A stretch of DNA of 64,000 nt from Ruminococcus sp. (GTDB lineage: Bacteria; Bacillota; Clostridia; Oscillospirales; Acutalibacteraceae). The notes below the pieces were generated by a model, which was given only the letters and a program-made list of their open reading frames with translations, made no database searches and was not told the DNA's origin. The stretch lies in assembly GCA_022510955.1 (NCBI GenBank), contig JAFLSM010000003.1:7877-71876 (forward strand). The letters run 5' to 3'. A program made the translations under genes and the position numbers. How positions within the stretch are numbered: position 1 is the first letter of the stretch; every line of letters starts with the position of its first letter. Shown one piece after another: positions 1 to 64,000 of this stretch.

Positions 1-114
1 ATTCCTCCGAACACATAGTCAGCGTTTTGATGCTGTCTTCAGTGTACTGTCGAAAGAATAATTTTACAAGAAACGCTCTTTTTCTTTATGGCAACGCTTC
101 GTAGCAAATAAATT

Positions 115-1944
115 TTACTTATCATTGTGAAAATATTTATACACAGCAAGCGCCGAATCCTTTGTCATTTTCGGTGCATTCTCAAGCTCTTTCAAGTCGG
201 CGTTTGAGATGTTCTCAATCGTTCTGAAATGCTTTAGCAAAATCTTTGCACGCACCTCTCCGATGCCGTCAATCTCTGTTAGCGAACTGCGGAAGGTATT
301 TTTGCTTCTTCTGCTGTGATGATATCCGATTGCAAAACGGTGCACCTCATCTTGTATTCTGGTAACAAATGCAAACAGAGCTCTTTTTGAACTGATTGCA
401 ATCTCACCACCGTCACCCGTAATAGCACGGGTGCGGTGCTTGTCGTCCTTGACCATACCAAAAAGCGGAACATCAATATTCATCTTATTAAGCACTTCCT
501 TGGCAACTGCAACCTGTCCCTTACCGCCGTCAAGCAAAATGAGGTCGGGTAATCTTCCGAAGCCTTCATCGCTATCCTCTGCTTTGTAATACTCCTGAAA
601 CCGTCTTGTCAGCACTTCTTTCATTGAGCCGTAATCGTCCTGTCCCTCAAATCCTTTAATTTTAAACTTCTTATATGCTGACTTAAGCGGTTTGCCGTTT
701 TTATAGACAACCATACCTGCAACATTTTCTGTACCAGCAAGATTTGATATATCGTACGATTCAATATATTCGGGCAGTTTTTTAAGTCCGAGAGTTTCTT
801 TCAGTTCTTCAAGCACACTGTACTCACGAACAGTTGCATCCTTTTTCTGTGCCAAGGTTTCAGCCGCATTTGAACGGCACATATTAACAAGCTTTGCTTG
901 TTCGCCTCTTTGCGGAACAGTCACATTCACCTTGTTACCTCGCTTTTGCGACAGCCACTCTCCCAAAGCTTCAATACCATCAAAGCTTTTATCAATCGCA
1001 ATATTTTTCGGCACATCGTTTCTGATTGTATAATATCGCAGTATAAACTCCTCGTATTCGCTCTCGCTGTCACCGCTGTCAAATACAAAACTCTCTCTGT
1101 CAAACAATCTTCCGCCCTCAAAACGGAACACCTGAAAGCAGGTTTTACCTCCGTCTGAAAAACTTCCAATAACATCCTCGTCAAGCACCTTGTTTGCAAC
1201 AACCTTTTGCTTTTCTCCCATTTTTTTGACTGCTGTTATCTTATCACGAATACGAGCCGCCCTTTCAAATTCAAGGTTTTCAGCCGCCTCTTCCATCTGC
1301 TGTGTGAGCTGTTTTATAGAATTTGACGAGCCGCCACGCAAAAAATCAAGTGCCTGCTCAACGCTCTCCTTGTAATCTTTAAGCTTTACCTTGCCTGTGC
1401 AGGGTGCCATACATTGCTTTATATGATAATTAAGGCAAGGTCTGCCCTTGCGGAAATCCCTTGGAAACTGCCTGTTGCAGGTTGGAAGCATAAAGATTTT
1501 ATTAGCCTCCTCAACCGCATTTTTGACATAGTAACTGCTCATATACGGTCCAATGTATTCTGAGCCGTCATCAGTCTTTTGAAGCACATATGACAGTTTT
1601 TTCCATTCACCCGGACTTACCTTTATATAGCTGTATCCCTTGTCATCCTTAAGCAAAATATTGTATTTTGGAGTGTGCTGTTTAATAAGACTGCATTCAA
1701 GCACCAAAGCCTCAAACTCGCTGTCAGTGATGATATATTCAAAGTCATCCACATTGTCAACCATTCGTCTGACTTTTTCAGCGTGGTTATTCTGTGAGCC
1801 AAAGTATTGGCTGACCCTGTTTTTTAGAGCCTTTGCCTTGCCTATATAAATTATTCCTCCGCTTTTATCGTGCATAATGTATACACCCGGCAAAAGGGGC
1901 AAAGCCATAGCTTTTTTTCTGAGTTCAGACATTTTTGGATTCAT
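115..1944 (-). CDS. uvrC: Excinuclease ABC subunit C
   Basis: N-terminal GIY-YIG (PGVYIM...IYIGKAKALKNRVSQYF), UVR coil (EEAAENLEFERAARIRD), RNase H-like ESYDISN/PDLILLDGGKGQ, C-terminal HhH (IDGIGEVRAK). Start moved to ATG 1944 behind GAGGTG; the longer ORF start lies inside a repeat element. Confidence 0.97.
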   Translation of the reverse strand: MNPKMSELRKKAMALPLLPGVYIMHDKSGGIIYIGKAKALKNRVSQYFGSQNNHAEKVRRMVDNVDDFEYIITDSEFEALVLECSLIKQHTPKYNILLKDDKGYSYIKVSPGEWKKLSYVLQKTDDGSEYIGPYMSSYYVKNAVEEANKIFMLPTCNRQFPRDFRKGRPCLNYHIKQCMAPCTGKVKLKDYKESVEQALDFLRGGSSNSIKQLTQQMEEAAENLEFERAARIRDKITAVKKMGEKQKVVANKVLDEDVIGSFSDGGKTCFQVFRFEGGRLFDRESFVFDSGDSESEYEEFILRYYTIRNDVPKNIAIDKSFDGIEALGEWLSQKRGNKVNVTVPQRGEQAKLVNMCRSNAAETLAQKKDATVREYSVLEELKETLGLKKLPEYIESYDISNLAGTENVAGMVVYKNGKPLKSAYKKFKIKGFEGQDDYGSMKEVLTRRFQEYYKAEDSDEGFGRLPDLILLDGGKGQVAVAKEVLNKMNIDVPLFGMVKDDKHRTRAITGDGGEIAISSKRALFAFVTRIQDEVHRFAIGYHHSRRSKNTFRSSLTEIDGIGEVRAKILLKHFRTIENISNADLKELENAPKMTKDSALAVYKYFHNDK

Positions 1945-1959
1945 TTTCAGCACCTCATT

Positions 1960-2008
1960 AAAACCAACATGATGTTGCACCCGACTGTTTACGAGCAATT
2001 TCTTATAA
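1960..2008 (-). repeat. Short (internally deleted) copy A' of the terminator-following element
   Basis: Minus strand TTATAAGAAATTGCTCGTAAACAGTCGGGTGCAACATCATGTTGGTTTT; the first ~28 nt are identical to the adjacent full copy. Confidence 0.85.
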
Positions 2009-2011
2009 AGC

Positions 2012-2104
2012 AAAAAGCAGCCGGTGGGCTGCACCTATCCGAGTAGACAGCACCATATAAAAAAACTCTTTTGCGCCCGACTGTTTACGAGCAATTTCTT
2101 ATAA
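2012..2104 (-). repeat. Full copy A of a ~93-nt dispersed structured element (terminator-following)
   Basis: Minus strand TTATAAGAAATTGCTCGTAAACAGTCGGGCGC...ATATGGTGCTGTCTACTCGGATAGGTGCAGCCCACCGGCTGCTTTTT; homologous copies at 43159, 61055 and 63041. Confidence 0.9.
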
Positions 2105-2112
2105 AGTAAAAC

Positions 2113-2136
2113 AAAAGGGCGGATTTTTCCGCCCTT
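2113..2136 (-). terminator. Intrinsic terminator after ptsH
   Basis: AAGGGCGG-AAAAAT-CCGCCCTTTTGTTTT on the minus strand. Confidence 0.85.
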
Positions 2137-2163
2137 CCTTGTGTATAAATTTATCTGTTATGA

Positions 2164-2427
2164 TTATTCTGTAAAGCCTGACTCAACAAGAGCAACAAGA
2201 CCCTCAACAGCCTCATTCTCATCTGAACCGTCAGCAATGATTTTAATTGTTGTTCCACCGATAATACCGAGTGATAATACGCCAAGAAGGCTTTTAGCAT
2301 TAACGCTGCGCTCTTCCTTTTCAACTAATATTGTAGATTTGTATTCATTAGCTTTCTGAATAAAGAATGTTGCCGGACGAGCGTGCAAGCCTGCTTTGTT
2401 CTGAACTAATACTTCCTTAACATACAT
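2164..2427 (-). CDS. ptsH: HPr phosphocarrier protein
   Basis: GLHARPA (His15) and VNAKSLLGVLSL (Ser46) motifs; 87 aa. Confidence 0.96.
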   Translation of the reverse strand: MYVKEVLVQNKAGLHARPATFFIQKANEYKSTILVEKEERSVNAKSLLGVLSLGIIGGTTIKIIADGSDENEAVEGLVALVESGFTE

Positions 2428-2511
2428 AATTAATAACCCTCTCTACCTTAAGATTAATCATTACAGTCATAGTAAACCACTTACTATACTATACAGCTTG
2501 ACTTCATCATT

Positions 2512-2540
2512 ATTATAAACTTTTTTTCCTGCAAGGTCAA
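2512..2540 (-). promoter_or_regulatory. SigA promoter for ptsH
   Basis: TTGACC-17 bp-TATAAT on the minus strand. Confidence 0.7.
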
Positions 2541-2674
2541 TAAATTAAAACATTTTCGTTTGAATATTCACTTGGAATGAAAATTTTTATCCCTTTATTG
2601 TGCAAATTTACAAATGACAGTACTATCTGATAATTTTTTCGTCAAACAAGCCCCTATAAATTAATTACAAACGA

Positions 2675-3370
2675 CTATTCATCGGCATTTTCAAGCAATT
2701 CCGGTCGCTTCTTTTTTGTAACCTCAAGGCTCATATCTTTTCTCCATTTGTCAACATTGGCATGATGACCGCTTAAAAGAACCTCAGGCACCTCAATGCC
2801 TCTCCAATTTGACGGTTTTGTATATTGCGGATATTCCAAAAGTCCGTTAAAATGACTTTCCTCCGTAAAACATTCATTATTTGAAAGCACACCCGGAACC
2901 ATTCTGCACAAAGCATCGGCAAACACCATTGCTGGCAGTTCGCCGCCTGTCAAAACATAGTCGCCGATTGAAATTTCTTCATCCACAAATTCATCGAGCA
3001 ATCTTTGGTCAACACCCTCATAGTGTCCGCAGAGAATGCAAATATTTTCATAGTCTGCCGCAAGCTCACGGAGCTTTTCTTGCTTTAGCGTTTTGCCCTG
3101 CGGTGACATATATACAAAGTGAGGTCTTTTGCCTATTTGCTTGCAAATATCTTCAAAGCAAAGTGCAATCGGCTCTGCTTTCATAAGCATTCCCATTCCG
3201 CCACCGTACGGAGTATCATCAACCCTTCTGTGCTTGTCAAAAGCATAATCTCTCAGCTGATGACACACAATCTCAACTGCACCGCTCTTTTGTGCTCTGC
3301 CTATGATACTGTCATTGAGTACAGGCTCAAACATTTCGGGAAAAAGAGTAATAATATCAATTCTCATCAT
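2675..3370 (-). CDS. trmD: tRNA (guanine-N1)-methyltransferase
   Basis: RRVDDTPYGGGMGM, CGHYEGVDQR, SIGDYVLTGGELPA, LLEYPQYTKP motifs. Confidence 0.97.
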   Translation of the reverse strand: MMRIDIITLFPEMFEPVLNDSIIGRAQKSGAVEIVCHQLRDYAFDKHRRVDDTPYGGGMGMLMKAEPIALCFEDICKQIGKRPHFVYMSPQGKTLKQEKLRELAADYENICILCGHYEGVDQRLLDEFVDEEISIGDYVLTGGELPAMVFADALCRMVPGVLSNNECFTEESHFNGLLEYPQYTKPSNWRGIEVPEVLLSGHHANVDKWRKDMSLEVTKKKRPELLENADE

Positions 3371-3872
3371 CAAAAAGTCCTTTCATAGGATGAATAAGAA
3401 CATAACCGTCATCAACATTAGTATCAACTATAATTTCGTCAATTACGGGCATAAGGAATTTTTTACCGCTGTCATCTGTGATTTCATACACATCATTTGC
3501 ACCTGTGTAAATTACATCTGTCAGCTTTCCGTATACCGTTCCGTTATCTGCATCACGGATTTCAAGTCCGATGAGATCCTGAACAAAGTTGACGCCCTCT
3601 TCAAGCACAATGTCGTCACGGTTAATATACACAACTTTGCCCCTTAATTTTTCGGCATCCTCGATGCTTTCAACCCCTTTAATTTTTGCAAGGGTAATGT
3701 TCTTGTGAGGACGAGCCTTGATTTCAATAAAATCCTTGCCCAAGTCATCAAGATACAGCTTTTTAAAACAGCACAAAAACTCGGGAGAATCGCACCAAGG
3801 GTCAATTCTCACTTCACCCTTAATACCGTGTGTTCCGACAATTTTTCCCGTTTCAAGAAATTGCTTTTTCAT
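3357..3872 (-). CDS. rimM: Ribosome maturation factor RimM
   Basis: GKIVGTHGIKGEVRI N-terminus, TGANDVYEI PRC-barrel; overlaps trmD. Confidence 0.95.
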   Translation of the reverse strand: MKKQFLETGKIVGTHGIKGEVRIDPWCDSPEFLCCFKKLYLDDLGKDFIEIKARPHKNITLAKIKGVESIEDAEKLRGKVVYINRDDIVLEEGVNFVQDLIGLEIRDADNGTVYGKLTDVIYTGANDVYEITDDSGKKFLMPVIDEIIVDTNVDDGYVLIHPMKGLFDDEN

Positions 3873-3886
3873 ATCAAAACTTCCCT

Positions 3887-4789
3887 TTACATAATAATTT
3901 CATTGTCAAAATATTGTTCCTGAAAATGAACAGTATTATAAATTTCCTCTTTGCTGAAATTCAAATTTACATTTGTTCCAAACTGAACGGATGAGTTAAT
4001 ATTTTTGCAGGGTACAACCACCCATTTATTTTCAACATCATCATTTCGCTTGATAACTGCAACAACTCTGCCTATCATTTTTTGAATCGGCTTGTCAACA
4101 CCGAGAACATAAACATCCTGTTCCTCGCCGTCATCAGCAAAAATATTCTCTGCAAATCCGTAGTTAATAGGATAAATAATATCGCTGTGCTTTGGATGAA
4201 CCGAACCAAGCGGGCGGTCAATTTTTACGCTTACAACCGAGCCGATAATGCTGTTAATCTTCCTTTTTTCACCATCTGCAACCGAATAAATATAAGGCAT
4301 AATTCTTGCCCTTTGGCAGTCAACATAGTCGTCTTTCATTACAAAATCAAATATATCCTCAGTCTTAACCCAACAGTAATCAACTGTTTCGCCTTTTTGA
4401 AAAACAATCGTGTCTTTATTACAGTCAACTGTACAGACAAATCCGCAATGAATACTTTGCGTATCATCATAGCAAATACTGTAAATCGGTGAAAACTCAT
4501 TACAAGCAATACCTGTTTCCTCAAACAGCTCTCTGACAGCACCTTCAAGTGCAGTTTCACCTTTTTGCACAGCACCGCCTGCACTAATCTCCCAAAATCC
4601 GCCGTAGTTTTTCTTGCGAAAATCTCTTTGCATTGCAAGAAAACTACCGTCTTTATGCCTTATTACAACCTCGGCAACTAAATGATACATCCCGTCAGGA
4701 ATAAATTCTCCTCGAATTAATGTATCGTTAAGTCTTTTTCCTTTGCAATCATACGCATCCCAGACCTCTTTTGCTTGGAAACTATCCAT
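3887..4789 (-). CDS. NUDIX hydrolase fused to a C-terminal inorganic-pyrophosphatase-like domain
   Basis: Nudix box GGAVQKGETALEGAVRELFEETG; C-terminal IDRPLGSVHP..YPINYGF...DGEEQDVYVLG resembles the short clostridial PPase-like family. Confidence 0.75.
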   Translation of the reverse strand: MDSFQAKEVWDAYDCKGKRLNDTLIRGEFIPDGMYHLVAEVVIRHKDGSFLAMQRDFRKKNYGGFWEISAGGAVQKGETALEGAVRELFEETGIACNEFSPIYSICYDDTQSIHCGFVCTVDCNKDTIVFQKGETVDYCWVKTEDIFDFVMKDDYVDCQRARIMPYIYSVADGEKRKINSIIGSVVSVKIDRPLGSVHPKHSDIIYPINYGFAENIFADDGEEQDVYVLGVDKPIQKMIGRVVAVIKRNDDVENKWVVVPCKNINSSVQFGTNVNLNFSKEEIYNTVHFQEQYFDNEIIM

Positions 4790-4816
4790 AAGCTCTATTT
4801 CTCCAAATTCAAAAAA

Positions 4817-5212
4817 TCATATCGGTGCAATGGCGGGAACAAAATTTCTTACCAAGCAGTACACCGTAAAAATTCCAATCATAATATACAAAAAATAATA
4901 ATTTCTTATAGGACTGCGGTAATTTGTCTTGCCAAACGCCTTAAAAATCGGCTCGGTATATAAAATTACACCGCATACAATAGCAGTGATAATCATTGGA
5001 TTTTGACGCAATGACAGTAAAATATCACCATGTAAAAGTGCAATCACCGCCCTTGTGTTGCCGCAACCCGGACAATAAAAACCGGTAAATTTATAAAGCA
5101 TACAGTCAGGCAGCGTAACAAAGTTAATCACAAACCACGCTGTCAGAATACATCCGACAGCAATAATAAACGGAAGAACGCAAATCCAAATTTTACGCCT
5201 TGTATTATTCAT
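4817..5212 (-). CDS. DUF2752-family membrane protein
   Basis: C-x(6)-TGFYCPGCGNTRA..ALLHGD...SLRQNP motif between TM helices. Confidence 0.8.
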   Translation of the reverse strand: MNNTRRKIWICVLPFIIAVGCILTAWFVINFVTLPDCMLYKFTGFYCPGCGNTRAVIALLHGDILLSLRQNPMIITAIVCGVILYTEPIFKAFGKTNYRSPIRNYYFLYIMIGIFTVYCLVRNFVPAIAPI

Positions 5213-5276
5213 AAAATTTCCTCTGTAAAAAATATGGGCGAACCAAAGTCCGCCCGCATTTTAGTTAAGCTGATAA

Positions 5277-5651
5277 TTAATAATAGTAAGAATATGCATA
5301 AGCATCAAGTATACCTGTTGCAACTGCAATAATAATACCGATAATGCTGAGCGCAATTGCAATGATTGAAAGAACAAGACCTGCGGTTGCCATACCGTTA
5401 TTTTCTTTCTGTCTTTGCTTTGAAATCACACCGAAAATGATGCCCAAAATTGAAAAAACAAATGAACCACAGCAAACTAAAGAAAGAATACCCATAACCA
5501 AAGAAGCAATAGCAAAATTCTTACCTGATTCAGGCTGTTCCTGATACTGCTGATATTGATAAGGCTGGTTTTGATTGTATTGATCGCCCTGCTGATACTG
5601 ATAAGGTTGGTTGTTCTGGTTAAAATTGTTCTGGTTATTGAAATTATCCAT
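5277..5651 (-). CDS. DUF4190-like membrane protein with N/Q/Y-rich N-terminus
   Basis: FAIASLVMGILSL...GIIFGVIS...GMATAGLVLSII two-TM pattern. Confidence 0.75.
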   Translation of the reverse strand: MDNFNNQNNFNQNNQPYQYQQGDQYNQNQPYQYQQYQEQPESGKNFAIASLVMGILSLVCCGSFVFSILGIIFGVISKQRQKENNGMATAGLVLSIIAIALSIIGIIIAVATGILDAYAYSYYY

Positions 5652-5730
5652 ATTTGCTCCCCCTTAAAATTCTGTTGTTTTAATTATATTATAAAAAAAC
5701 AAGTTTTGTCAAGACTCGACGATAATATAA

Positions 5731-6462
5731 TTAATAATAATTATAATAATCATACGGATCGAAAAAATAGTCGCCGTTCATTAGCTTAAAAATATAGATA
5801 ATCATTGAAAGAATTGAGAACAAAATTCCCACTGATGACAAAATTATACCCGCAATCGCCATCCCCTTACCGTCTTCATCTCTTTTCAAAGAAACAATGC
5901 CGAGTACTAATCCTGTAATTGATGTAAACAGTGTTAAAAACCAAAAACAGCAAGAACCCAAAGTAGAGCAAATACCCAAAATCATAGAAGCAATGGCAAA
6001 TCCCTTTGGCTTTTCCTGAAAATTATATATAGGATATTGCTGATTATAATACGGAGCATTGTACTGCTGTGGCGGATTGTATTCTCTGTACTGATTGTTC
6101 ATATTATTCTGAACATACGGAGATTGATTATATGTACCGCCATACGGATTATTTTGATTGTACTGCTGTTGTTGGTTATAATCAAAATACGAATTATTTG
6201 ACTGCGGTATATTATTATCATAAAATCCCTGCTGATTTACATTCTGCTGTGGTTGATAATAGCTGTTAGCATTGTTCTGCTCATAAACACTTTGCTGTGG
6301 CACACTTTCCTGAATATTTTCAGCCTGCGGCTGATTATAAGGAGCATACAAATCCGCCTGATTTATTTGCGGTTCCTGCTGTGCAACATTCTGTATAACA
6401 TTTGCATTGTTGTTAAAGTCAATGTTTTGATTTTCATTAAAGTTGTTATTGAATTCGTCCAT
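5731..6462 (-). CDS. DUF4190-like membrane protein with long N/Q/Y/P-rich N-terminus
   Basis: GFAIASMILGICS...GLVLGIVSL...GMAIAGIILS; ~150-aa low-complexity N-terminal region. Confidence 0.75.
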   Translation of the reverse strand: MDEFNNNFNENQNIDFNNNANVIQNVAQQEPQINQADLYAPYNQPQAENIQESVPQQSVYEQNNANSYYQPQQNVNQQGFYDNNIPQSNNSYFDYNQQQQYNQNNPYGGTYNQSPYVQNNMNNQYREYNPPQQYNAPYYNQQYPIYNFQEKPKGFAIASMILGICSTLGSCCFWFLTLFTSITGLVLGIVSLKRDEDGKGMAIAGIILSSVGILFSILSMIIYIFKLMNGDYFFDPYDYYNYY

Positions 6463-6495
6463 ACTAACCTCCTAAATATTTGAATCGTTTAAAAA

Positions 6496-7506
6496 TTAAC
6501 CTTTTTCTATGCTCATTGTGGCAAAGGCATTAAGGTCGGAATCAGCCACATTACCGCTTAGAAACTCATAATATCCCTGTGCCCCTACCATTGCGGCATT
6601 GTCACCGCACAAGGTTTTTTCGGGCATAAACAACTCATAACTGCGTTTTTTACATTCTTGCTCAAGAGTCTTTCGCAAAAGTGAATTTGCCGATACTCCG
6701 CCTGCAATAACAAGTCTTTTAACTCCCAAATCCTCTGCCGCCTTCAAAAAGTTTGTGGTAAGGCAATCGACAACAGCATATCTGAATGATGCACAAACAT
6801 CGGCTTTATTAAGCTCTATGCCCTTTTGAGCTGAGTTATGAATAAGATTGATAACCGCTGTTTTAAGTCCTGAAAAGCTGAAATCATACGGAGCGTCGTG
6901 TACAACAGGCCTTGGAAGTTTAAATGCAAGCGGATTGCCGTCCTCGGCAACTTTGTCAAGTGCAATTCCACCCGGATACGGCATACCCATTGTTCTTGCT
7001 GCCTTATCAAACGCCTCGCCTGCGGCATCGTCACAGGTTTTGCCGATAATTTTCATATTGGTATAATCCTCCACCATAACGATGTGGCTGTGTCCGCCAG
7101 ACACAACAAGGCAAAGAAACGGCGGTTTTAAATCGGGATTAGAAATATAATTTGAGGCAATATGCGAACGCAAATGGTGAGTAGGGACAAGAGGAATTCC
7201 TGTTGAAAGCGAAAGTCCTTTTGCAAAATTCACACCGACAAGCAATGCACCAATCAGTCCCGGAGCATATGTAACGGCGATTGCATCTATATCGGAAAGA
7301 CTTGCATTTGCTTCATTCAAAGCCCTGCGTACCACCGGCACAATAGCCTCTGCATGACGACGCGAGGCAATCTCAGGCACAACACCTCCATACAGCTTAT
7401 GCTCTTCAACCTGCGATGCAATCACAGATGACAACACCTTTCTGCCGTCCTCAACAACAGCAGCCGCAGTTTCGTCACATGATGATTCAATTCCAAGTAT
7501 TTTCAT
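6496..7506 (-). CDS. tsaD: tRNA N6-threonylcarbamoyladenosine synthesis protein TsaD
   Basis: ILGIESSCDETAAAV, GGVVPEIASRRH, HHLRSH, VSGGHSH, DDAAGEAFDK. Confidence 0.97.
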   Translation of the reverse strand: MKILGIESSCDETAAAVVEDGRKVLSSVIASQVEEHKLYGGVVPEIASRRHAEAIVPVVRRALNEANASLSDIDAIAVTYAPGLIGALLVGVNFAKGLSLSTGIPLVPTHHLRSHIASNYISNPDLKPPFLCLVVSGGHSHIVMVEDYTNMKIIGKTCDDAAGEAFDKAARTMGMPYPGGIALDKVAEDGNPLAFKLPRPVVHDAPYDFSFSGLKTAVINLIHNSAQKGIELNKADVCASFRYAVVDCLTTNFLKAAEDLGVKRLVIAGGVSANSLLRKTLEQECKKRSYELFMPEKTLCGDNAAMVGAQGYYEFLSGNVADSDLNAFATMSIEKG

Positions 7507-7553
7507 GTTAATTCTCCTATTTCTATATCAAACATAATTTGAAATAAATTTCC

Positions 7554-7988
7554 TTAAAAATATTTTGTCATCAGCACTGCATTTTCAACAGGTTCTTTGT
7601 AATAAGCTTTCCTATTGCCAACCTTGATAAAACCGAATTTTGAATACAATGAGAGTGCCTGATCGTTGCTTTCACGCACCTCAAGGGTCAAAAAGCAAAG
7701 ATTATTCTTCTTGCCAAAGGTCACAAGCTCGCCTATTAACGCACTTCCGATACCTCTTTTGCGGTATTTTTCATCAACAGCCACATTAAAAATATAGCCC
7801 TCGTCAATCACCACATTCATACCTATGTATCCCACAACTTTGTTATCCTCAACAGCTGTTAGAAATACTGAATTTTCGTTTGCAAGCTCACTTGCAAGGC
7901 TTTGCCTTGACCACGGATGAACAAAGCATTTTTCCTCAAGCTGTGCAACCTCATCAAGCTGCACAGCTGTCATTTTTTCAATTTTCAT
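7554..7988 (-). CDS. rimI: Ribosomal-protein-alanine N-acetyltransferase (GNAT)
   Basis: NVAVDEKYRKRGIGSAL, TLEVRESN..ALSLY, RKAYY; adjacent to tsaD. Confidence 0.88.
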   Translation of the reverse strand: MKIEKMTAVQLDEVAQLEEKCFVHPWSRQSLASELANENSVFLTAVEDNKVVGYIGMNVVIDEGYIFNVAVDEKYRKRGIGSALIGELVTFGKKNNLCFLTLEVRESNDQALSLYSKFGFIKVGNRKAYYKEPVENAVLMTKYF

Positions 7989-8415
7989 ATTCTTTTATTA
8001 TTTCTTTAACATAGTTATAAATTTCATCTCTGCACACACGGTAAATCTCTTCATTACCGCCGTACGGGTCGCTAACTCCCATAACTGCAAGCTTTTCATC
8101 AGCGATACCAAAATAAAATTTCAGCATATCTGCGTGGCTTTGCGACATACAATAAAATTTATAATATTTTTTTAAATCTTCATTACCCGCTTCATTTGAT
8201 CTTTTATTTGTCAAATCAATTCCGATTTCATTGCACACCTTAACAGAATTTGCCGATACAGGCATTCCGTCAACAGTTGACATTCCAAAGCTTTTAGCAC
8301 GAACGCTAAGTCCGTTTTCTTCTGCAAGATTATTAAAAATTCCCTCTGCCATCGGACTTCTGCAAGTATTGCCCGAACAAACAAAAGCAATCAAAGTGTT
8401 ATCCTTTTGCATCAT
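7978..8415 (-). CDS. Low-molecular-weight protein Tyr/Arg phosphatase (YwlE-like)
   Basis: P-loop FVCSGNTCRSPMAEG and DPYGG. Confidence 0.9.
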   Translation of the reverse strand: MMQKDNTLIAFVCSGNTCRSPMAEGIFNNLAEENGLSVRAKSFGMSTVDGMPVSANSVKVCNEIGIDLTNKRSNEAGNEDLKKYYKFYCMSQSHADMLKFYFGIADEKLAVMGVSDPYGGNEEIYRVCRDEIYNYVKEIIKEYEN

Positions 8416-10963
8416 ACCAAGTCCTTCCTATTGCCGCATCTGCTGTAAGCGGAACGGACAGCTTGACTGCGTTCTCCATTTCTTCCTGCAAAAGCATTGC
8501 CACACGCATACTCTCGTCCTGCGGTGCTTCTACAATCAATTCATCGTGAATTTGCAGAATAAGCCTTGCTTTAAGGCCCTCAGATTTAATTCTGTTGTCA
8601 ACTCTTATCATTGCAATTTTGATGATATCTGCCGCTGTACCCTGAATCGGCATATTTCGTGCCACTCTCTCGCCAAAAGCTCTCATCATTCCTTTACCGC
8701 TTGAAAGCTCAGGCAAATATCTTCTTCTGCCGAACATCGTTTCAACATAGCCGTCAAGCTTTGCTTTTTCAACAACATTCTTCATATATTCATCGACACC
8801 GCTGTAATGTGCAAGATAATTCTTAATGTATTGTGACGCTTCCTTGTTGCTTACACCGATATCCTTTGCAAGCGAATAAGCACCAATGCCGTATACAATA
8901 CCGAAGTTTACAGCCTTTGCCCTGCTTCGCATAATCGGGGTCACCATATCAAGAGGCATATTAAACACCTGTGATGCCGTAATTGCATGGATATCATCGT
9001 TGTTTTTAAACGCCTCAATCATATTTTTGTCGTTTGCAATATGAGCCAGCACACGAAGTTCAATCTGTGAATAGTCGGCATCAACAAGCACCATACCCTC
9101 TTTTGCGGCAAAGAATTTTCTCATCTCTCTACCAAGCTCAGTACGAACGGGAATGTTCTGCAAATTAGGCTCGGTTGAGCTTATTCTGCCTGTGCGTGTT
9201 TCAGTCTGATTAAAGTTTGAGTGGATTCTGCCGTCCTCGCCGATTACCTTTAAAAGTCCCTCGCAATAGGTTGAATTCAGCTTTGCAAGCGTTCTGTAGT
9301 TAAGCACCATTTCAACCACGGGATGCTCATATCTAAGGCTTTCGAGTACCTCTGCATTTGTGCTGTAGCCGCTTTTTGTTTTCTTTTTGCACGGCAATTT
9401 AAGGTCCTCAAACAACACCTTTCCCAGCTGTTTTGGCGAATTTATATTGAACTCACATCCGGCACTCTCATAAATTGAGGTTTCAAGACATTTTAACTGT
9501 GAGGACAGCATCTCACCGTAATCTTTAATGCCCTGCTCGTCAACATCAAATCCGACATTTTCCATTTTTGCAAGCACATTTGCAAGCGGAATTTCAACCT
9601 CCAAGAGCAGTTTTTCCTGCTCATTTGACTTGATTTCCGAAAGCAGTTTGTCGCACAGCCTGTCAAAAACGGCAAACGCCCTGTATTTTTCATACTCTTC
9701 GTTGTCTGTAATCGGCAATTCTATGCTGTTTGCACCGCAGAGATTTTCGTCTGAATAATCCTTTGAGCTTGGTTCAAGCAGATATGCCGCAAGCTCTGCA
9801 TCAAATACAAGAGACTTTACCTCAAAACCGTTTGTATCTGCGTAAGCATAAAGCATCTTGCTGTTTCTTGTAAATTTTTTAATATCCTCATTAATTAATA
9901 TTTCTTTGAAAGAATTTTTATCATCAAACAAAAATACCTTTTCATCATAAAGAATTACAAAGCTTTTTAATTCTTTTTCATCAAGTTCAAACTCTATATA
10001 CGCTTTATTATCTTTTTTGATATTTTTAAGCAGATCATCAAAATCAGCGTTTATGACAACCTCAAGTTTTTTTACCTCTGCCTTTTTTTCGTCAGGAATT
10101 TTCACATCATTAAGACCGTATTTGTCAATCAACGAGAACAGCTCAAGCCTTGCCATATATTTTGCACACTCGTCTGCGTCCTTCATATCCACAATATAAC
10201 TTTCAATACTTGTATCAATGGGAACGGTACAGCAAATTTCGCCGAGCATACGGCTCAAAATGGCATTGTCCTTTGAATTTTTAAGCTTGTTTCGCATTCC
10301 CTCTTTTATGTCAAGCTCATCAATATGGTCATAAATGTACTCCACACTGTGGTACTTCTGAATAAGCTCGCCTGCACCCTTTGGACCTATTCCGGCAACA
10401 CCCGGAATATTGTCAGAGCTGTCACCCTGAATAGCCTTAATCTCTATGAGTTCTTTAGGCGTAACCCCGTAATCCTGCATAATCAGTTCCGGTGTATAGT
10501 GAATATCCTCCTTGTTTGTGCAGAGATGCACGCTTGTATGTTCGGACACAAGCTGTAGGCTGTCCCTGTCACCTGTCGCAAGCACACACTCGTTGCCATT
10601 TTCGTCACAAGCTTTTGCAAGTGTACCTAAAATATCATCTGCTTCATAACCCTCACAAGTCACAATTTTATATCCTAAGAGCGACAAAAGCTCCTTTAGG
10701 GGGCCCATTTGTGAAGCAAGCTCCTCGGGCATTCCCTTGCGTGTTGCCTTATAGCCGGAATATGCTTTGTGTCTGAAAGTTGGTGTACGCAAATCAAACG
10801 CAATAGCAACTGCGTCGGGCTTTTCATCATTTTTTATTTTATGCAACATTGTCAAAAAACCGTAGATTGCGTGAGTAAACTGACCGTCCTTTGCAGTAAG
10901 CGGTCTGATACCGTAAAACGCACGGTTTACAATACTGTTTCCGTCAACAACAAGTAATCTCAT
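8399..10963 (-). CDS. polA: DNA polymerase I
   Basis: 5'-3' exonuclease N-terminus (VDGNSIVNRAFY, YEADD), TGRISSTEPNLQNIP, DYSQIELR, AKAVNFGIVYG, QIHDEL. Confidence 0.98.
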   Translation of the reverse strand: MRLLVVDGNSIVNRAFYGIRPLTAKDGQFTHAIYGFLTMLHKIKNDEKPDAVAIAFDLRTPTFRHKAYSGYKATRKGMPEELASQMGPLKELLSLLGYKIVTCEGYEADDILGTLAKACDENGNECVLATGDRDSLQLVSEHTSVHLCTNKEDIHYTPELIMQDYGVTPKELIEIKAIQGDSSDNIPGVAGIGPKGAGELIQKYHSVEYIYDHIDELDIKEGMRNKLKNSKDNAILSRMLGEICCTVPIDTSIESYIVDMKDADECAKYMARLELFSLIDKYGLNDVKIPDEKKAEVKKLEVVINADFDDLLKNIKKDNKAYIEFELDEKELKSFVILYDEKVFLFDDKNSFKEILINEDIKKFTRNSKMLYAYADTNGFEVKSLVFDAELAAYLLEPSSKDYSDENLCGANSIELPITDNEEYEKYRAFAVFDRLCDKLLSEIKSNEQEKLLLEVEIPLANVLAKMENVGFDVDEQGIKDYGEMLSSQLKCLETSIYESAGCEFNINSPKQLGKVLFEDLKLPCKKKTKSGYSTNAEVLESLRYEHPVVEMVLNYRTLAKLNSTYCEGLLKVIGEDGRIHSNFNQTETRTGRISSTEPNLQNIPVRTELGREMRKFFAAKEGMVLVDADYSQIELRVLAHIANDKNMIEAFKNNDDIHAITASQVFNMPLDMVTPIMRSRAKAVNFGIVYGIGAYSLAKDIGVSNKEASQYIKNYLAHYSGVDEYMKNVVEKAKLDGYVETMFGRRRYLPELSSGKGMMRAFGERVARNMPIQGTAADIIKIAMIRVDNRIKSEGLKARLILQIHDELIVEAPQDESMRVAMLLQEEMENAVKLSVPLTADAAIGRTWYDAKG

Positions 10964-12138
10964 AGCTTATACATCACTTCCGTAATTACACCGTTTTTAT
11001 AGTAAATCCGAGGCACTCGCTTGCCTACAAGGCAAACCACCTCATAATTAATAGTATTAGTATTTTCAGCCAAAGTATCAGCAGTCGGTTCACCGTTTTC
11101 GCCACTGCCGAACACAATAACCTCATCGCCTGATATTACACCCTCAATGTCTGTTACATCAAGCATAGTCTGGTCCATGCAAATTCTTCCGACAATCTTT
11201 GCTTTTTGGCCGTTTACAAGCATATACCCGTCCTCAGCATTCTGGCGTATAAAACCGTCTGCATATCCTATCGGCACTGTTGCAATTTTCATATCCTTGT
11301 CAGCAGTAAAGGTTCTTCCATACGAAATATCAGCACCCTTTTTGAGCATTTTCACATAGGAAACAACAGTTTTTAATGTCATAGCAGGCTTTAAGTCAAG
11401 CTTGCCGACAAGCTTTGATGACGGAGCAAGACCGTAAAGAATAATACCTGCACGCACCATATCGCAGTATGTCATATCATAATCAACAATAGCACCGCTG
11501 TTTGAGCAATGACAAATAGGAATATTAAGTCCAAGTTTTTCAAGCTCATTGCGAACATATGTAAAATTCTCATACTGCTTTTTTGTAAAATCTCTGCCCT
11601 CTTCCTCTTCATCTGACACACAAAAATGAGTAAACAAGCCTTCAAGCTCAAGATTCGGTAAATTGCAGGTTTCGTATATTTCTCTAATAGAATTATTATC
11701 TCGTGGAAATTCCTGACACATAAAACCGATTCGGCTCATACCCGTATCCGTTTTTATATGAATTTTGCAGGTACAATCAGCACTGATACATGCAGATGAA
11801 AGTGCCTGTGCGTATTCAAGCGAAAATACGGCCTGTGAAATGTTATACTGTGACAGTCTTTCAACCTCGCTTACTGGTGTGTAACCCAAAATCAAAATCG
11901 GCAGTTTACTGCCCGATAATCGAATTTCTACACCCTCATCAATATTTGAAACCGCAAAAAAATCCGCTCCAAGCTCTTCATAAACTCTTGAAAGCTCCAC
12001 AGCACCGTGACCGTAGCCGTCCGCCTTGATTACACAACAAATTTTTGCTTTATCCGAAACCTTAGCCTTAATTGTCTTGAAGTTATGTTCAATAGCATCA
12101 AGCGAAATCTCAGCCCAAGTTCTCTTTACAAAATCCAT
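10960..12138 (-). CDS. alr: Alanine racemase
   Basis: PLP lysine motif VIKADGYGHGA, HIKTDTGMSRIG, GRICMDQ; start at MDFVKR. Confidence 0.96.
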   Translation of the reverse strand: MDFVKRTWAEISLDAIEHNFKTIKAKVSDKAKICCVIKADGYGHGAVELSRVYEELGADFFAVSNIDEGVEIRLSGSKLPILILGYTPVSEVERLSQYNISQAVFSLEYAQALSSACISADCTCKIHIKTDTGMSRIGFMCQEFPRDNNSIREIYETCNLPNLELEGLFTHFCVSDEEEEGRDFTKKQYENFTYVRNELEKLGLNIPICHCSNSGAIVDYDMTYCDMVRAGIILYGLAPSSKLVGKLDLKPAMTLKTVVSYVKMLKKGADISYGRTFTADKDMKIATVPIGYADGFIRQNAEDGYMLVNGQKAKIVGRICMDQTMLDVTDIEGVISGDEVIVFGSGENGEPTADTLAENTNTINYEVVCLVGKRVPRIYYKNGVITEVMYKL

Positions 12139-12176
12139 GTCAGGAAAAACCTCTTTTGCACACAAAATTTTATAAT

Positions 12177-12200
12177 ACTATTCTATTGAAGAGTAGTATA
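12177..12200. repeat. Solo terminal repeat of TA-ended MITE family (copy a)
   Basis: TACTATTCTATTGAAGAGTAGTATA nearly matches the right end of the copies at 43269, 46398 and 48083. Confidence 0.6.
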
Positions 12201-12313
12201 ACTATACATTGTACATTATACAACGAATGAAAGGTATAATCAACCATTTTATCATTTAAGTAAGCACCAACAGCCGTCAGGCGTGATTTATTAGTGGTTA
12301 TTTAAACAAAAAC

Positions 12314-12342
12314 AAACCCTAAGCAAAATTTGCTTAGGGTTT
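12314..12342 (-). terminator. Intrinsic terminator ending the aminotransferase-trpS-hypothetical run
   Basis: AAACCCTAAGCA-AATTT-TGCTTAGGGTTT followed by a U-rich tract on the minus strand. Confidence 0.85.
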
Positions 12343-12349
12343 GACTTAA

Positions 12350-13102
12350 TCATTTCATCAAAATATCAAGATTTGTTTTTTGTTCCTTATAATACGCAAA
12401 ATCGTCGGGGGAACACTTGATGTTTTTCTTCACTTTCAAATCCTGTAAAATTTCATCAATTCTCACAAGATAATCAAAGTCTGTTTTTTCATAATTATTG
12501 CCCGCTCCTCCCATATTGTCAGAGTAGCCAACCTTGATTGTACCGCCCTTTTTCATATGGAGAACAAACATTGCATTATTGCAGCCGTCATCATCAACAT
12601 CATAGCTTAAAACATCACTGTAATTGTAAGTTGTTCCAATAGGATTAATTAAAGACCTTTTGATGATATTTGTTTCGGTAAAGGTAGTGTTATCTACAAG
12701 AACAAAGTAGCAAAGCAAGGCATTGAATACAACAAAAATTACAATCAACAATCCAACTGCCTTTTGCCAACCGTCCTCAAAATCAATATCTTTATTGATT
12801 TTCTCCTTTAGTTCATCAGCCTTGTTTCTTATCTTTTTAACCAAATAAATAATTCCTAACTCAATTAACTTTAAAAGGGCAAAAGCAATAAGTGTTATTT
12901 CAACACAAAAAGCAATAAACGAAAAGTTAGAAAATACACCCGAATTCCATACAATCAAATTCTCGTCAGGAATAGCCATGTTGGTTAATATCATTACTAA
13001 CCATATTGTACCAAAAAATCCTGCCGCAATAGATAATAACAAATTCAGAATATCAATGAGTTTCATTGACTTTAAAGCCTTTAACTGAGACCATAATAAC
13101 AT
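12350..13102 (-). CDS. Hypothetical membrane protein (3 predicted TM segments plus a soluble C-terminal domain)
   Basis: 250-aa ORF directly downstream of trpS; hydrophobic stretches; no recognised motif. Confidence 0.7.
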   Translation of the reverse strand: MLLWSQLKALKSMKLIDILNLLLSIAAGFFGTIWLVMILTNMAIPDENLIVWNSGVFSNFSFIAFCVEITLIAFALLKLIELGIIYLVKKIRNKADELKEKINKDIDFEDGWQKAVGLLIVIFVVFNALLCYFVLVDNTTFTETNIIKRSLINPIGTTYNYSDVLSYDVDDDGCNNAMFVLHMKKGGTIKVGYSDNMGGAGNNYEKTDFDYLVRIDEILQDLKVKKNIKCSPDDFAYYKEQKTNLDILMK

Positions 13103-13119
13103 AAGTATTACACCAAAAA

Positions 13120-14121
13120 TTAAAGAACAAAGCCGATTTTTTTCATTGCCTTTGAAACAGTTCTTCTGCTGATTTTTGTTGCAATTTCATCAGCCTTGCG
13201 GTAACATTCCTCAAGATATGCCTTATCCTTTACAAGCTGATTGTAACGCTCCTGAATCGGACGTAGGTGTTCAACAACAGCCTCACCGACTGCCACCTTG
13301 AAGTCACCATATCCCTTGCCGTCAAAGTCATGCTCAATCTGCTCAAATGTAAGTCCTGTAACCGCACTGTAAATTGACATAAGGTTATTGATGCCGTCCT
13401 TGCCCTCAGCATAACGAACACAAGCCTCGCTGTCCGTGATTGCACGCTTGAACTTTCTCATAATTGTTTCAGGTGTATCAAGCAGATGAACACAGCCGTT
13501 TACATTTTCGTCAGACTTGCTCATTTTTTTGCTTGGATCCTGCAAGCTCATAACACGAGCACCGTTCTTTGGAATAAATCCTTCGGGAACCTTGAACACA
13601 TTGCCGTATCTACCATTAAAACGCTCTGCAATGTCACGAGTAAGCTCAATGTGCTGTTTCTGGTCAGCACCTACAGGTACCTTATCTGCCTGGTAAAGCA
13701 GGATATCAGCCGCCATAAGAACAGGATATGTAAACAAGCCTGCGTTGATGTTGTCTGCGTGCTTTGCTGATTTATCTTTGAACTGTGTCATTCTTGAAAG
13801 CTCACCGAACTGTGTGTAACAGCTTAAAAGCCAAGCAAGCTCTGCGTGAGTGTGAACATGGCTCTGGATGAAGAAAAGGCTTTTTTCAACATCTACACCG
13901 CATGCCATAATTGAAGCATAGGCATCTATAATATTCTTTCTCATCTGTGCTGGTTCTTGCTTTACGGTTATTGTATGCAAATCTGCAAGTGCATAAATAC
14001 AGTCATACTCCTCCTGCATTGCCACCCAATTTCGTACTGCACCAAGGTAATTACCGAGTGTTATTGTACCGCTTGGCTGTATTGCACTGAACACAACCTC
14101 TCTTTTCTTTTCGTTTTCCAT
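13120..14121 (-). CDS. trpS: Tryptophan--tRNA ligase
   Basis: QPSGTITLGNYLGA (HIGH-like), VPVGADQKQHIEL, KKMSKS. Confidence 0.97.
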   Translation of the reverse strand: MENEKKREVVFSAIQPSGTITLGNYLGAVRNWVAMQEEYDCIYALADLHTITVKQEPAQMRKNIIDAYASIMACGVDVEKSLFFIQSHVHTHAELAWLLSCYTQFGELSRMTQFKDKSAKHADNINAGLFTYPVLMAADILLYQADKVPVGADQKQHIELTRDIAERFNGRYGNVFKVPEGFIPKNGARVMSLQDPSKKMSKSDENVNGCVHLLDTPETIMRKFKRAITDSEACVRYAEGKDGINNLMSIYSAVTGLTFEQIEHDFDGKGYGDFKVAVGEAVVEHLRPIQERYNQLVKDKAYLEECYRKADEIATKISRRTVSKAMKKIGFVL

Positions 14122-14142
14122 TTCTATTTCCTCCATAATCGG

Positions 14143-15330
14143 TTAAATTTTCTTGTTTGCAAGCTCGCCGAGTATTTTTATACCCTTTTCAAGCTGTTCA
14201 TCTGTAGGTGTTGTAAAATTAATTCTAAAGCTGTGACACTCTTCATTTTCGTCTGTAAGAAAAGCATTGCCGGGAACAACACAAACCTTGTTTAGCACAG
14301 CCTCTTTGCAAAAACTTGGCATATCAATGCTTTTATCAAGGTCACACCAAATGAAGAGTCCGCCGTCAATTTTATTATATGTAATTGCCGGAGCACAGTA
14401 TTTGTCAAGCAAATTCATACAAAATTCTGCCTTCTTGGCGTAAATATTTCTAAGCATTCCAAGATGATTGTTGAAATCGTACTTTGTAATAAACTCGTCG
14501 CAAATGTATTGTGCCCATATATTTGTATGAACATCATTACCCTGTTTACATACAACAAGCTTCTGGAAAATCGGCTTCGGACAAATGCAGTATGCAACAC
14601 GAATGCCAGGTGAAATTACCTTTGACATTGAGCCTGCATAAATTACAATTCCGTCTGTGTCAAAGCTTTTGATGTTTGGCACATTCTCTCCGCTGTATCG
14701 AAGGTCACCGTACGGGTTATCCTCTATAATGAGCACACCGTACTTTTTGGCAAGCTCATAAACCTTTTGGCGTTTTTTCAAACTCATTGTAACGCCTGAG
14801 GGATTTTGAAAGTTCGGAATTGTATATATAAATTTTGTATCGGGATTAGCTTTCAGCTTTTCTTCAAGTTCATCAGTATTCATTCCGTCAGACTCAACGG
14901 TCACTCCGACAAGCTTTGCATTGTAACTTCTGAAAGTGTTTAATGAACCGATAAATGACGGTGCCTCTACAATTACGGTTTCTCCCTCATTTACAAGTGA
15001 TTTTGTACACAAATCCATAATCTGCTGTGCACCTGTTGTAATTATTATGTCGTCATTCTCACTTCCGGTATTACACTCTTTTTGCATATATTCCATCAGG
15101 TGCTGTCGAAGCGGAGTATAACCCTCGCTTACACTGTACTGTAAAACTTTAATCGGGTCTTCTGCAAGCACCTTTGCCGAAATTTCCTCAATCGCCTTTA
15201 CAGGAAAAGCGTCAGGCGACGGGTTGCCGGCTGAAAGCGAAACAACCTCGGGGTCTGCAGCATATTTGAAAATCTCTCGAATAGCACTCGGCTTGAGATT
15301 TGAAACTCGGTCTGAAAACTTATATTCCAT
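14143..15330 (-). CDS. PLP-dependent aminotransferase class I/II (aromatic/2-aminoadipate type)
   Basis: PSAIREIFK, SLSAGNP, YTIPNFQNPSG, EDNPYGDL, GSMSKVISPGIRV. Confidence 0.9.
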   Translation of the reverse strand: MEYKFSDRVSNLKPSAIREIFKYAADPEVVSLSAGNPSPDAFPVKAIEEISAKVLAEDPIKVLQYSVSEGYTPLRQHLMEYMQKECNTGSENDDIIITTGAQQIMDLCTKSLVNEGETVIVEAPSFIGSLNTFRSYNAKLVGVTVESDGMNTDELEEKLKANPDTKFIYTIPNFQNPSGVTMSLKKRQKVYELAKKYGVLIIEDNPYGDLRYSGENVPNIKSFDTDGIVIYAGSMSKVISPGIRVAYCICPKPIFQKLVVCKQGNDVHTNIWAQYICDEFITKYDFNNHLGMLRNIYAKKAEFCMNLLDKYCAPAITYNKIDGGLFIWCDLDKSIDMPSFCKEAVLNKVCVVPGNAFLTDENEECHSFRINFTTPTDEQLEKGIKILGELANKKI

Positions 15331-15540
15331 AATCAAACTCCTATAATTTACAGATATATATTATTAATATTATCACGAAAATAACTTTCGTTCAAGTTAT
15401 TTAAAAAATTTGATTTATTTTAAATGGAAAAGTGTAAAATTATATTGTTTTTAGTCAAATAATGTTGTATAATTAAACAGAACATTCTTATAATAATGGA
15501 TAAATGCCACCATTTGTAAATATGAGAAAGAGGTAAAAAT

Positions 15541-16869
15541 ATGAGCCAGCGTAATAATTATAACTACTCAAATTTTGAAAACTATAACGATGGCTTTAAC
15601 AACAGGGAATATCGTCGCCGTTCGCCCCAAAACAGGCAGACTGCTTCAAACAGACCCGTTTATAATGTGAACCGCAATAATCGTCGTCGATCGTCTCGAC
15701 GCAACAAAAAACGCACACGCAATCGTATTATTATTATTGGTTCATTCACCCTTATTATTGTACTTTTAATTGCACTGTTTTTTGTTATGTTTAAAGGATG
15801 TTCAAGCGACCGTATTAAGACAAGTGCCAATGTTTCAAAAGAAACAAAATCAACCGGAGAAACAACAGCTTCCGGTGCATTGTCAAACGGCTCACAAAAT
15901 CCTTCTTCAGACGGAGATTTGCTTTCACCTGCAACCTTTGTAACTCCGAATATTGCGGACAACAATGACGAAAACGGCTTTAACTCATTTGGCATTTATA
16001 TTTGGAATGGAACCGCATATGAACCCTTTGGCGGTGACGAAGATAAAGCAAAAACTTATGCAAACACTATTAACGGATTTGCAGACAAATTTTCAAGCGA
16101 TGTGACCGTTTATGATATGGTTGTTCCAAACCATACGGAGATGTCACTTCCCCAGCGACTTAAAAACGGTGAAGCCCATTCAACATCACAGGCTGAAAAC
16201 ATCAAGAGTATTTATGCTAATCTTTCAGACAGAGTTACTCCGATTAATGCATACAATTTAATTGCAGAGCACAACAATGAGTATATCTACTTTAACTCTG
16301 ATCATCACTGGACAGGCCTTGGAGCTTACTATGCTTACTCTGCATTTGCTCAAACTACAAAACAAAAGGTGCTTGATTTAAAAAGCTGTGAAGAAATCAC
16401 AATAGATGGCTTTACTGGCTCGTTCTCAAGCTATTCCGAAAGCATTAAATCAGACACCGTTCACTATTGGAAGTTACCTTATAATGTGTCAATGGATGTA
16501 TACTACTCTTATGATACATTTGATACCTATAGTTCTCCGTACTATGAATATGCCGAGGCAGGAACATCCACATACGGTGTATTCATTGTAGGCGACAATC
16601 AGGATTACGGACTAACAGTTCTCCGTTCCGAATCAGAGGATGTAGCAGAGGGCAAAAAAATTGCCGTTGTTAAAGAAAGCTACGGCAACGCATTTGTGCC
16701 CTATCTCACTAATAATTACAAGGAAGTTCATACTATTGACTTCCGCTACTTCTCACAAAATCTTCCTGATTACTGCGAAGCAAACGGAATTGATGAAGTA
16801 CTGTTTATAAACGGAGTAATGAGTGCAAGCACACAAATCCAGCTTGACAGTATGAGCACCTTGTTTTAA
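15541..16869 (+). CDS. DHHW-family (AlgX/AlgJ-like SGNH) membrane-anchored protein
   Basis: YFNSDHHWTGLGAYYAY, KESYGNAFVPYL, IDFRY; single TM after an Arg/Asn-rich N-tail. Confidence 0.85.
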   Translation: MSQRNNYNYSNFENYNDGFNNREYRRRSPQNRQTASNRPVYNVNRNNRRRSSRRNKKRTRNRIIIIGSFTLIIVLLIALFFVMFKGCSSDRIKTSANVSKETKSTGETTASGALSNGSQNPSSDGDLLSPATFVTPNIADNNDENGFNSFGIYIWNGTAYEPFGGDEDKAKTYANTINGFADKFSSDVTVYDMVVPNHTEMSLPQRLKNGEAHSTSQAENIKSIYANLSDRVTPINAYNLIAEHNNEYIYFNSDHHWTGLGAYYAYSAFAQTTKQKVLDLKSCEEITIDGFTGSFSSYSESIKSDTVHYWKLPYNVSMDVYYSYDTFDTYSSPYYEYAEAGTSTYGVFIVGDNQDYGLTVLRSESEDVAEGKKIAVVKESYGNAFVPYLTNNYKEVHTIDFRYFSQNLPDYCEANGIDEVLFINGVMSASTQIQLDSMSTLF

Positions 16870-17018
16870 TTATTAATAACGTTTTCATAAACTAATCAAA
16901 CATATAGTGCGTGTCCGAAAATAAATTTGATTTTCCGTAACAATCTATAATGACACTTATACACAAGAAAAATTTTTATCATCTACCATGTAAAAAATTA
17001 TGAAAGGAGGCAACAGGA

Positions 17019-17711
17019 ATGATTGCAGACAATGTTAAAGTCAGCATTTTTGGCAAAATCAGCAACAGTCTTTATTATGCCAAAATTCAAGCTAACGGAC
17101 AAAATAAAAGTGCATATGTAATTTCTCGCAAGCAAATTAGAGATTATTTTGACGGCATTGTAGTTGCTGTTGCCGAATTTGATGGGCTTGATGAGGAAAG
17201 AAGCATTGTTGCACCATATGGTGAGATTTTCTATGAACCCGAGATAAGAAATCTGCTTTTAAAACTAAAAAATATCAGTCTTAAATCAATCAACTGTCTT
17301 TACGAAAAATCATGCGGTGCGATTATTTTTCATAAAACAAAGCAGAACACAAAAGTTTTGCTTGTCAAAAACAACAGTGGCAGATATTGGAGCTTTCCTA
17401 AAGGACACATTGAGGATGGCGAAAACGAGCAACAAACTGCAATTCGAGAAATCAAGGAAGAAACAGGACTTGATGTTACAATCTTTGATAATTTCAGAGA
17501 AATTAGTGAATACTGCCCGTTTGGAAAAATAAGAAAAAGAGTTGTATTCTTTCTTGCCCAGGCTTTTACCGACAATGTAAAAATCCAAGAGGAAGAGATT
17601 GACAGCTACATTTGGGTTGACCTCCAACAAGCACGCAAAATGTGTGTGTATGATAATGACTTGCGAATTATCGACAAAGCCGAAACCGCAATTCACTTAA
17701 TGCGAAATTGA
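17019..17711 (+). CDS. NUDIX hydrolase (Ap4A-hydrolase-like) with a degenerate N-terminal PPase-like domain
   Basis: EKSCGAII...WSFPKGHIEDGENEQQTAIREIKEETG; SD AAAGGAGG. Confidence 0.8.
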   Translation: MIADNVKVSIFGKISNSLYYAKIQANGQNKSAYVISRKQIRDYFDGIVVAVAEFDGLDEERSIVAPYGEIFYEPEIRNLLLKLKNISLKSINCLYEKSCGAIIFHKTKQNTKVLLVKNNSGRYWSFPKGHIEDGENEQQTAIREIKEETGLDVTIFDNFREISEYCPFGKIRKRVVFFLAQAFTDNVKIQEEEIDSYIWVDLQQARKMCVYDNDLRIIDKAETAIHLMRN

Positions 17712-17766
17712 TTTTTTACTTTCGTTTTTTTACTTTCGCTTTTTACTTTCGCTTTTTTACTTTCGC
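17712..17766 (+). repeat. Short tandem repeat T(5-7)ACTTTCG(C) x4
   Basis: Four consecutive units immediately after the NUDIX stop codon. Confidence 0.9.
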
Positions 17767-17950
17767 TTCATAAGTTCAGCAAAATTTATAATGCAGTATC
17801 ACGAAATTTAAACTTTGTTTTTTGGGGTAACTTCATTATTATATCTATACTATAAGTTATATATAATAGCGACCACTGTCGCCCCGTTTTTTTACTTTCG
17901 CTTCATAAGTTCAGCAGAATTTATAATGCAGTATCACGAAATTTAGACTT
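17753..17950 (+). repeat. Two 63-bp direct repeats (17753-17815, 17888-17950) separated by 72 bp
   Basis: TTTTTTACTTTCGCTTCATAAGTTCAGCARAATTTATAATGCAGTATCACGAAATTTARACTT; only 2 differences. Confidence 0.9.
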
Positions 17951-18047
17951 CGGGTTTTAGTAAACTTCTTTTTTACTTTAACTCTTGAGGGGTAGACATT
18001 TTACATTTTACGAATCTTTTTTTATTAATAACTTTATCTATAAACTA

Positions 18048-18079
18048 AAAGCCTATGGATTATAAAATCCATAGGCTTT
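18048..18079. terminator. Bidirectional-type hairpin between convergent NUDIX and amylase genes
   Basis: AAAGCCTATGGAT-TATAAA-ATCCATAGGCTTT perfect 13-bp stem. Confidence 0.8.
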
Positions 18080-18086
18080 ATTGATT

Positions 18087-18156
18087 TATACTAATCGCCA
18101 CAATAGAAGAACAAAATCTGAGGGAAAGATTGCTACTATTTCTTTTGAAGATTAAT
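18087..18156. mobile_element. TA-ended MITE-like element, ~70-bp copy b
   Basis: TATACTAATCGCCACAATAGAAGA...CTACTATTTCTTTTGAAGATTAAT; imperfect terminal inverted repeats shared with other copies. Confidence 0.65.
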
Positions 18157-18160
18157 TTTT

Positions 18161-19786
18161 TTACTCTGCTGACTTCAAAATTACTGTTGAAATTGCAGGC
18201 AATGTAAGTGTACCGTCAGAATTAAGGACAATATGTTCATCGGTTGATGATGTCACAAGGTCTGCCCTAACCTCTGCTTTTTCAAGCATATCGCTTGTAA
18301 TTGTAAGCTCCTTGCTGTCTGTCTTATTAAAATTGTGGATAATCAGCAGTTTTGAGCCCTCATATTCAACATAATATGCGCCGATATTACTGTCATCAAA
18401 ATCAACAGTATCGGTAATTTTACCACGGGCAATCTCAGGATTTTGATTTTTCACCTTAATAATACGCTGGTAAAATTTGAGTAGTGAATCATCATTTGCC
18501 AGTTGTTGCTCAACACCGCCGTCCTCCGGAGCAGACTGTTCAATATCTCTGCCGTTAACATTGATATCCGGCAAATTATTGCTGTCCCAAATCATTCCTG
18601 TACGATAATAAGCATCACTTGTTGTGTCTGGTGCAGTCATACCAATTTCTTCGCCGTAATAGGTGAATGAATTACCAGGTACAAGCATATACACGGATGC
18701 AGCAAATTTTTCAAAGCTTGTTCCGTATGAGCTAAGTGAATTAGCCGCTCTTATTTGGTCATGGTTTGAAAGGAACATTGCATTAATGAATTTTTCATTA
18801 GCTTTTGTCATCTTTTCATCATAGCTTTTGAACTTTTTAACCGTGCTTTCACCCTTTTGTGTAAGCATATTTTGGATTATTGTACCTGACGCCTGTGCAA
18901 ACTTAAAAGAAAACAAGCTGTCAATGCCTGATTTGTAGTTTTCTTCAAGATACAAATCATCTTCCCAGTCCTCGCCTACCATATATACATCAGGCTTAAT
19001 CTCCTGACATGTTTCATAAAACCACTTTAAGAATTCAGTACCGTCAGTTGACTTGTTAGTGTAATATTTTACAGCGTCAAGTCTAAAACCGTCAACTCCT
19101 CGATCAAGCCAGAACTTAGCAATATTTGTAAACTCTTCACGAGTTTTTTCAGAATTAAGATTCCACTCCGGCATATCATGTGAGAAGTTAGCCTCACATA
19201 CATAGTCGTTTCCAAGAGCGTTCACCTGAACATCAGAAGAAAAATAATCTGACTTATGGATTTCAAAGTACTCGGCCGCACCATCAAGCTTACCCTCTGA
19301 TACTTCCTCAACAGCCTGCAAATAAAGCGGATTTCGTGATGAAATATGGTTGAGCACAAGGTCAATAATCACATTGATTCCACGCTTGTGACACTCCTCA
19401 AGCAACTTGTCAAAATCCTCAAGTGTTCCAAAATCTTCATCTATGTCGTAATAGTCGTCAACATCATACTTGTGGTATGATGTTGACGGCATAATCGGCG
19501 TAAGCCAAATTCCGTCTATACCAAGGTCATCACCCGAATTCGGGTCACCGTCATTTAGATAATCAAGTTTTGAAATAATACCGGGAATGTCACCGATTGT
19601 GTCGCCGTCGGAATCGCAGAAAGAATTGACAAAAATCTGATAGTAATTGCGATATTTGTCACTTGACTGCACAGCTTCAATTCCTTCGATAGGGTCATCC
19701 TTCGGCGATTTTTTTGAGCCGCATCCTGCAAGCACACAGCTTGAGGCAATCAAAAGTGATAATAAAATAGAAATTGTTTTTTTCAT
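18161..19786 (-). CDS. GH13 alpha-amylase-family lipoprotein
   Basis: Lipobox VLAGC; GH13 regions DLVLNH, GFRLDAVKY, VGEDW, FLSNHD, YYGEEIGM. Confidence 0.92.
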   Translation of the reverse strand: MKKTISILLSLLIASSCVLAGCGSKKSPKDDPIEGIEAVQSSDKYRNYYQIFVNSFCDSDGDTIGDIPGIISKLDYLNDGDPNSGDDLGIDGIWLTPIMPSTSYHKYDVDDYYDIDEDFGTLEDFDKLLEECHKRGINVIIDLVLNHISSRNPLYLQAVEEVSEGKLDGAAEYFEIHKSDYFSSDVQVNALGNDYVCEANFSHDMPEWNLNSEKTREEFTNIAKFWLDRGVDGFRLDAVKYYTNKSTDGTEFLKWFYETCQEIKPDVYMVGEDWEDDLYLEENYKSGIDSLFSFKFAQASGTIIQNMLTQKGESTVKKFKSYDEKMTKANEKFINAMFLSNHDQIRAANSLSSYGTSFEKFAASVYMLVPGNSFTYYGEEIGMTAPDTTSDAYYRTGMIWDSNNLPDINVNGRDIEQSAPEDGGVEQQLANDDSLLKFYQRIIKVKNQNPEIARGKITDTVDFDDSNIGAYYVEYEGSKLLIIHNFNKTDSKELTITSDMLEKAEVRADLVTSSTDEHIVLNSDGTLTLPAISTVILKSAE

Positions 19787-19972
19787 ATCAATATTTCCTT
19801 TTTATAATTTGTAATGCTAATCTCTAATAAAATACAGATATTTTGGGAGCATACAGCTTTAAAACTGTAGTTATGCTACGCGTGGCCAGTCCATTTTTAA
19901 ATTTACGCATCTTAAGGGTTATATATAAAGCGGATAATTTTATACACCTTTTAATCAATATTAGTATAAAAA

Positions 19973-19998
19973 GGGTGGCAATCCAAAAGATGCCACCC
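19973..19998 (-). terminator. Hairpin/terminator after malG
   Basis: GGGTGGCA-N10-TGCCACCC plus TTTTT on the minus strand. Confidence 0.75.
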
Positions 19999-20010
19999 GA
20001 AAATATTATA

Positions 20011-20874
20011 TTAGCCTTTTACAGCACCGCCGGTTACACCCTCAACATAATATCTTTGAAGAATTAGGAAGAGAATTGAGATTGGCACAGCTACTACAAC
20101 AGAACCAGCAAGGAACTGCTTATAGTATGTATTCTTATACTGATGATCAGTCATTAACTGAAGACCAATCGCAACTGTATAGTTATCACGGCTATCCAAC
20201 ATAATAATCTTGGCAAGAATAAAGTCTGTCCAAGGACCTATGAAGGCAGTGAGAATCGTATAAACTACAATAGGCTTTGACATTGGAAGAATAATTCTCC
20301 AGAATATCTGATTTCTTGTAGCACCGTCAATGGTTGCAGCCTCGTCAAGTGCACGAGGAACTGTATCAAAAAAGCCTTTTGAAATCTGGAAGCCTAAGCC
20401 GGCACCGCAACTATAGCAAATTACAAGAGCAAGAAGTGTCTGTGTAAGACCCATAGCCTTTAAGAGATAGTAAATAGCAATCATTGTCATAAATCCTGGG
20501 AACATACCGAGGATCATACCAACATTCATAAGCTTTTTACGAGCCTTAAATCTGAGTCGGCTAAATGCGTAGCTAACCATAAGTACTGAAATTGTAGAAA
20601 TAATACAGCTAAAGATAGCTACAACAAATGTGTTCATAAACCATCTTGGGAAATTGAGCTGCGCAGTACCGCCGCCTCCTGTGAACAAGTCAATATAGTT
20701 CTGAATTGTCCATTCGCGAGGAATAAGGTATGCTACAGTAGTTACACCCTCTGCACGGAAGGAGTGCAGAACAAGATAAACAAACGGAGAAATCCAAATA
20801 ATTCCGAGAACTGCAAGCAAAAGATAAATGAAACCGTTCGCAAGAAGTCTTCTTAATTTATAGCTTTTTATCAT
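20011..20874 (-). CDS. malG: Maltose/maltodextrin ABC permease (MalG type)
   Basis: EAA motif LDEAATIDGATRNQIFWRIILP; C-terminal GVTGGAVKG. Confidence 0.85.
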   Translation of the reverse strand: MIKSYKLRRLLANGFIYLLLAVLGIIWISPFVYLVLHSFRAEGVTTVAYLIPREWTIQNYIDLFTGGGGTAQLNFPRWFMNTFVVAIFSCIISTISVLMVSYAFSRLRFKARKKLMNVGMILGMFPGFMTMIAIYYLLKAMGLTQTLLALVICYSCGAGLGFQISKGFFDTVPRALDEAATIDGATRNQIFWRIILPMSKPIVVYTILTAFIGPWTDFILAKIIMLDSRDNYTVAIGLQLMTDHQYKNTYYKQFLAGSVVVAVPISILFLILQRYYVEGVTGGAVKG

Positions 20875-22367
20875 GAGAACGCCTCCTCATCTTTCATTGA
20901 CTTAGAATTGTTATATACAATCAATGACAGTGTAGCGCAAACGATAAATACAAGAATACCAATCGCTGCAGCCAGGTTGTAGTCCTGAGAACTCATTGTC
21001 AACTTAAACAACCAGGTTACAAGAATATCAGTATAGCCTGCCTGATAGAACTTCTCTGTTGTAGGACCGCCGTTTGTCAAAAGGTAGATAACGTTGAAGT
21101 TGTTGATGTTACCAACAAACTGTGTAATAAGCTGAGGAGTTGTTACAAACAGCATATATGGAAGTGTGATGCTTGCAAATGTTCTCATTGGACCGGCACC
21201 GTCAATACGGGCAGATTCATACAAATCCTCAGGAATATTCATCAGAATACCTGACATTGAAAGAATGGTATACGGAATACCAACCCAACAGTTAATAATA
21301 ATTACTGTTGTTCTTGCTATCAAAGGAGTACTGTTAAGGAACTGAATTTGCGGATTACCACCCATAAAGTATCCGAGTAAAATGTTCAAAGCACCGTCAG
21401 TCTGAAGAATCTGATTCATAACAAGAAGTGATACAAACTGAGGAACAGCAATAGCAAGAACAAAAAGTGTTCTCCAAAGTGACTTAAATTTAATGCCCTT
21501 TTTGTTAATCATAAGAGCAACAATCATACCGAGGATGTAGTTTGTAAATGTAGCAAACACAGCCCAGATAAGTGTCCACTTTGTAAGTTCGACAAATGTT
21601 GTAGCCTTGAGCGAACCGCCGAAAACATCAAGAACCGAACCAAAGTTTTTAAATCCGCACCAAGTGAAAAGGTTTGCAGGAGGCATATTTATCTTATCGT
21701 AAGTAGTGAATGCAATAAGAATCATAAATATGAGAGGCAAAATATTGAAAATGCCAATCATCAATGTTGGGAAAGACAAAAGAGTAATGTGGTATTTACC
21801 GTCAAGAAAATCTTTGACATCCTCTTTGAGAGTTGACGGCTTTTTGCCTTCATTTTTCATCTGCTGATGTCTGTAAGCATCTTTAATATTAGAAATATAA
21901 ATTGCAAGAACAATAAAAGTAATTACAATAGTAAGAACCGAATAAAGCAAAATAAGCATTGAGTTGTCACCAAGCACTGTTTTTGGTGCACGACCAACAT
22001 ACTCAACATGTGATTTTACTGTACCCAGTGTAGTAAACTTAGAAATATATGTCCAACCGAAGAACATCATAAATAATATGTATAAAACTTCAGTTAAAAA
22101 GTATAAAATACCCTTATAATACTTTCCCTTGGACAAATCACCCACACCAAAAATGATATAGGAAAGTTTTGTAGCCCAATCACCTTTTACAAAAGTAACG
22201 CCATAGTTTTTGAAACCTTTACCAATGCCCACAAAAAACTTGACAATAGCCATACCGATTGCTTTAAAAAAGTTTGCAATCGCCTTTGGAGCACTTTTTA
22301 CGGTCTTACTGAAATTATAGGCAAATCTTTGAAAAGGATTAAGCTGTTTGTATTCCACAAATGTCAT
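20871..22367 (-). CDS. malF: Maltose/maltodextrin ABC permease (MalF/MalC type)
   Basis: LYESARIDGAG, GNINNFNVIYLLTNGGP, TDILVTWLFKLT. Confidence 0.85.
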   Translation of the reverse strand: MTFVEYKQLNPFQRFAYNFSKTVKSAPKAIANFFKAIGMAIVKFFVGIGKGFKNYGVTFVKGDWATKLSYIIFGVGDLSKGKYYKGILYFLTEVLYILFMMFFGWTYISKFTTLGTVKSHVEYVGRAPKTVLGDNSMLILLYSVLTIVITFIVLAIYISNIKDAYRHQQMKNEGKKPSTLKEDVKDFLDGKYHITLLSFPTLMIGIFNILPLIFMILIAFTTYDKINMPPANLFTWCGFKNFGSVLDVFGGSLKATTFVELTKWTLIWAVFATFTNYILGMIVALMINKKGIKFKSLWRTLFVLAIAVPQFVSLLVMNQILQTDGALNILLGYFMGGNPQIQFLNSTPLIARTTVIIINCWVGIPYTILSMSGILMNIPEDLYESARIDGAGPMRTFASITLPYMLFVTTPQLITQFVGNINNFNVIYLLTNGGPTTEKFYQAGYTDILVTWLFKLTMSSQDYNLAAAIGILVFIVCATLSLIVYNNSKSMKDEEAFS

Positions 22368-22542
22368 AATAGCTCTCCTTAAATAGTTTGCAAAAAATCT
22401 TCTTAAATCTTCATTCAGTGTACACTAAACTAATAATATCTTTTGCGTAATCCGTTTTGTAAACAATAAAACATTATTCGTTTGGTGTATCATACTGAAA
22501 ATGTTTGTCATAAATACGAAAACCGCAAAATTATTTTTGAGA

Positions 22543-22570
22543 TGGGGCATCTTAAGGAAAAGATGCCCCA
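22543..22570 (-). terminator. Stem-loop between malE and malF (partial terminator/mRNA stabiliser)
   Basis: TGGGGCATCTT-N6-AAGATGCCCCA. Confidence 0.7.
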
Positions 22571-22610
22571 CCGATTAATTAATTATTAAATAACATTTTA
22601 CAGATGATAA

Positions 22611-23927
22611 TTATTCATCCTTGATGTTATTAACAGTAGCAGTGAGCAAATCCTTTGTCTTATCTGTATTTGTAGGATCCCAATCATCATTAATAATCTG
22701 GTTACCGAGGTTAGCCATTGGATCCCAGAATGTGCTTGTGATGTGAACCTGTGCAACAGAGTTCTTAGACTGATCAACACTAGCTGTAAGAGCTGCTGAA
22801 TTCTTAACTACATCTTCTTCAGAAACAGTTGTGTTTGTTGGACCCCACTGAATCTCTTCAGCTCTCTGTCTCTGGCAGCTTTCACCTGTGAGGTAAAGTG
22901 CAAGAGCAGCTGATGTGAGAGGATACTTTGTTGTTGACTTAACGCCGAGAGCCTTGTAACCGTACATTGAAATCATAGCCTTGTCTTCGCCGTTAACATT
23001 GATTGTAGGAAGCTTAGCAGCACCGAAGTTATCGCCGAGCTTAGCAGAGTCGGACTCAATATCCCAAACACCGTCAATACCTGCGCCGCATGAACCATCA
23101 GCAAAACCTGAAGCAATCTTATCTACTGAAAGTGAAGTAAATGTGCCCTTGTAGTCCTTAATGAGCTGAGCAAATGCCTGAAGTGTAGCAACTGCTGTGT
23201 CTTCATCATAATCTACAAAGTTCTGAACTGTCTGCTCTTCGTCAGCATAACCGTCAATTGTTACACCGCCTGTGAATGTGAAGATACATGAATAGTAGCC
23301 GTTACCTGCGTCCATGATGAATCTCTTGTCTGCAGCCTTACAAGCAGCAAGAACATCCTCGAACTTCTGAGCCTGCTCATCGCTTACAACTGACTTATCA
23401 TATACAAGGAAATAGCCGTTTGTTGTTTCAGGATAGTAATAAAGCTTGCCGTCAACTGTACCTGCTTTAACTGACTCTTCAGTATTCATAGCAATTACAT
23501 TTTCAGCATAAGCACATTCTGAAATAACGCCTGAGTTGATAAGGTTGTCAAGCTGGTCACTTGCAAAACCGAATACGTCTGCAGCAGCGTCAACATCAGA
23601 CTGAGCCTGTGTAGCAGCGTCATTTTCGCCCTGTGCTACTACACTGATTGAGATGTTCTTGTCAGCATAATGCTCAGCAAATGCATCACACATCTTCTGA
23701 GTAATGCTTACTGCTGCGTCAGGAGCCCAAACCTTAATTGATGCATCCTGCTCATCGCCAAGCTCTGCTGCATCAACAAAACCGTCTGCGTCAAGCTCTG
23801 CAAGACCTGCACCTGAACCATTTGTTTCGTTGTTTGATGGCTCATTACTTGACTGACCGTCACCGCAACCGGCAAGAGCTGTTGCTGTCATCATGCCTGC
23901 TAATAAAATAGCAAGAATCTTTTTCAT
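22611..23927 (-). CDS. malE: Maltodextrin-binding lipoprotein of the ABC transporter
   Basis: Lipobox ALAGC; SBP family 1 features (ADVFGFASDQL, FGAAKLPTI); first gene of the malEFG run. Confidence 0.82.
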   Translation of the reverse strand: MKKILAILLAGMMTATALAGCGDGQSSNEPSNNETNGSGAGLAELDADGFVDAAELGDEQDASIKVWAPDAAVSITQKMCDAFAEHYADKNISISVVAQGENDAATQAQSDVDAAADVFGFASDQLDNLINSGVISECAYAENVIAMNTEESVKAGTVDGKLYYYPETTNGYFLVYDKSVVSDEQAQKFEDVLAACKAADKRFIMDAGNGYYSCIFTFTGGVTIDGYADEEQTVQNFVDYDEDTAVATLQAFAQLIKDYKGTFTSLSVDKIASGFADGSCGAGIDGVWDIESDSAKLGDNFGAAKLPTINVNGEDKAMISMYGYKALGVKSTTKYPLTSAALALYLTGESCQRQRAEEIQWGPTNTTVSEEDVVKNSAALTASVDQSKNSVAQVHITSTFWDPMANLGNQIINDDWDPTNTDKTKDLLTATVNNIKDE

Positions 23928-24011
23928 TTGAAAATCCCTCTTTCAATATAAATATTTGTATTCCCTTTAGGACATCTATGGAATTGTCCCCTTAATCTGC
24001 AATCTGCACAA

Positions 24012-24026
24012 TGTTAAACCTTAACA
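24012..24026. promoter_or_regulatory. Perfect dyad upstream of malE, candidate LacI-family operator
   Basis: TGTTAA-ACC-TTAACA, with a related GTAAACCGTAAG just beside it; the regulator assignment is inference. Confidence 0.45.
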
Positions 24027-24551
24027 CATAAGTAAACCGTAAGATTGAAACAAGACATATTGCACAAATAAGGATTACTTCCACTACATAAATAATATCA
24101 AAAAACCAAATAAATTTCAACTACCTTTGTACTTTTTATCTAAGGTAATAAATTAATTAAATTTTTTTGGTAATTTTAACTAATAATTATTTTTCTTTTG
24201 ATTTTATTCCCAAAAAATACCACTATTTTTTGTGCATTTTTAATATATCTATTTTGTGCATATTACCTAATCATATTCTTGACAACTATAAACATTTGAC
24301 ATTTCTATGTCTCTACATTCCAAAAAAAGTCTTAAAATCTGAATTTAAAGTCTATATAAACTCAAAAAATTTAGTGAATTTTTACTAATAAATATAAAAT
24401 CACCATAATTTATCATTTTTTTCGTGTGTAAAGTTGTAATATTCAAATATAATTGTTATAATCATAATAACATATATATAACTATCACCGCTGTTTAATA
24501 CAGCATCAATACATATATTATTATTGAAACTTATTGAAACGGAGTGTTTTT

Positions 24552-26012
24552 ATGAAACTCAATGACCTGCTTAAAAATATCAATTATACTGTCGTTAATG
24601 ACGGCAATCCGGAAATCAACGATGTCATTTATGATTCACGAAAGGTATCTGAAAATGATGTTTTTGTCTGCCTGAAGGGCTACACTTCTGATGGTCACAA
24701 ATACGCTGAGTCAGCTATTGAGAAAGGTGCTACTGCACTTGTTATCAGCGATGACCTTGATATTACTATCCCCGAAAATGTAGCGGTTATTAAAACTGAC
24801 GATACACGACTTGCTCTTGCACTTATGAGCATTGAATACTTCGGAAGACCTGCCGAAGAGTTAAAGACTATTGCTATCACAGGCACCAAAGGCAAAACCA
24901 CTACTACAGCAATGATTGCGGAAATTTTTGAGCAGGCCGGCATAAAAACAGGCACAATCGGCACTCTTGGCGTTGTATACGGTGGCAACACTTACAAAAC
25001 AAATAACACAACTCCCGAATCCTACGAAATCCAAAAGGCTATGCGTAATATGATTAAAGCAGGCTGCAAGGCTATGGTTATTGAGGCATCTTCAATCGGA
25101 CTTAAGCACAATCGCCTTGCCGGAATTACATTTGATGTCGGAGTATTTACCAACTTCTCAGATGACCACATAGGCGGAGTTGAACATAAGGATATGGCAG
25201 AATATCTGTATTGCAAAAGTCTTCTTTTCCGTCAATGCAAAAATGCTGCCGCAAATATTGACGATCCGAGCTGGAATGCAATCACAAAGGACGCAAAAAG
25301 CGTTTTGACCTTTGGTTTTTCAAATGACGCAGAGCTTCGTGCTGAAAACGATTATTTGCTGTCTGATAACGGCTTTATCGGCGTTCACTTTGACGCAAAG
25401 GGTCTTAAAGAGCTTTCGCTTGATGTCGGCACACCGGGCAAATTCAATGTCTATAATGCCCTTTCTGCCATTGCCGCAGTTTCATTTTTTGATGTTCCCG
25501 AAAAAGCTATAATTGACGGACTGAGAGTTGCAAAAGTCAAAGGCAGAGTTGAACCTGTCAAGATTTCTGACAAATTCACTTTACTGATTGACTACGCTCA
25601 CAATGCACTTTCAATGGAAAATGTACTGACAACTTTAAGACAATACAATCCAAACCGTCTTATTACAATGTTTGGCGCTGGAGGCAATCGTCCAAAAGTT
25701 CGCCGTTACGAAATGGGCGAAACTTCGGGCAGACTTTCTGATCTTTCTGTAATCACCGAGGACAACTCACGATTTGAAGATGTTATGGATATCATTGAGG
25801 ACATCAAAATCGGAATAAATAAGACTGACGGCAAATATGTGGTTGTACCAAACCGCAAGGACGCAATCAGATACTGCATAAATAATGCCGAAGATGGCGA
25901 CATTATCGTGCTTGCAGGCAAGGGGCACGAGGACTATCAGGAAATTAAGGGCGTCAAATATCATATGGATGAGCGTGAGCTTATTGCTGAAATTTTAGAG
26001 GAAAACAAATAA
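24552..26012 (+). CDS. murE: UDP-MurNAc-L-Ala-D-Glu:meso-DAP ligase
   Basis: AITGTKGKTTT, DYAHN, TEDNSR (DNPR-like), LAGKGHEDYQ. Confidence 0.96.
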   Translation: MKLNDLLKNINYTVVNDGNPEINDVIYDSRKVSENDVFVCLKGYTSDGHKYAESAIEKGATALVISDDLDITIPENVAVIKTDDTRLALALMSIEYFGRPAEELKTIAITGTKGKTTTTAMIAEIFEQAGIKTGTIGTLGVVYGGNTYKTNNTTPESYEIQKAMRNMIKAGCKAMVIEASSIGLKHNRLAGITFDVGVFTNFSDDHIGGVEHKDMAEYLYCKSLLFRQCKNAAANIDDPSWNAITKDAKSVLTFGFSNDAELRAENDYLLSDNGFIGVHFDAKGLKELSLDVGTPGKFNVYNALSAIAAVSFFDVPEKAIIDGLRVAKVKGRVEPVKISDKFTLLIDYAHNALSMENVLTTLRQYNPNRLITMFGAGGNRPKVRRYEMGETSGRLSDLSVITEDNSRFEDVMDIIEDIKIGINKTDGKYVVVPNRKDAIRYCINNAEDGDIIVLAGKGHEDYQEIKGVKYHMDERELIAEILEENK

Positions 26013-26016
26013 TACT

Positions 26017-26754
26017 ATGAAAAATGTACTTGTCACAGGCGGCACAGGCGGCATTGGATCTGCCATTGCTGTTGAATTTGCAAAAGCAGGATATAATGTT
26101 GCAATCCACACCCACAGCAAAACCGAAAAAGCACAAATCCTTGCAAATGAGCTTGAGCAGAAATACGGTGTCAAGGCGTTTGCTGTAAACGCTGATGTAA
26201 GCTGTCAGGATTCTGTTATCGAAATGTTCAATATAATAGAAACCGAATTTGGCAGAATTGATGTACTTATAAACAATGCAGGAATTGCTCAGCAAAAACT
26301 GTTTACGGACATATCCGCTGACGAATGGCATAAAATGCTCGGCGTAAATCTTGACGGAGTTTTCTTTTGCAGTAAAGAGGCACTGAAGCGATTTATGATA
26401 AAAAATCATAGCGGTGTCATCCTTAACATAAGCTCAATGTGGGGACAGGTCGGCGCCTCCTGCGAAGTACATTACAGTGCCGCCAAGGCAGGAGTTATAG
26501 GACTTACAAAGGCTCTTGCCAAAGAGGTTGGACTGTCGGGCGTGCGTATTAACTGCATTTGCCCGGGAGTTATTATGACCGATATGATGAAAAGCTTTGA
26601 CGAAGATACATTATCTGATTTAAAGGATGAAACACCGCTTAATCAGCTTGGAACCCCACAGGACATTGCCGACACTGCTGTTTTCTTATGCAGTGAAAAA
26701 GCAAAGTTTATTACAGGTCAAATTATAGGCATAAACGGCGGATTTGTTATATAA
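26017..26754 (+). CDS. SDR-family oxidoreductase (FabG/YmfI-like)
   Basis: TGGTGGIG, NNAG, SSMWGQVGASCEVHYSAAK (YxxxK). Confidence 0.88.
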   Translation: MKNVLVTGGTGGIGSAIAVEFAKAGYNVAIHTHSKTEKAQILANELEQKYGVKAFAVNADVSCQDSVIEMFNIIETEFGRIDVLINNAGIAQQKLFTDISADEWHKMLGVNLDGVFFCSKEALKRFMIKNHSGVILNISSMWGQVGASCEVHYSAAKAGVIGLTKALAKEVGLSGVRINCICPGVIMTDMMKSFDEDTLSDLKDETPLNQLGTPQDIADTAVFLCSEKAKFITGQIIGINGGFVI

Positions 26755-26819
26755 TACTTAATGATTATTTCTGAAAAATAGTCATAAGAAAAAATTTTAA
26801 AAAAATTTTGAAAAAAGTG

Positions 26820-26848
26820 TTGACAAATGACGCAAATAGTATTATAAT
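26820..26848 (+). promoter_or_regulatory. Consensus SigA promoter with A-tract UP element for the 5S gene
   Basis: TTGACA-17 bp-TATAAT preceded by phased A-tracts. Confidence 0.88.
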
Positions 26849-26883
26849 ACATATTGTTCTCGAGAGAACAACAAAAAACAACA

Positions 26884-26999
26884 GTTGGTGTTGATGACGC
26901 TGAGGGTCCACCTGTTCCCATACCGAACACAGAAGTTAAGCTCAGTGGTGCCGAAAATACTTGGCTGGAGACGGCCTGGAAAAATAGGGAGATGCCAAC
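26884..26999 (+). rRNA. rrf: 5S ribosomal RNA (stand-alone copy)
   Basis: 116 nt; terminal helix GTTGGTG/TGCCAAC; conserved CCACCTGTTCCCATACCGAACACAGAAGTTAAGCTC. Confidence 0.95.
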
Positions 27000-27008
27000 A
27001 CTCAAAGT

Positions 27009-27036
27009 GTCCACCCAGCAGGGTGGGCGTTTTTTT
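27009..27036 (+). terminator. Intrinsic terminator after 5S
   Basis: GTCCACCC-AGCA-GGGTGGGC then GTTTTTTT. Confidence 0.88.
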
Positions 27037-27072
27037 ATGCCTAAAAAATTTCAGCTTACGCATAATAGTTAT

Positions 27073-27230
27073 TTATGATGTTTACCCATCAACAGAAGTA
27101 AATCTTTGGGGTGACAGTGGTAACTTTATTACTCACTAATAAAACACTTATAAATAATTAAAAATTTTAAATAGTGAATTATGATGTTTACCATTAATCG
27201 GAAGTTTATCTTCGGGTTACAACGGTCACA
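27073..27230 (+). ncRNA. Tandem pair of a ~52-nt structured motif (candidate cis-regulatory RNA) upstream of fkbM
   Basis: Two copies (27073-27124, 27179-27230): TTATGATGTTTACC..GAAG-N5-CTTY-GGG..ACA..GGTMAC with compensatory stem changes. Confidence 0.45.
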
Positions 27231-27278
27231 TATTAAGAAAAACTTATGAAGCGTAGATAAAAAATCGGAGTAAAAAAC

Positions 27279-28346
27279 ATGACAAATATAATCTCAATTT
27301 TAAAAAATGAACAGAGTGTGTGGAAAAATCTTCAAAACAGCGAAAAACCGATTGTCCTCTACGGAATGGGCGACGGCGCTGACAAGGTACTTTCTGCATT
27401 TGAAAAATATAATATAAAAGTTAGCGGAGTAATGGCAAGCGACGACTTTGTTCGTGGTCAAAGTTTTCACGGCTTCACCGTAAAAAAAGAAAGTGTACTG
27501 GAGCAGGAGCTTGGTGACTTTACGGTTGCACTCTGCTTTGCAAGCCAGCTCTCAGAAGTTATGGACTATATCAAGTCAGTTGCAAACCGTCACAGCACTT
27601 TAGTTCCGTCTGTGCCTGTATTCGGCAATGTGTTGTTCGATGATGACTTTATCAAGCAGAATAAATCCGATATTGAAAATGCGTACAATCTGCTTGCAGA
27701 TGATTTGTCACGCAAGGTATATGAAAATGTACTGCTTTTCTATTATACAGGCAAAATTGAACTGCTCGATGAAATTACAACCGACAAGGACGAAGCTTTC
27801 AATAACATTCTAAAGTTGGGCAGCAACGAAACATATGTTGACCTCGGTGCATATAACGGAGATACGATTAACGAGTTTTTGTATTATGCAGGCAGTAATT
27901 ACCGCAAAATTATAGCCTTTGAGCCAAATGAAAAGAATTTCAGGAAATTGAGGGCTAACTGTATTGATATGCAAAACATTGATTTGTGGCAGCTTGGTGC
28001 ATATAACAAAAACACAATTCTGGAATTCAACAACAAGGCAGGAAGAAACAGTGCAATTTGCAGTAATGGCACAAAAACTCAAGTTGCCGCTGTTGACACA
28101 ATTTTATGCGGAATTGCCGCAAGCTATATAAAAGCCGATGTCGAGGGCGCTGATTTTGAAACGCTTGAGGGTATGAAAAATACGCTGAAAAATTTTAAAC
28201 CAAAGCTAAACTTTTCAGCGTATCATAGATTTGAAGATATTTTCAGACTTGCTCTGTATATTAACAAGCTTAATCCAAGCTATAAAATTTATCTGCGTCA
28301 TCATCCCTACATTCCTGCGTGGGACACAAATTTATACTGTGTTTAA
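27279..28346 (+). CDS. FkbM-family SAM-dependent methyltransferase
   Basis: YVDLGAYNGDT, IAFEPN, YIKADVEGAD, FSAYHRFED, YLRHH. Confidence 0.9.
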   Translation: MTNIISILKNEQSVWKNLQNSEKPIVLYGMGDGADKVLSAFEKYNIKVSGVMASDDFVRGQSFHGFTVKKESVLEQELGDFTVALCFASQLSEVMDYIKSVANRHSTLVPSVPVFGNVLFDDDFIKQNKSDIENAYNLLADDLSRKVYENVLLFYYTGKIELLDEITTDKDEAFNNILKLGSNETYVDLGAYNGDTINEFLYYAGSNYRKIIAFEPNEKNFRKLRANCIDMQNIDLWQLGAYNKNTILEFNNKAGRNSAICSNGTKTQVAAVDTILCGIAASYIKADVEGADFETLEGMKNTLKNFKPKLNFSAYHRFEDIFRLALYINKLNPSYKIYLRHHPYIPAWDTNLYCV

Positions 28347-28361
28347 AAAGCCTATTGTAAG

Positions 28362-28399
28362 AAACATAGCCGTTTCCCATTATCGGAACGGCTATGTTT
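28362..28399. terminator. Hairpin terminator between fkbM and the convergent islet gene
   Basis: AAACATAGCCGTT-N12-AACGGCTATGTTT. Confidence 0.75.
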
Positions 28400-28403
28400 A
28401 CTA

Positions 28404-28877
28404 TTAGATAAACTGCATTATGTTTCTTATTTCTTCAATTATACAATTTATATCATCTCGCTCTTTAAGCAGTAAATTAAACTCGTTGTTTTTACTTTTG
28501 AATAATTCGTCCAATTTCCTATATTTCTTTTTAATAAATGACTGTCTAATTAAAACACCAACCGCTATAGTGAGCAAAATCAAACCTACAGGAAGCACAG
28601 AAACAAAGAAAATTCCTGTTATTGTACATATTACTCCCAATAATATAATGCCTAAATTATTAAAATCCTCATTCATATAACACATACGTTTGAGGGAATT
28701 AATATGTAGTTCTAAAGTACGAATTTCTCCTTTTATTACTTTTATCTTACCATCAATCTGATATTTTTTACTAATCAAAGAACAAAACTCATCATTCATA
28801 ATTTTTATTTTTTCTGTATCAAAGTCAAAATTAATATTCTCTTCACAATTTCTGCATTTACTTTTAATAAGCGTCAC
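28404..28877 (-). CDS. Hypothetical protein: N-terminal CxxC, coiled coil, 2 TM helices, coiled coil
   Basis: GTG start 7 nt after GGAG; KCRNC; hydrophobic LGIILLGVICTITGIFFVSVLPVGLILLTIAVGVLI. Confidence 0.7.
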   Translation of the reverse strand: MTLIKSKCRNCEENINFDFDTEKIKIMNDEFCSLISKKYQIDGKIKVIKGEIRTLELHINSLKRMCYMNEDFNNLGIILLGVICTITGIFFVSVLPVGLILLTIAVGVLIRQSFIKKKYRKLDELFKSKNNEFNLLLKERDDINCIIEEIRNIMQFI

Positions 28878-28918
28878 AAAACCACTCCACAAAAATAAAT
28901 TTGACAAATTCTTTTAAA

Positions 28919-28954
28919 ATTATATAACAATCTACAGTTGTTGTCAATGACAAC
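28919..28954 (-). promoter_or_regulatory. Perfect SigA promoter overlapped by dyad operators
   Basis: TTGACA-17 bp-TATAAT (28947 to 28919); dyads AACAA-N7-TTGTT in the spacer and GTTGTCA-A-TGACAAC (28940-28954) over the -35. Confidence 0.85.
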
Positions 28955-29021
28955 TAATAAGATTTTTATTTAACACTCATAAGTTGTTACTATTAGTATA
29001 GATTAGTAACGGGGTGAGTAA

Positions 29022-29357
29022 ATGCTAAAAAATTTGAAATTGTTACGCCTTCAACACAAAATAAGTCAACAACAGCTTGCAGATATTATCGGCGTAAGTC
29101 AGCAATCTGTAAATAAATATGAAAATCACGACACCGAGCCTGACATTAGAACTTTGATTGCTCTATCGGATTATTTTAATACCTCTATCGATTATTTAGT
29201 AGGTAATACTGATATCAATCATAAAATTGAACATCTTAATAAATGTGATTTAAATGATGAAGAAACCGCGTTTGTCAACGACTTTCGCAAGCTATCGCCC
29301 AAAGAAAAAGAGAGCGTAAAATTTATTATAAGTAATTATCTTGAAAAAATGGACTGA
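29022..29357 (+). CDS. XRE/Cro-C1 family HTH transcriptional regulator
   Basis: LKLLRLQHKISQQQLADIIGVSQQSVNKYEN...EPDIRTLIALSDYFNTSIDYLVG. Confidence 0.93.
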   Translation: MLKNLKLLRLQHKISQQQLADIIGVSQQSVNKYENHDTEPDIRTLIALSDYFNTSIDYLVGNTDINHKIEHLNKCDLNDEETAFVNDFRKLSPKEKESVKFIISNYLEKMD

Positions 29358-29377
29358 TGTAAAAATACATCAGTCCA
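29350..29377 (+). terminator. Hairpin after the XRE gene
   Basis: TGGACTGATGTA-AAAA-TACATCAGTCCA. Confidence 0.7.
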
Positions 29378-29436
29378 AAATTTTATTTATACTTTTTATT
29401 GATTTTATCTGATTGGGACACAAATTTATACTGTGT

Positions 29437-30105
29437 TTAATGTTTGCCGTACTCGCTTAAAATGTCGTCAATTTCTGCTTCATTTACAGCTGTGCGTCTG
29501 TCAATATCAGATAAATATTTATCATAATCGAAGTCGTCATAATCATCAGAACTTTTGTCCGCTGTCTTTGCGGAGTATGTGCTGTGTGTATCGGATGACT
29601 GTTTTGCCAAAGGTTGCTTATTTGTGGTAGCCTTTTTTGCTGTGTGCCTGTCGCCTGTTGTCAAGCCATCAAGCTCAGACATTCTTTCACGCTCACGCTC
29701 ATCTCTGCGTTTTGCTTCAAGCAACATTTCCTCTGCTTCTGCTTTTTCCTGCTCTTCACGCTCACGGCGTTTATCACCAAGGGCAATGTCGCCGACAAAC
29801 AAGCCGAACATACCTGCAACAAGATATACTGCAAGCAAAAGTATGCTCGCAAGGTTGATTCCGCCATAATAAAGGAACATACTCGGCAAAAAGAAGATAG
29901 GAGCAATCAGCGAAAACAAAAAGTCAAGTCCGTATTTCGAGCAATAAATTGCTCCTGCAATCGCTGCTGTCGAAGGAAAAACAAAGTACAAAGCAATTCC
30001 TGCAAAGTTTTTAAGTGCATCATTTCTGAAAAAAAGCGGGACTATAAGATACACTGCAAAAATCACAACGCCGTATGGCAAATATTTCTTGACCATATCT
30101 TTCAT
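29437..30105 (-). CDS. Hypothetical membrane protein (4 TM plus charged cytoplasmic tail)
   Basis: SD GGAGG; N-terminal TM bundle, then an E/R/K-rich coil and a D/Y-rich tail. Confidence 0.75.
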   Translation of the reverse strand: MKDMVKKYLPYGVVIFAVYLIVPLFFRNDALKNFAGIALYFVFPSTAAIAGAIYCSKYGLDFLFSLIAPIFFLPSMFLYYGGINLASILLLAVYLVAGMFGLFVGDIALGDKRREREEQEKAEAEEMLLEAKRRDERERERMSELDGLTTGDRHTAKKATTNKQPLAKQSSDTHSTYSAKTADKSSDDYDDFDYDKYLSDIDRRTAVNEAEIDDILSEYGKH

Positions 30106-30251
30106 AACAAGCCTCCATATTATATAAATATTATTTTGTTTATAATTAAGTATATTATACAACATTTTTTATAAAAATCAAGAATAACGCCCGTTACTAA
30201 TGATAATGTAAATATTTTGTAAATCTGTTGTAATATTCCCTTAAAATTGCA

Positions 30252-30280
30252 TTGACAAGTATAAAAAAATAGAATATTAT
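30252..30280 (+). promoter_or_regulatory. SigA promoter of the mgtE leader
   Basis: TTGACA-17 bp-TATTAT. Confidence 0.7.
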
Positions 30281-30338
30281 AATAATGTATGCAGTTTGCG
30301 TTACTGCACACAAATTTTTAATAAGAGGTGAAAACTTA

Positions 30339-30419
30339 ATGGACGCAGACGGTAATAAAGGCGTTGTACCTGGGCGAAGTTGCAACAAAATGAGTGCTTG
30401 TGCGTTCATTTTGTTTTGA
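30339..30419 (+). CDS. Candidate 26-aa leader peptide upstream of mgtE (MDADGNKGVVPGRSCNKMSACAFILF)
   Basis: Strong SD AAGAGGTG; the 3' end overlaps the hairpin AACAAAATGA...TCATTTTGTT + TT. Confidence 0.45.
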   Translation: MDADGNKGVVPGRSCNKMSACAFILF

Positions 30420-30537
30420 CTTAAGGCATAAGTCCGCTTATTTAATTATGCGGTATTGCCTAATAATATTAGTATAACTTAATATTACACCTATGGTACT
30501 CGTCTTTTTGACTTCAATGAATTAAGAAGGAGAAAAG

Positions 30538-31908
30538 ATGATGGAACTGGTTAATGTTGCACTGACCGAAACTATCAGGGTTTTACTTGAAGAAAAAAAG
30601 TACAACACCCTGCGTGACATCCTTGAAACGATGAAGCCTTATGATATTGCATCGGTTTTTGAAGAACTTCAGGATGAAAAGATGCCTATTTTGTTTCGTA
30701 TTCTACCAAAGGAACTGGCTGCCGAAACCTTCGTTGAAATGGATGATAAAACACAGGAGTTTCTAATACACGGATTCAGCGACAGTGAGCTTAAAGAGGT
30801 CGTTGACGAACTCTTTGTGGACGACGCAGTTGACCTTATTGAAGAAATGCCTGCTAATGTGGTAAAGCGAATTTTAAGACAGGCAGACAAGGATATGAGA
30901 AAGCAAATCAACGAGCTTTTAAAATATCCCGAGGATAGTGCCGGTTCAATTATGACTACGGAGTTTATTGTACTCCGCCCTGATATGACAGCCGAAATGG
31001 CTATTAAGCGTATCAGAAGAACAGGTGTTGACAAAGAAACAATATACACCTGTTATGTCACCGACGAAAATATAAAGCTAATCGGTATTACTACCGTTAA
31101 GGACTTGCTTCTTGCCGATGACAATGATATTGTTAAAGACTTAATGGAAGAAAATGTAATTGCTGTTACCACTCTTGATGACCAGGAGCAGGTTGCTCAG
31201 ATGTTCTCTAATTACAACTTCTTGGCACTCCCTGTTGTTGACAACGAAAACCGTATGGTCGGTATTGTTACAATCGACGACGCTATTGATGTCATCCAAG
31301 AGGAAGCAACCGAAGATATTGAAAAGATGGCTGCTGTGCTTCCGTCTGATAAACCGTATATGAAAACAAGCGTTTGGGGTATATATAAAAAGCGTATTCC
31401 ATGGCTGTTAATTCTTATGCTTTCAGCAACATTCACAAGCATAATTATTTCATCATTTGAGGGTGCACTTGCAAGCGTTATTGTTCTTTCCTCATTTATT
31501 CCGATGATTACAGGCTCAGGCGGTAATGCAGGCTCACAGTCATCTGTATCGGTTATCCGTGCCTTGTCTTTGGGGGAAATCGAGTTTAAGAATATTTTCA
31601 CAGTTCTCTGGAAAGAACTCAGGGTGTCGTTCTTCTGCGGTCTTACACTTGCTGCGGCAAACTTTGTAAAGCTTATGATTTTTGACCTTCACAGCAGTTC
31701 AAATGCTTTTTGGATTGCATTAGTCGTCTCCCTCACCCTACTTGGTACAATTATGATGGCAAAGATAGTCGGAGGCAGTTTGCCGCTTTTGGCAGGCAAA
31801 CTCGGATTTGACCCTGCTGTAATGGCAAATCCGCTTATTACAACGGTCTGCGACTCACTTTCGCTTCTCATATATTTTGCAGTCGCAACAAGCATTCTAC
31901 ACATATAA
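30538..31908 (+). CDS. mgtE: Magnesium transporter MgtE
   Basis: MgtE_N, CBS pair (YPEDSAGSIMT), PMITGSGGNAGSQS, DPAVMANPLITTVCD. Confidence 0.96.
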   Translation: MMELVNVALTETIRVLLEEKKYNTLRDILETMKPYDIASVFEELQDEKMPILFRILPKELAAETFVEMDDKTQEFLIHGFSDSELKEVVDELFVDDAVDLIEEMPANVVKRILRQADKDMRKQINELLKYPEDSAGSIMTTEFIVLRPDMTAEMAIKRIRRTGVDKETIYTCYVTDENIKLIGITTVKDLLLADDNDIVKDLMEENVIAVTTLDDQEQVAQMFSNYNFLALPVVDNENRMVGIVTIDDAIDVIQEEATEDIEKMAAVLPSDKPYMKTSVWGIYKKRIPWLLILMLSATFTSIIISSFEGALASVIVLSSFIPMITGSGGNAGSQSSVSVIRALSLGEIEFKNIFTVLWKELRVSFFCGLTLAAANFVKLMIFDLHSSSNAFWIALVVSLTLLGTIMMAKIVGGSLPLLAGKLGFDPAVMANPLITTVCDSLSLLIYFAVATSILHI

Positions 31909-31924
31909 AATTGAATACAAAAAT

Positions 31925-31969
31925 AAAAGCTGTTTTATAAACGAACTTCCCGTTCATAAAACAGCTTTT
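31925..31969. terminator. Bidirectional terminator between mgtE and the L,D-transpeptidase gene
   Basis: AAAAGCTGTTTTAT...ATAAAACAGCTTTT. Confidence 0.75.
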
Positions 31970-31994
31970 TGTTTTGCAAAGATACAGAGAAAAA

Positions 31995-34310
31995 TCAATA
32001 CAGAATAACTTTTGTACCTATACCCACATTTTGATAAATAGTTTTAACCTTATTGTAAGGTGTATTTACACAGCCGTGAGAACCGTTGCCCTTATATGTG
32101 GTGCCTCCGAACTCACTTGCACTACGCCAGCTTGCATCGTGAATTCCGCATCCGGAATATGTAAACGCCAACCAATAAGTTACCTTTGTAGAATAGTCTT
32201 CACCAACAAGAGTTGCAGGCGACTGTCTTTGCCAAATTGAGTACACACCGGTCGGAGTGTTGTGATATCCGTCGTCGTTACCTGTTACAACATCAGTTTC
32301 AAGAATATACTCACCGTTCTTATAAAACCACATATGTTGCTCTTTGATACTTATTTCAACATAAGTACCGCCAATTGACTGTCCGTATGCACCGCTTTCA
32401 ACCTTTATTGCATATGTATAGTATGTACCCGGCACATCAGTTCTTTTACCATTTACCGACAGATTTCTGTAAGCTCTTACTCTGAAATAATAAGTTCTGC
32501 CTGCTTCAAGTCTGTGTGTTGTTGTAAAAAATGTATTCTTTGTTTTTCCAAACAGAGAGTAACCGCTGTTTTTAGATCTTGAATAATAAATTTCATATCC
32601 GTCGGCATATTTATTTTTGCCCCATGTAAGTGTTACTTTTCTCAGTCTGGACACAAGATTAACTGTCGGTGCACCAAGTCCCGCATATGCAACCTTAGTT
32701 ACACCTGTTGAGTAATAATAGCAATCTCCGTAGAGCTGACGGTAAGCTACAATCTTATAGCGATACTGATTGCCTGTAGGAAGATTTTTTTCAGTCAGTT
32801 TTGTGTTGCTGTTTCCCTTTAGAGTTTTGTATTCTTTATAACTCCAATCTGTTTTTTCGTTTGCTCTGTAAATCTTGTAGCCCGTCGCTTTTTCAACTTT
32901 GCTCCACGACAATTCTATTACATCTGATGAGCGGTCAAGGCTCAGGTTTGTAATTTCTGCCGCCTGTGTGCAGGTTTTTTTGATTGTCGAAGCACCTTCG
33001 TACCTTACTCCGTTCTTATCAACATATGCTGCTACCTTGAAATAATACTGTGTTGTCTTACGAAGTCCGGTAATTGTTGCTGTATTTGAGGTTACTTCCT
33101 TTACCTTTGAATAATTCTTATGATTGTCAGCGTTAAGATAATAAATTACATAACCGCTTGCACCGCTTACCTTATCCCACTTGAGGGTAACCTTGTCTGA
33201 CTCAAAACTTGTTTTAGTGATGTTCTTTACTGTACCTACATTTTCAACCATAACCTTACACTCGGCAGTCTTGCCGTTATAGGTACGAATTGTAATTATT
33301 GCAGTACCTGCCTTTTTTGCTGTTACAACAGCAGTATTGTATTCATCTTTCTTTACAGAGGCAACCGAGCTGTCACTGCTGCTCCATACAACATTATCGG
33401 GATTTGAATATGCACCCGGAGTGTTTTCTACCAGCGTATATGTTGTTCCTGTTCCGAGAGAAATACTATTTTTATTAAGTGTTACATAAGTAGGGGCATT
33501 TCTTACCTCTACCTTACACGATACCTTTACGCCGTTGTATGCAGTTGCTGTAACTGTTGCAGTGCCCACTGATTTTGCTGTTACCAAACCGCCTGCTGCC
33601 TTTACATCAGCTACAGCTGCATTATTTGTACTGTATAAAATGCTGTATGCACCGCAGCCATTTGGGAGTGAACTGTCAAGGTCGTATGTTTCTCCCACAC
33701 CTAAAATGAGGCTTGTTTTGTTGAGCGACATACTCTTAGGTTCGGCTTTCACGGTAAGCTTACAATCTGCACTCATACCGTTTGCCTTTACGGTTATTGT
33801 TGCCGTACCTGTCTTTTTGGCAGTAATAATTCCATTAGCTCCGTCTCCCGAAACTGTTGCAACCGAATTGTCGCTGCTTGACCATGAAAGTGCAGAGTCT
33901 GTAATTCCGTAAACTTCAGCTTGAAGTGTATATTTCTCATTGACGCCCAGAGTTCTGCTGTTCACCTTAAGTGTAAGCTTAGGTGCCTCTGTACTTGGCT
34001 GTGGCTCTGTTGTCGGCTGTGTTTCCGACGGAACCGTTGTTGCCTCAGGGGCAGACTGTTCAGGTTCTTCAGGCTCAATAACAGGTTCATCAAGCTCTCC
34101 TTCGTAAAATTCTTCTATTGGAGTTTCTTCTTCGATAATGCCGTCACTCTGCATAGCAATATCATATGAGTTATCAACCATCACACCAACGCTGTTTTCA
34201 TCGTTGTTTGCTGTTGATGCCGAGGCACTGAAATTGAATGTCAGCGCCGAGCTTAACACCATAATTGCGGCAAGAGTTCCACTCACAATTTTCTTGGCTT
34301 TTCTTTTCAT
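31995..34310 (-). CDS. Secreted multidomain L,D-transpeptidase (signal peptide, E/P/T linker, 3 Ig-like Big_2, FN3 repeats, YkuD domain)
   Basis: WSSSDNSVATV-type Ig repeats; WDKVSGASGY FN3; C-terminal GCGIHDA...GSHGCVN catalytic HxxC. Confidence 0.9.
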   Translation of the reverse strand: MKRKAKKIVSGTLAAIMVLSSALTFNFSASASTANNDENSVGVMVDNSYDIAMQSDGIIEEETPIEEFYEGELDEPVIEPEEPEQSAPEATTVPSETQPTTEPQPSTEAPKLTLKVNSRTLGVNEKYTLQAEVYGITDSALSWSSSDNSVATVSGDGANGIITAKKTGTATITVKANGMSADCKLTVKAEPKSMSLNKTSLILGVGETYDLDSSLPNGCGAYSILYSTNNAAVADVKAAGGLVTAKSVGTATVTATAYNGVKVSCKVEVRNAPTYVTLNKNSISLGTGTTYTLVENTPGAYSNPDNVVWSSSDSSVASVKKDEYNTAVVTAKKAGTAIITIRTYNGKTAECKVMVENVGTVKNITKTSFESDKVTLKWDKVSGASGYVIYYLNADNHKNYSKVKEVTSNTATITGLRKTTQYYFKVAAYVDKNGVRYEGASTIKKTCTQAAEITNLSLDRSSDVIELSWSKVEKATGYKIYRANEKTDWSYKEYKTLKGNSNTKLTEKNLPTGNQYRYKIVAYRQLYGDCYYYSTGVTKVAYAGLGAPTVNLVSRLRKVTLTWGKNKYADGYEIYYSRSKNSGYSLFGKTKNTFFTTTHRLEAGRTYYFRVRAYRNLSVNGKRTDVPGTYYTYAIKVESGAYGQSIGGTYVEISIKEQHMWFYKNGEYILETDVVTGNDDGYHNTPTGVYSIWQRQSPATLVGEDYSTKVTYWLAFTYSGCGIHDASWRSASEFGGTTYKGNGSHGCVNTPYNKVKTIYQNVGIGTKVILY

Positions 34311-34456
34311 AATTATTCCCCCTAACAAATTGTAAAATGCTTATCTACAATATGAAAATATTATAATACAATCATTACAAAAAATAAAGGGTATTTTATG
34401 AAAATTTTCTAAAAATACCCAATAAATTTTATAAAATTTTTATTGTAACTTTACGA

Positions 34457-34723
34457 TTAAGAATTGTAGGTATTATCTTCTACAGCCTTGCGAACCTGTT
34501 TTTTTAACCTTTCAAACGGAGTGTCCTTTTTTTCTATAATCTCCTTTGACCCCAATTTACGAACAGTAATATTTGACGCACTCGACTGACTGTGCATTTG
34601 CAAACTGATATTTTCATGCTGTATAATTGCAAAAAGCTGAGAAATTGACTTGCAACTGTCAATTTCCTTTAACAACTGGGATTGAGTTTTCTTGCGGTAT
34701 CCGTTGACCTTTGTACCCTTCAA
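34457..34723 (-). CDS. Small hypothetical protein (88 aa)
   Basis: TTG start after an AAAGGCTGGTG SD; fills an otherwise empty interval. Confidence 0.55.
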   Translation of the reverse strand: MKGTKVNGYRKKTQSQLLKEIDSCKSISQLFAIIQHENISLQMHSQSSASNITVRKLGSKEIIEKKDTPFERLKKQVRKAVEDNTYNS

Positions 34724-34979
34724 CTCAAATCACCAGCCTTTCCTATACTTTCACAAAATAAAATCGTATTTTCTATTATACTTAATTTCCAATTTATTTT
34801 CAATACAAAAATCGACATATTTTATTTACAGTTTCATTATTTTATGTTATCCTTTGATTAAGTAACTGATTTTTTAGCAATATTGCGGAAAATATGCAAT
34901 CAAGTTGCACTAACAGTTATTATTTTAAGAATTTCAAATTTTAAACATAATTTTATTTGCTTAATTTTCGGAGGAATTA

Positions 34980-35876
34980 ATGAAAAAGATTACTTCTTTA
35001 TTTTTGACAGCAATTATCTGCTCAATGACCCTGTTTGTCGGATGTAGCTCTGACAGCAGTTCATCAGCAGAACCCAAACCGACTGCATCAACCGACACCA
35101 CCGTAAAAACTACGGGCAACAAAATTCAGATTAACGACAGCACTTTGGGTGAAATCTGGATTACCGAGCTTGACGGTGTGCCTCAAAACAAACTGAACAA
35201 CGACAATTTTACATCGGACAGTACCTTTAAATATTACAGTGAAAACGGCAAAGCCGCTTCCCTTGAAGGCATTGATATCTCCTCATACAGCGGTGATGTC
35301 GACTGGAAAAAGGTCAAGGACAGCGGTGTGGATTTTGTTATTGTGAGAATAGGCGGAAGAGGTTATGGCGATGAAGGTGCGCTTTATACTGACGACAGGG
35401 CGCTTGAATACATTGACGGAGCACACAACGCAGGTTTAAAAGTTGGAGGATATTTCTTCTCTCAGGCTATTAACACCGAAGAGGCTGTTGAGGAAGCTGA
35501 CTATGTAAAGTCAATATTAGGCGATTTAAAGCTCGAATTCCCTGTTGCTTATGACTGGGAAATCATCAAAGATGAAGATGCAAGAACCGACAATGTGTCC
35601 GCTGCCGAAGCCACAAACTGCGCAAGGGCATTTTGTGACAGAATTATTGAGCACGGATACAAGACAATGCTTTACTCGCCAAGCCGTGAGCTTTACTTTA
35701 AGTATGACCTTTCCCGTCTTGCCGACATTGATATTTGGTACTGTGAATACTCAAATTTACCAACCTTTTATTACCAATTCTCAATGTGGCAGTACTCTTC
35801 AACAGGAAAAGTTGACGGTATTGATGCAGATGTTGATATGAACATCTGCTTTACGGGTGTTGCAGACTATGATTAG
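34980..35876 (+). CDS. GH25 lysozyme/muramidase-family lipoprotein
   Basis: Lipobox LFVGC; GIDISSYSGDVDW..VKDSGVDFVIVRIGGRGYG; AYDWE; MWQYSSTGKVDGI. Confidence 0.9.
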   Translation: MKKITSLFLTAIICSMTLFVGCSSDSSSSAEPKPTASTDTTVKTTGNKIQINDSTLGEIWITELDGVPQNKLNNDNFTSDSTFKYYSENGKAASLEGIDISSYSGDVDWKKVKDSGVDFVIVRIGGRGYGDEGALYTDDRALEYIDGAHNAGLKVGGYFFSQAINTEEAVEEADYVKSILGDLKLEFPVAYDWEIIKDEDARTDNVSAAEATNCARAFCDRIIEHGYKTMLYSPSRELYFKYDLSRLADIDIWYCEYSNLPTFYYQFSMWQYSSTGKVDGIDADVDMNICFTGVADYD

Positions 35877-35974
35877 GGCATTTTTTCATTCATTAAACAA
35901 GCCCTAATATTTTCACCTAATTCACAGTTAAACTAAATTTATGAACCATTAAGAAATATAAGAGGGTATGAAAT

Positions 35975-36976
35975 ATGATTAAAGTAGAAAATCTTAGAAA
36001 AGAATTTAAAAAGACAATTAAAGAGCCCGGTCTTAAGGGCAGTATAAAATCGCTTTTCCACCCGAACACAGAGCAGATTATCGCAGTAAAGGACATTAGC
36101 TTTGAAGTTCCAAAGGGAGAGGTGCTCGGATTTATCGGTCCAAACGGTGCTGGAAAAAGCACGGTAATCAAAATGCTCACAGGCATACTTACACCGACAT
36201 CAGGTATCTGTACAATAGACGGAAGAAATCCAAGAGAGAACCGCAAAAGCTATGTTAAGGAAATCGGTGTAGTGTTCGGTCAAAGAACACAGCTTTGGTG
36301 GGATTTGCCTCTGCGTGAAACCTATGGCGTACTGAAAGAAATTTACGAAGTACCCGAAGATAAATTCAAAAAACGAATGGCTTTTCTTAACGAGGTTCTC
36401 GACCTTGAAAGCTTTATTACAAGCCCTGTAAGAACACTTTCTCTTGGTCAGCGCATGCGTGCCGACATTGCGGCATCGCTTTTGCACAGTCCAAAGGTAT
36501 TGTTCCTTGACGAGCCAACAATCGGACTTGATGTTGTAGTAAAAGATAATATCCGTAATGCTATTGAGTATATAAACAAGCATGAGCAGACAACCGTAAT
36601 ACTCACTACCCACGACCTTTCGGACATTGAGCTTTTGTCAAAACGAATTGTTATGATTGATAAGGGAACAAATGTGTTTGACGGCACAATTACCGACCTC
36701 AAAAGCAAATACGGTCAAATCCGTGAGCTTAACTTTGATACAAGCGTTCGTGATGTGTCTTCTCTTCTTGCTTACAAAGAGCATTTTAAATTCTCTGATG
36801 AGGACTTGTCTGTTGAGCAGGACGGAAGTTTTGTAAAGGTGCGTTTTAACAGCTCGGTTGCTCCTGTATCTGATATGCTGTCATATACACTCGATAAAAT
36901 TAAGGTAAACGATATCAGCGTCAAGGATGCCGATATTGAGGAAATTATTCGCCGTCTTTACAAGCAGGGGGTGTAG
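35975..36976 (+). CDS. ABC transporter ATP-binding protein (DrrA/NatA-like exporter)
   Basis: GPNGAGKS, LSLGQRMR, LFLDEPTIGLD, TTHD. Confidence 0.93.
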   Translation: MIKVENLRKEFKKTIKEPGLKGSIKSLFHPNTEQIIAVKDISFEVPKGEVLGFIGPNGAGKSTVIKMLTGILTPTSGICTIDGRNPRENRKSYVKEIGVVFGQRTQLWWDLPLRETYGVLKEIYEVPEDKFKKRMAFLNEVLDLESFITSPVRTLSLGQRMRADIAASLLHSPKVLFLDEPTIGLDVVVKDNIRNAIEYINKHEQTTVILTTHDLSDIELLSKRIVMIDKGTNVFDGTITDLKSKYGQIRELNFDTSVRDVSSLLAYKEHFKFSDEDLSVEQDGSFVKVRFNSSVAPVSDMLSYTLDKIKVNDISVKDADIEEIIRRLYKQGV

Positions 36977-36977
36977 T

Positions 36978-37805
36978 ATGAAACGCAGATTACATAAACT
37001 GAAAATCTATGTTCCGTTCATCAACGCAGGTATGCAGGAAACCACAACCTATCGTGTAAATTGGATATTTTATATGCTCGGAAATGTTCTTGGCTGTTTT
37101 GTTTCATATTTCATCTGGAACGCAGTTTTTATGTCGGGCAATAACCAAACAATGAACGGATTCACAATGCCGCAAATGGTGGTATATATCTTTTTGATGT
37201 TCCTTACAACAACAATGATAAGCAGCGGTGGTACATATGATATCGGCGAAGAAATTCGTGATGGTTCAATCGCAATGAGAATTATTAAGCCGATAAGCTA
37301 TAATGCAACCTTTCTTTTTCAGGAGCTTGGCAACAAGGCAATGACCGTTTGTGTGCTGATTGTACCGCTTGTTGCAGGTGTTGAAATTGTGCGTTACATC
37401 TTTACAGGCTCAGTTCAATTTCAGATAACAGGCTTTTTACTATACATTGTAAGCTGTATTTTTGCATATCTCATAAACTTTTTCTTTAATATCTGCTTTG
37501 GTTTTATTGCATTCATCATAAAATATCTTTGGGGTGCAAATATGATGAAAAACTGTATTGTCGGCTTTTTGTCAGGGTCGATAATTCCGCTTTCATTCTT
37601 GCCCGATGCAGTTGAAAAGCTGTTCTTATTCCTGCCATTTGCTTCTCTGAATTATACTCCTGTAATGATTTATATGGGAATGTACAGCGGATTTTCACTA
37701 CTCTATTACCTTGGACTTCAGTTGTTCTGGGTACTGTTCTTTTGGGGACTATCAAAGCTTTTGTGGGCAGTGTCAATCAAGCATTTGTCAGTACAGGGAG
37801 GCTAA
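36978..37805 (+). CDS. ABC-2 family permease
   Basis: Multi-TM; EEIRDGSIAMRIIKP; LPFASLNYTP; C-terminal VQGG. Confidence 0.88.
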   Translation: MKRRLHKLKIYVPFINAGMQETTTYRVNWIFYMLGNVLGCFVSYFIWNAVFMSGNNQTMNGFTMPQMVVYIFLMFLTTTMISSGGTYDIGEEIRDGSIAMRIIKPISYNATFLFQELGNKAMTVCVLIVPLVAGVEIVRYIFTGSVQFQITGFLLYIVSCIFAYLINFFFNICFGFIAFIIKYLWGANMMKNCIVGFLSGSIIPLSFLPDAVEKLFLFLPFASLNYTPVMIYMGMYSGFSLLYYLGLQLFWVLFFWGLSKLLWAVSIKHLSVQGG

Positions 37806-37940
37806 ACCAAGACAAAAGAGTGGTTATAACATTTATGAAAGGAAAGATGCACTTTTTATTTAACCACCTACTAAACACCGTTACAAAAGCTTTCCGCAAA
37901 ACTTAAACGGAGTTTAATATATAGTGCATTGGTAGCAAAT

Positions 37941-39407
37941 ATGAACAGAACACATATTGTTGGCTCGGTAATAGCAATTATATTATCGCTTGCTCTGATG
38001 TTTTCTGCTGTGTCAACAGGCGCCTCCGCTGCGGGAAACACAGTTACGCTTACTTTTAATGCAACTGTAGCAAACAGTATTCCGCAAGGAACTAAGGTTT
38101 CAATCGGTTCAAGCCTTAACACATGGAATCCTAAGGATACCAAATGGTATGCAACTCAGCTTGACGAGACGCATTTCAGCCTTGTCGTATCGGTAGGCAG
38201 TGAATACATTGGACAAGAAATAGAGTACAAATGGACTCTTCAGTATCCCGACAATGAGGGAAACGGTTGGGAGTATTGTGAGAGTGCAGCCGGCACGGGA
38301 CCCTTCGGAAACAGAAAATATATTGTAAAAGATGCAGATAATGTGTTAAACGATACTGTGTCTTTCCCGAATAAGCCGGAAGAAACTAAGAGTACCTTAA
38401 CCTGCGGAAAGCTTGAAACAATCGAAATGAAAATGCCGCAGTTCTCTGACGGCCGCAAGCGTACAATCCGTGTTTGGCTGCCCGACGGATATGATGCTGA
38501 AGACAGCGAAAAGAAATATTCTGTTTTGTATATGCATGACGGGCAGAATCTTTTTGATGCAGCCACATCATTTTTAGGCGAATGGGAAGTTGACGAATCT
38601 CTTACAAAGCTGATGAACAAGGGTTATGAGTCCACGATAGTAGTCGGTATTGACAACGGAGAGTTGGAGCGTTTTAATGAGCTTTCTCCAAGTTGGGAAC
38701 TAAACGCATTAGGCAAAGAATACATTTCTGCTCCTGCCGGCGAAAAATATGCAGATTTTATTGTAAACACCGTAAAGCCCTACATAGACGAGCATTACAA
38801 CACAAAGCCTCAGCGTGAGTACACAGGCATCGGAGGAAGCTCGATGGGCGGAATTATGTCTCTGTATATGGCTATGGAATACGCCGATGTTTTTGACTAT
38901 GGCATTATTTTCTCACCGGCTATGCATATTTACAATGAAGATGTCTTAGACAAATTCTTTGATAATTATAATTTTACCGCTATGAGATATCTGCCGAAGC
39001 TCTATCTGTTTGCAGGAGCAAAAACAGGAGGCTCGGAACCGGGCTCACCCTATGATGAAGCCTGCATTACAAAATATGTCGACATTATCAAAAATGATCT
39101 TACAGACAGAAATTATCCCGAGCAAATAATCGGCACACTTACAGATAAAAACGAGTATCACATCGAAAGCACTTGGGCAAAATTTTTTCCGACTGCTCTG
39201 CAATGGTTGAGCAATGCCCGAGAAATCCCGGGTGATGTGAACGGCGACGGTGTTTTGAATGTTGACGACGCAACGGCAATCCAAAAATACATATGCGCGA
39301 TTGATGTGTTGCCTTTAGAAAAACAGAGGTTAGCAGATTTTAACGGTGATTCATTTATTAACATCGAAGATGTAACTGCAATTCAGAGAAAAATTGCAGG
39401 ATTGTAA
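37941..39407 (+). CDS. Secreted alpha/beta-hydrolase (esterase) with N-terminal CBM20-like module and C-terminal dockerin
   Basis: Signal peptide ending ASA; IGSSLNTWNP...IEYKWT module; YMHDGQNLFD and GGSSMGG nucleophile; dockerin GDVNGDGVLNVDDATAIQK...ADFNGDSFINIEDVTAIQRKI. Confidence 0.85.
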   Translation: MNRTHIVGSVIAIILSLALMFSAVSTGASAAGNTVTLTFNATVANSIPQGTKVSIGSSLNTWNPKDTKWYATQLDETHFSLVVSVGSEYIGQEIEYKWTLQYPDNEGNGWEYCESAAGTGPFGNRKYIVKDADNVLNDTVSFPNKPEETKSTLTCGKLETIEMKMPQFSDGRKRTIRVWLPDGYDAEDSEKKYSVLYMHDGQNLFDAATSFLGEWEVDESLTKLMNKGYESTIVVGIDNGELERFNELSPSWELNALGKEYISAPAGEKYADFIVNTVKPYIDEHYNTKPQREYTGIGGSSMGGIMSLYMAMEYADVFDYGIIFSPAMHIYNEDVLDKFFDNYNFTAMRYLPKLYLFAGAKTGGSEPGSPYDEACITKYVDIIKNDLTDRNYPEQIIGTLTDKNEYHIESTWAKFFPTALQWLSNAREIPGDVNGDGVLNVDDATAIQKYICAIDVLPLEKQRLADFNGDSFINIEDVTAIQRKIAGL

Positions 39408-39456
39408 AATCGCAGAACTGAAAATTACACATATTTTAGCAAAGAGGGTGACATTT

Positions 39457-40257
39457 ATGAAAAAGTTTAAAAGAATGTTAAGAATGCACAGAATTTTTGT
39501 TACTCAGGAGCTAAAGCGAATGATGGAGTATAAGGGCGACTTCATTGTCGGCATCATAGGCTTTTTGCTCGGTCAATTTTTCAACTTACTTTTTCTGTGG
39601 ATAATTTTCAGCCAAATTCCAAATCTGATGGGCTGGACACTCAATCAAATTGTGTTTATCTATGGCTTTTCTTTAATTCCAAAAGGACTTGACCACCTTT
39701 TGTTTGACAACCTTTGGTCAATCGGTTACTTCACCGTACGCAAGGGTGACTTTGACAAGTATCTGACCCGACCAATCAACACACTTTTTCATGTAATGGT
39801 TGAAAAGTTGCAAATTGACGCACTCGGTGAACTGATTATGGGAATTGCGCTTGTGTGTATAACACTTCCATCAGTAGGCATTGAGTGGAGCGTGCTTAAG
39901 GTTTTACTGGCTATTGCTGTAATTCCTTTTGCGACTCTTATCTACACGGGCATAAAAACAGCTACGGCAGCTATTGCATTTTGGACAAAACGCAGTGGTA
40001 ATGTTATTTATATGTTCTATATGGTTAATGACTTTGCAAAATATCCTGTTACGATATATAATAATGTTTTAAGAAGTATAATTACATATATAATTCCGTT
40101 TGCATTTACTGCTTTTTATCCTGCAAACTATATCCTCACAGGCGAAAATCCGCTATTTAATATAGGAATGACAGTTCTGCTGTCGCTCGTAATTATGGCA
40201 ATCGGCATATTTGTGTGGAACAAGGGTATTAAAGCTTATGAAAGTGCAGGTTCGTAA
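39457..40257 (+). CDS. ABC-2 family permease (second subunit)
   Basis: SD AAAGAGGGTG; VRKGDFDKYLTRP, FAKYP, IPFAFTAFYP, YESAGS. Confidence 0.88.
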   Translation: MKKFKRMLRMHRIFVTQELKRMMEYKGDFIVGIIGFLLGQFFNLLFLWIIFSQIPNLMGWTLNQIVFIYGFSLIPKGLDHLLFDNLWSIGYFTVRKGDFDKYLTRPINTLFHVMVEKLQIDALGELIMGIALVCITLPSVGIEWSVLKVLLAIAVIPFATLIYTGIKTATAAIAFWTKRSGNVIYMFYMVNDFAKYPVTIYNNVLRSIITYIIPFAFTAFYPANYILTGENPLFNIGMTVLLSLVIMAIGIFVWNKGIKAYESAGS

Positions 40258-40262
40258 TAATT

Positions 40263-40697
40263 ATGATTAGAGAACTAAATAAGGATGATTTTGACGGCTT
40301 GCTAACGCTTTATATGCAACTGCACGACAATCCGTTTCCACAGAAATCGGATAAGGTTATGAAAGTATGGGACAGGATTAATGAGGATGAAAATTATCAC
40401 ATTATTGTTGCAGAGGAGGACGGCAAAATTGTGTCGTCCTGCACCTGCATTATCATTCCTAATCTTACGCACAATCAACGACCGTATGCCTTTGTTGAGA
40501 ATGTAGTAACTGACAAAAATCACCGTGGCAAAGGCTACGCCACAAAGTGTCTTGATTATGCAAAAAATATTGCACAACAGACAGACTGTTATAAGATAAT
40601 GCTTTTAACAGGGTCAAAGATTGACAGTACACTGAAATTTTATGAAAACGCAGGCTACAACCAAAATGACAAAACTGCATTTATTATGTGGCTTTAA
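40263..40697 (+). CDS. GNAT-family N-acetyltransferase
   Basis: VENVVTDKNHRGKGYA, KIMLLTG, FYENAGY. Confidence 0.9.
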   Translation: MIRELNKDDFDGLLTLYMQLHDNPFPQKSDKVMKVWDRINEDENYHIIVAEEDGKIVSSCTCIIIPNLTHNQRPYAFVENVVTDKNHRGKGYATKCLDYAKNIAQQTDCYKIMLLTGSKIDSTLKFYENAGYNQNDKTAFIMWL

Positions 40698-40728
40698 TTT
40701 ATAATGATGTATACGAGGAGGATTTGTT

Positions 40729-41208
40729 ATGAAACGCACAGACTACATAAACTGGGACGAATACTTTATGGGAGTGGCAATTCTTGCCTCAAAACGAAGC
40801 AAAGACCCCAACACACAGGTTGGCGCCTGCATTGTTGATAAAGATAACATTATTCTGTCAACAGGTTATAACGGATTTCCGTATGGCTGTTCAGATGATG
40901 ATTTCCCTTGGGCAAGAGAGGGAAAAGAAACAAAGTACAGTTATGTTGTTCACGCAGAGTTAAACGCTATTTTAAACTCTCGTGGCAAGGATTTAAAGGG
41001 TGCAAAACTTTATGTTGACCTCTTCCCTTGCAATGAATGTGCAAAGGCCATTATTCAGTCAGGAATCACAGAGCTTATTTATCTTTATAATAAGTATCCC
41101 GACTCTCCTGCAACGCTCGCATCACAAAGAATGTTATTATCAGCAGGCATTAAGCTGAGACAGCTTAGTACCGATGTTGATACCATCACACTCGATTTCA
41201 GAAAATAA
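40729..41208 (+). CDS. dCMP deaminase family protein (ComEB-like)
   Basis: RSKDPNTQVGACIV, HAELNAI, PCNECAK zinc motif. Confidence 0.92.
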   Translation: MKRTDYINWDEYFMGVAILASKRSKDPNTQVGACIVDKDNIILSTGYNGFPYGCSDDDFPWAREGKETKYSYVVHAELNAILNSRGKDLKGAKLYVDLFPCNECAKAIIQSGITELIYLYNKYPDSPATLASQRMLLSAGIKLRQLSTDVDTITLDFRK

Positions 41209-41232
41209 AGTTATTTATTTCAGCATAAAATT

Positions 41233-41266
41233 AGGCGTATCGTTTCTGCGGTACGCCTTTGTTTTT
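41233..41266 (+). terminator. Intrinsic terminator
   Basis: AGGCGTATCG-TTTCTG-CGGTACGCCT plus TTGTTTTT. Confidence 0.75.
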
Positions 41267-41447
41267 GTGCTTTTTTACCATTTGGCACTTGTTGCATAAT
41301 TATTTTTATATAAATAGTATAAAATGCCGAAATACAAAAAAAGAAAAATATATTTGTAGAAATATAAAATTATTTGTGATACAATATATTTGAATGCGTA
41401 TTGAACATAATTTTCACTTTTTTTACAATTTAACAGGATGGTGTATT

Positions 41448-43115
41448 ATGGATACATACAGTGTGCTTCTAAAGACAATTATGGCTCTTGGCGGTTTGGG
41501 ACTTTTCCTTATCGGTATGAAAAACATGGGTGAAGGTCTTGAACTTGCCGCAGGTAGCAAGCTGAGAAATTTGCTTGAAAAAATCACAAGCAATAAGTTT
41601 ATCGCAATGCTTGTAGGTGTTCTTGTAACAGGTGTTATTCAAAGCTCATCGGCTACAGACGCAATGGTTGTTGGTTTTGCAAACGCAGGATTAATGGAGC
41701 TTGGGCAGGCAATCGGTATTTTATTCGGTGCCAAAATCGGTACAACCGTAACCTCTCTTCTTCTTGCAATCGACATCAAGGCTTTTGTTCCTATTTTTAT
41801 CTTTCTCGGAGCAATCGTCATTACTTTCTGCAAAAAGAACAACCACAAATATTACGGTCAGATAGCCGCAGGCTTTGGTATGCTGTTCCTCGGTCTTTCA
41901 CTGATGAGTGAAAACTTGAAGTGGATGGGCGAAAGCGAGGCATTTTTAGGCATAGCTAATAATCTGAGTTTTCCGTTGCTTGGTCTTTTTGTCGGTATTA
42001 TATTTACAGGTATTATCCAAAGCTCTTCTGCGTCGGTCGGAATATTAATGGCTTTGGGTACAGCAGGAGTTATTACAGACCTTAAACAAGCTGTATTCGT
42101 TGTATTCGGCTTTAATGTCGGTGCCTGCTCGGCCGCAATTCTGTCTTCTCTGGGTGCAAATAGAACAGCAAAACAGATTGCTGTTTCAAACTTGCTAATC
42201 AGCTGTTTTGGCGCTGTAATTATGACGCTTATTGCCATATTCCTACCATTCACAGATATGATGAACTACTTCTTCCCTGCTGAAACATTAGGTATTGCAG
42301 CACAAATTTCAGCAACGCATATAATCTTTAACATTGCAATCACCATAATTCTTCTTCCATGCTCAGGATTTATTATGAAAGTTACAACACTTATTCTTCC
42401 TGACATCAACGAAGAAAAGGAAAAGATGGAAACTGTTTATCTTGACAACCGTATTCTTACAACTCCGCCTATGGCAGTTCGTCAGGTTGAAAAAGAGTGT
42501 GAACGACTTGCTTCTCTTGCTCTAAAAAATTATCGCTATGCTATAAAGGCATTCTTTGAGCATGACCAGCATCTGATTGACAAGGTTGAAAAGAACGAAA
42601 AGGTTATCGACTATCTAACTCACGAAATCACACGATATATCGTAAAAATCAACGGTCTTGATATTGTGGACAGTGACCGCAAAACAATGGGTGTTATGTA
42701 TTCGGCAATTCAGGATATTGAGCGAATCGGTGATCATGCAGAGAATATAACTGAGCATGCCCGCACAATGATGGAAACAAAGATTTCATTTACAGATGAC
42801 GCAATGGAAGAGCTCAAACAGCTTGATGAACTTGTTACAAAGCTTCTTAACGACGGCTTAAAAATGTTCAACTCTCAGCAGGTTGACTACAATCTTGCAA
42901 AGTCGGTTATTCAAACCGAAAGCGCTATTGACAGCCATGTCAAGATTTACAAGTTTAACCACATAGGCAGAATGAATGACGGCTTGTGCAGCGCAGAAAA
43001 CGGTACTATATTCCTTGATATGCTGACAATTCTTGAAAGAGTTGGTGACCATGCAAACAATGTTGCCTTTTCAATTCCTCGCAACAAGCTTGGTATGTCA
43101 CTTAAAATAAAATAA
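41448..43115 (+). CDS. Na+/Pi cotransporter with PhoU domains
   Basis: Two QSSSA repeats, GAKIGTT, C-terminal DIERIGDH/LERVGDH PhoU-like helices. Confidence 0.92.
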   Translation: MDTYSVLLKTIMALGGLGLFLIGMKNMGEGLELAAGSKLRNLLEKITSNKFIAMLVGVLVTGVIQSSSATDAMVVGFANAGLMELGQAIGILFGAKIGTTVTSLLLAIDIKAFVPIFIFLGAIVITFCKKNNHKYYGQIAAGFGMLFLGLSLMSENLKWMGESEAFLGIANNLSFPLLGLFVGIIFTGIIQSSSASVGILMALGTAGVITDLKQAVFVVFGFNVGACSAAILSSLGANRTAKQIAVSNLLISCFGAVIMTLIAIFLPFTDMMNYFFPAETLGIAAQISATHIIFNIAITIILLPCSGFIMKVTTLILPDINEEKEKMETVYLDNRILTTPPMAVRQVEKECERLASLALKNYRYAIKAFFEHDQHLIDKVEKNEKVIDYLTHEITRYIVKINGLDIVDSDRKTMGVMYSAIQDIERIGDHAENITEHARTMMETKISFTDDAMEELKQLDELVTKLLNDGLKMFNSQQVDYNLAKSVIQTESAIDSHVKIYKFNHIGRMNDGLCSAENGTIFLDMLTILERVGDHANNVAFSIPRNKLGMSLKIK

Positions 43116-43127
43116 TTTACAAAAATT

Positions 43128-43152
43128 AAGAGGTGTCGCTGACACCTCTTTT
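43128..43152 (+). terminator. Intrinsic terminator after the Na/Pi cotransporter gene
   Basis: AAGAGGTGTC-GCT-GACACCTCTT-TT. Confidence 0.85.
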
Positions 43153-43158
43153 CTTGCT

Positions 43159-43251
43159 TTATAGGAAATTGCTCGGAAACAGTCAGGTACAAAAGAGTGT
43201 TTTCATATGACGCTGTCTGCTCTGATAGGTGCAGCCACCGGTTGCCTTTTT
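43159..43251 (+). repeat. Full copy B of the terminator-following element
   Basis: TTATAGGAAATTGCTCGGAAACAGTC...ATATGACGCTGTCTGCTCTGATAGGTGCAGCCACCGGTTGCCTTTTT. Confidence 0.88.
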
Positions 43252-43268
43252 GTACAAAACTGTTAAAT

Positions 43269-43329
43269 AATACTAATCGCCAAAAGAAGAGTAGAAAAGA
43301 TAGTTAATATTCTATTGAAGATTAGTATA
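43269..43329. mobile_element. TA-ended MITE-like element, ~60-bp copy c
   Basis: AATACTAATCGCCAAAAGAAGAGTA...ATATTCTATTGAAGATTAGTATA. Confidence 0.7.
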
Positions 43330-43343
43330 AAACAAAGTATAAT
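43315..43343 (+). promoter_or_regulatory. Hybrid SigA promoter for rlmD (-35 supplied by the MITE end)
   Basis: TTGAAG (inside the MITE)-17 bp-TATAAT (outside). Confidence 0.55.
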
Positions 43344-43352
43344 GATAGAATA

Positions 43353-44648
43353 ATGATAAAAAAATGTGAGGACATTATGAGTAATACAAAGCAACATATA
43401 AAAAAGCAACATGATGTTGCTTCCAACCAGAGCAGAGAACGTTCATCTATTATAAAGCATCAGTCAACCGACTGCGATGTACAGGCTACTTCCAATAAAG
43501 TGAAAAATAACAACTGCCCTGTATATAAAAAATGCGGAGGCTGTCAGCTGCAAAATTTAACATATAAACAACAGCTTGAATTTAAGCAAAAAAAGGTTGA
43601 AAGGCTATTGAAAAAATACTGCAATGTTATGCCAATTATAGGAATGGACACACCGTATCACTATCGTAACAAGGTGCAGGCGGCGTTCCGCACAACAAAG
43701 CAGGGCAAGATAATATCCGGTGTTTATCAGAGCGGAACTCATCATATTGTGGGCATTGACAGCTGTCAGACAGAGGACGAAACTGCCGATAAAATTATTG
43801 TTGCAGTTCGCAAGCTGATGCCGTCATTTAAGATGAGCACCTATAACGAGGACACAGGCAAGGGATTTTTGCGTCATATTCTTGTCAAAAGAGGCTTTGC
43901 AACAAATCAGGTTATGCTTGTGCTTGTGACAGGAACACCTGTTTTTCCGTCAAAAAATAACTTTGTAAAGGCAATCAGAACGCAGTTTCCGCAAATTACA
44001 ACCATAGTTCAGAACGTCAATCCATACAGCACAAACTTAGTACTTGGCGATAATCAAAAGGTACTTTACGGCAAGGGCTATATTGAGGATATTTTATGCA
44101 GATGCAAGTTCAGGATTTCGCCTAAAAGCTTTTATCAAATTAACCCGGTGCAGACCGAGGTGCTCTACAACACTGCAATGGACTATGCTCAGCTTAAGGG
44201 CAATGAAATTGTGCTTGATACCTACTGCGGAATCGGCACAATCGGCATTGTAGCCGCAAAACGAGGTGCAGGCAGGGTAATCGGAGTTGAGCTTAACCCT
44301 GACGCTGTTCGTGATGCTGTTGTAAATGCAAAGGCAAACGACTTAAAGAACATACGATTTTTTAGGGGTGATGCAGGCGAGTTTATGTATGAAGTTGCAA
44401 ACGAAGACGAAAAGCCTGATGTAGTGTTTATGGATCCGCCAAGAGCAGGCAGTGACAAAAAGTTTTTGAGTTCGCTTATTAGAATGTCACCCAAAACGGT
44501 TGTATATATCTCCTGCAACCCCGAAACAATGGCAAGAGATTTGGAATATCTAACACAAAACAGCGATTATAAGGTTCAGAAAATCCAGCCCGTAGATATG
44601 TTCCCGCATACGGCGCATATAGAGTGTGTGGCATTGATTACAAGGTAA
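43353..44648 (+). CDS. rlmD: 23S rRNA (uracil-1939-C5)-methyltransferase
   Basis: CPVYKKCGGCQLQ Fe-S motif, YRNKVQ, SFYQIN, DTYCGIG, DPPRAG, YISCNP, DMFPHTAHIECV. Confidence 0.93.
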   Translation: MIKKCEDIMSNTKQHIKKQHDVASNQSRERSSIIKHQSTDCDVQATSNKVKNNNCPVYKKCGGCQLQNLTYKQQLEFKQKKVERLLKKYCNVMPIIGMDTPYHYRNKVQAAFRTTKQGKIISGVYQSGTHHIVGIDSCQTEDETADKIIVAVRKLMPSFKMSTYNEDTGKGFLRHILVKRGFATNQVMLVLVTGTPVFPSKNNFVKAIRTQFPQITTIVQNVNPYSTNLVLGDNQKVLYGKGYIEDILCRCKFRISPKSFYQINPVQTEVLYNTAMDYAQLKGNEIVLDTYCGIGTIGIVAAKRGAGRVIGVELNPDAVRDAVVNAKANDLKNIRFFRGDAGEFMYEVANEDEKPDVVFMDPPRAGSDKKFLSSLIRMSPKTVVYISCNPETMARDLEYLTQNSDYKVQKIQPVDMFPHTAHIECVALITR

Positions 44649-44674
44649 AAAGATGAATTTTGGAGGATGCTTTT

Positions 44675-45283
44675 TTGAAAAACATTATTACTATTCAACA
44701 CACACAATCAGTCCATCACACAAATGGTATGGTTGGTTCTTGGACGGATTGGGAATTGACTGAATTAGGAGTACAGCAAGCAAATAAAATTGGCGAAAAA
44801 TTAAAAGCTGAATTTCCGAAAACACAATTTGTTATGTATTCCTCGGACTTACTTCGTGCAAAGCAAACAGCTGAAATTATCGGTAAGCATTTGGGTGTTA
44901 ATTCAATTTTAAAAGTTGAATTAAGAGAACGAAATCTTGGAAAATGTTGCGGAAAATCTGTTCAGTGGCTTCGTGAAAATCTTGAAATGCAAGAAAAAAC
45001 TATTGATGACAGATTATTTTCTGACGCTGAAAGTCGTAGAGATGAATGGAACAGACTAAAGCCGTTTTTTGACGAAATAATGGCAAGTGAAGATAAAAAT
45101 ATTATCATTGTTTCTCACGGAGATTTATTAAGTGTGTTCAATACAATGTTTTTAGGATTAGGTGTTGAAAACATAAACAACTTTGAGTTATTTGGCTTAA
45201 CAGGTGGAGTTTCATATATGTTTGAAAACAATTATGGAAAAAGATTTATTAAGAAAATGAGTGACATGTCATATATTGACTAA
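44675..45283 (+). CDS. Histidine phosphatase family protein (QH variant of the RHG motif)
   Basis: TTG start after GGAGG; IQHTQS, SSDLLRAKQTA, LRERNLG, VSHGD. Confidence 0.85.
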   Translation: MKNIITIQHTQSVHHTNGMVGSWTDWELTELGVQQANKIGEKLKAEFPKTQFVMYSSDLLRAKQTAEIIGKHLGVNSILKVELRERNLGKCCGKSVQWLRENLEMQEKTIDDRLFSDAESRRDEWNRLKPFFDEIMASEDKNIIIVSHGDLLSVFNTMFLGLGVENINNFELFGLTGGVSYMFENNYGKRFIKKMSDMSYID

Positions 45284-45556
45284 ATCTCCAGAGTTATGAC
45301 AATTTAAAGAATTATTCCAACTCTCGGATTTTATTTATTATTATGAAATCAGATAATCATGCACAGACATTAAAATTAAAGTATGTAAAATTATGAAATA
45401 AAATGCTCTCATTTTGGCCGTAGTCTGACCATATTAATTGATAATAGAATAAATTATAAATTTTCATTTCACATACAAAAAATTATTATTTTAATTTAAA
45501 AAACTGCAAATATTAATATTAGAAAATAAAATGGTATTAATATTAGGAGAGTTAAA

Positions 45557-46039
45557 ATGATAGTCATGGATGAAAATGGAAACGAACTGATTGACATTAT
45601 CAAAATTGGTGAAAATGAAATTGATAATTACTCACCTGTCAATCACGCTTTATTGGTTGTTAAAATAGATGATGATTACCTTTTTGGGTGGAATCACTTC
45701 AGAAAAAGCTGGGAAATTTTCGGCGGTTGCATTGAGAACGGCGAAGGTGCTAAACAATGCATTATTCGAGAGGCAAACGAGGAACTTGGGCTTGATAATG
45801 CCGATGTTACCTTTATTGGACTGATGAAGTACAAAAAGGTAACGGATTATTTTAATCCGAATCCGCACATAGAATACGGCGGATTATACGGAATAACTTT
45901 GCAAAAATCAAAGCTTAATTCAATCAGAAATCACAGAAAAGACAGAGCTGAAATTGAAAAACTTTCGCTTTACAGTAATATAGCTGACAGAGAAAACATA
46001 TCAATTATCGCTGAAAAACTGTTAGAATATTGGCAATAG
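45557..46039 (+). CDS. NUDIX hydrolase
   Basis: WEIFGGCIENGEGAKQCIIREANEELG Nudix box. Confidence 0.85.
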   Translation: MIVMDENGNELIDIIKIGENEIDNYSPVNHALLVVKIDDDYLFGWNHFRKSWEIFGGCIENGEGAKQCIIREANEELGLDNADVTFIGLMKYKKVTDYFNPNPHIEYGGLYGITLQKSKLNSIRNHRKDRAEIEKLSLYSNIADRENISIIAEKLLEYWQ

Positions 46040-46255
46040 TCGCTCTGCTTTTAAAATATATCAAACAGCTAAATTAAAAAGCATTTTATTACAATCTGTT
46101 AATTCTATTAGTGAAAAAAGTCTTGTTTTTTATTTCTTTATAAGAATTTATAACCAAATTGTTACTCCATTTGGGCATATTAAAAATAAAAATAACAGCA
46201 TTTTAATAAATTGAGTACAACTTTGCCAAAAATCGGTTACAATTTCAAAAGTCCG

Positions 46256-46284
46256 TTGACTTTACTACAATATTGTAGTATCAT
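46256..46284 (+). promoter_or_regulatory. SigA promoter upstream of murA containing a perfect 18-bp palindrome
   Basis: TTGACT-17 bp-TATCAT; TACTACAAT/ATTGTAGTA at 46263-46280. Confidence 0.65.
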
Positions 46285-46397
46285 TTTCTTATGAAGAATT
46301 GTACAGTTACATCTGCGTAACCACAATTTGTTGTATGATATAAAATTGTCATTATCAATATATAGTTTTTTGTTTATTACTAATAGATATTTCGTTT

Positions 46398-46553
46398 TAT
46401 ACTAATCGCCAATAGAAGAGTAAAATTGATTTTCGAGCAGATTTTATGCTGTACAAGGACGACGCAGGCAGGCTGACGTCTGTCAAGGAGTAGGACGCAA
46501 TACAGCGCAAAATCTAACGGAAAGATATCTACTATTATATTGAATATTAGTAT
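46398..46553 (+). mobile_element. TA-ended MITE-like element, ~156-bp long copy d
   Basis: Terminal TATACTAAT.../...ATTAGTAT; internal GATTTT.TGCTGTA...GCAGGCTGACGYCTGT...TACAGYGCAAAAT shared with 48083-48231. Confidence 0.8.
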
Positions 46554-46606
46554 TAATTTAGGCACTTAAAGGTTATTGAACACAATACGAATTGGAGTGT
46601 ATATTT

Positions 46607-47902
46607 TTGGAAAAGTTTGTTGTAAATGGCGGCAAACCGCTTTTCGGCGAGGTCAACATCAGCGGTGCAAAAAACGCGGCAGTTGCAATTATCCCTGCGG
46701 TAATTCTTTGCGATGAACCTTGTCAGATTGAAAATATCCCAAATATCAGCGATGTTTCTCTTATCAGCCGCATCCTCCAACAGTTGGGTGCAAATGTAAG
46801 AAGAATTAATAAATCATCTTTATATATCGACCCTACCCACATCAGAACCTGCAACGCAACAACCGAACTTGTTCGAGGTATGCGTGCATCATACTATTTG
46901 TTGGGAGCATTGCTTGGAAAATACGGCAATGCAAAGGTAGCTCTTCCGGGCGGATGCAACTTTGGCGTTCGTCCTATTGATCAGCACCTTAAAGGCTTTG
47001 AAGCACTCGGTGCTGAAACACGCCTTGTTGACGGCGCAATTATTGAGGCAAAGTGTAACGGAAAGCCTGTAGGCACACACATTTACCTCGATGTTGTATC
47101 TGTTGGTGCAACAATGAACATTATGCTTGCTGCATGTAAGGCAGAGGGTCAGACCATCATTGAAAATGCTGCTAAAGAGCCTCACATTGTTGATCTTGCA
47201 AACTTCCTCAACTCAATGGGTGCAGACATTCGTGGTGCAGGCACCGATGTAATTAAAGTCAGAGGTGTTGACTATCTTCACGGCGTCACATATTCAATCA
47301 TACCCGACCAGATTGAGGCAGGAACTTATATGTGTGCTGCTGCTGCAACAAGAGGTTGTATTACAGTAAATAATGTTACACCTAAGCACTTAGACTCAAT
47401 CACAGTCAAGCTTCGTGAAATGGGTGTTAAAATCACAGAATATGATGAGTCAATTCAGGTTGATGCAACAGTAAAGCCACTTAAGCGTTGCAATATCAAA
47501 ACAATGCCACATCCGGGCTTTCCAACTGACTGCCAACCGCAGTTTACAGCACTTTTGATGAGTGTTCCCGGCACAAGCATTGTAAACGAGAGCGTATGGG
47601 ACAATCGTTATCAGTATATAAGCCAGTTTGTTAATATGGGTGCGCAAATTTCTGTTGAAGGCAGACTTGCTATTATTGAAGGCGGTGCACCGCTGACAGC
47701 GGCTCCTGTTAAAGCTACTGACCTTCGTGCAGGTGCAGCAATGATTATTGCGGCTTTGCAGATTAACGGAACAACTGAGATTTCTAATATTCAGTTCATT
47801 GAGCGTGGATATGAGAATGTTATTGATAAGTTCAAGGCTCTCGGCGCCGACATTAAGAAGGTTTATTTTACAGGTGATAACGAAGCCGAGCTTCGTGCAT
47901 AA
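46607..47902 (+). CDS. murA: UDP-N-acetylglucosamine 1-carboxyvinyltransferase
   Basis: SGAKNAA, MRASYY, LPGGCNFGVRPIDQH, PGFPTD, DLRAGAA, RGYE; TTG start after GGAGTG. Confidence 0.97.
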   Translation: MEKFVVNGGKPLFGEVNISGAKNAAVAIIPAVILCDEPCQIENIPNISDVSLISRILQQLGANVRRINKSSLYIDPTHIRTCNATTELVRGMRASYYLLGALLGKYGNAKVALPGGCNFGVRPIDQHLKGFEALGAETRLVDGAIIEAKCNGKPVGTHIYLDVVSVGATMNIMLAACKAEGQTIIENAAKEPHIVDLANFLNSMGADIRGAGTDVIKVRGVDYLHGVTYSIIPDQIEAGTYMCAAAATRGCITVNNVTPKHLDSITVKLREMGVKITEYDESIQVDATVKPLKRCNIKTMPHPGFPTDCQPQFTALLMSVPGTSIVNESVWDNRYQYISQFVNMGAQISVEGRLAIIEGGAPLTAAPVKATDLRAGAAMIIAALQINGTTEISNIQFIERGYENVIDKFKALGADIKKVYFTGDNEAELRA

Positions 47903-47972
47903 CGCACTATTTTGGCAAGGTATCTCTGTATACAATTTATAAAAACCTAATTTAATTAACTAAATCTCTTTT

Positions 47973-48005
47973 AACAGACTAATAGTAATATTGGTCTGTT
48001 TTTTT
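47973..48005 (+). terminator. Intrinsic terminator after murA
   Basis: AACAGACTAAT-N6-ATTGGTCTGTT-TTTTT. Confidence 0.8.
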
Positions 48006-48082
48006 GCATAATTTAATACAATCTTTTAAATGAGTAAAACTAATTCAAAAAAATCGGACAGTCATTTTGAACTGCCCGATTT

Positions 48083-48231
48083 TATACTAAATAGTTGAAT
48101 AGATATTCGAGCAGATTTTCTGCTGTACAAGAGCGACGACACTGGCAGGCTGACGCCTGTCAAGGAGAAGAACGCAGTACAGTGCAAAATGCGACGGAAA
48201 GATATCTACTATTTTATTGAAGATTAGTATT
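48083..48231 (+). mobile_element. TA-ended MITE-like element, ~149-bp long copy e
   Basis: Colinear with copy d; ends TATACTAA.../...GAAGAATTAGTAT. Confidence 0.8.
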
Positions 48232-48234
48232 ATA

Positions 48235-48810
48235 TTAAAGGTATGTGTGGTCGCAAATTTCGTTAATTTTATCACGCAAAATCAAAAAGTCATTAAATGC
48301 GTCAGGCTTTCTGCGTGGATCACGCAGAATTGCCGCAGGGTGAAGCATTGCCATCATTAAATAATCTCCCTTTTGAATCCACTGACCGTGTTCCTTGGTA
48401 ATTTTAATGTCGGGCTTAATGATTTTTGCTGCCGCAATTCTGCCAAGACAAACAATGATCTTTGGTTTTATCAGTCTAACCTGTGAACGCAGCCACTCAA
48501 TGCACTGCTCCTGCTCATCAGGTTTTGGATCTCTGTTTTGCGGTGGACGACATTTGACAATGTTTGCAATATAAATATTCTTATTGCGGTCAAGGTCAAC
48601 GGCTGTAAGCATTTTGTCAAGAAGCTTGCCTGCTCTGCCAACGAATGGTTCGCCCTGCAAGTCCTCGTTCTCGCCCGGACCTTCGCCAATAAACATTACC
48701 TCGGCATTTTCACTGCCAACACCTACAACAACATTGTGCCTTGTCTTGCAAAGCTCACACTTTTCACACTGCTCGCACGCAGTTTTTAGTTCATTCCAAT
48801 TTGTATACAT
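48235..48810 (-). CDS. udg: Uracil-DNA glycosylase family 4
   Basis: CEKCELC Fe-S ligands, IGEGPGENED..GEPFVGRAG, NIVKCRPP, LHPAAILR. Confidence 0.94.
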   Translation of the reverse strand: MYTNWNELKTACEQCEKCELCKTRHNVVVGVGSENAEVMFIGEGPGENEDLQGEPFVGRAGKLLDKMLTAVDLDRNKNIYIANIVKCRPPQNRDPKPDEQEQCIEWLRSQVRLIKPKIIVCLGRIAAAKIIKPDIKITKEHGQWIQKGDYLMMAMLHPAAILRDPRRKPDAFNDFLILRDKINEICDHTYL

Positions 48811-49053
48811 AAATACCTCTTCCCTTTTCCTTATATATTGATACTAAAGATCATTTGAACACGATATAATACTTGTGTTTAAAATCTTCTGTATTTTTTA
48901 ATTATTGAATTAAATGCAGACAAATTGTCTTTCATATACTCTAATTCCTCCAAAATAAAACCCTAAACATATTGAAATTTTAAATAATTAGTAGTAGAAT
49001 ATATTTGTACGACAGCGTTTGCTGTCAATTTTTGATAAATGGTGGTAAACAAA

Positions 49054-49632
49054 ATGAAAGTAATGGTTGAAACATCTGCTCATCATGTTCATGTAACAAA
49101 AGAAACATTTGAAACCCTATACGGCAAGGGAGCAACACTCACAAACAAAAAGAATCTTTCACAGCCGGGTCAGTTTGCCTGTGCAGAAAAGGTTACTGTT
49201 GTCGGTCCGAGAGGCGAAATGAATATGTCAATCCTCGGTCCTGAAAGAAATGCCGATCAGGTTGAGGTATCGCTCACAGACGCAAGAAAGCTTGGCATAG
49301 TCGCTCCTGTAAGAGAATCAGGTGATATTGCAGGCACCCCTGGCTGCAAGCTTGTTGGCCCTGCCGGTGAGGTTGAAATTGAGTGTGGCGTTATTGCTGC
49401 AAAAAGACACATTCATCTTGACCCTGCAACTGCCGAAGAGTTTGGTCTTACTGATAAACAAATTGTATCTGTTAAGGTGGGCGAAAACACAGGCAGAGAA
49501 ACAACATTTGGTGATGTTGTAATCCGAGTAAACGAAAACTATGCTCCTGCAATGCACATTGACACTGACGAGTCAAATGCAGCAGGTCTTGGCGGTACAG
49601 TTGACGGAGTTATTTTAGTCTCCTCTACATAA
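49054..49632 (+). CDS. pduL: Phosphate propanoyltransferase / phosphotransacylase
   Basis: SAHHVH, LSQPGQFA, ILGPER..QVEVSLTDARKLG..APVRESGD, AKRHIH, MHIDTDESNA. Confidence 0.92.
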   Translation: MKVMVETSAHHVHVTKETFETLYGKGATLTNKKNLSQPGQFACAEKVTVVGPRGEMNMSILGPERNADQVEVSLTDARKLGIVAPVRESGDIAGTPGCKLVGPAGEVEIECGVIAAKRHIHLDPATAEEFGLTDKQIVSVKVGENTGRETTFGDVVIRVNENYAPAMHIDTDESNAAGLGGTVDGVILVSST

Positions 49633-49710
49633 GTTTAATTTTACTTGTGATACAGTGAACGAAGTATAAACTTCTGTTTTTTCAATAAACATCATAAATC
49701 TCTATAAAAT

Positions 49711-49742
49711 GAAGGAGTGACCTGATACGGTCACTTCTTTTT
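49711..49742 (+). terminator. Intrinsic terminator after pduL
   Basis: GGAGTGACC-TGATAC-GGTCACTTC-TTTTT. Confidence 0.85.
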
Positions 49743-49745
49743 ACT

Positions 49746-49792
49746 TTATAGGAAACTGCTCTTTTTAGTACTGACTTGCAACAATAAGTTTG
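49746..49792 (+). repeat. Degenerate short copy E of the terminator-following element
   Basis: TTATAGGAAACTGCTC...TGCAACAATAAGTT; same layout as short copy A'. Confidence 0.5.
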
Positions 49793-49802
49793 AGAACTCT
49801 GT

Positions 49803-50582
49803 CTATAAATTCAAAAAGGTATGCAAAAAGTCAGGAAAAACCTCTGACCACGCCTTTTCATTGTGGCAGTTTTCAAATAAAATGACCTCATTCATTTTGT
49901 CATACGGATAAAAAACCTCGGGAAGCAAATCATAGAGCATTTCAACGCTCTCAAAAATCTGCTGTTCAAGTTCGTCACCGTTACCTGTGTAAATGTACAT
50001 ATACGGCATATCATCACGCATTTTTGACATTAGATAACTTCTCCAAGAATCCTCGCTGTACAGCAAAAACGCAGGAGAAAATGCACCTACAAATGAAAAT
50101 CGGTCGCTGTGTTCAACACCTGCAAAAAATGCCTGCAATCCGCCCGAAGAACTTCCGCACACCGCCATTCCCCTTTTGTCAGTTCTTACAGGGAAGTTCT
50201 GCTCAACAAGCGGAATAACAGTGTTCATCAGAAAATCATCAAACACTTCTCCCTCGGACTTTGTGTAATTATCCATACTCTCGGGCATAATTACTGTTCC
50301 TATAGTATTGGGGGTCAGCTCATTATCACGCCACTGATTACCGTTATCAATGCCGACAATCACACACGCCTTGCCTGTTTCGAGCATTTCATTCTCAACT
50401 GCTTTTTCAACATTCCAACTGCCGTAAGGCGACGGATTTTCTGCAAAAAGATTCTGACCGTCAGTCATATATATTACAGGCAGTTTTTCTCCATCGTTAT
50501 GATGTGGAACATACACCCACACTGTCCTGTCACCCTTTTCGGGAAACGGCAAAGTTATTTTATGTAATTTTGAATTATCCAT
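49803..50582 (-). CDS. Cytoplasmic alpha/beta-hydrolase (esterase), paralog of the dockerin esterase
   Basis: YMTDGQNLF, VGIDNG, CGSSSGG; no signal peptide or dockerin; start MDNSK after GGAGTG. Confidence 0.87.
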   Translation of the reverse strand: MDNSKLHKITLPFPEKGDRTVWVYVPHHNDGEKLPVIYMTDGQNLFAENPSPYGSWNVEKAVENEMLETGKACVIVGIDNGNQWRDNELTPNTIGTVIMPESMDNYTKSEGEVFDDFLMNTVIPLVEQNFPVRTDKRGMAVCGSSSGGLQAFFAGVEHSDRFSFVGAFSPAFLLYSEDSWRSYLMSKMRDDMPYMYIYTGNGDELEQQIFESVEMLYDLLPEVFYPYDKMNEVILFENCHNEKAWSEVFPDFLHTFLNL

Positions 50583-50675
50583 AATATCACTCCGAACAAA
50601 CTTATAATTATAAAATCCAAATGTTACCGAATAAAATATAAAAGTGCGTAAATAATATAGCAAGAGGTGATTTTT

Positions 50676-51104
50676 ATGATTAATGATGTTGAAATGCTGA
50701 CATATGTTTTGCAAAATGCCGAAATGGGGTGTTACGGCATTACAAGAGTCAGAAAGCAGGTTCATAACAGCAATGTTGACTCTGTGCTATGCGACCAGCT
50801 CGTAAAATACGGCAAGCTGTACCACTGTGCATCCCAAATGCTCAAAAACCGTGGCGAAGAACCACAGCATATCAGCCCTATGACCAAAGCAATGACACGA
50901 ATAGCAGCTGCAAGAGATTTAAAGCGTGACCCGTCGTCATCACACATTGCCGAAATGATGATTAAAGGCAGTACAATGGGTGTCAATAAAATGGCAAAAC
51001 ACATACGCAACTACGATGGAAAAGACAGAAATGTAAATACTCTTGCACGCAAAATGCTCCACACCGAGGAAGAGAACCTCCGTGAGCTGACAGCATATAT
51101 CTGA
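50676..51104 (+). CDS. Conserved hypothetical helical protein (ferritin-like fold suspected)
   Basis: SD AAGAGGTG; QNAEMG...IAEMMIKGSTMGV...EEENL; the fold is inference. Confidence 0.65.
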   Translation: MINDVEMLTYVLQNAEMGCYGITRVRKQVHNSNVDSVLCDQLVKYGKLYHCASQMLKNRGEEPQHISPMTKAMTRIAAARDLKRDPSSSHIAEMMIKGSTMGVNKMAKHIRNYDGKDRNVNTLARKMLHTEEENLRELTAYI

Positions 51105-51110
51105 TAAACC

Positions 51111-51142
51111 AACAGGAGCGAACAGGTTATCGCTCCTGTTTT
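51111..51142. terminator. Bidirectional terminator
   Basis: AACAGGAGCGA-N8-TCGCTCCTGTT-TT. Confidence 0.8.
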
Positions 51143-51149
51143 ATTTACT

Positions 51150-51174
51150 TATACTAATCTTCAATAGAATAGTA
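51150..51174. repeat. Solo terminal repeat of the MITE family (copy f)
   Basis: TATACTAATCTTCAATAGAATAGTA; reverse complement nearly identical to the right end of copy c. Confidence 0.65.
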
Positions 51175-51184
51175 ATAAAACAGC

Positions 51185-51691
51185 TTACATATTCTTAATC
51201 TCTTTATAATGATTGATGTGAATTCCAATATGACCTATTCCCAAAATTATTGCAGAAATAATTAAAAATATATTTTTACCGTATACTCCCAATAAAACAA
51301 AGGCACAAACAGGCAGTGTTGCACCTGCAACAGGTATTCCAATCAAACTTCTGTAAAAATCCTTTATTGTCTTTTGACTTTTAAAATATCTTATCCAATA
51401 AATCTCGTACAAAACCATAAAGACAAACGATATTAAAAGCCATGTCGACCATAATGTTATCTCATTGATATTGTAGTCAGAAAAAATCATCACAAAGGAA
51501 CAGACAAGAATTTCACCAATCCGTTCAAACATCAGCAAAACTCTGTTTTCATTGACAGCATATTTATCATAATCCTTCGGCTTGTTTTTCGACCATAAAA
51601 TATTGGGGACAAACAGCATAAGCAAATATATAAGCCCTACATAAGAAAATCCAAAGTTCATAAATCGTATTATCTCCAGTCCGTTTTTCAA
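51185..51691 (-). CDS. Hypothetical membrane protein
   Basis: Four hydrophobic segments; IPVAGATLPV motif; the true start may be MNFGF at 51664. Confidence 0.7.
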   Translation of the reverse strand: MKNGLEIIRFMNFGFSYVGLIYLLMLFVPNILWSKNKPKDYDKYAVNENRVLLMFERIGEILVCSFVMIFSDYNINEITLWSTWLLISFVFMVLYEIYWIRYFKSQKTIKDFYRSLIGIPVAGATLPVCAFVLLGVYGKNIFLIISAIILGIGHIGIHINHYKEIKNM

Positions 51692-51701
51692 AACCGTTTA
51701 A

Positions 51702-52280
51702 TTACTGCTCCAACGCTATAAGGTCTTCTTTTTCATAGCGATTATGACCTGACTGCTGTTTTTTGTATTTCCAGCATTTGATTGCATCATCCAGAGTTTT
51801 TCCGCTGTTTGCAGCAAAAAACTCTCTTATGTATGTATTATACTCAAACTGCTTGTCAATTTTAGTTTTGCCATTCTTCTTCTCTTCTAAAATTCTATAA
51901 TAAGCATTGATTGCGTCCTTGTATGTTTTTCCGCTGTTAGCTTTTAACCACTTTTGAAATAAAACATTGAAAGAGAAACTTTTACCGATATGCTCTTTAA
52001 AAAAAGCCCTATGCTTTTCAGAACACACAAAATCTGTTTCAATGATTGAATTCTCACTTATTTCACCAACAAATGAGCTTGCTCTTTTGACCGTTGCTGA
52101 GGCAGGTTTTACTTTTCCTGTATCCAGATAATAGGCAATTCTGTCTGTCAGTTCCTGTTTCCCCCCCGAAGTTGGCAAATTGTATTTTCTGCAAAAGCTT
52201 ACCAACTCATCTTTCAGCCAATAATAATCAAGAAAAATTCTGCTGTCAAGCTCTTTGTCCAAAATTGGTCTGTCAGACAT
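51702..52280 (-). CDS. SAP-domain / DUF6434-type protein
   Basis: YYWLKDELVSFCR..NLPTSGGKQEL..RI; QFEYNTYIREFF; WKYKK. Confidence 0.75.
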   Translation of the reverse strand: MSDRPILDKELDSRIFLDYYWLKDELVSFCRKYNLPTSGGKQELTDRIAYYLDTGKVKPASATVKRASSFVGEISENSIIETDFVCSEKHRAFFKEHIGKSFSFNVLFQKWLKANSGKTYKDAINAYYRILEEKKNGKTKIDKQFEYNTYIREFFAANSGKTLDDAIKCWKYKKQQSGHNRYEKEDLIALEQ

Positions 52281-52300
52281 TTTCATCCCTCTTTTTATAA

Positions 52301-53359
52301 TCAATCACTCAAATAATCCGTTAAAAAGTCGATTAACGCCTGCATTTCTTCGTCTGTACCAATTGTGATACGAAGATAATTATCAATGCGAGACTGATTA
52401 AAATACCGCACAAAAATATGCTTTTCACGCAGGGCATTAAAAATATCGACCGCCTTAACACTTTTGTGTCTGGCAAAAATAAAATTGCTCTTTGAATCAT
52501 TAAATTCAAAACCGAGCTTTGAAAGCTGAATTTTTGCATTTTCTCTTGTCTCAACAATTTTATCTGTTGTCTGCTTAAAGTAGCTATCGTCCGCAATAGC
52601 CGCCGCTCCCGCCTTGATTGTGAGCGAATTCATTGTATAGGAATTATAAGAATTTTTCACTGCATTAAGCACCGAAATAAGTTCTTCGTTTGCAATGGCA
52701 AATCCAATTCTAAGTCCTGCAAGAGAGCGTGATTTTGAAAAAGTCTGCACAACAACAAGATTTTTGTACTTTTGAATAAGAGGTAATGCCGACTTTGCAC
52801 CAAAATCGACATATGCTTCGTCAACAATCACCACTCTGTCGCTGTTGTACCGAACAATTTCCTCAATTACGTCAAGAGATAATTCAACGCCAGTTGGAGC
52901 ATTAGGATTTGGAAAAATCACGCCGCCGTTTTCACAAAAATAGTCCTCTTTAACAATCTGAAAATTATCATCAAGCGGTTTTGTTTCATACTTTACGCCA
53001 AACAGGTTTGCCCAGACAGGATAAAAAGAGTATGTAATATCAGGAAAAATAATCGGTCTGCCTGAATTAAAAAATGCCATAAAGCACATTGCAAGCACAT
53101 CATCAGAGCCTACACCGACAAACACATTCTTCTTATCAACTGCGTAATAATCAGCAATCGCTTCCACAAGCTCTGATGCATTAGGATCGGGATATAGCTT
53201 TAAATCATCCGTATTAAAGCTGTCAAGCACCTTTTTTACCTGCGGTGACGGAGGATATGGATTTTCATTTGTATTAAGCTTTATCTTATCGGGATACTGA
53301 GGCTGTTCTCCCGGAACATATGGTTCAATATCACGAAAATTAATATTAAGTTCACTCAT
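52301..53359 (-). CDS. hisC: Histidinol-phosphate aminotransferase
   Basis: YVPGEQP, KLNTNENPYPP, PNPNAPTG, DEAYVDFG, TFSKSRSLAGLRIG. Confidence 0.95.
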   Translation of the reverse strand: MSELNINFRDIEPYVPGEQPQYPDKIKLNTNENPYPPSPQVKKVLDSFNTDDLKLYPDPNASELVEAIADYYAVDKKNVFVGVGSDDVLAMCFMAFFNSGRPIIFPDITYSFYPVWANLFGVKYETKPLDDNFQIVKEDYFCENGGVIFPNPNAPTGVELSLDVIEEIVRYNSDRVVIVDEAYVDFGAKSALPLIQKYKNLVVVQTFSKSRSLAGLRIGFAIANEELISVLNAVKNSYNSYTMNSLTIKAGAAAIADDSYFKQTTDKIVETRENAKIQLSKLGFEFNDSKSNFIFARHKSVKAVDIFNALREKHIFVRYFNQSRIDNYLRITIGTDEEMQALIDFLTDYLSD

Positions 53360-53382
53360 TTTGATTACTCCCATTAAAACAC

Positions 53383-53973
53383 TTAATCATAATTTCTTAC
53401 AAGCGAGATTACCTTGCCCAGCAAAACAACTTCATCAACTATAATCGGTTCAAAGTCGTCATTCTCAGGCTGAAGTCTGTAATGACCGTTTTCCTTGTAA
53501 AAACGCTTTACAGTTGCCTCATCACCCACAAGTGCAACCACAATCTCACCGTTTTCTGCAACAGGTGTACGGTTTACTATGACAATATCATCATTCAGAA
53601 TTCCTGCATTAATCATACTTTCACCCTGAATACGCAGAGCAAACAAATCTCTGCCCCTTTTAAGGCTTTCAGGCACAGGAACATAACACTCAACATCTTC
53701 TACTGCAAGTATAGGATAACCTGCCGCAACCCTGCCCACAACAGGCACGCTTGCAGACTTTTCATTTCCACTGATTTTGATACATCTGTTCACGCCGTGC
53801 TCACGGGAAATAAAACCCTTTTCCTCAAGTGCATTCAAATGGTGATGTACCGTTGAGGTTGAGCTTAACCCAACTTCACTGCAAATTTCACGCACAGACG
53901 GCACTCTACCCTCGTATGAACATTCCTTTAAAAAATCAAGGATTTTTTGCTGACTTTTGCTTAACGGTTTCAT
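53383..53973 (-). CDS. lexA: SOS repressor LexA
   Basis: wHTH PSVREICSEVGLSSTSTVHHHL; cleavage site VAAG; GESM (Ser) and TVKRF (Lys). Confidence 0.97.
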   Translation of the reverse strand: MKPLSKSQQKILDFLKECSYEGRVPSVREICSEVGLSSTSTVHHHLNALEEKGFISREHGVNRCIKISGNEKSASVPVVGRVAAGYPILAVEDVECYVPVPESLKRGRDLFALRIQGESMINAGILNDDIVIVNRTPVAENGEIVVALVGDEATVKRFYKENGHYRLQPENDDFEPIIVDEVVLLGKVISLVRNYD

Positions 53974-54051
53974 ATACACACCTCCGCTTTATTAATCCGC
54001 AAATGCAATTATTATTTTATAATAAGTATACCATATGGAATCCTATAAATC

Positions 54052-54063
54052 AAACATTTGTTT
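54052..54063. promoter_or_regulatory. Probable LexA (SOS) box upstream of lexA
   Basis: AAAC-ATTT-GTTT, a variant of the Firmicute GAAC-N4-GTTC; position fits autoregulation. Confidence 0.55.
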
Positions 54064-54125
54064 TAAATTTATTAAAATTTTACATAAGCTACTCTTCGAG
54101 ATACTAAGTTTACATTTTTCAAATG

Positions 54126-54264
54126 AAAAAACCGAACCAAATTAAGTGGTTCGGTTTTTCCTATCTTTAAAAAATGAGGGGTACATAGGCAATCCTCTGT
54201 GTCGGATTGCCAAGGAGGGTAGAACAATTATACTCCGACGGTTGCGGTTCCGTCTTTTGAGTAC
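54126..54264 (-). ncRNA. Candidate small RNA between cobB and lexA
   Basis: Two strong hairpins, two single-stranded C-rich motifs (UACCCUCCUU, UACCCCUCAU), and terminator CCGAACCA/TGGTTCGG + U6. Confidence 0.45.
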
Positions 54265-54409
54265 AAGTATATTAAACAATATGTATATGAAAATTGTGTG
54301 AATTTATTATGAATTTGCGTTGAAAAATACACTAAATCATTACATTCACAAAAATACAATGTATGTATTCCTTACAAAACAATACATAATGTTTGATAAG
54401 CTTTTTTTG

Positions 54410-55135
54410 TCAAGCATTACATATAATTTTTGAGAGCAATTCTCCAACCTTATCGTGAAACACCATATCGGCAGAATCATCAAGCGGAGTTGCATCTCGG
54501 TTAATCAAAATAAGCTTATTGCCGCTGAAATATCTCACAAAGCCCGCCGCAGGATACACAGTAAGGCTTGTACCGGCAATAATCATTGTATCGGCATTTT
54601 GTATTGCATTCAATGCACCGCTTACTGTTTTATCATCAAGACCCTCTTCATAGAGTACAACATCAGGCTTTATAACGCCGCCACATTCGCAGTGCGGTAT
54701 ACCCTTGCTTTGTTTGATGAACAGGGCAGAATGAAATTTATGACATTTTAGGCAATAAATTCGGAGTACACTGCCGTGAAGTTCATACACTCTCTTACTG
54801 CCTGCCGCCTGATGAAGTCCGTCAATATTCTGCGTAATTACAGCGCTCAGCTTTCCTGACCGTTCAAGCTCTGCAAGCTTTAAATGAGCCTTGTTAGGCT
54901 TTTTGTCAAGACAAAGCATTTTATCCTTGTAGAACCTGTAGAATTCATCAGTACGCTTTCTAAAGAAAGTATGACTCAAAATCTGTTCGGGAGGATAGTC
55001 ATACTTTTGATTGTACAGTCCGTCCACACTTCTAAAGTCAGGGATTCCGCTTTCGGTTGACACGCCTGCACCGCCAAAAAATACAATTCTTTGACTTTCA
55101 TCAATTACCCTTTGAAGCTCATAGGCGGTACTCAA
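54410..55135 (-). CDS. cobB: NAD-dependent protein deacylase (sirtuin)
   Basis: FGGAGVSTESGIPDFRS, TQNIDGLH, LHGS, KPDVVLYEE, GTSLTVYPAA. Confidence 0.95.
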   Translation of the reverse strand: MSTAYELQRVIDESQRIVFFGGAGVSTESGIPDFRSVDGLYNQKYDYPPEQILSHTFFRKRTDEFYRFYKDKMLCLDKKPNKAHLKLAELERSGKLSAVITQNIDGLHQAAGSKRVYELHGSVLRIYCLKCHKFHSALFIKQSKGIPHCECGGVIKPDVVLYEEGLDDKTVSGALNAIQNADTMIIAGTSLTVYPAAGFVRYFSGNKLILINRDATPLDDSADMVFHDKVGELLSKIICNA

Positions 55136-55902
55136 CTTATTGCTTCCTTCATAGACTTAACATAATCACACACAGGCTTAACTGCATCTCTGCCGTACTT
55201 TGCAACCAGCTTTACGATTGCAGAGCCAACAATTACACCGTCGGCGCTTTCAGCCATTTTCTTTGCCTGTTCTGGAGTTGAAATACCAAAACCGACTGCA
55301 CACGGAACATCACTTACTGACTTTACAAGACGCACCATCTCACCGATATCGGTTGTAATTTCGTTACGCACACCGGTAACGCCAAGAGATGACACACAAT
55401 ACACAAAGCCCTGTGCCTCTTTTGCAATAGTCTTTATTCTGTCGTGTGATGTGGGGGCAATCAACGAAACAAGCTCAACGCCGTTTGCATCACAGGCAAA
55501 AGAAAGCTCCGCTTTTTCTTCAAAAGGTGTGTCGGGAACAATAACGGCAGATATTCCGCACTCTTTGCACTTTGACATAAATTTTTCTGTACCGTACACA
55601 AAGATTGGGTTCATATATGTCATAACAGCAAGCGCACATTTTATCTGAGGTCTTATACGCTTTACCATATCAAAAATCTTGTCGGTTGTTGTGCCTGATG
55701 CAAGTGCACGCAGGTCAGCCTCCTGAATTACAACACCCTCTGCAACAGGGTCGGAAAACGGAATTCCTATCTCTATGATATCTGCACCGCTTTCACTCAT
55801 TGCAATAAGAAGTTTTTCGGTTGTTTCAAGGTCAGGATCACCTGCTGTGACAAACGGAATAAACGCCTTGCCGTTTGAAAAAGCTTTTCTGATATCAGTC
55901 AT
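55132..55902 (-). CDS. trpA: Tryptophan synthase alpha chain
   Basis: [45 protein letters not shown]. Confidence 0.97.
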
Positions 55903-57079
55903 GAATATCCTCCCCTCTGTATCTTGCAATCGCTGCAACATCCTTGTCGCCTCTGCCAGAAAGGTTTACAACGATAATCTTATCCTTGCTCATTTGCGGA
56001 GCAAGCTTTATACAATGTGCAAGAGCATGTGAGCTTTCAATAGCGGGGATAATGCCCTCGGTTCTTGAAAGGTATTCAAATGCCTGCACAGCCTCTTCAT
56101 CTGTAATGGGCACATACTTTGCTCTGCCTGTGTCGCTGAGGTTTGCGTGCTCAGGGCCAATGCCCGGATAGTCAAGTCCTGCCGAAATTGAATAAACGGG
56201 AGCAATTTGACCGTACTCATTCTGGCAGAAGTATGACTTCATTCCATGGAAAATTCCGAGTGAGCCGTTTGCAATAGTTGCAGCATTTTTCGGATTATCC
56301 ACACCTAAGCCTGCTGCCTCACAGCCGATAAGCTCAACGCTTTCATCATTAATAAAGTCATAGAAAGCACCAATGGCATTGCTACCGCCGCCGACGCAGG
56401 CAATAACCGTGTCGGGCAGTCTGCCTTCCTTTTCCATAAGCTGCTGTCTTATTTCCTTGCTGATAACGCTTTGGAAGTCACGCACAATAGTCGGGAACGG
56501 ATGAGGGCCCATTACGGAACCGAGAACATAGAGGGTGTCGTCAACCCTGTTTGTCCACTCACGCATACATTCATTTACAGCGTCCTTAAGCGTCATTGTG
56601 CCTGTTTCAACAGCGTGAACCTTTGCACCCAAAAGACGCATTCTGTAAACATTAAGAGCCTGACGGATTGTGTCCTCCTTGCCCATGAAAATTTCACATT
56701 CAAGCCCGAGCAAAGCCGCAACTGTTGCCGTTGCAACACCGTGCTGACCTGCACCTGTTTCTGCAATTACACGCTTTTTGCCCATTTTTTTAGCAAGCAA
56801 GCACTGACCAAGGCAGTTGTTAATCTTGTGAGCACCCGTGTGGTTCAAATCCTCACGCTTTAAATAGATTTTTGCACCGCCCAAATCATTTGTCATCTTC
56901 TCTGCATAGTAAAGCAATGACGGTCTGCCTGCGTATTCACGCATCAATTTATCAAGCTCAGCAACAAATTCAGGGTCATCCTTGTATTTGTTGTAGGCTT
57001 CTTCAAGTTCATTCACAGCATTCATCAATGTTTCGGGAACAAACTGACCGCCGTGAATGCCAAACTTACCTTTTGACAT
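55895..57079 (-). CDS. trpB: Tryptophan synthase beta chain
   Basis: [49 protein letters not shown]. Confidence 0.98.
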
Positions 57080-57166
57080 TTGTATATCTCCTCATATTAA
57101 AAATATTATTTATACTAATAATCTCTAAAAATCTTCAAGGCTTGAACATTTCATAATATTGCCCTT

Positions 57167-57958
57167 TCAAACAGCAAGAGGACTGCCGTTGAGCATTTCC
57201 AAAGCCGATTTTTTATCATTATTACGCATTAGTGTTTCACCAATCAGCACACCGTTTACTCCGGCATTTCTGAGATTTTGAATATCCTCGCTTGTTTTGA
57301 TTCCGCTCTCGCCTACAAAAAGAATATCCTTTGGTACAAGTGAGCGAAGTCTGGTGCAGGTTGTGATGTCAACTGTAAAGTCCTTTAAGTTGCGGTTATT
57401 AACCCCGATTATCCTTGCACCTGCATCAAGTGCAGACTGCACCTCTTCCTCTGTGTGAGCCTCAACAAGAGCCGAAAGTCCGAGCGTGTCGCAAAGCTTA
57501 ATCCACTCTCTGATTGTGTCGGTGTCAAGCAATGCACAAATCAAAAGCACTGCCGACGCACCAATAACCTTTGCCTCATAAATCTGATATTCACAAACTG
57601 TAAAGTCCTTGCGTAAAAGCGGAAGACTCACATTCTGCGAAATTTCCTGCAAAAATCTGTTTTCTCCCTTAAACCACTGCGGTTCGGTAAGAACAGATAT
57701 TGCTGACGCTCCTGCATTTTCATAGTCCTTTGCAATCTGCACATACGGAAAGTTCTCTGCAATTATTCCCTTTGATGGAGACGCTTTCTTAACCTCGCAA
57801 ATATATGAAATTCCGTCTTTGGAAAGTGCCTTTTCAAATGGAAATTCGTCATTAATTTCCATTGCAAGAGCTTTTTGTTTTATCTCTTCAAGCGAAACCG
57901 TCTGCATTATTTTTTCGTATCGCTCACGGTTTGCCTGTGCAATCGTTTCAAGTATCAT
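57167..57958 (-). CDS. trpC: Indole-3-glycerol phosphate synthase
   Basis: ICEVKKASPSKG, ISVLTEP, LRKDF, IGVNNRNL, ESGI, LIGETLM. Confidence 0.97.
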   Translation of the reverse strand: MILETIAQANRERYEKIMQTVSLEEIKQKALAMEINDEFPFEKALSKDGISYICEVKKASPSKGIIAENFPYVQIAKDYENAGASAISVLTEPQWFKGENRFLQEISQNVSLPLLRKDFTVCEYQIYEAKVIGASAVLLICALLDTDTIREWIKLCDTLGLSALVEAHTEEEVQSALDAGARIIGVNNRNLKDFTVDITTCTRLRSLVPKDILFVGESGIKTSEDIQNLRNAGVNGVLIGETLMRNNDKKSALEMLNGSPLAV

Positions 57959-57972
57959 ATTTAACCTCAAAA

Positions 57973-58983
57973 TTACTCATTTGTTGCCTTGGCAAATTCT
58001 TCGACCTTTGCAAGTGCCTTGCCGCTGTCTATAATCTCCTGAGCAAGCTTAACGCCGTCTGCAATGCTGTCTGCCTTGCCGCCTGCAACGAGACCTAATG
58101 CCGAGTTAAGCACAACAATGTCACGCTTTGCTCCTGTGATTTCACCGCTTAAAATCTTTCTTGTGATTTCGGCATTTTCTGCACCGTCACCACCCAAAAG
58201 CTCGGACATATCATAAGTACCCAGGCCGAACTCCTCAGGTGTGATGTCATAGTTTTTAAAACTGCCGTTGTCAATCTCGCAAACCTTTGTTTTACCTGTT
58301 ACCGTTACCTCATCCATACCGTCACTGCCGTGGAACACAAAGCCACGCTTAACACCGAGATTTGAGAAAACCTTTGCAACAGGTTCAACAAGACTTTCGG
58401 AATACACGCCTGTAACCTGTAAATTTGCACTTGCAGGATTTGTAAGAGGGCCTAAAAGATTGAATACATTGCGTATTCCTATTTCTTTTCTTACAGGGCC
58501 TACATACTTCATTGCAGAATGATAGTTCTGTGCGTGCATAAAGCAAATGCCTGTTTTACTGAGCACCTCAGCATTTTTCTCGGGAGTAATCATAATGTTT
58601 ATGCCGAGAGCCTCAAGGCAGTCAGACGCACCGCTCTTGCTTGACATTGAACGGTTGCCGTGCTTTGCAACAGGCACACCTCCTGCTGAAATAACAAAAG
58701 CTGATGTGGTTGAAATATTGAATGTGCCTGTGCCGTCACCGCCTGTGCCGACAATATCAAGGGCATCTGTGCTCTTTGAAACATGCAGAGCTTTGTCACG
58801 CATAACAGTTGCGCAGGCTGTAATTTCATCAATCGTTTCGCCTTTTAGTCTGAGTACTGTAAGATAAGCAGCCATTTGTGCCTGTGTGGCTGTACCGCTC
58901 ATCATTTCTTCCATAACCTGTGTTGCCTCTTCAAATGTAAGGTCATTTCCTGCAACAACCTTGATAATTGCCTCTTTTATCAA
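57973..58983 (-). CDS. trpD: Anthranilate phosphoribosyltransferase
   Basis: DIVGTGGDG..TFNIST, AKHGNRSMSSKSG, FNLLGPLTNP. Confidence 0.97.
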   Translation of the reverse strand: MIKEAIIKVVAGNDLTFEEATQVMEEMMSGTATQAQMAAYLTVLRLKGETIDEITACATVMRDKALHVSKSTDALDIVGTGGDGTGTFNISTTSAFVISAGGVPVAKHGNRSMSSKSGASDCLEALGINIMITPEKNAEVLSKTGICFMHAQNYHSAMKYVGPVRKEIGIRNVFNLLGPLTNPASANLQVTGVYSESLVEPVAKVFSNLGVKRGFVFHGSDGMDEVTVTGKTKVCEIDNGSFKNYDITPEEFGLGTYDMSELLGGDGAENAEITRKILSGEITGAKRDIVVLNSALGLVAGGKADSIADGVKLAQEIIDSGKALAKVEEFAKATNE

Positions 58984-58988
58984 TTAAA

Positions 58989-59558
58989 TCAAACCCTTTC
59001 AATAAAGTTTCTAATCATCTGCATTCCGTGTGAGGTAAGGATTGATTCAGGGTGAAACTGCAATCCGTAAATTTCATAATCCCTATGTTTAACGCCCATA
59101 ACCTCTCCCATATTATCTTCAGCAACAACAATAAGTTCCTGCGGAATTGTGTCACGCTTTGCAATAAGTGAGTGGTATCTTGCGCCCTCAACAACCTTTG
59201 GCATATCGGCAAAAATTTTACATTCTGTATCAACTTTAATATCGCTTTTCTTGCCGTGCATTAACTTTACTGCATGTGTGATTTGTGCACCAAACACCTC
59301 GCAAATTGCCTGATGACCGAGGCACACACCCAAAATAGGATATTCGCCCTTAAGCTCTCTTATAACATCCTCGCACACACCTGCATTCTTCGGATAACCG
59401 GGACCCGGGGAAAGTATTATGTGACTGGGATTTAAATTTCTGATTTCATCAACGGTAATTTCATCATTTCTAACAACCAAAATATCGGGAGTTACACTGC
59501 CCACAAACTGAACAAGATTGTAGGTAAAGCTGTCGTAATTGTCAATAAAAAGTATCAT
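58989..59558 (-). CDS. trpG: Anthranilate synthase component II (glutamine amidotransferase)
   Basis: IDNYDSFTYNL, SPGPG, GVCLGHQ, ARYHSL, QFHPESI. Confidence 0.96.
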   Translation of the reverse strand: MILFIDNYDSFTYNLVQFVGSVTPDILVVRNDEITVDEIRNLNPSHIILSPGPGYPKNAGVCEDVIRELKGEYPILGVCLGHQAICEVFGAQITHAVKLMHGKKSDIKVDTECKIFADMPKVVEGARYHSLIAKRDTIPQELIVVAEDNMGEVMGVKHRDYEIYGLQFHPESILTSHGMQMIRNFIERV

Positions 59559-61015
59559 AACTTGTCAACCTCCCCTGCATTTTTAACTGCGTTCATAACT
59601 GCAAGAGCCTTGTTGTAGGTTTCCATATATTCGCTTTCAGGAACGCTGTCTGCTACAATACCTGCGCCTGCCTGAACATACACCTTTCCGCCTGTTTTAA
59701 CAGCCATACGGATTGCAATACAGGTGCAAAGATTGCCGTTGAAGTCAGCATATCCGAGTGCACCACCGTATACACCGCGGGGAGTTTTTTCAAGCTCTTC
59801 AATAATTTCACACGCTCTTATCTTTGGCGCACCCGACAATGTGCCTGCCGGCAAGACTGCCTCTACTGCACTTAAAGCGTCAAGGTCGTCTCTGATTTCG
59901 CCCTCAACCTCACTGCAAATGTGCATAATTTTTGAAAAGCGCAAAACTTTTTGATATTCAGTTACCTTTACTGAACCGAACTTAGCAATTCTGCCGATAT
60001 CGTTTCTTCCGAGGTCAACAAGCATATTATGCTCTGCAAGCTCTTTTTCATCCTGCATAAGCTCTTTGGCAAGTGCGTCGTCCTCTTCCTTTGTCTTTCC
60101 TCTCGGACGGGAGCCTGCAATAGGAAATGTGTTAAGAACGCCGTCCTGAAGCTTTACAAGAGTTTCGGGTGAGGTACTGATAATCTCATCGCCTTCAATA
60201 TTCATATACACCATATATGGAGAAGGATTTGTCACACGCAAAACTCTGTATGCGTTTATCAGCGAACCTTTATAGTCAGCCTCAAAACGCCTTGAAACAA
60301 CGCATTGGAAGATATCGCCGTCAAAAATATATTCCTTGGTTTTTTCAACCATATCGCAAAATTCTTCTTTGGTGTAGGTACTTGAAAATTCAACATTTTC
60401 ATCGCTCTCAAGCTTTGGCAGAGGAGAGGCATCAGTGATTATGGAAATAATTTCGTTTATATCCGACTTTGCTTTTTCGTACTGACGCTCTACATCATAA
60501 GTTTTCATATTAGCAACGACAATCAGTTTTTGCTTTAAATGGTCATAAGCAATCACCTTGTCAAACATCATTAAATCAAAATCGTTTGTTTCTCCCCTTT
60601 TGAGTTTTAGAACAGGCTCTGCAACTGCAATCATCGCATAGCCATAGTAACCCATAAGTCCGCCTGTAAACGGAGGAAGGTCATCAAAATGCGGAGTTTT
60701 ATAATCGGCAAGATATTCTCGCAAGGCATCATAAGGCTTGTCGGTTTTTACAATTCTTGCGCCCTCGCCCGTAACGGTGAGCGTACCGTCTTTATATGCA
60801 AGGCGTGATTTAGGATTAAAGCCGAGATATGAGTATCTTCCCCACTTTTCACCACCCTCAATGCTTTCAAGCAGGAAAAATTTGTCTGATTTTTGAGCAA
60901 TTTTTCTGAGTAATGTAATTGGAGTAACAACATCGGCATAAATCTCTTTGCAAACAGGGATTACGCTGTATTTGTCCTTCAAACTCAGAATCTCATCAAA
61001 TGACGGTTTAATCAT
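59555..61015 (-). CDS. trpE: Anthranilate synthase component I
   Basis: LLESIEGGEKWGRYS, NPSPYM, AEHNMLVDLGRND, LPAGTLSGAPK, QAGAGIVADS. Confidence 0.97.
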   Translation of the reverse strand: MIKPSFDEILSLKDKYSVIPVCKEIYADVVTPITLLRKIAQKSDKFFLLESIEGGEKWGRYSYLGFNPKSRLAYKDGTLTVTGEGARIVKTDKPYDALREYLADYKTPHFDDLPPFTGGLMGYYGYAMIAVAEPVLKLKRGETNDFDLMMFDKVIAYDHLKQKLIVVANMKTYDVERQYEKAKSDINEIISIITDASPLPKLESDENVEFSSTYTKEEFCDMVEKTKEYIFDGDIFQCVVSRRFEADYKGSLINAYRVLRVTNPSPYMVYMNIEGDEIISTSPETLVKLQDGVLNTFPIAGSRPRGKTKEEDDALAKELMQDEKELAEHNMLVDLGRNDIGRIAKFGSVKVTEYQKVLRFSKIMHICSEVEGEIRDDLDALSAVEAVLPAGTLSGAPKIRACEIIEELEKTPRGVYGGALGYADFNGNLCTCIAIRMAVKTGGKVYVQAGAGIVADSVPESEYMETYNKALAVMNAVKNAGEVDKL

Positions 61016-61054
61016 TTTACACCAACCTTTCAAATTATTTTATATTTATACAAC

Positions 61055-61147
61055 AAAAAAGCAGTCGGTGGTCTGCACCTATCGAACAGGCAACACCATA
61101 TAAAAATGCCCTTTTGTGTACGACTGTTTATGAGCGGTTACCTATAA
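61055..61147 (-). repeat. Full copy C of the terminator-following element, between the T-box terminator and trpE
   Basis: Minus strand TTATAGGTAACCGCTCATAAACAGTCG...ATATGGTGTTGCCTGTTCGATAGGTGCAGACCACCGACTGCTTTTTT. Confidence 0.85.
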
Positions 61148-61150
61148 ATC

Positions 61151-61465
61151 AAAAAAAGCTTTTGTCCCAAAAAAGGGACAAAAGCCTGAATAAACAACTT
61201 CTGCGGTACCACCCAATTTGACGAATAATCGCCCGCTTAACAGCATACTGACATATGCCTCTCACTGTAACGGTTGAGCTCCGTCGAAAACTACTCGTAA
61301 AACATTTTTAACACACATCGCCTGTTACTGCAATCCTTATGAACTAAAAACTTTATACTTTCGGTTCGCCCTCACAAGTCCATTCACACAATCCTACACT
61401 ATCGGCTCACACCAACCGCCGACTCTCTGAAAGTTTCAGAAAATGCTACTACTCTTGTTCATAGG
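61151..61465 (-). promoter_or_regulatory. Tryptophan T-box riboswitch
   Basis: AG box AGAGAG, GGTGTGA, specifier GAA-TGG (Trp codon at 61380-61382), T-box AATTGGGTGGTACCGC (61203-61218), terminator GCTTTTGTCCC/GGGACAAAAGC + U7. Confidence 0.95.
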
Positions 61466-61496
61466 TTTAACATATTAATATTATTATATTAATATT

Positions 61497-61525
61497 ATTA
61501 TATTACTCTACTATTCATTTGTCAA
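61497..61525 (-). promoter_or_regulatory. Consensus SigA promoter of the trp leader
   Basis: TTGACA-17 bp-TATAAT on the minus strand. Confidence 0.88.
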
Positions 61526-61614
61526 CACTTTTTAGATCGTAATTACTTGAAATAATATCTATCTTTTATTTATCAAATAAGAACGACAGACTACTGCAAA
61601 CACATCATTAGAAT

Positions 61615-62037
61615 TTAAAGTTTAACAAACTGTTTTTCATCAAAATTAGTTTCCATTGTCCATTCGGTTGCGACACCATTTTTCAAACAAAATATCTGAA
61701 GCAGATTATCTATTCCATTATCTTTCCATGCCTGCAAAAACTTTCTTGTGGGATGACTAAATATTTCTTCACGAAGATTTTCATCATTCTCAATATATTG
61801 TAGCTTACCGGTAACACGAATCTGAGTTCCTTGCCCCTGAAAACATAACTCAACCTTTGGATTTTTCATAATCTGTTCAAAAACATCTTTAGTTGAAGCT
61901 GTGTGAAAAATTATTCCGTTTTCATCAGCTCTAAACAGGAGCATTCCTCTGACACGTGGCTGATCTCCATCCATAGTTGCCAAATGAAAAACAGGATTCT
62001 CTTTCATCAAATTAAAAATTTCACTTTTAGTTAGCAT
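61615..62037 (-). CDS. Pyridoxamine 5'-phosphate oxidase-like FMN-binding protein
   Basis: FHLATMDGDQPRVRGM, FHTASTKDVFEQIMKNPKVELCF, IRVTG. Confidence 0.85.
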   Translation of the reverse strand: MLTKSEIFNLMKENPVFHLATMDGDQPRVRGMLLFRADENGIIFHTASTKDVFEQIMKNPKVELCFQGQGTQIRVTGKLQYIENDENLREEIFSHPTRKFLQAWKDNGIDNLLQIFCLKNGVATEWTMETNFDEKQFVKL

Positions 62038-62138
62038 ACATTATTCCTCCTTTTGTTTACGGCTATTATAGTTGAAAACAATAAATATTACTTTCAAAAT
62101 AATGCCGTATGCTTGCAAAAAACAAGCAAAAGCAGAAA

Positions 62139-63008
62139 TTACTCCTTATATGCGTCACGGTATTCTGATGGAGATATATTAACAAGGCGTTTAAAGCACG
62201 AGGTAAAATGTGCATTACTGCCAAAACCACATCTTTGTGATATCTCTGTAATAGGCACATCTTTTCTTTTTAACAGGATTTTTGACTTTGCTATTCTTGT
62301 TTGAATTAAATATTCTATCGGAGTGAATGAAGTTTCTTTTTTAAAAAGTCTGTTAAGGCTTGATTCCGACATATATGCTATCTGTGCCAACTTTTTCACC
62401 GTGATATTTTCATCAAAATGCTGTTCTATATATTGCTGTACTCTACCTACTGTATAATTTGATGAAACAGAACGCATATCCAGATTTTCTCCAAGAATGC
62501 TTCTGATAATCCAGTGAGTAATAAGCGTTGTCTGTGCCCCTAAAGTTATATCCGAATTCTTCATACCCTTACTGTATTCTAAAGCAAATGTATTTAGAGT
62601 TTTTAAAATATCACTGCATAATGAAAATTGATGTTGCTCAAAACAAGGTACATTTTCACTGTAAAGACGATACTGTTTTTCAAAATATTCCCTATCAATC
62701 ATAGTACAATAATAATGATTAAAATCTTCATCTATATCATTATGAGGAATATCAGGTGATGTAATTGTCGCAAAATAATGCTTGGGCTTTAATTCTATTT
62801 TTCGCTCAACTAAAAGTTCTTCATTTGAAAATACTATGATTATCATATAAGAAGGATGTGTATGACTTTTTCTTGCGGCGTATCCACATTGCCCGAAACT
62901 CGGAATAAACAATCCCAGATTGTCATTAACATAGCAATCTACATATTGAAGTTCATCTTCTTTAAGACTATCTCCGACAAGCGACCTTATTTTATTAAAA
63001 TCCTTCAT
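62139..63008 (-). CDS. AraC-family transcriptional regulator
   Basis: N-terminal cupin-like HTHPSY; C-terminal LAQIAYMSESSLNRLFKK...ISQRCGFGSNAHFTSCFKR...SPSEYR. Confidence 0.93.
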   Translation of the reverse strand: MKDFNKIRSLVGDSLKEDELQYVDCYVNDNLGLFIPSFGQCGYAARKSHTHPSYMIIIVFSNEELLVERKIELKPKHYFATITSPDIPHNDIDEDFNHYYCTMIDREYFEKQYRLYSENVPCFEQHQFSLCSDILKTLNTFALEYSKGMKNSDITLGAQTTLITHWIIRSILGENLDMRSVSSNYTVGRVQQYIEQHFDENITVKKLAQIAYMSESSLNRLFKKETSFTPIEYLIQTRIAKSKILLKRKDVPITEISQRCGFGSNAHFTSCFKRLVNISPSEYRDAYKE

Positions 63009-63040
63009 AATATTAACTTCCTATCAAAACATATTTATAT

Positions 63041-63133
63041 AAAAAACATCCTGTAGGTTGCACCTATCCGAGTAGACAGCACCATATAAAAATAACCTTA
63101 TGTGCCCGACTGTTTCCGAGCAATTTCCTATCA
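63041..63133 (-). repeat. Full copy D of the terminator-following element, upstream of the AraC gene
   Basis: Minus strand GATAGGAAATTGCTCGGAAACAGTCGGGCAC...ATATGGTGCTGTCTACTCGGATAGGTGCAACCTACAGGATGTTTTTT. Confidence 0.9.
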
Positions 63134-63417
63134 ATTTTTTAATTTCCTTATTCGGAGTTTATCGATAATCCCTACAAATTCCGATTTATCTTAGCTACCA
63201 TCTGAAAGCTCTTTATTTTAAAAGCGTTTTGCCTGTTAAATGCTCGAGTCTTATGTATTTTCCCTTGTTTTACCCTTATGAGTCGAAACGATGAAAACTT
63301 TTTGTTCCAGTATCAAGCTGTTTTCGGCTGTCAAAGGAGCCCTCGGCGTTTAAAAACGAAATACACCTCTCGCACAAATCTGCGGTTATTCTCAAGATTT
63401 CGCCTCCACGGGAGTTA

Positions 63418-63999
63418 CTATAGGACAAGACATTTGTTTTTTTTCATATGTTTATACAGGATAATGCTCTTTATTAGACCACTGGCAAATAGTAACATTG
63501 ACGAGACAACTACCGTTATAAAAACATCGGGAACAAAAGCTTGTGCTACCCATAGTGGCGTTGCAAAGAATATAGGTACAAGCATTAAAATATAAATCGG
63601 CAAAAGCAAGTGGAATAATATGAGAAACAGTACTGCCGGAATTTTTTTAATGCATTTTATTCTATTTACATATTTTGGAATAAGACATATAGATAAAACT
63701 GCCACAGTTAATATGGCGAGCATAATCAGATCGATTCGAATATGACTTAATATATACTCATTGCTCGTAATTTCATTCGGTGTGTTTCCTAAAAGCATAA
63801 GGACAACTCCCCATCCCAACTCATCCATCATGCTGTTTGTTACAAAATAATCATTCACATTCGTCGTGATAGCGATTGCAATATCGCTTTCAGGAAGAAT
63901 GAAAACGCAGGAAGTTCCGGTTTCAATCAAACCACTGTGGCGCAATACGGGCTCGGAAAGCGGCTCTTTTACTGTAGCCCAGCCATATCCATACCAGTA
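63418..63999 (-). CDS. Serine hydrolase (beta-lactamase/AmpC-like) C-terminal part with membrane tail; truncated by the window edge
   Basis: The open frame from the window end reads YWYGYGW...RHSGLIETG..IAITTN, followed by three TM helices. Confidence 0.75.
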   Translation of the reverse strand, partial: YWYGYGWATVKEPLSEPVLRHSGLIETGTSCVFILPESDIAIAITTNVNDYFVTNSMMDELGWGVVLMLLGNTPNEITSNEYILSHIRIDLIMLAILTVAVLSICLIPKYVNRIKCIKKIPAVLFLILFHLLLPIYILMLVPIFFATPLWVAQAFVPDVFITVVVSSMLLFASGLIKSIILYKHMKKNKCLVL

Positions 64000-64000
64000 A

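Follow-up and report, generated by a model that had tools for sequence, protein, structure and literature searches.

A roughly 96-nt non-coding repeat of gut Ruminococcus that probably spreads as a mobile element landing at intrinsic terminators

At sites that are otherwise conserved, strains of gut Ruminococcus differ by the presence of a unit of 96-98 nt, whose constant partner is the upstream terminator, not the downstream gene. We consider it probable (at about 0.78) that the repeat is a family of non-coding, non-autonomous mobile elements of about 96 nt in gut Ruminococcus and related Ruminococcaceae, which land at intrinsic terminators. The sequence-only reading had offered two explanations, a new cis-regulatory RNA and a mobile element that targets terminators. 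The second one is well supported by empty alleles (at three window sites and in a cross-species pair), by arrays with a period of 96-97 nt and by the very strong association with an upstream hairpin and T-run.

Copies and architecture of the repeat

The window, i.e. the whole stretch of 64 kb that was analysed, contains four full and two 5'-only copies, all present where they had been described. Consensus probes of 26 and 29 nt had four and three matches in the window, respectively, compared to none in 100 shuffles for either probe, while nhmmer and a covariance model recovered the same six copies and no others. The unit, as refined, starts at (A)CTTTATAGG and stops at the last T of the 3' T-run. 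The short copy reported at 49746-49792 proved to be related to the family over 49743-49761, but the sequence beyond 49761 is not recognisably related. The names given for the neighbouring genes were correct. The copies and the terminators next to them are as follows.

1948..2011, minus strand: 3'-truncated copy, in tandem with the full copy at 2012..2107, 96 nt apart
2012..2107, minus strand: full copy, 96-nt unit beginning ACTTTATAAG, behind the ptsH terminator
2017-2032: 3' hairpin of the 2012..2107 copy, GCAGCC-CACC-GGCTGC, with T5 at 2012-2016; called terminator-like
2113..2138, minus strand: ptsH host terminator, insertion target, GGGCGGA-AAAA-TCCGCCC plus T's
27009..27036, plus strand: 5S rRNA terminator, GTCCACCCAGCAGGGTGGGCG plus T7, an unoccupied target
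43128..43156, plus strand: Na/Pi cotransporter host terminator, GAGGTGTC-GCT-GACACCTC plus TTTTCTTG
43157..43251, plus strand: full copy behind the Na/Pi cotransporter terminator; 3' hairpin at 43231-43245
49711-49742, plus strand: pduL terminator, directly preceding a 5'-only fragment
49743..49761, plus strand: 5'-only fragment ACTTTATAGGAAACTGCTC, directly behind the pduL terminator, between convergent genes
61055..61150, minus strand: full copy of 96 nt, the most diverged, between the T-box terminator and trpE
61151..61187, minus strand: terminator and T-run of the T-box leader (leader 61171-61471), insertion target
63041..63135, minus strand: full copy upstream of an AraC-family gene; 3' hairpin degenerate

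Three parts make up the unit. The 5' core, (A)CTTT-ATAGGAAAYTGCTCGRAAACAGTCGGGCA, is strongly conserved and near-invariant across species, while the first few bases at the 5' junction vary between copies. It is followed by a variable middle closed by CTGTCTGCYCG, and then by a GC-rich 3' hairpin, conserved in shape and not in sequence, with T's behind it. The arms of this hairpin occur as GCAGCC/GGCTGC, GCAGGC/GCCTGC, GCAACC/GGTTGC, GTCGAG/CTCGAC, GCCGAG/CTCGGC, GCGGCG/CGCCGC and GCGGTG/CACCGC, and compensatory changes are confined to it. In two window copies the 3' hairpin was called terminator-like; in the 61055..61150 copy it is weakened to GCAGAC-CACC-GACTGC. A second subtype of the family carries GTCGAG as the hairpin arm. 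The 5' hairpin, UGCUCG/CGGGCA, is unrelated to the 3' hairpins (GCAGCC/GGCTGC, GTCGAG/CTCGAC and others). Terminal inverted repeats are absent, with the best end-to-end complementarity of 6.1/16 compared to 6.4 in shuffles, and the unit contains no ORF. No copy matched an Rfam family at the gathering threshold, and only chance-level matches appeared at E up to 10; the second subtype had no match either, and so the check that might have removed novelty pointed to no known family.

As a whole, the family was represented by 52 non-redundant copies from Ruminococcus and Ruminococcaceae MAGs and from metagenomes, dispersed over non-homologous sites in at least eight MAG species as well as in the metagenomes. 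In one sample, the summed contig depth on the element was about 20 times the depth of the flanks. Tandem arrays had periods of 96, 96, 97 and 96 nt. The truncated copies all retained the 5' end and lacked the 3' end.

We also observed that in the truncated copy at 1948..2011 the remnant ATGAGGTGCTG provides the ribosome-binding site GAGGTG (1951-1956) of uvrC, whose ATG is at 1944.

Terminators and empty sites

A stable, locus-specific hairpin (-8 kcal/mol or better) with a T-run was found directly upstream of 42 of the 52 copies in the metagenome and MAG set (81%). Among control T-runs, such a hairpin preceded 13% when all were taken (p = 3.6e-23 for the comparison with the copies) and 15.5% when intergenic ones were taken (odds ratio 23, p = 2.5e-22). 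The upstream hairpins had a median of -15.7 kcal/mol and all differed from one another; one of them is the terminator of an Rfam-matched T-box. With respect to the hairpin and T-run the copies have a single orientation. The observation that five of the six window copies lie directly behind a terminator (of ptsH, Na/Pi, pduL, the T-box, or the previous copy) was reproduced, with the copy at 63041..63135 being the only one that has no terminator hairpin in front. Of the strong terminator-like sites in the window, roughly 12-14 in number, about four carry a copy.

The genes on the two sides behaved differently: the upstream gene was co-oriented with the repeat in 37 of 43 cases, the downstream gene in only 28 of 49. 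In the remaining 21 of the 49 cases (43%) the copies lay between convergent genes, some of them only a few bases from the stop codon of the convergent neighbour. The distance to a co-oriented downstream gene ranged from 10 to 751 nt. The co-orientation with the downstream gene that had been noted therefore holds for the full copies of the window but does not extend to the family.

The search for empty sites in other strains revealed presence/absence differences at three window loci. At ptsH-uvrC, near-identical strains (HPr identical, flanks 97-100%) have a clean empty site: the empty allele is the hairpin followed by TTTTTT, the filled one is the hairpin followed by a 104-nt segment, with the net difference of 98 nt. 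Between the T-box and trpE, a contig of run X2 skips exactly 96 nt. At the Na/Pi-methyltransferase locus, a related strain from run X2 is without the element and matches the window up to 43156. Conversely, the window has no copy at its 5S rRNA terminator, while the orthologous terminator in L011, from another species, has one right after T7. Precise deletion between the flanking T-runs could also have produced the empty alleles, which would then not represent the ancestral site.

Because both junctions fall within T-runs, the exact ends of the element cannot be fixed. The ptsH pair fits an insertion point within the T-run, while the 5S site and the copy at 43157 fit a point after it. Left and right T-tracts were slightly more alike than mismatched pairs (p = 0.04), and the junction base agreed in 19 of 29 cases (p = 0.02). 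This lends only weak support to a duplication that comprises the T-tract and about one further base; the junctions of L021, TTTATTTA/TTTATTTA, are a clear example of T-tract duplication, and the empty/filled pair at ptsH does not fit a simple duplication.

Mode of spread and alternative readings

These observations suggest that the element inserts at the T-tract following the hairpin of a host intrinsic terminator. Since a T-run stands behind both the host hairpin and the element hairpin, the insertion leaves the host terminator intact and supplies a second terminator-like site. The head-to-tail arrays with the 96-97-nt period would arise because the terminator-like site of the element is itself a target. 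A landing site immediately beyond a transcription unit would be safe, with neither neighbour disturbed even where a convergent gene ends bases away. Decay would follow, in which deletions between short direct repeats reduce copies to 5' stubs. Much less certain is how the element moves; it may be carried in trans by an enzyme encoded elsewhere. Transposase, reverse transcriptase and integrase genes were absent among the 30 window ORFs scanned and beside the 5'-only copies, and none recurred among 121 flanking ORFs; a Y1 (HUH) transposase gene was not seen in the 64-kb window or in loci of about 2.8-14 kb from other genomes. Because no mobility gene was found near the copies, we infer movement rather than observe it. 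As for this enzyme, our best guess would be a transposase of the HUH/Y1 type that acts on single-strand DNA and reads structure, or else an enzyme working in a rolling-circle-like manner; it might treat the hairpin plus T-run as both the element end and the target. Such an enzyme would be compatible with G-T/G-U pairing that functions on a single strand only, with the missing terminal inverted repeats and with the ambiguity of the duplication. Against the mobile reading, the very high degree to which the 5' core is conserved between species could be a sign of host-level function, and simple random decay does not predict that all truncated copies retain the 5' end.

A different reading takes the repeat for a riboswitch or attenuator in the leader of the downstream gene, with a 5' stem switching against its own 3' terminator. 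The four full window copies, all co-oriented with the next gene, invited this reading; one copy does lie inside a real leader (T-box to trpE), and CGGGCA has two alternative partners, UGCUCG upstream and UGCYCG downstream, with each pairing about 92% compatible across copies. Still, the reading is largely refuted by placement, given the convergent downstream gene in 43% of cases and the spread of distances, and we regard it as very improbable. Near-identical strains differ in the presence of copies, tandem arrays and 5' stubs exist, and the neighbours are functionally unrelated (uvrC, a methyltransferase, trpE, an AraC regulator, aspS, valS, 5S rRNA and others). The copies are preceded by a host terminator only, with no conserved promoter, and for the gene that follows the 43157 copy, the best promoter match falls downstream of the element. 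The structural case did not hold either. The G-U pairs and the GCAC/GUGC versus ACAC/GUGU exchange are literally there in the window, but across 30-43 copies the internal stems proposed earlier were about 76-80% paired and slid controls did equally well; since the partner of the GCAC/GUGC stem paired better when slid by three columns (87% compared to 76-78% unslid), its variation is not specific covariation. RNAalifold retained one 5-bp stem without compensatory change, the P1 and the long-range stem showed no covariation above shuffles, and the folding z-scores of the copies were only -0.1 to -1.8. The UUGC/GCAR antiterminator that had been proposed is impossible in the second subtype, where the hairpin arm is GTCGAG.

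The element could also be RNA-borne: a terminated transcript (hairpin plus U-tail) would be reverse-transcribed at an A-run nick opposite the terminator T-tract, in a SINE-like manner that would duplicate this tract. The unit does resemble a terminated transcript with both junctions in T-runs and no terminal inverted repeats, and the variable first bases of the 5' junction, as well as the weak signs of T-tract duplication of variable length, best seen at L021, agree with such a route. Six contigs with elements came from a library labelled RNA-Seq (run X1), a label that is uncertain, as DNA may be present. Target-primed reverse transcription, however, yields 5'-truncated copies, the opposite of what is seen here; a conserved upstream promoter is lacking, and no reverse transcriptase was seen in the window or the flanking ORFs scanned. 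We find this route unlikely. A terminator cassette or structured small RNA, kept by the host for termination, insulation or 3'-end stability and spreading only secondarily, would account for the compensatory changes that maintain the 3' hairpin in front of its T's, for the almost invariant 5' core, and for the positions at gene ends, often between convergent genes and few bases from a stop codon; similar roles have been proposed for REP and SPRITE repeats (PMC3049150). Yet the host terminators are already strong, which makes added termination mostly redundant, and close strains do well without copies. Efficient termination in the leaders of trpE and uvrC would be harmful, and the copies there are degenerate or truncated. 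The cassette also leaves the arrival of copies at new sites unexplained, and we judge it distinctly unlikely as the primary cause.

Returning to the mobile reading, we see some chance, though a small one, that the mechanism reads intrinsic terminators as such, either through a transposase that takes any hairpin plus T-run for the 3' end of the element (end mimicry) or through retro-insertion of an intrinsically terminated transcript with priming on the T/A-tract of the terminator (in effect, a bacterial SINE). If true, this would be a second solution to terminator targeting, independent of group IIC introns and achieved by a 96-nt element.

Relation to known repeats and mobile elements

To our knowledge, small interspersed repeats are common in bacteria, but the insertion mode and site are known for few. 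Here, the insertion site can be read directly: it is the T-tract of an existing terminator. The element enters in a single orientation, leaves the host terminator in place and adds another one. That a 96-nt element chooses terminators implies some enzyme recognising terminator structure. In the annotation of gut Firmicute genomes, a copy resembles a structured leader RNA or a small-RNA gene and might be annotated wrongly as a riboswitch. Terminators are doubled by the copies, a genuine leader can contain one, as between the T-box and trpE, and fragments can be put to new use, as in the uvrC ribosome-binding site.

We know of terminator T-tracts as insertion targets otherwise only for group IIC introns. 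These introns recognise the structure of an intrinsic-terminator stem-loop more than its sequence and enter immediately behind it in a fixed orientation, and the Ruminococcus repeat likewise inserts downstream of a terminator hairpin in a fixed orientation (42 of 52 copies). Group IIC introns are six-domain ribozymes that span at least several hundred nucleotides and usually contain a reverse-transcriptase ORF. We rejected the identity of the repeat with them, given its 96 nt, the lack of a GUGYG start and of an Rfam group II match, and the absence of a reverse transcriptase among the window and flanking ORFs scanned.

The IS200/IS605-derived PATEs and the REP/REPIN elements have similar hairpins at both ends, a specific target of 4-5 nt and a Y1 transposase in the genome; Y1 (HUH) transposases move them in trans. 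The Ruminococcus repeat is like them in the lack of inverted repeats and of a clear duplication, in its subterminal hairpins that work on one strand, and in oriented insertion at a short motif. It differs in that its 5' and 3' hairpins are unrelated and that its target is a hairpin plus a T-run. The constant 5' end, the hairpin near the 3' end as a possible stop signal, the lack of inverted repeats and of a clear duplication, and 3' ends differing between subfamilies resemble IS91/Helitron-type elements. Those are of kilobase size, with a Rep/helicase gene and specific terminal tetranucleotides; no such gene or tetranucleotides were found with the repeat, and the likeness is an analogy only. 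Classical MITEs (RUP, BOX, Correia, MITEAba12) end in inverted repeats that match an IS and are flanked by a target duplication of fixed length. The repeat shares with them the size class, high copy number, intergenic location and presence/absence among strains, but it has no inverted repeats and its duplication is at best weakly supported.

The closest analogue, likened by description, is the pneumococcal SPRITE, in size, in the stem with a T/U-rich tract, in the lack of IS-like ends and in the location at 3' ends and between convergent genes. SPRITE is a non-coding interspersed repeat of about 100 bp whose stem and U/T-rich tract resemble an intrinsic terminator; real terminal inverted repeats are lacking, no transposase has been identified as its partner, and it lies near gene 3' ends with a strong enrichment between convergent genes (PMC3049150). 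Its duplex is of 18 bp with a long U-rich tract and about 28% GC (PMC3049150), whereas the hairpin of the Ruminococcus repeat has 6 bp, is GC-rich and stands behind a conserved 5' core. While no empty site is available for SPRITE (PMC3049150), the empty sites of the Ruminococcus repeat show insertion at the T-tract of existing terminators, and the repeat offers a concrete model for the pneumococcal SPRITE repeats.

Copies in the window and in other genomes

The sequence-only reading had described six copies of the element in the window, four full and two short, and inspection of the sites confirmed all of them (the short ones share the 5' part only) as well as the flanking genes (HPr/uvrC, Na-Pi cotransporter/RNA methyltransferase, T-box/trpE, an AraC-family gene and pduL). 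Probing the window with 26 nt of the 5' core gave four matches and with 29 nt of the 3' half three, compared to 0 in 100 shuffles for each. An HMM and a covariance model recovered the same six copies in the window and no others.

Copies of the element in the window, with verified coordinates
2012-2107, - strand, full copy (unit)
43157-43251, + strand, full copy (unit)
61055-61150, - strand, full copy (unit)
63041-63135, - strand, full copy (unit)
1948-2011, - strand, truncated copy
49743-49761, + strand, truncated copy

The proposed novelty of the family also held, as no copy scored at the gathering level of any Rfam family and permissive scans produced chance-level matches only; for both subtypes, searches at gathering and at permissive thresholds gave nothing. 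Two places in the window just past unoccupied terminators, 18034-18049 (-; TTTAGTTTATAGATAA) and 51141-51155 (+; TTTATTTACTTATAC), resemble the first ~13 nt of the element; the resemblance may be coincidental, the DNA being AT-rich, or may mark a motif preferred as target or a stub of very small size.

With a degenerate 5'-core pattern we found 20 true matches, from at least eight species, in Ruminococcus/Ruminococcaceae MAGs, plus two chance hits, and ten more matching contigs came from metagenomes. A perfect copy was found on a 3-kb contig binned as Methanobrevibacter (CAYPJH010000041.1, locus L020), most likely a binning error, with the contig really coming from a Ruminococcus. Searches of viral contigs (IMG/VR), plasmids and phages gave no match to the element. 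The window sequence was found mostly in pig and other gut metagenome runs; in one sample, the summed contig depth on the element was ~20x that of its flank.

With nhmmer we gathered 52 non-redundant copies, each with the 5' core. We observed two main subtypes, set apart by their middle part and their 3' hairpin; both have ATAGGAAAYTGCTCGRAAACAGTCGGGCA as 5' core and contain CTGTCTGCYCG as a motif. One tandem array of element copies (L012:6310-6700, +) carries a ~75-nt extra segment in mid-array (period 169 nt) and has a 5'-only copy behind it. We also saw a second repeat family, in tandem with a period of ~109 nt (L023:1522-1740, +; L004:2438-2506, +). It has GTCGGGCA...CCTGTCTGCTCGAATTG and the 3' hairpin in common with the element, keeps GTCGGGCA...CTGTCTGCYCG, and has a different 5' part (TCTTGACTGTTCCGCAGAATTACGGCAAACACATTG) with neither the element's 5' core nor a T-run. 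Given the shared 3' part and the differing 5' part, the two families appear to be built from exchangeable modules.

Empty sites, filled sites and the target

Alleles lacking the element, a check suggested by the sequence-only reading, were seen at ptsH-uvrC, T-box-trpE and Na/Pi-methyltransferase and, across species, at the 5S rRNA terminator. The length of the ptsH-uvrC spacer varies among contigs encoding identical HPr protein; in strains with flanks 97-100% identical, the empty allele is hairpin-TTTTTT-CTTCAT, while the filled one is hairpin-TTTATTTTTACTTTATAGG...CACCGGCTGC-TTTT-CTTCAT (+98 nt). At T-box-trpE, a contig of a close strain (sequencing run X2) joins 61061 to 61158, skipping exactly 96 nt, that is, the element. 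At Na/Pi-methyltransferase, the same strain matches the window to ...CACCTCTTTTCTTG (43156) and rejoins it at 43305, without the element. The 5S rRNA terminator (27009-27036, +), with the hairpin GTCCACCCAG(C/T)AGGGTGGGCG and T7, is unoccupied in the window; in another species (L011), ACCTTATAGG... stands behind the T7. Spacings of head-to-tail copies (96, 96, 97 and 96 nt) equal the size of the indels. The family thus behaves as an insertion. Exact-protein look-ups for further empty sites gave, in three cases, nothing or the window's own strain only.

The orthologous T-box-trpE leader of another species (L002) is occupied by copies of the other subtype; therefore, either this site was hit twice or its copies were replaced. 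That leader (L002:560-920, +) holds a copy that has lost an internal part and kept an intact hairpin plus T6, then a 5'-only copy, and then other GC-rich inverted repeats (GGGAACGGTCTTGACCGTTCC) before trpE. The 5S rRNA gene of the window (26884-27000, +; Rfam 84 bits) is an orphan, with no 23S rRNA upstream, an SDR/FabG-like reductase as the preceding gene and a strong terminator of its own; the arrangement is the same in L011.

The placement behind terminators that had been noted in the window holds across most of the family. Nearly all copies show a locus-specific hairpin, then 5-7 T's, then (A/G)CTTT-ATAGG. The energy of the upstream hairpin, taken as the fold of the 40 nt ending 8 nt before ATAGG, had a median of -15.7 kcal/mol and was -8 or better in 42 of the 52 copies. 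In controls, the share was 15.5% for 567 intergenic T-runs (odds ratio 23, p 2.5e-22) and 13% for all 1,500 T-runs (p 3.6e-23). In one case the hairpin is that of the terminator of an Rfam-recognised T-box leader; therefore, these hairpins belong to the host as its terminators, and the repeat does not include them. About 4 of the roughly 12-14 strong terminator-like sites of the window are occupied; terminators free of the element include 12313-12343, 27009-27036 and 41233-41258.

Since both junctions fall within T-runs, the ends of the element are ambiguous by a few bases. In the 5S and 43157 comparisons the host T-tract is intact on the left, which favours a unit of the form '(A)CTTTATAGG ... 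hairpin plus T-run', probably inserted directly after the host T-tract; the ptsH pair fits insertion within the T-run. At several loci, the T-tracts flanking a copy are unusual and identical (TTTATTTA in L021, TTGTTTA in L004, TTTTTAA in L009 and L040), which would mean duplication of the T-tract on insertion. Over 29-30 copies, the signal of such a duplication was marginal (p 0.04 and p 0.02 in two tests). Terminal inverted repeats of the element are absent.

Leader RNA reading, structure and decay

The sequence-only reading had left a choice between a cis-regulatory RNA and a non-autonomous mobile element. Presence and absence at the same sites, the association with terminators and the tandem arrays support the mobile element. 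On the other side, a riboswitch or attenuator would be expected in front of the gene it serves, and the downstream gene was co-oriented in only 28 of 49 cases, compared to 37 of 43 for the upstream gene. A co-oriented downstream gene lay 10-751 nt away, no shared feature links the downstream genes, and many copies lie between convergent genes, some a few bases from the neighbour's stop codon. For the 43157 copy, the best promoter match of the next gene is downstream of the element. This placement, together with presence or absence between close strains, tandem arrays and 5' stubs, argues strongly that riboswitch or attenuator is not the role of the family.

By eye, no convincing -35/-10 pair was seen in the 5' core on either strand, and a small ORF in the element was dismissed with its ATG missing in the second subtype. 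GC skew was uninformative on copy orientation relative to replication, because it tracks gene orientation. The stretch of the window that separates the 5S terminator from an FkbM-type methyltransferase gene (27279-28346) contains two direct repeats of ~55 nt (TTATGATGTTTACC..GAAGT..ATCTT.GGG..ACA..GGT.AC), at about 27060-27120 and about 27175-27235 (+); they had no Rfam match at E up to 1 and could be a tandem leader motif.

Real compensatory variation was confined to the 3' hairpin: one subtype has GCAGCC/GGCTGC, GCAGGC/GCCTGC and GCAACC/GGTTGC, the other has GTCGAG/CTCGAC and GCCGAG/CTCGGC, and there are unrelated stems such as GCGGCG/CGCCGC. A simple scan classed this hairpin with its T's as terminator-like in the two window copies that are best preserved; in the two degenerate copies it did not. 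The covariation claimed earlier for a GCAC/GUGC stem did not hold up (76-78% paired, better when slid by three columns, no specific covariation), and the CUGUCU/GGAUAG stem likewise showed compatible pairing only. RNAalifold and pair counts for the 5' hairpin, the long-range CGGGCA/UGCYCG stem and its extension gave the same result, and single-sequence folding of both strands gave unremarkable z-scores, with no unusual stability. CGGGCA has two possible partners, UGCUCG upstream and UGCYCG downstream; both pairings are ~92% compatible, they are mutually exclusive, and neither rose above shuffled controls. Retention of GTCGGGCA...CTGTCTGCYCG in the second repeat family, which lacks the 5' core, mildly favours the long-range pairing.

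Copies apparently decay via deletions between short direct repeats. We observed a deletion between two TGCTCG motifs in L002, one between CGG repeats at L042:9479, and loss of everything between two T-runs in L026. The uvrC ribosome-binding site GAGGTG (1951-1956) comes from the middle of a truncated copy (window 1948-1960, -; L026:1790-1830); L026 kept this element-derived leader with the rest of the copies deleted, and empty-site strains have a different, native site (GGAGAAAAAATG). No other window copy is as diverged as the one in the trpE leader, and its hairpin is weakened, as expected if an efficient terminator there were harmful.

Candidate movers and known elements

The 30 window ORFs scanned with Pfam were housekeeping, carbohydrate-utilisation or without a match. 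In the window, an esterase with a dockerin type I domain (37929-39407, +) and an alpha-amylase with a SusG-like C-terminal domain (18161-19786, -) would be consistent with a cellulosome- or amylosome-forming Ruminococcus. No autonomous parent was found in the ORFs behind 5'-only copies, and such copies do not mark the end of a longer coding element. When 121 flanking ORFs were scanned as a batch, no mobile-element enzyme recurred among the 25 commonest families listed, where single occurrences could escape.

A structure-reading single-strand DNA transposase or rolling-circle-like enzyme acting in trans is a candidate mover that would fit the strand-specific pairs, the lack of inverted repeats, the ambiguous duplication, the target-like 3' hairpin, the constant 5' end and the variable 3' ends. 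Copying of a terminated element transcript at the T/A-tract would account for duplication of the T-tract, but this route predicts 5'-truncated copies, whereas all truncated copies here retain the 5' end. One run labelled RNA-Seq, in which DNA may be present, had contigs with the element.

Group IIC introns choose intrinsic terminators as targets, and the element has this choice in common with them and nothing else. The searchable literature gave no description of the family, and the only analogue found was SPRITE of Streptococcus pneumoniae, an AT-rich repeat of ~100 bp that has a long stem and a U-rich tract and neither IS-like ends nor a known partner (PMC3049150). SPRITE is enriched at gene 3' ends and between convergent genes, and no empty site was available for it (PMC3049150). 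It is the closest described analogue of the Ruminococcus element, with the same lifestyle in a different phylogenetic group and with a different architecture; for the Ruminococcus element, unlike SPRITE, empty sites reveal insertion at the T-tract of pre-existing terminators.

Follow-up and report, generated by a model that had tools for sequence, protein, structure and literature searches.

Little is understood about how bacterial chromosomes acquire small accessory units that lack mobility genes. One precedent comes from compact gene units, without mobility genes, that are inserted together with a long duplication of the target (PMC2853133). Specifically, the RM units analyzed by Nobusato, Furuta, and Kobayashi (PMC2853133) are compact, low in GC, and self-regulating, and they carry neither integrase nor transposase. 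Unique host sequence, often overlapping the 3' end of a gene, is directly duplicated at both of their sides, and the units are found by comparing filled with empty sites. The mechanism of these RM "long target duplication" insertions has been unexplained since 2000. The islet that we describe here, which lies in a 64-kb stretch of DNA (the whole of the DNA analyzed, hereafter the window), shares all of these properties. Its flanking repeat exists as a single copy in an empty locus, L004, versus two copies in the window (BLAST overlap 32 bp), and no mobility gene is present in or next to the insert. Differences are also evident. RM-unit duplications are variable and at least 30 bp long (46 to ~400 bp), whereas the duplication here is 27 bp and those of relatives are ~27-30 bp. 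The cargo of RM units is an RM system, whereas here it is an XRE repressor and a membrane protein. Moreover, several cassettes related to the islet share one regulator and operator, unlike RM units. The islet, with its perfect 27-bp repeat and its XRE and membrane-protein genes, falls outside the definition of Furuta et al., which calls for a duplication of >30 bp and RM cargo.

[quoted passage not shown] Like CIMEs, the islet has att-like direct repeats at a gene 3' end, here kept at 27 of 27 positions, and no mobility genes. Because integration and transfer genes are lacking from CIMEs and from the islet, movement of either would need a recombinase supplied in trans. CIMEs, however, span several kb, derive by decay from ICEs or IMEs, and sit at sites shared with intact relatives. 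The islet is 1.1 kb long, no recombinase lies inside its repeats, and its two-gene unit recurs at unrelated sites. Neither an integrase nor an intact ICE or IME sharing its att-like sequence was found among 14 related loci and the collections searched.

Other small elements also resemble the islet in part. As mentioned in PMC10132070, IMEX and the Acinetobacter dif modules are likewise small and recombinase-less, with ~28-bp dyad-like sites. Those sites are conserved XerC/XerD sites, whereas the cassette repeats are gene-end or terminator sequences that are wholly different between cassettes. Dif modules are usually flanked by inverted pdif sites. The window repeat can be parsed as 11-6-10 and may bear a partial resemblance to a XerD arm. 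IS1202-subgroup elements and mobile insertion cassettes generate 27-28-bp target duplications and can hold passenger genes. The IS1202 subgroup, however, possesses terminal inverted repeats of 24-26 bp, TGT ends, and a DDE transposase, all of which are absent from the cassette. Finally, in phage lysogeny switches and in C-protein-controlled toxic genes, as in the islet, an XRE/Cro-CI repressor is divergent from a strong promoter overlapped by a dyad, and when a phage switch is paired with a superinfection-exclusion gene, the cargo is again a small membrane protein. Unlike a phage switch, the islet contains no other phage genes, and its XRE family is encoded on chromosomes, where it controls many envelope proteins that are unrelated to one another.

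Insertion between two convergent genes

To the left of the islet is a gene encoding a 355-aa FkbM-family methyltransferase (27279..28346, plus strand; Pfam PF05050, 3.7e-11; NCBIfam fkbM_fam). The right-hand flank is a convergent host ORF (29437..30105, minus strand) that specifies an acidic-tailed membrane protein of 222 aa. A sequence-only reading of this DNA had described a perfect 27-bp direct repeat that duplicates the 3' end of fkbM. That repeat, TGGGACACAAATTTATACTGTGTTTAA, indeed has exactly two copies in the window, at 28320-28346 and 29414-29440. By chance, no match is expected in the window, even with three mismatches permitted. The repeat lengthens to 32 bp with two mismatches (CTGcgTGGG / CTGatTGGG). 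The left, attL-like copy is host sequence, namely the final eight codons (WDTNLYCV) and the stop codon of fkbM, and the final bases of the right, attR-like copy form the stop codon of the convergent gene. That stop (29437-29439) shares 2 nt with the duplicated TAA, so an empty site is expected to read TTAA, with the two stops overlapping, as had been proposed; real empty sites in six related species bear this out. A dyad reported within the repeat fares less well. The 5-bp dyad is present in 14% of random 27-mers from the window, and is thus not significant, nor is it conserved at the sites of other species. It was therefore rejected as a recombinase core. Neither the GTDB representatives nor IMG/VR contains the att sequence in exact form.

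Between the repeats is a cassette of 1,067 bp (28347..29413) that is absent from the empty-site loci. Its GC content is 25-31%, versus ~40% in the flanks, and it contains only two ORFs, neither with a recombinase domain. As anticipated, neither the islet nor the rest of the 64-kb window encodes a recombinase. The window likewise encodes no transposase, and no Rfam RNA family lies within the islet.

The sequence-only reading had recommended searching other strains for the empty site, and that site is found in six related Ruminococcaceae species. There, orthologues of the 222-aa convergent gene adjoin fkbM, and the stops of the two genes abut or overlap. Orthologues of fkbM in eight genomes exhibit 67-89% identity, and in all of the islet-less species the gene ends in the left-repeat sequence, with species-level changes. 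The cassette is absent from L004, L006-L009, and L011 and present in L001-L003, L012, L013, and runs X1, X2, and X5. The sister species (UBA7075) is polymorphic: the L004 contig is empty, and the L012 and L013 contigs, whose flanks are ~99% and 94-96% identical to those of L004, respectively, are filled. Together, the empty sites and the polymorphic sister species establish that the islet is a genuine insertion at the junction of fkbM and the convergent gene, as first suspected.

The insertion is old, not recent: compared with the copy in the sister species, it has reached the same synonymous divergence as the genes on either side. Specifically, between the window and L012, dS is 0.81 for the membrane-protein gene, 1.20 for the XRE gene, and 0.79-1.07 for the flanking genes. 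The corresponding dN/dS values are 0.41 for the membrane-protein gene and 0.06 for the XRE gene; purifying selection acts on both islet genes. The repeats are identical (27/27) in the window and L003, and in run X1 both copies carry the same G>A at position 22, that is, they covary. If no homogenization occurred, the probability of zero differences between the repeats would be ~0.004. Between two strains, islet divergence is 3.6-fold below that of the flanks (p = 1.7e-7). In the sister species, the repeats have decayed to 20/27. Within the window species, the two copies show concerted evolution, a hint of ongoing recombination. Five samples of the window species, surveyed in low-coverage contigs, were all filled and yielded no excised circle, excision junction, or empty site.

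A fixed, immobile locus would fit equally well with how old the islet is and with its occurrence in all sampled strains of the window species.

The XRE gene, its control region, and an orphan membrane protein

The interior had been read as AT-rich, with its own terminators, an XRE gene, and a divergent gene. Its GC content, the HTH_3 match, and the hairpins all agree. The XRE-family repressor gene (29022..29357, plus strand) encodes 111 aa comprising an HTH and a conserved 45-aa C-terminal part, and the protein matches HTH_3 at 5.9e-18 (65.1 bits; cut-off 23). It has 921 relatives below 1e-10, and its relatives in the PDB include CylR2, the ICEBs1 regulator, and the P22 C2 and 434 repressors. 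It also matches PHROG 8 (3e-22). The best NCBIfam match is the RstR family, NF041951 (1e-17, profile positions 5-97/108). The islet protein thus resembles the CTX-phage RstR family over its full length, but its score of 64.4 bits is below the curated cut-off of 80 bits, and it was not classified as a phage repressor of that family. On the 3' side of the gene is a bidirectional terminator hairpin with 12-bp arms (29350..29377) that is kept in L012 and L013.

The divergent gene (28404..28877, minus strand) has a GTG start with GGAG 7 nt upstream. A stem-loop (28362..28399; 13-bp arms, 12-nt loop) located 3' of the gene is likely its terminator, and the stem is kept in L012 and L013. The gene is preceded by a sigma-A-type consensus promoter, TTGACA-17-TATAAT (28919..28947, minus strand), that matches at 12 of 12 positions. 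A dyad operator read from the sequence, AGTTGTTGTCAATGACAACT (28936..28955; alignment A3), overlaps the -35 hexamer. Repressor half-sites are located within and around the promoter spacer, with an additional AAGTTGTTA half-site at ~28981-28989. The XRE gene, dyad operator, and perfect promoter, all noted at the outset, therefore stand, and the promoter-operator design is kept across the XRE family. Among 118 loci, the motif GTTnTTGTCAAnnACAAC is present only in cassettes with the same XRE-operator type. The cassette family thereby displays a widespread gut-Clostridia design, a perfect consensus promoter with a repressor dyad in its spacer, that drives very diverse membrane and surface proteins and could be used as a tight switch.

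The divergent gene is fast-evolving and specifies a 157-aa orphan membrane protein. Its layout, an N-terminal coiled-coil helix, a two-TM hairpin (approximately residues 76-116), and a C-terminal helix, is as originally described; the hydrophobic stretch spans 41 residues and is interrupted by VLPVG. The CxxC that had been part of the same description is missing from the 52%-identical orthologue, P0002, and a zinc ribbon was therefore rejected as a feature of the family. The AlphaFold model (pLDDT 71.7) depicts a long helical hairpin, H21-89 / H95-156. Relatives of the 157-aa protein were sought in a 5.8-billion-protein index, among 1.8 billion representatives by exhaustive HMMER searching, in JGI metagenomes, and in IMG/VR; only three emerged, all at the fkbM locus. 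IMG/VR yielded relatives of neither the XRE protein nor the cargo. The 157-aa protein has no specific match in Pfam, NCBIfam, PADLOC, or the PDB sequence profile. Its best PHROGs match (E = 0.008) is a family whose function is unknown, structural comparison with PDB and BFVD in Foldseek returned only generic coiled coils (E > 0.02), and it has no homology to known Sie, Abi, or holin proteins. A type II toxin-antitoxin module was considered and rejected, as the two islet genes are divergent and form no operon.

We propose that XRE dimers bind the GTTGT/ACAAC half-sites in and around the spacer and -35 hexamer and so would keep the membrane-protein gene off. Once repression is lifted, the protein would insert into the membrane as an N-in/C-in hairpin and oligomerize via its cytoplasmic helices. 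The 157-aa protein is thus a candidate conditional effector at the membrane, and we infer that it may be toxic or phage-excluding, along the abortive-infection or superinfection-exclusion lines first suggested. Elsewhere, members of the XRE family control a wide variety of envelope proteins, so toxicity of the cargo is not implied.

Related cassettes and the origin of the islet

Cassettes with the same XRE and operator occur at unrelated sites. In two of them, L060 and L015, the XRE proteins are 57% and 67% identical, respectively, to that of the window, the control region is homologous (alignment A3 and the motif), and the divergent genes encode proteins laid out alike (coiled coil / 2TM / coiled coil). 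Cargo proteins from different cassettes appear to have only this layout in common. A pairwise BLAST match of the orthologue P0002 to the L060 protein (E = 4e-6, composition correction off) finds no support in profile comparison (hhalign probability 8.9%), and homology is not demonstrable. L060 is flanked by a 27/27 direct repeat (z = 15.9) that is unrelated in sequence to the window repeat and is not dif-like, and the L015 repeat is decayed (~27/31), with a compensatory stem change. Both are GC-rich terminator hairpins, with unrelated sequences. The L060 insert has 28% GC in a genome of 51-54% GC, and its genes lie 8 nt and 0 nt from the repeats, leaving no bases free that could serve as inverted repeats or att arms. 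Related strains (runs X9 and X10) lack the L060 cassette, and their intergenic DNA is too diverged to align. No clean empty site was recovered for L060, so the repeats there and in L015 may be twin terminators that belong to the cassettes themselves, and not duplicated target. Support for the ~27-bp pattern comes from just two perfect repeats and one or two that have decayed; most loci of the XRE family have no flanking repeats. The cassette-like loci L114-L116, in which the XRE gene accompanies a 379-aa cargo, lack them as well.

We give roughly even chances to the explanation that the islet is a non-autonomous, self-contained accessory cassette, acquired by target-duplicating insertion, and not what is left of a bigger element that carried an integrase. 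A cassette consisting of the XRE repressor, the common divergent control region, and one coiled-coil/two-TM hairpin cargo gene would have entered the junction of the two convergent genes, duplicating 27 bp of target at the fkbM 3' end. Other members of the family, with the same XRE and operator, occupy various gene 3' ends or terminators in related Clostridia, and ~27-30-bp direct repeats of local sequence also bound at least two of these. The insertion predates the split of the window species and its sister species, with presence and absence segregating still. The identical repeats in the window species would then imply that gene conversion is at work or that an enzyme acting in trans repeatedly excises and re-inserts the cassette. 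It is possible, but unlikely, that the cassettes constitute a minimal mobile class, in which a host or helper enzyme acting in trans makes ~27-bp staggered cuts around a dyad at 3' ends or terminators and leaves a duplication of fixed length. If so, the class would be undescribed: each cassette would be a portable XRE/consensus-promoter switch joined to one variable envelope-protein gene, duplicating its target without terminal inverted repeats or att arms, and still excisable in some lineages, by which identical repeats would be maintained.

The sequence-only reading had instead favored a satellite or remnant of a tyrosine-recombinase element. In that CIME-like history, which we judge improbable, a prophage, ICE, or IME at the fkbM 3' end was internally deleted until attL, attR, and two genes were left, and the integrase of a related element can still act in trans on the att sites. 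An identity of 27 bp at a gene 3' end with the stop restored is typical of integrase att sites, the concerted repeats and an islet younger than its flanks between two strains fit ongoing site-specific recombination, and the XRE protein resembles phage repressors by its PHROG 8 and RstR matches. Nonetheless, the larger element expected at the same att site was not found, the 14 related loci having no integrase or other element gene there, and the absence from IMG/VR of XRE or cargo relatives, and from IMG/VR and GTDB representatives of the exact att sequence, speaks against this history. So does the co-divergence of cargo and XRE with the host to dS ~1 with no trace of further element genes. 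Independent cassettes elsewhere, moreover, carry the same two genes only, with no room for arm sites in L060. Deletion remnants would not repeatedly retain just these two genes, and the recurrence of the unit with its own repeats in L060 and L015 thus argues against a remnant. A non-autonomous IS derivative, akin to a mobile insertion cassette or MITE and moved by a long-duplication transposase of the IS1202 subgroup or IS1630-like type, is highly improbable. The IS1202 subgroup makes 27-28-bp direct repeats, and some members have passenger genes (bioRxiv 10.1101/2022.12.17.520857); IS1630-like elements, in work cited in PMC2853133, make duplications of 19-26 bp and target palindromes. Two cassettes with exactly 27-bp repeats, and two repeats that form hairpins, match that pattern. 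However, none of four cassettes (window, L013, L015, L060) has terminal inverted repeats or TGT...ACA ends: left ends compared with reverse-complemented right ends scored 6-9, within the shuffle range (mean 7.7-9.1). In addition, L060 coding sequence extends up to the repeat, and the window lacks a transposase.

Rather unlikely, in our view, is an ancient, immobile chromosomal insertion of an ordinary regulator and membrane-protein pair, whose presence or absence spreads only by homologous recombination in the flanks, in the style of the minimal mobile elements documented in Neisseria (PMC1797815). Islet dS equal to that of the flanks, filled sites in 5/5 window-species samples, and the decayed sister-species repeats all suit this explanation, as does the placement of XRE homologues, which are found amid housekeeping genes next to a variety of envelope genes and for the most part lack repeats. 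The L004 empty site, moreover, is no simple attL/attR hybrid and is thus not a recent excision of the L012 type. Repeat identity would here derive from short-tract gene conversion or chance. Against this, a stretch of 27 bp is a short tract for RecA-dependent conversion, and the perfect identity and the G>A shared by both copies demand a homogenizing process. The origin of the 27-bp duplication is left unexplained, as is the equally long, perfect L060 repeat around a compositionally foreign cassette.

The fkbM locus is a tractable case. One repressor and one operator identify the cassette family, filled and empty alleles exist naturally, and some lineages have perfect repeats whereas others have decayed ones. 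A specific enzyme would be indicated if the ~27-bp length proves constant.

Flanking-repeat candidates were recognized at other loci as well. Those at L108, L053, and L045 were judged to be chance or unrelated, and that at L064 (23/25) is plausible but weak.

The islet and its empty site

The islet is bounded by two copies of a perfect 27-bp direct repeat, TGGGACACAAATTTATACTGTGTTTAA, at 28320-28346 and 29414-29440. No third copy exists in the window even when 3 mismatches are allowed, no such repeat was obtained from shuffled sequence, and the repeat grows to 32 bp if 2 mismatches are tolerated. The left copy forms the 3' end of a gene specifying an FkbM-family methyltransferase (27279-28346; Pfam PF05050). 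The right copy adjoins the stop codon of a convergent gene encoding a 222-aa membrane protein (29437-30105). The 1,067-bp interior, at 25-31% GC compared to approximately 40% for the region, carries a hairpin (28362-28399), a minus-strand gene encoding a 157-aa protein (28404-28877; GTG start, with GGAG 7 nt upstream), a 144-bp control region, a divergent gene encoding the XRE repressor (29022-29357; HTH_3 5.9e-18), and a bidirectional terminator (29350-29377). The promoter of the 157-aa protein gene, TTGACA-17-TATAAT (28947..28919, minus strand), matches the consensus at 12 of 12 positions. The sequence-only reading had described the fkbM-duplicating repeat, the AT-rich two-gene interior with its terminators, and the perfect promoter, and it was correct in each case. 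The ACACA-N9-TGTGT dyad that it noted in the repeat is present but without statistical significance, as a dyad of this type occurs in 14% of random 27-mers drawn from the window.

Upstream, between an SDR gene and fkbM, lies a solitary 5S rRNA gene (26884-27000, plus strand; Rfam RF00001, 84 bits), while 16S, 23S, and tRNA genes are absent from the 64-kb window. Downstream of this 5S gene are two direct repeats of 47 nt (27064-27110 and 27170-27216) that are 79% identical.

FkbM orthologs with 67-89% identity exist in eight representative genomes. In six of them (L004, L006-L009, and L011), the convergent gene directly follows fkbM with no islet, and the stop codons of the two genes either share 2 nt (TTAA/TTAG) or are separated by 0-3 nt, as had been anticipated for the empty site; the other two genomes have different neighbor genes. 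The nearest species is Ruminococcaceae bacterium UBA7075, with approximately 83% nucleotide identity to the window, and when its empty locus, L004, is compared to the window by BLAST, the flanks overlap by exactly the 32-bp repeat. The window repeat is certainly target-derived.

UBA7075 is polymorphic for the islet. Specifically, L004 is empty, while L012 (ERR13955626) and L013 (SRR10090052) are filled by islets homologous to that of the window, in flanks that are, respectively, 99.2% and 94-96% identical to those of L004. The L004 site has the ancestral type of sequence (…TGCGTTTAA) and is no hybrid of the L012 and L013 repeats. Thus, it does not stem from a recent excision of that allele. 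In the window species, the islet is present in all five samples that reach the junctions: the window, which comes from an uncultured Ruminococcaceae bacterium and exactly matches a Logan contig from SRR13619851; L003, a second filled locus; and sequencing runs X1, X2, and X5. Rodent-gut metagenomes are among the runs that contain the window sequence or near relatives. In UBA7075, the 5' third of fkbM (L013:100-500) differs from L012 by 8-19 substitutions per 100 bp, and the remainder of the locus, islet included, by 0-4 per 100 bp, a pattern indicating that this fkbM is probably a recombination mosaic.

Age of the islet and behavior of its repeats

The islet did not arrive recently. Between the window and L012, dS is 0.81 in the gene for the membrane protein and 1.20 in XRE, values comparable to those of the flanking genes (1.07 for fkbM, 0.98 for the 222-aa gene, and 0.79 for mgtE). 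Thus, the age of the islet matches that of the split between the two species. In the same comparison, XRE is under strong constraint (dN/dS 0.06; 87% amino-acid identity), while the membrane protein evolves quickly yet is constrained (dN/dS 0.41; 51% identity). All five differences between the membrane proteins of the window and L003 are non-synonymous and cluster just before the first transmembrane (TM) segment, too few to establish positive selection.

In the sister species, the repeat copies have decayed to 20/27 identity, as expected of an old insertion. Within both the window and L003, the copies are identical at 27/27 positions; at the rate of substitution accumulation in the sister lineage, approximately 5.5 differences are expected, and the probability of none is approximately 0.004. 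Run X1, from a more divergent strain, has G>A at position 22 in both copies (28341 and 29435), plus a single private change, in the right copy. When the window is compared to L003, divergence in the islet is 3.6-fold lower than in the flanks (13/1067 versus 139/3159, p = 1.7e-7), and it is likewise lower if only non-coding positions are counted (4/257 versus 29/432, p = 0.0015). In run X1, by contrast, the islet is not less diverged than the flanks. Some process homogenizes the repeats of the window species and has carried one haplotype of the islet from strain to strain. Candidates are gene conversion combined with homologous exchange, or recurrent cycles of excision and re-insertion.

Related cassettes and the kind of insertion

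XRE is one of a large family of approximately 110-aa proteins (921 matches below 1e-10). In all contexts examined, the XRE homolog is divergent from an uncharacterized envelope-protein gene, resides among housekeeping genes, and has no integrase or phage gene nearby. Its partners include secreted multi-domain, zinc-ribbon-TM, small TM, and coiled-coil/two-TM proteins. Across the control regions L014-L109, secreted Ig-like repeat proteins are also among the highly variable divergent partners.

A gapped repeat scan of approximately 60 loci placed four of them, the window, L060, L015, and L064, far over background (z = 8.7-15.9); most other loci have no flanking repeats. In L060, from a different organism with 51-54% GC, a 28% GC cassette lies between the two copies of a perfect 27-bp direct repeat, AAGGGCGACCTCTGCGGTCGCCCTGTT, whose sequence is the terminator hairpin of the neighboring GH31 gene; the cargo stop codon lies 8 nt from the left repeat, and the XRE stop adjoins the right repeat with no intervening nucleotide. 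Similarly, the L015 cassette (28% GC) sits between terminator hairpin repeats of approximately 30 bp, which are 27/31 identical and show a compensatory stem change. L064 is a weaker case, in which a 23/25 hairpin repeat surrounds a larger XRE-containing block. Runs X9 and X10, from related strains of the L060 organism, lack the cassette, and their intergenic DNA is too diverged to provide a clean empty site; thus, it is by analogy with the window that the L060 and L015 repeats are presumed to be target-derived. The cargos of L015 (331 aa) and L060 (374 aa) consist, like the 157-aa protein, of a cytoplasmic coiled coil, two TM segments, and a coiled coil, with no demonstrable sequence homology among the three.

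On the simplest reading, the islet is a two-gene cassette, self-contained but non-autonomous, that inserted at the 3' end of a gene and duplicated 27 bp of its target. The closest described phenomenon is the "insertion with long target duplication" of restriction-modification units, which are compact, often low in GC, devoid of mobility genes, and bounded by duplicated unique host sequence that may overlap the 3' end of a gene, via an unexplained mechanism (PMC2853133). CIMEs, with their att-repeat architecture (PMC5704250), and Neisserial minimal mobile elements, with their spread by flanking homology (PMC1797815), each fit in part. The kind of insertion is known but unexplained, and the islet is a new variant featuring approximately 27-bp repeats at unrelated sites and, in one lineage, concerted repeat evolution.

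The sequence-only reading had instead proposed a remnant of a tyrosine-recombinase element. Its insertion, lacking a recombinase and carrying a putatively repressed membrane protein, stands. The remnant is possible but unsupported: independent cassettes repeat the same two genes and nothing more, L060 leaves no room for arm sites, and no intact relative, such as a larger element at the same att, was found at the fkbM site in 14 related loci. Derivation from an insertion sequence is unlikely given that terminal inverted repeats are absent from every cassette examined, notable as the 27-28-bp duplications made by the IS1202 subgroup are (bioRxiv 10.1101/2022.12.17.520857). A Xer/dif-like module is only a lead: the approximately 28-bp site with dyad character, the lack of a recombinase of its own, and a repressor resembling RstR (64 bits, below the cut-off of 80) point toward it, but the repeats are unrelated in sequence from cassette to cassette.

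The probable repressor switch and its cargo

Control regions of the XRE family share a (near-)consensus cargo promoter, exemplified by L016:4849-5004 and L044:1804-1952 (TTGACA, 17-nt spacer, TATAAT), with an ACAAC-N5-GTTGT palindrome in the 17-nt spacer, GTTGT-type half-sites over the -35 hexamer, and one more half-site upstream of the XRE gene. A longer motif, GTTnTTGTCAAnnACAAC, is restricted to window-type islets, L015, and L060, and the L060 and window control regions can be aligned over approximately 100 nt. Judging from these sequences, XRE most likely binds in and around the spacer and -35 and thereby represses the cargo promoter; it may also autoregulate. Family-wide conservation of the design, together with the XRE dN/dS of 0.06, supports the notion that XRE and the promoter would constitute a functional switch.

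The 157-aa protein is an orphan. Its three relatives among 1.8 billion representative proteins all reside at the fkbM locus, and searches of JGI metagenomes and IMG/VR recovered none. It is predicted to form a helical hairpin (H21-89 and H95-156, pLDDT 71.7) whose N-terminal helix has coiled-coil character and whose ends are both predicted, from the positive-inside distribution (KKKYRK after the second TM), to be cytoplasmic. Its CxxC, to which attention had been drawn earlier, is not conserved. A silenced, fast-evolving, oligomerizing membrane hairpin on an accessory cassette would be compatible with a conditional effector, be it toxic, abortive-infection-like, or exclusion-like. No search ties the protein to a known effector, and the repressor family elsewhere controls surface proteins plainly non-toxic in appearance. 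We consider a toxic or defensive role possible but rather doubtful.

Relatives of the L060-type cargo directly adjoin a Type ISP restriction-modification enzyme gene (L117:2736-7446) and an IS21 (IstA/IstB) element (L118:1846-4037), in variable, defense-island-like surroundings. In L016-L023, a 100%-identical XRE, P0087, adjoins a gene for a 469-aa surface protein that is, depending on the sample, either intact or in two pieces, of 106/120 + 281/286 aa or 346 + 100 aa, which suggests either frequent frameshifting or pseudogenization, or phase variation.

Elsewhere in the window, a gene encoding a 243-aa DUF4190 membrane protein (5731-6462, minus strand) resides among housekeeping genes; zinc-ribbon fusions are frequent among DUF4190 proteins. 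There are three separate NUDIX genes (3887-4789, 17019-17711, and 45557-46039). Finally, the trp operon (trpE, 59555-61033, onward) has an upstream T-box leader (61171-61471, minus strand; Rfam RF00230, 110 bits), which represents ordinary tryptophan-tRNA-sensing regulation.
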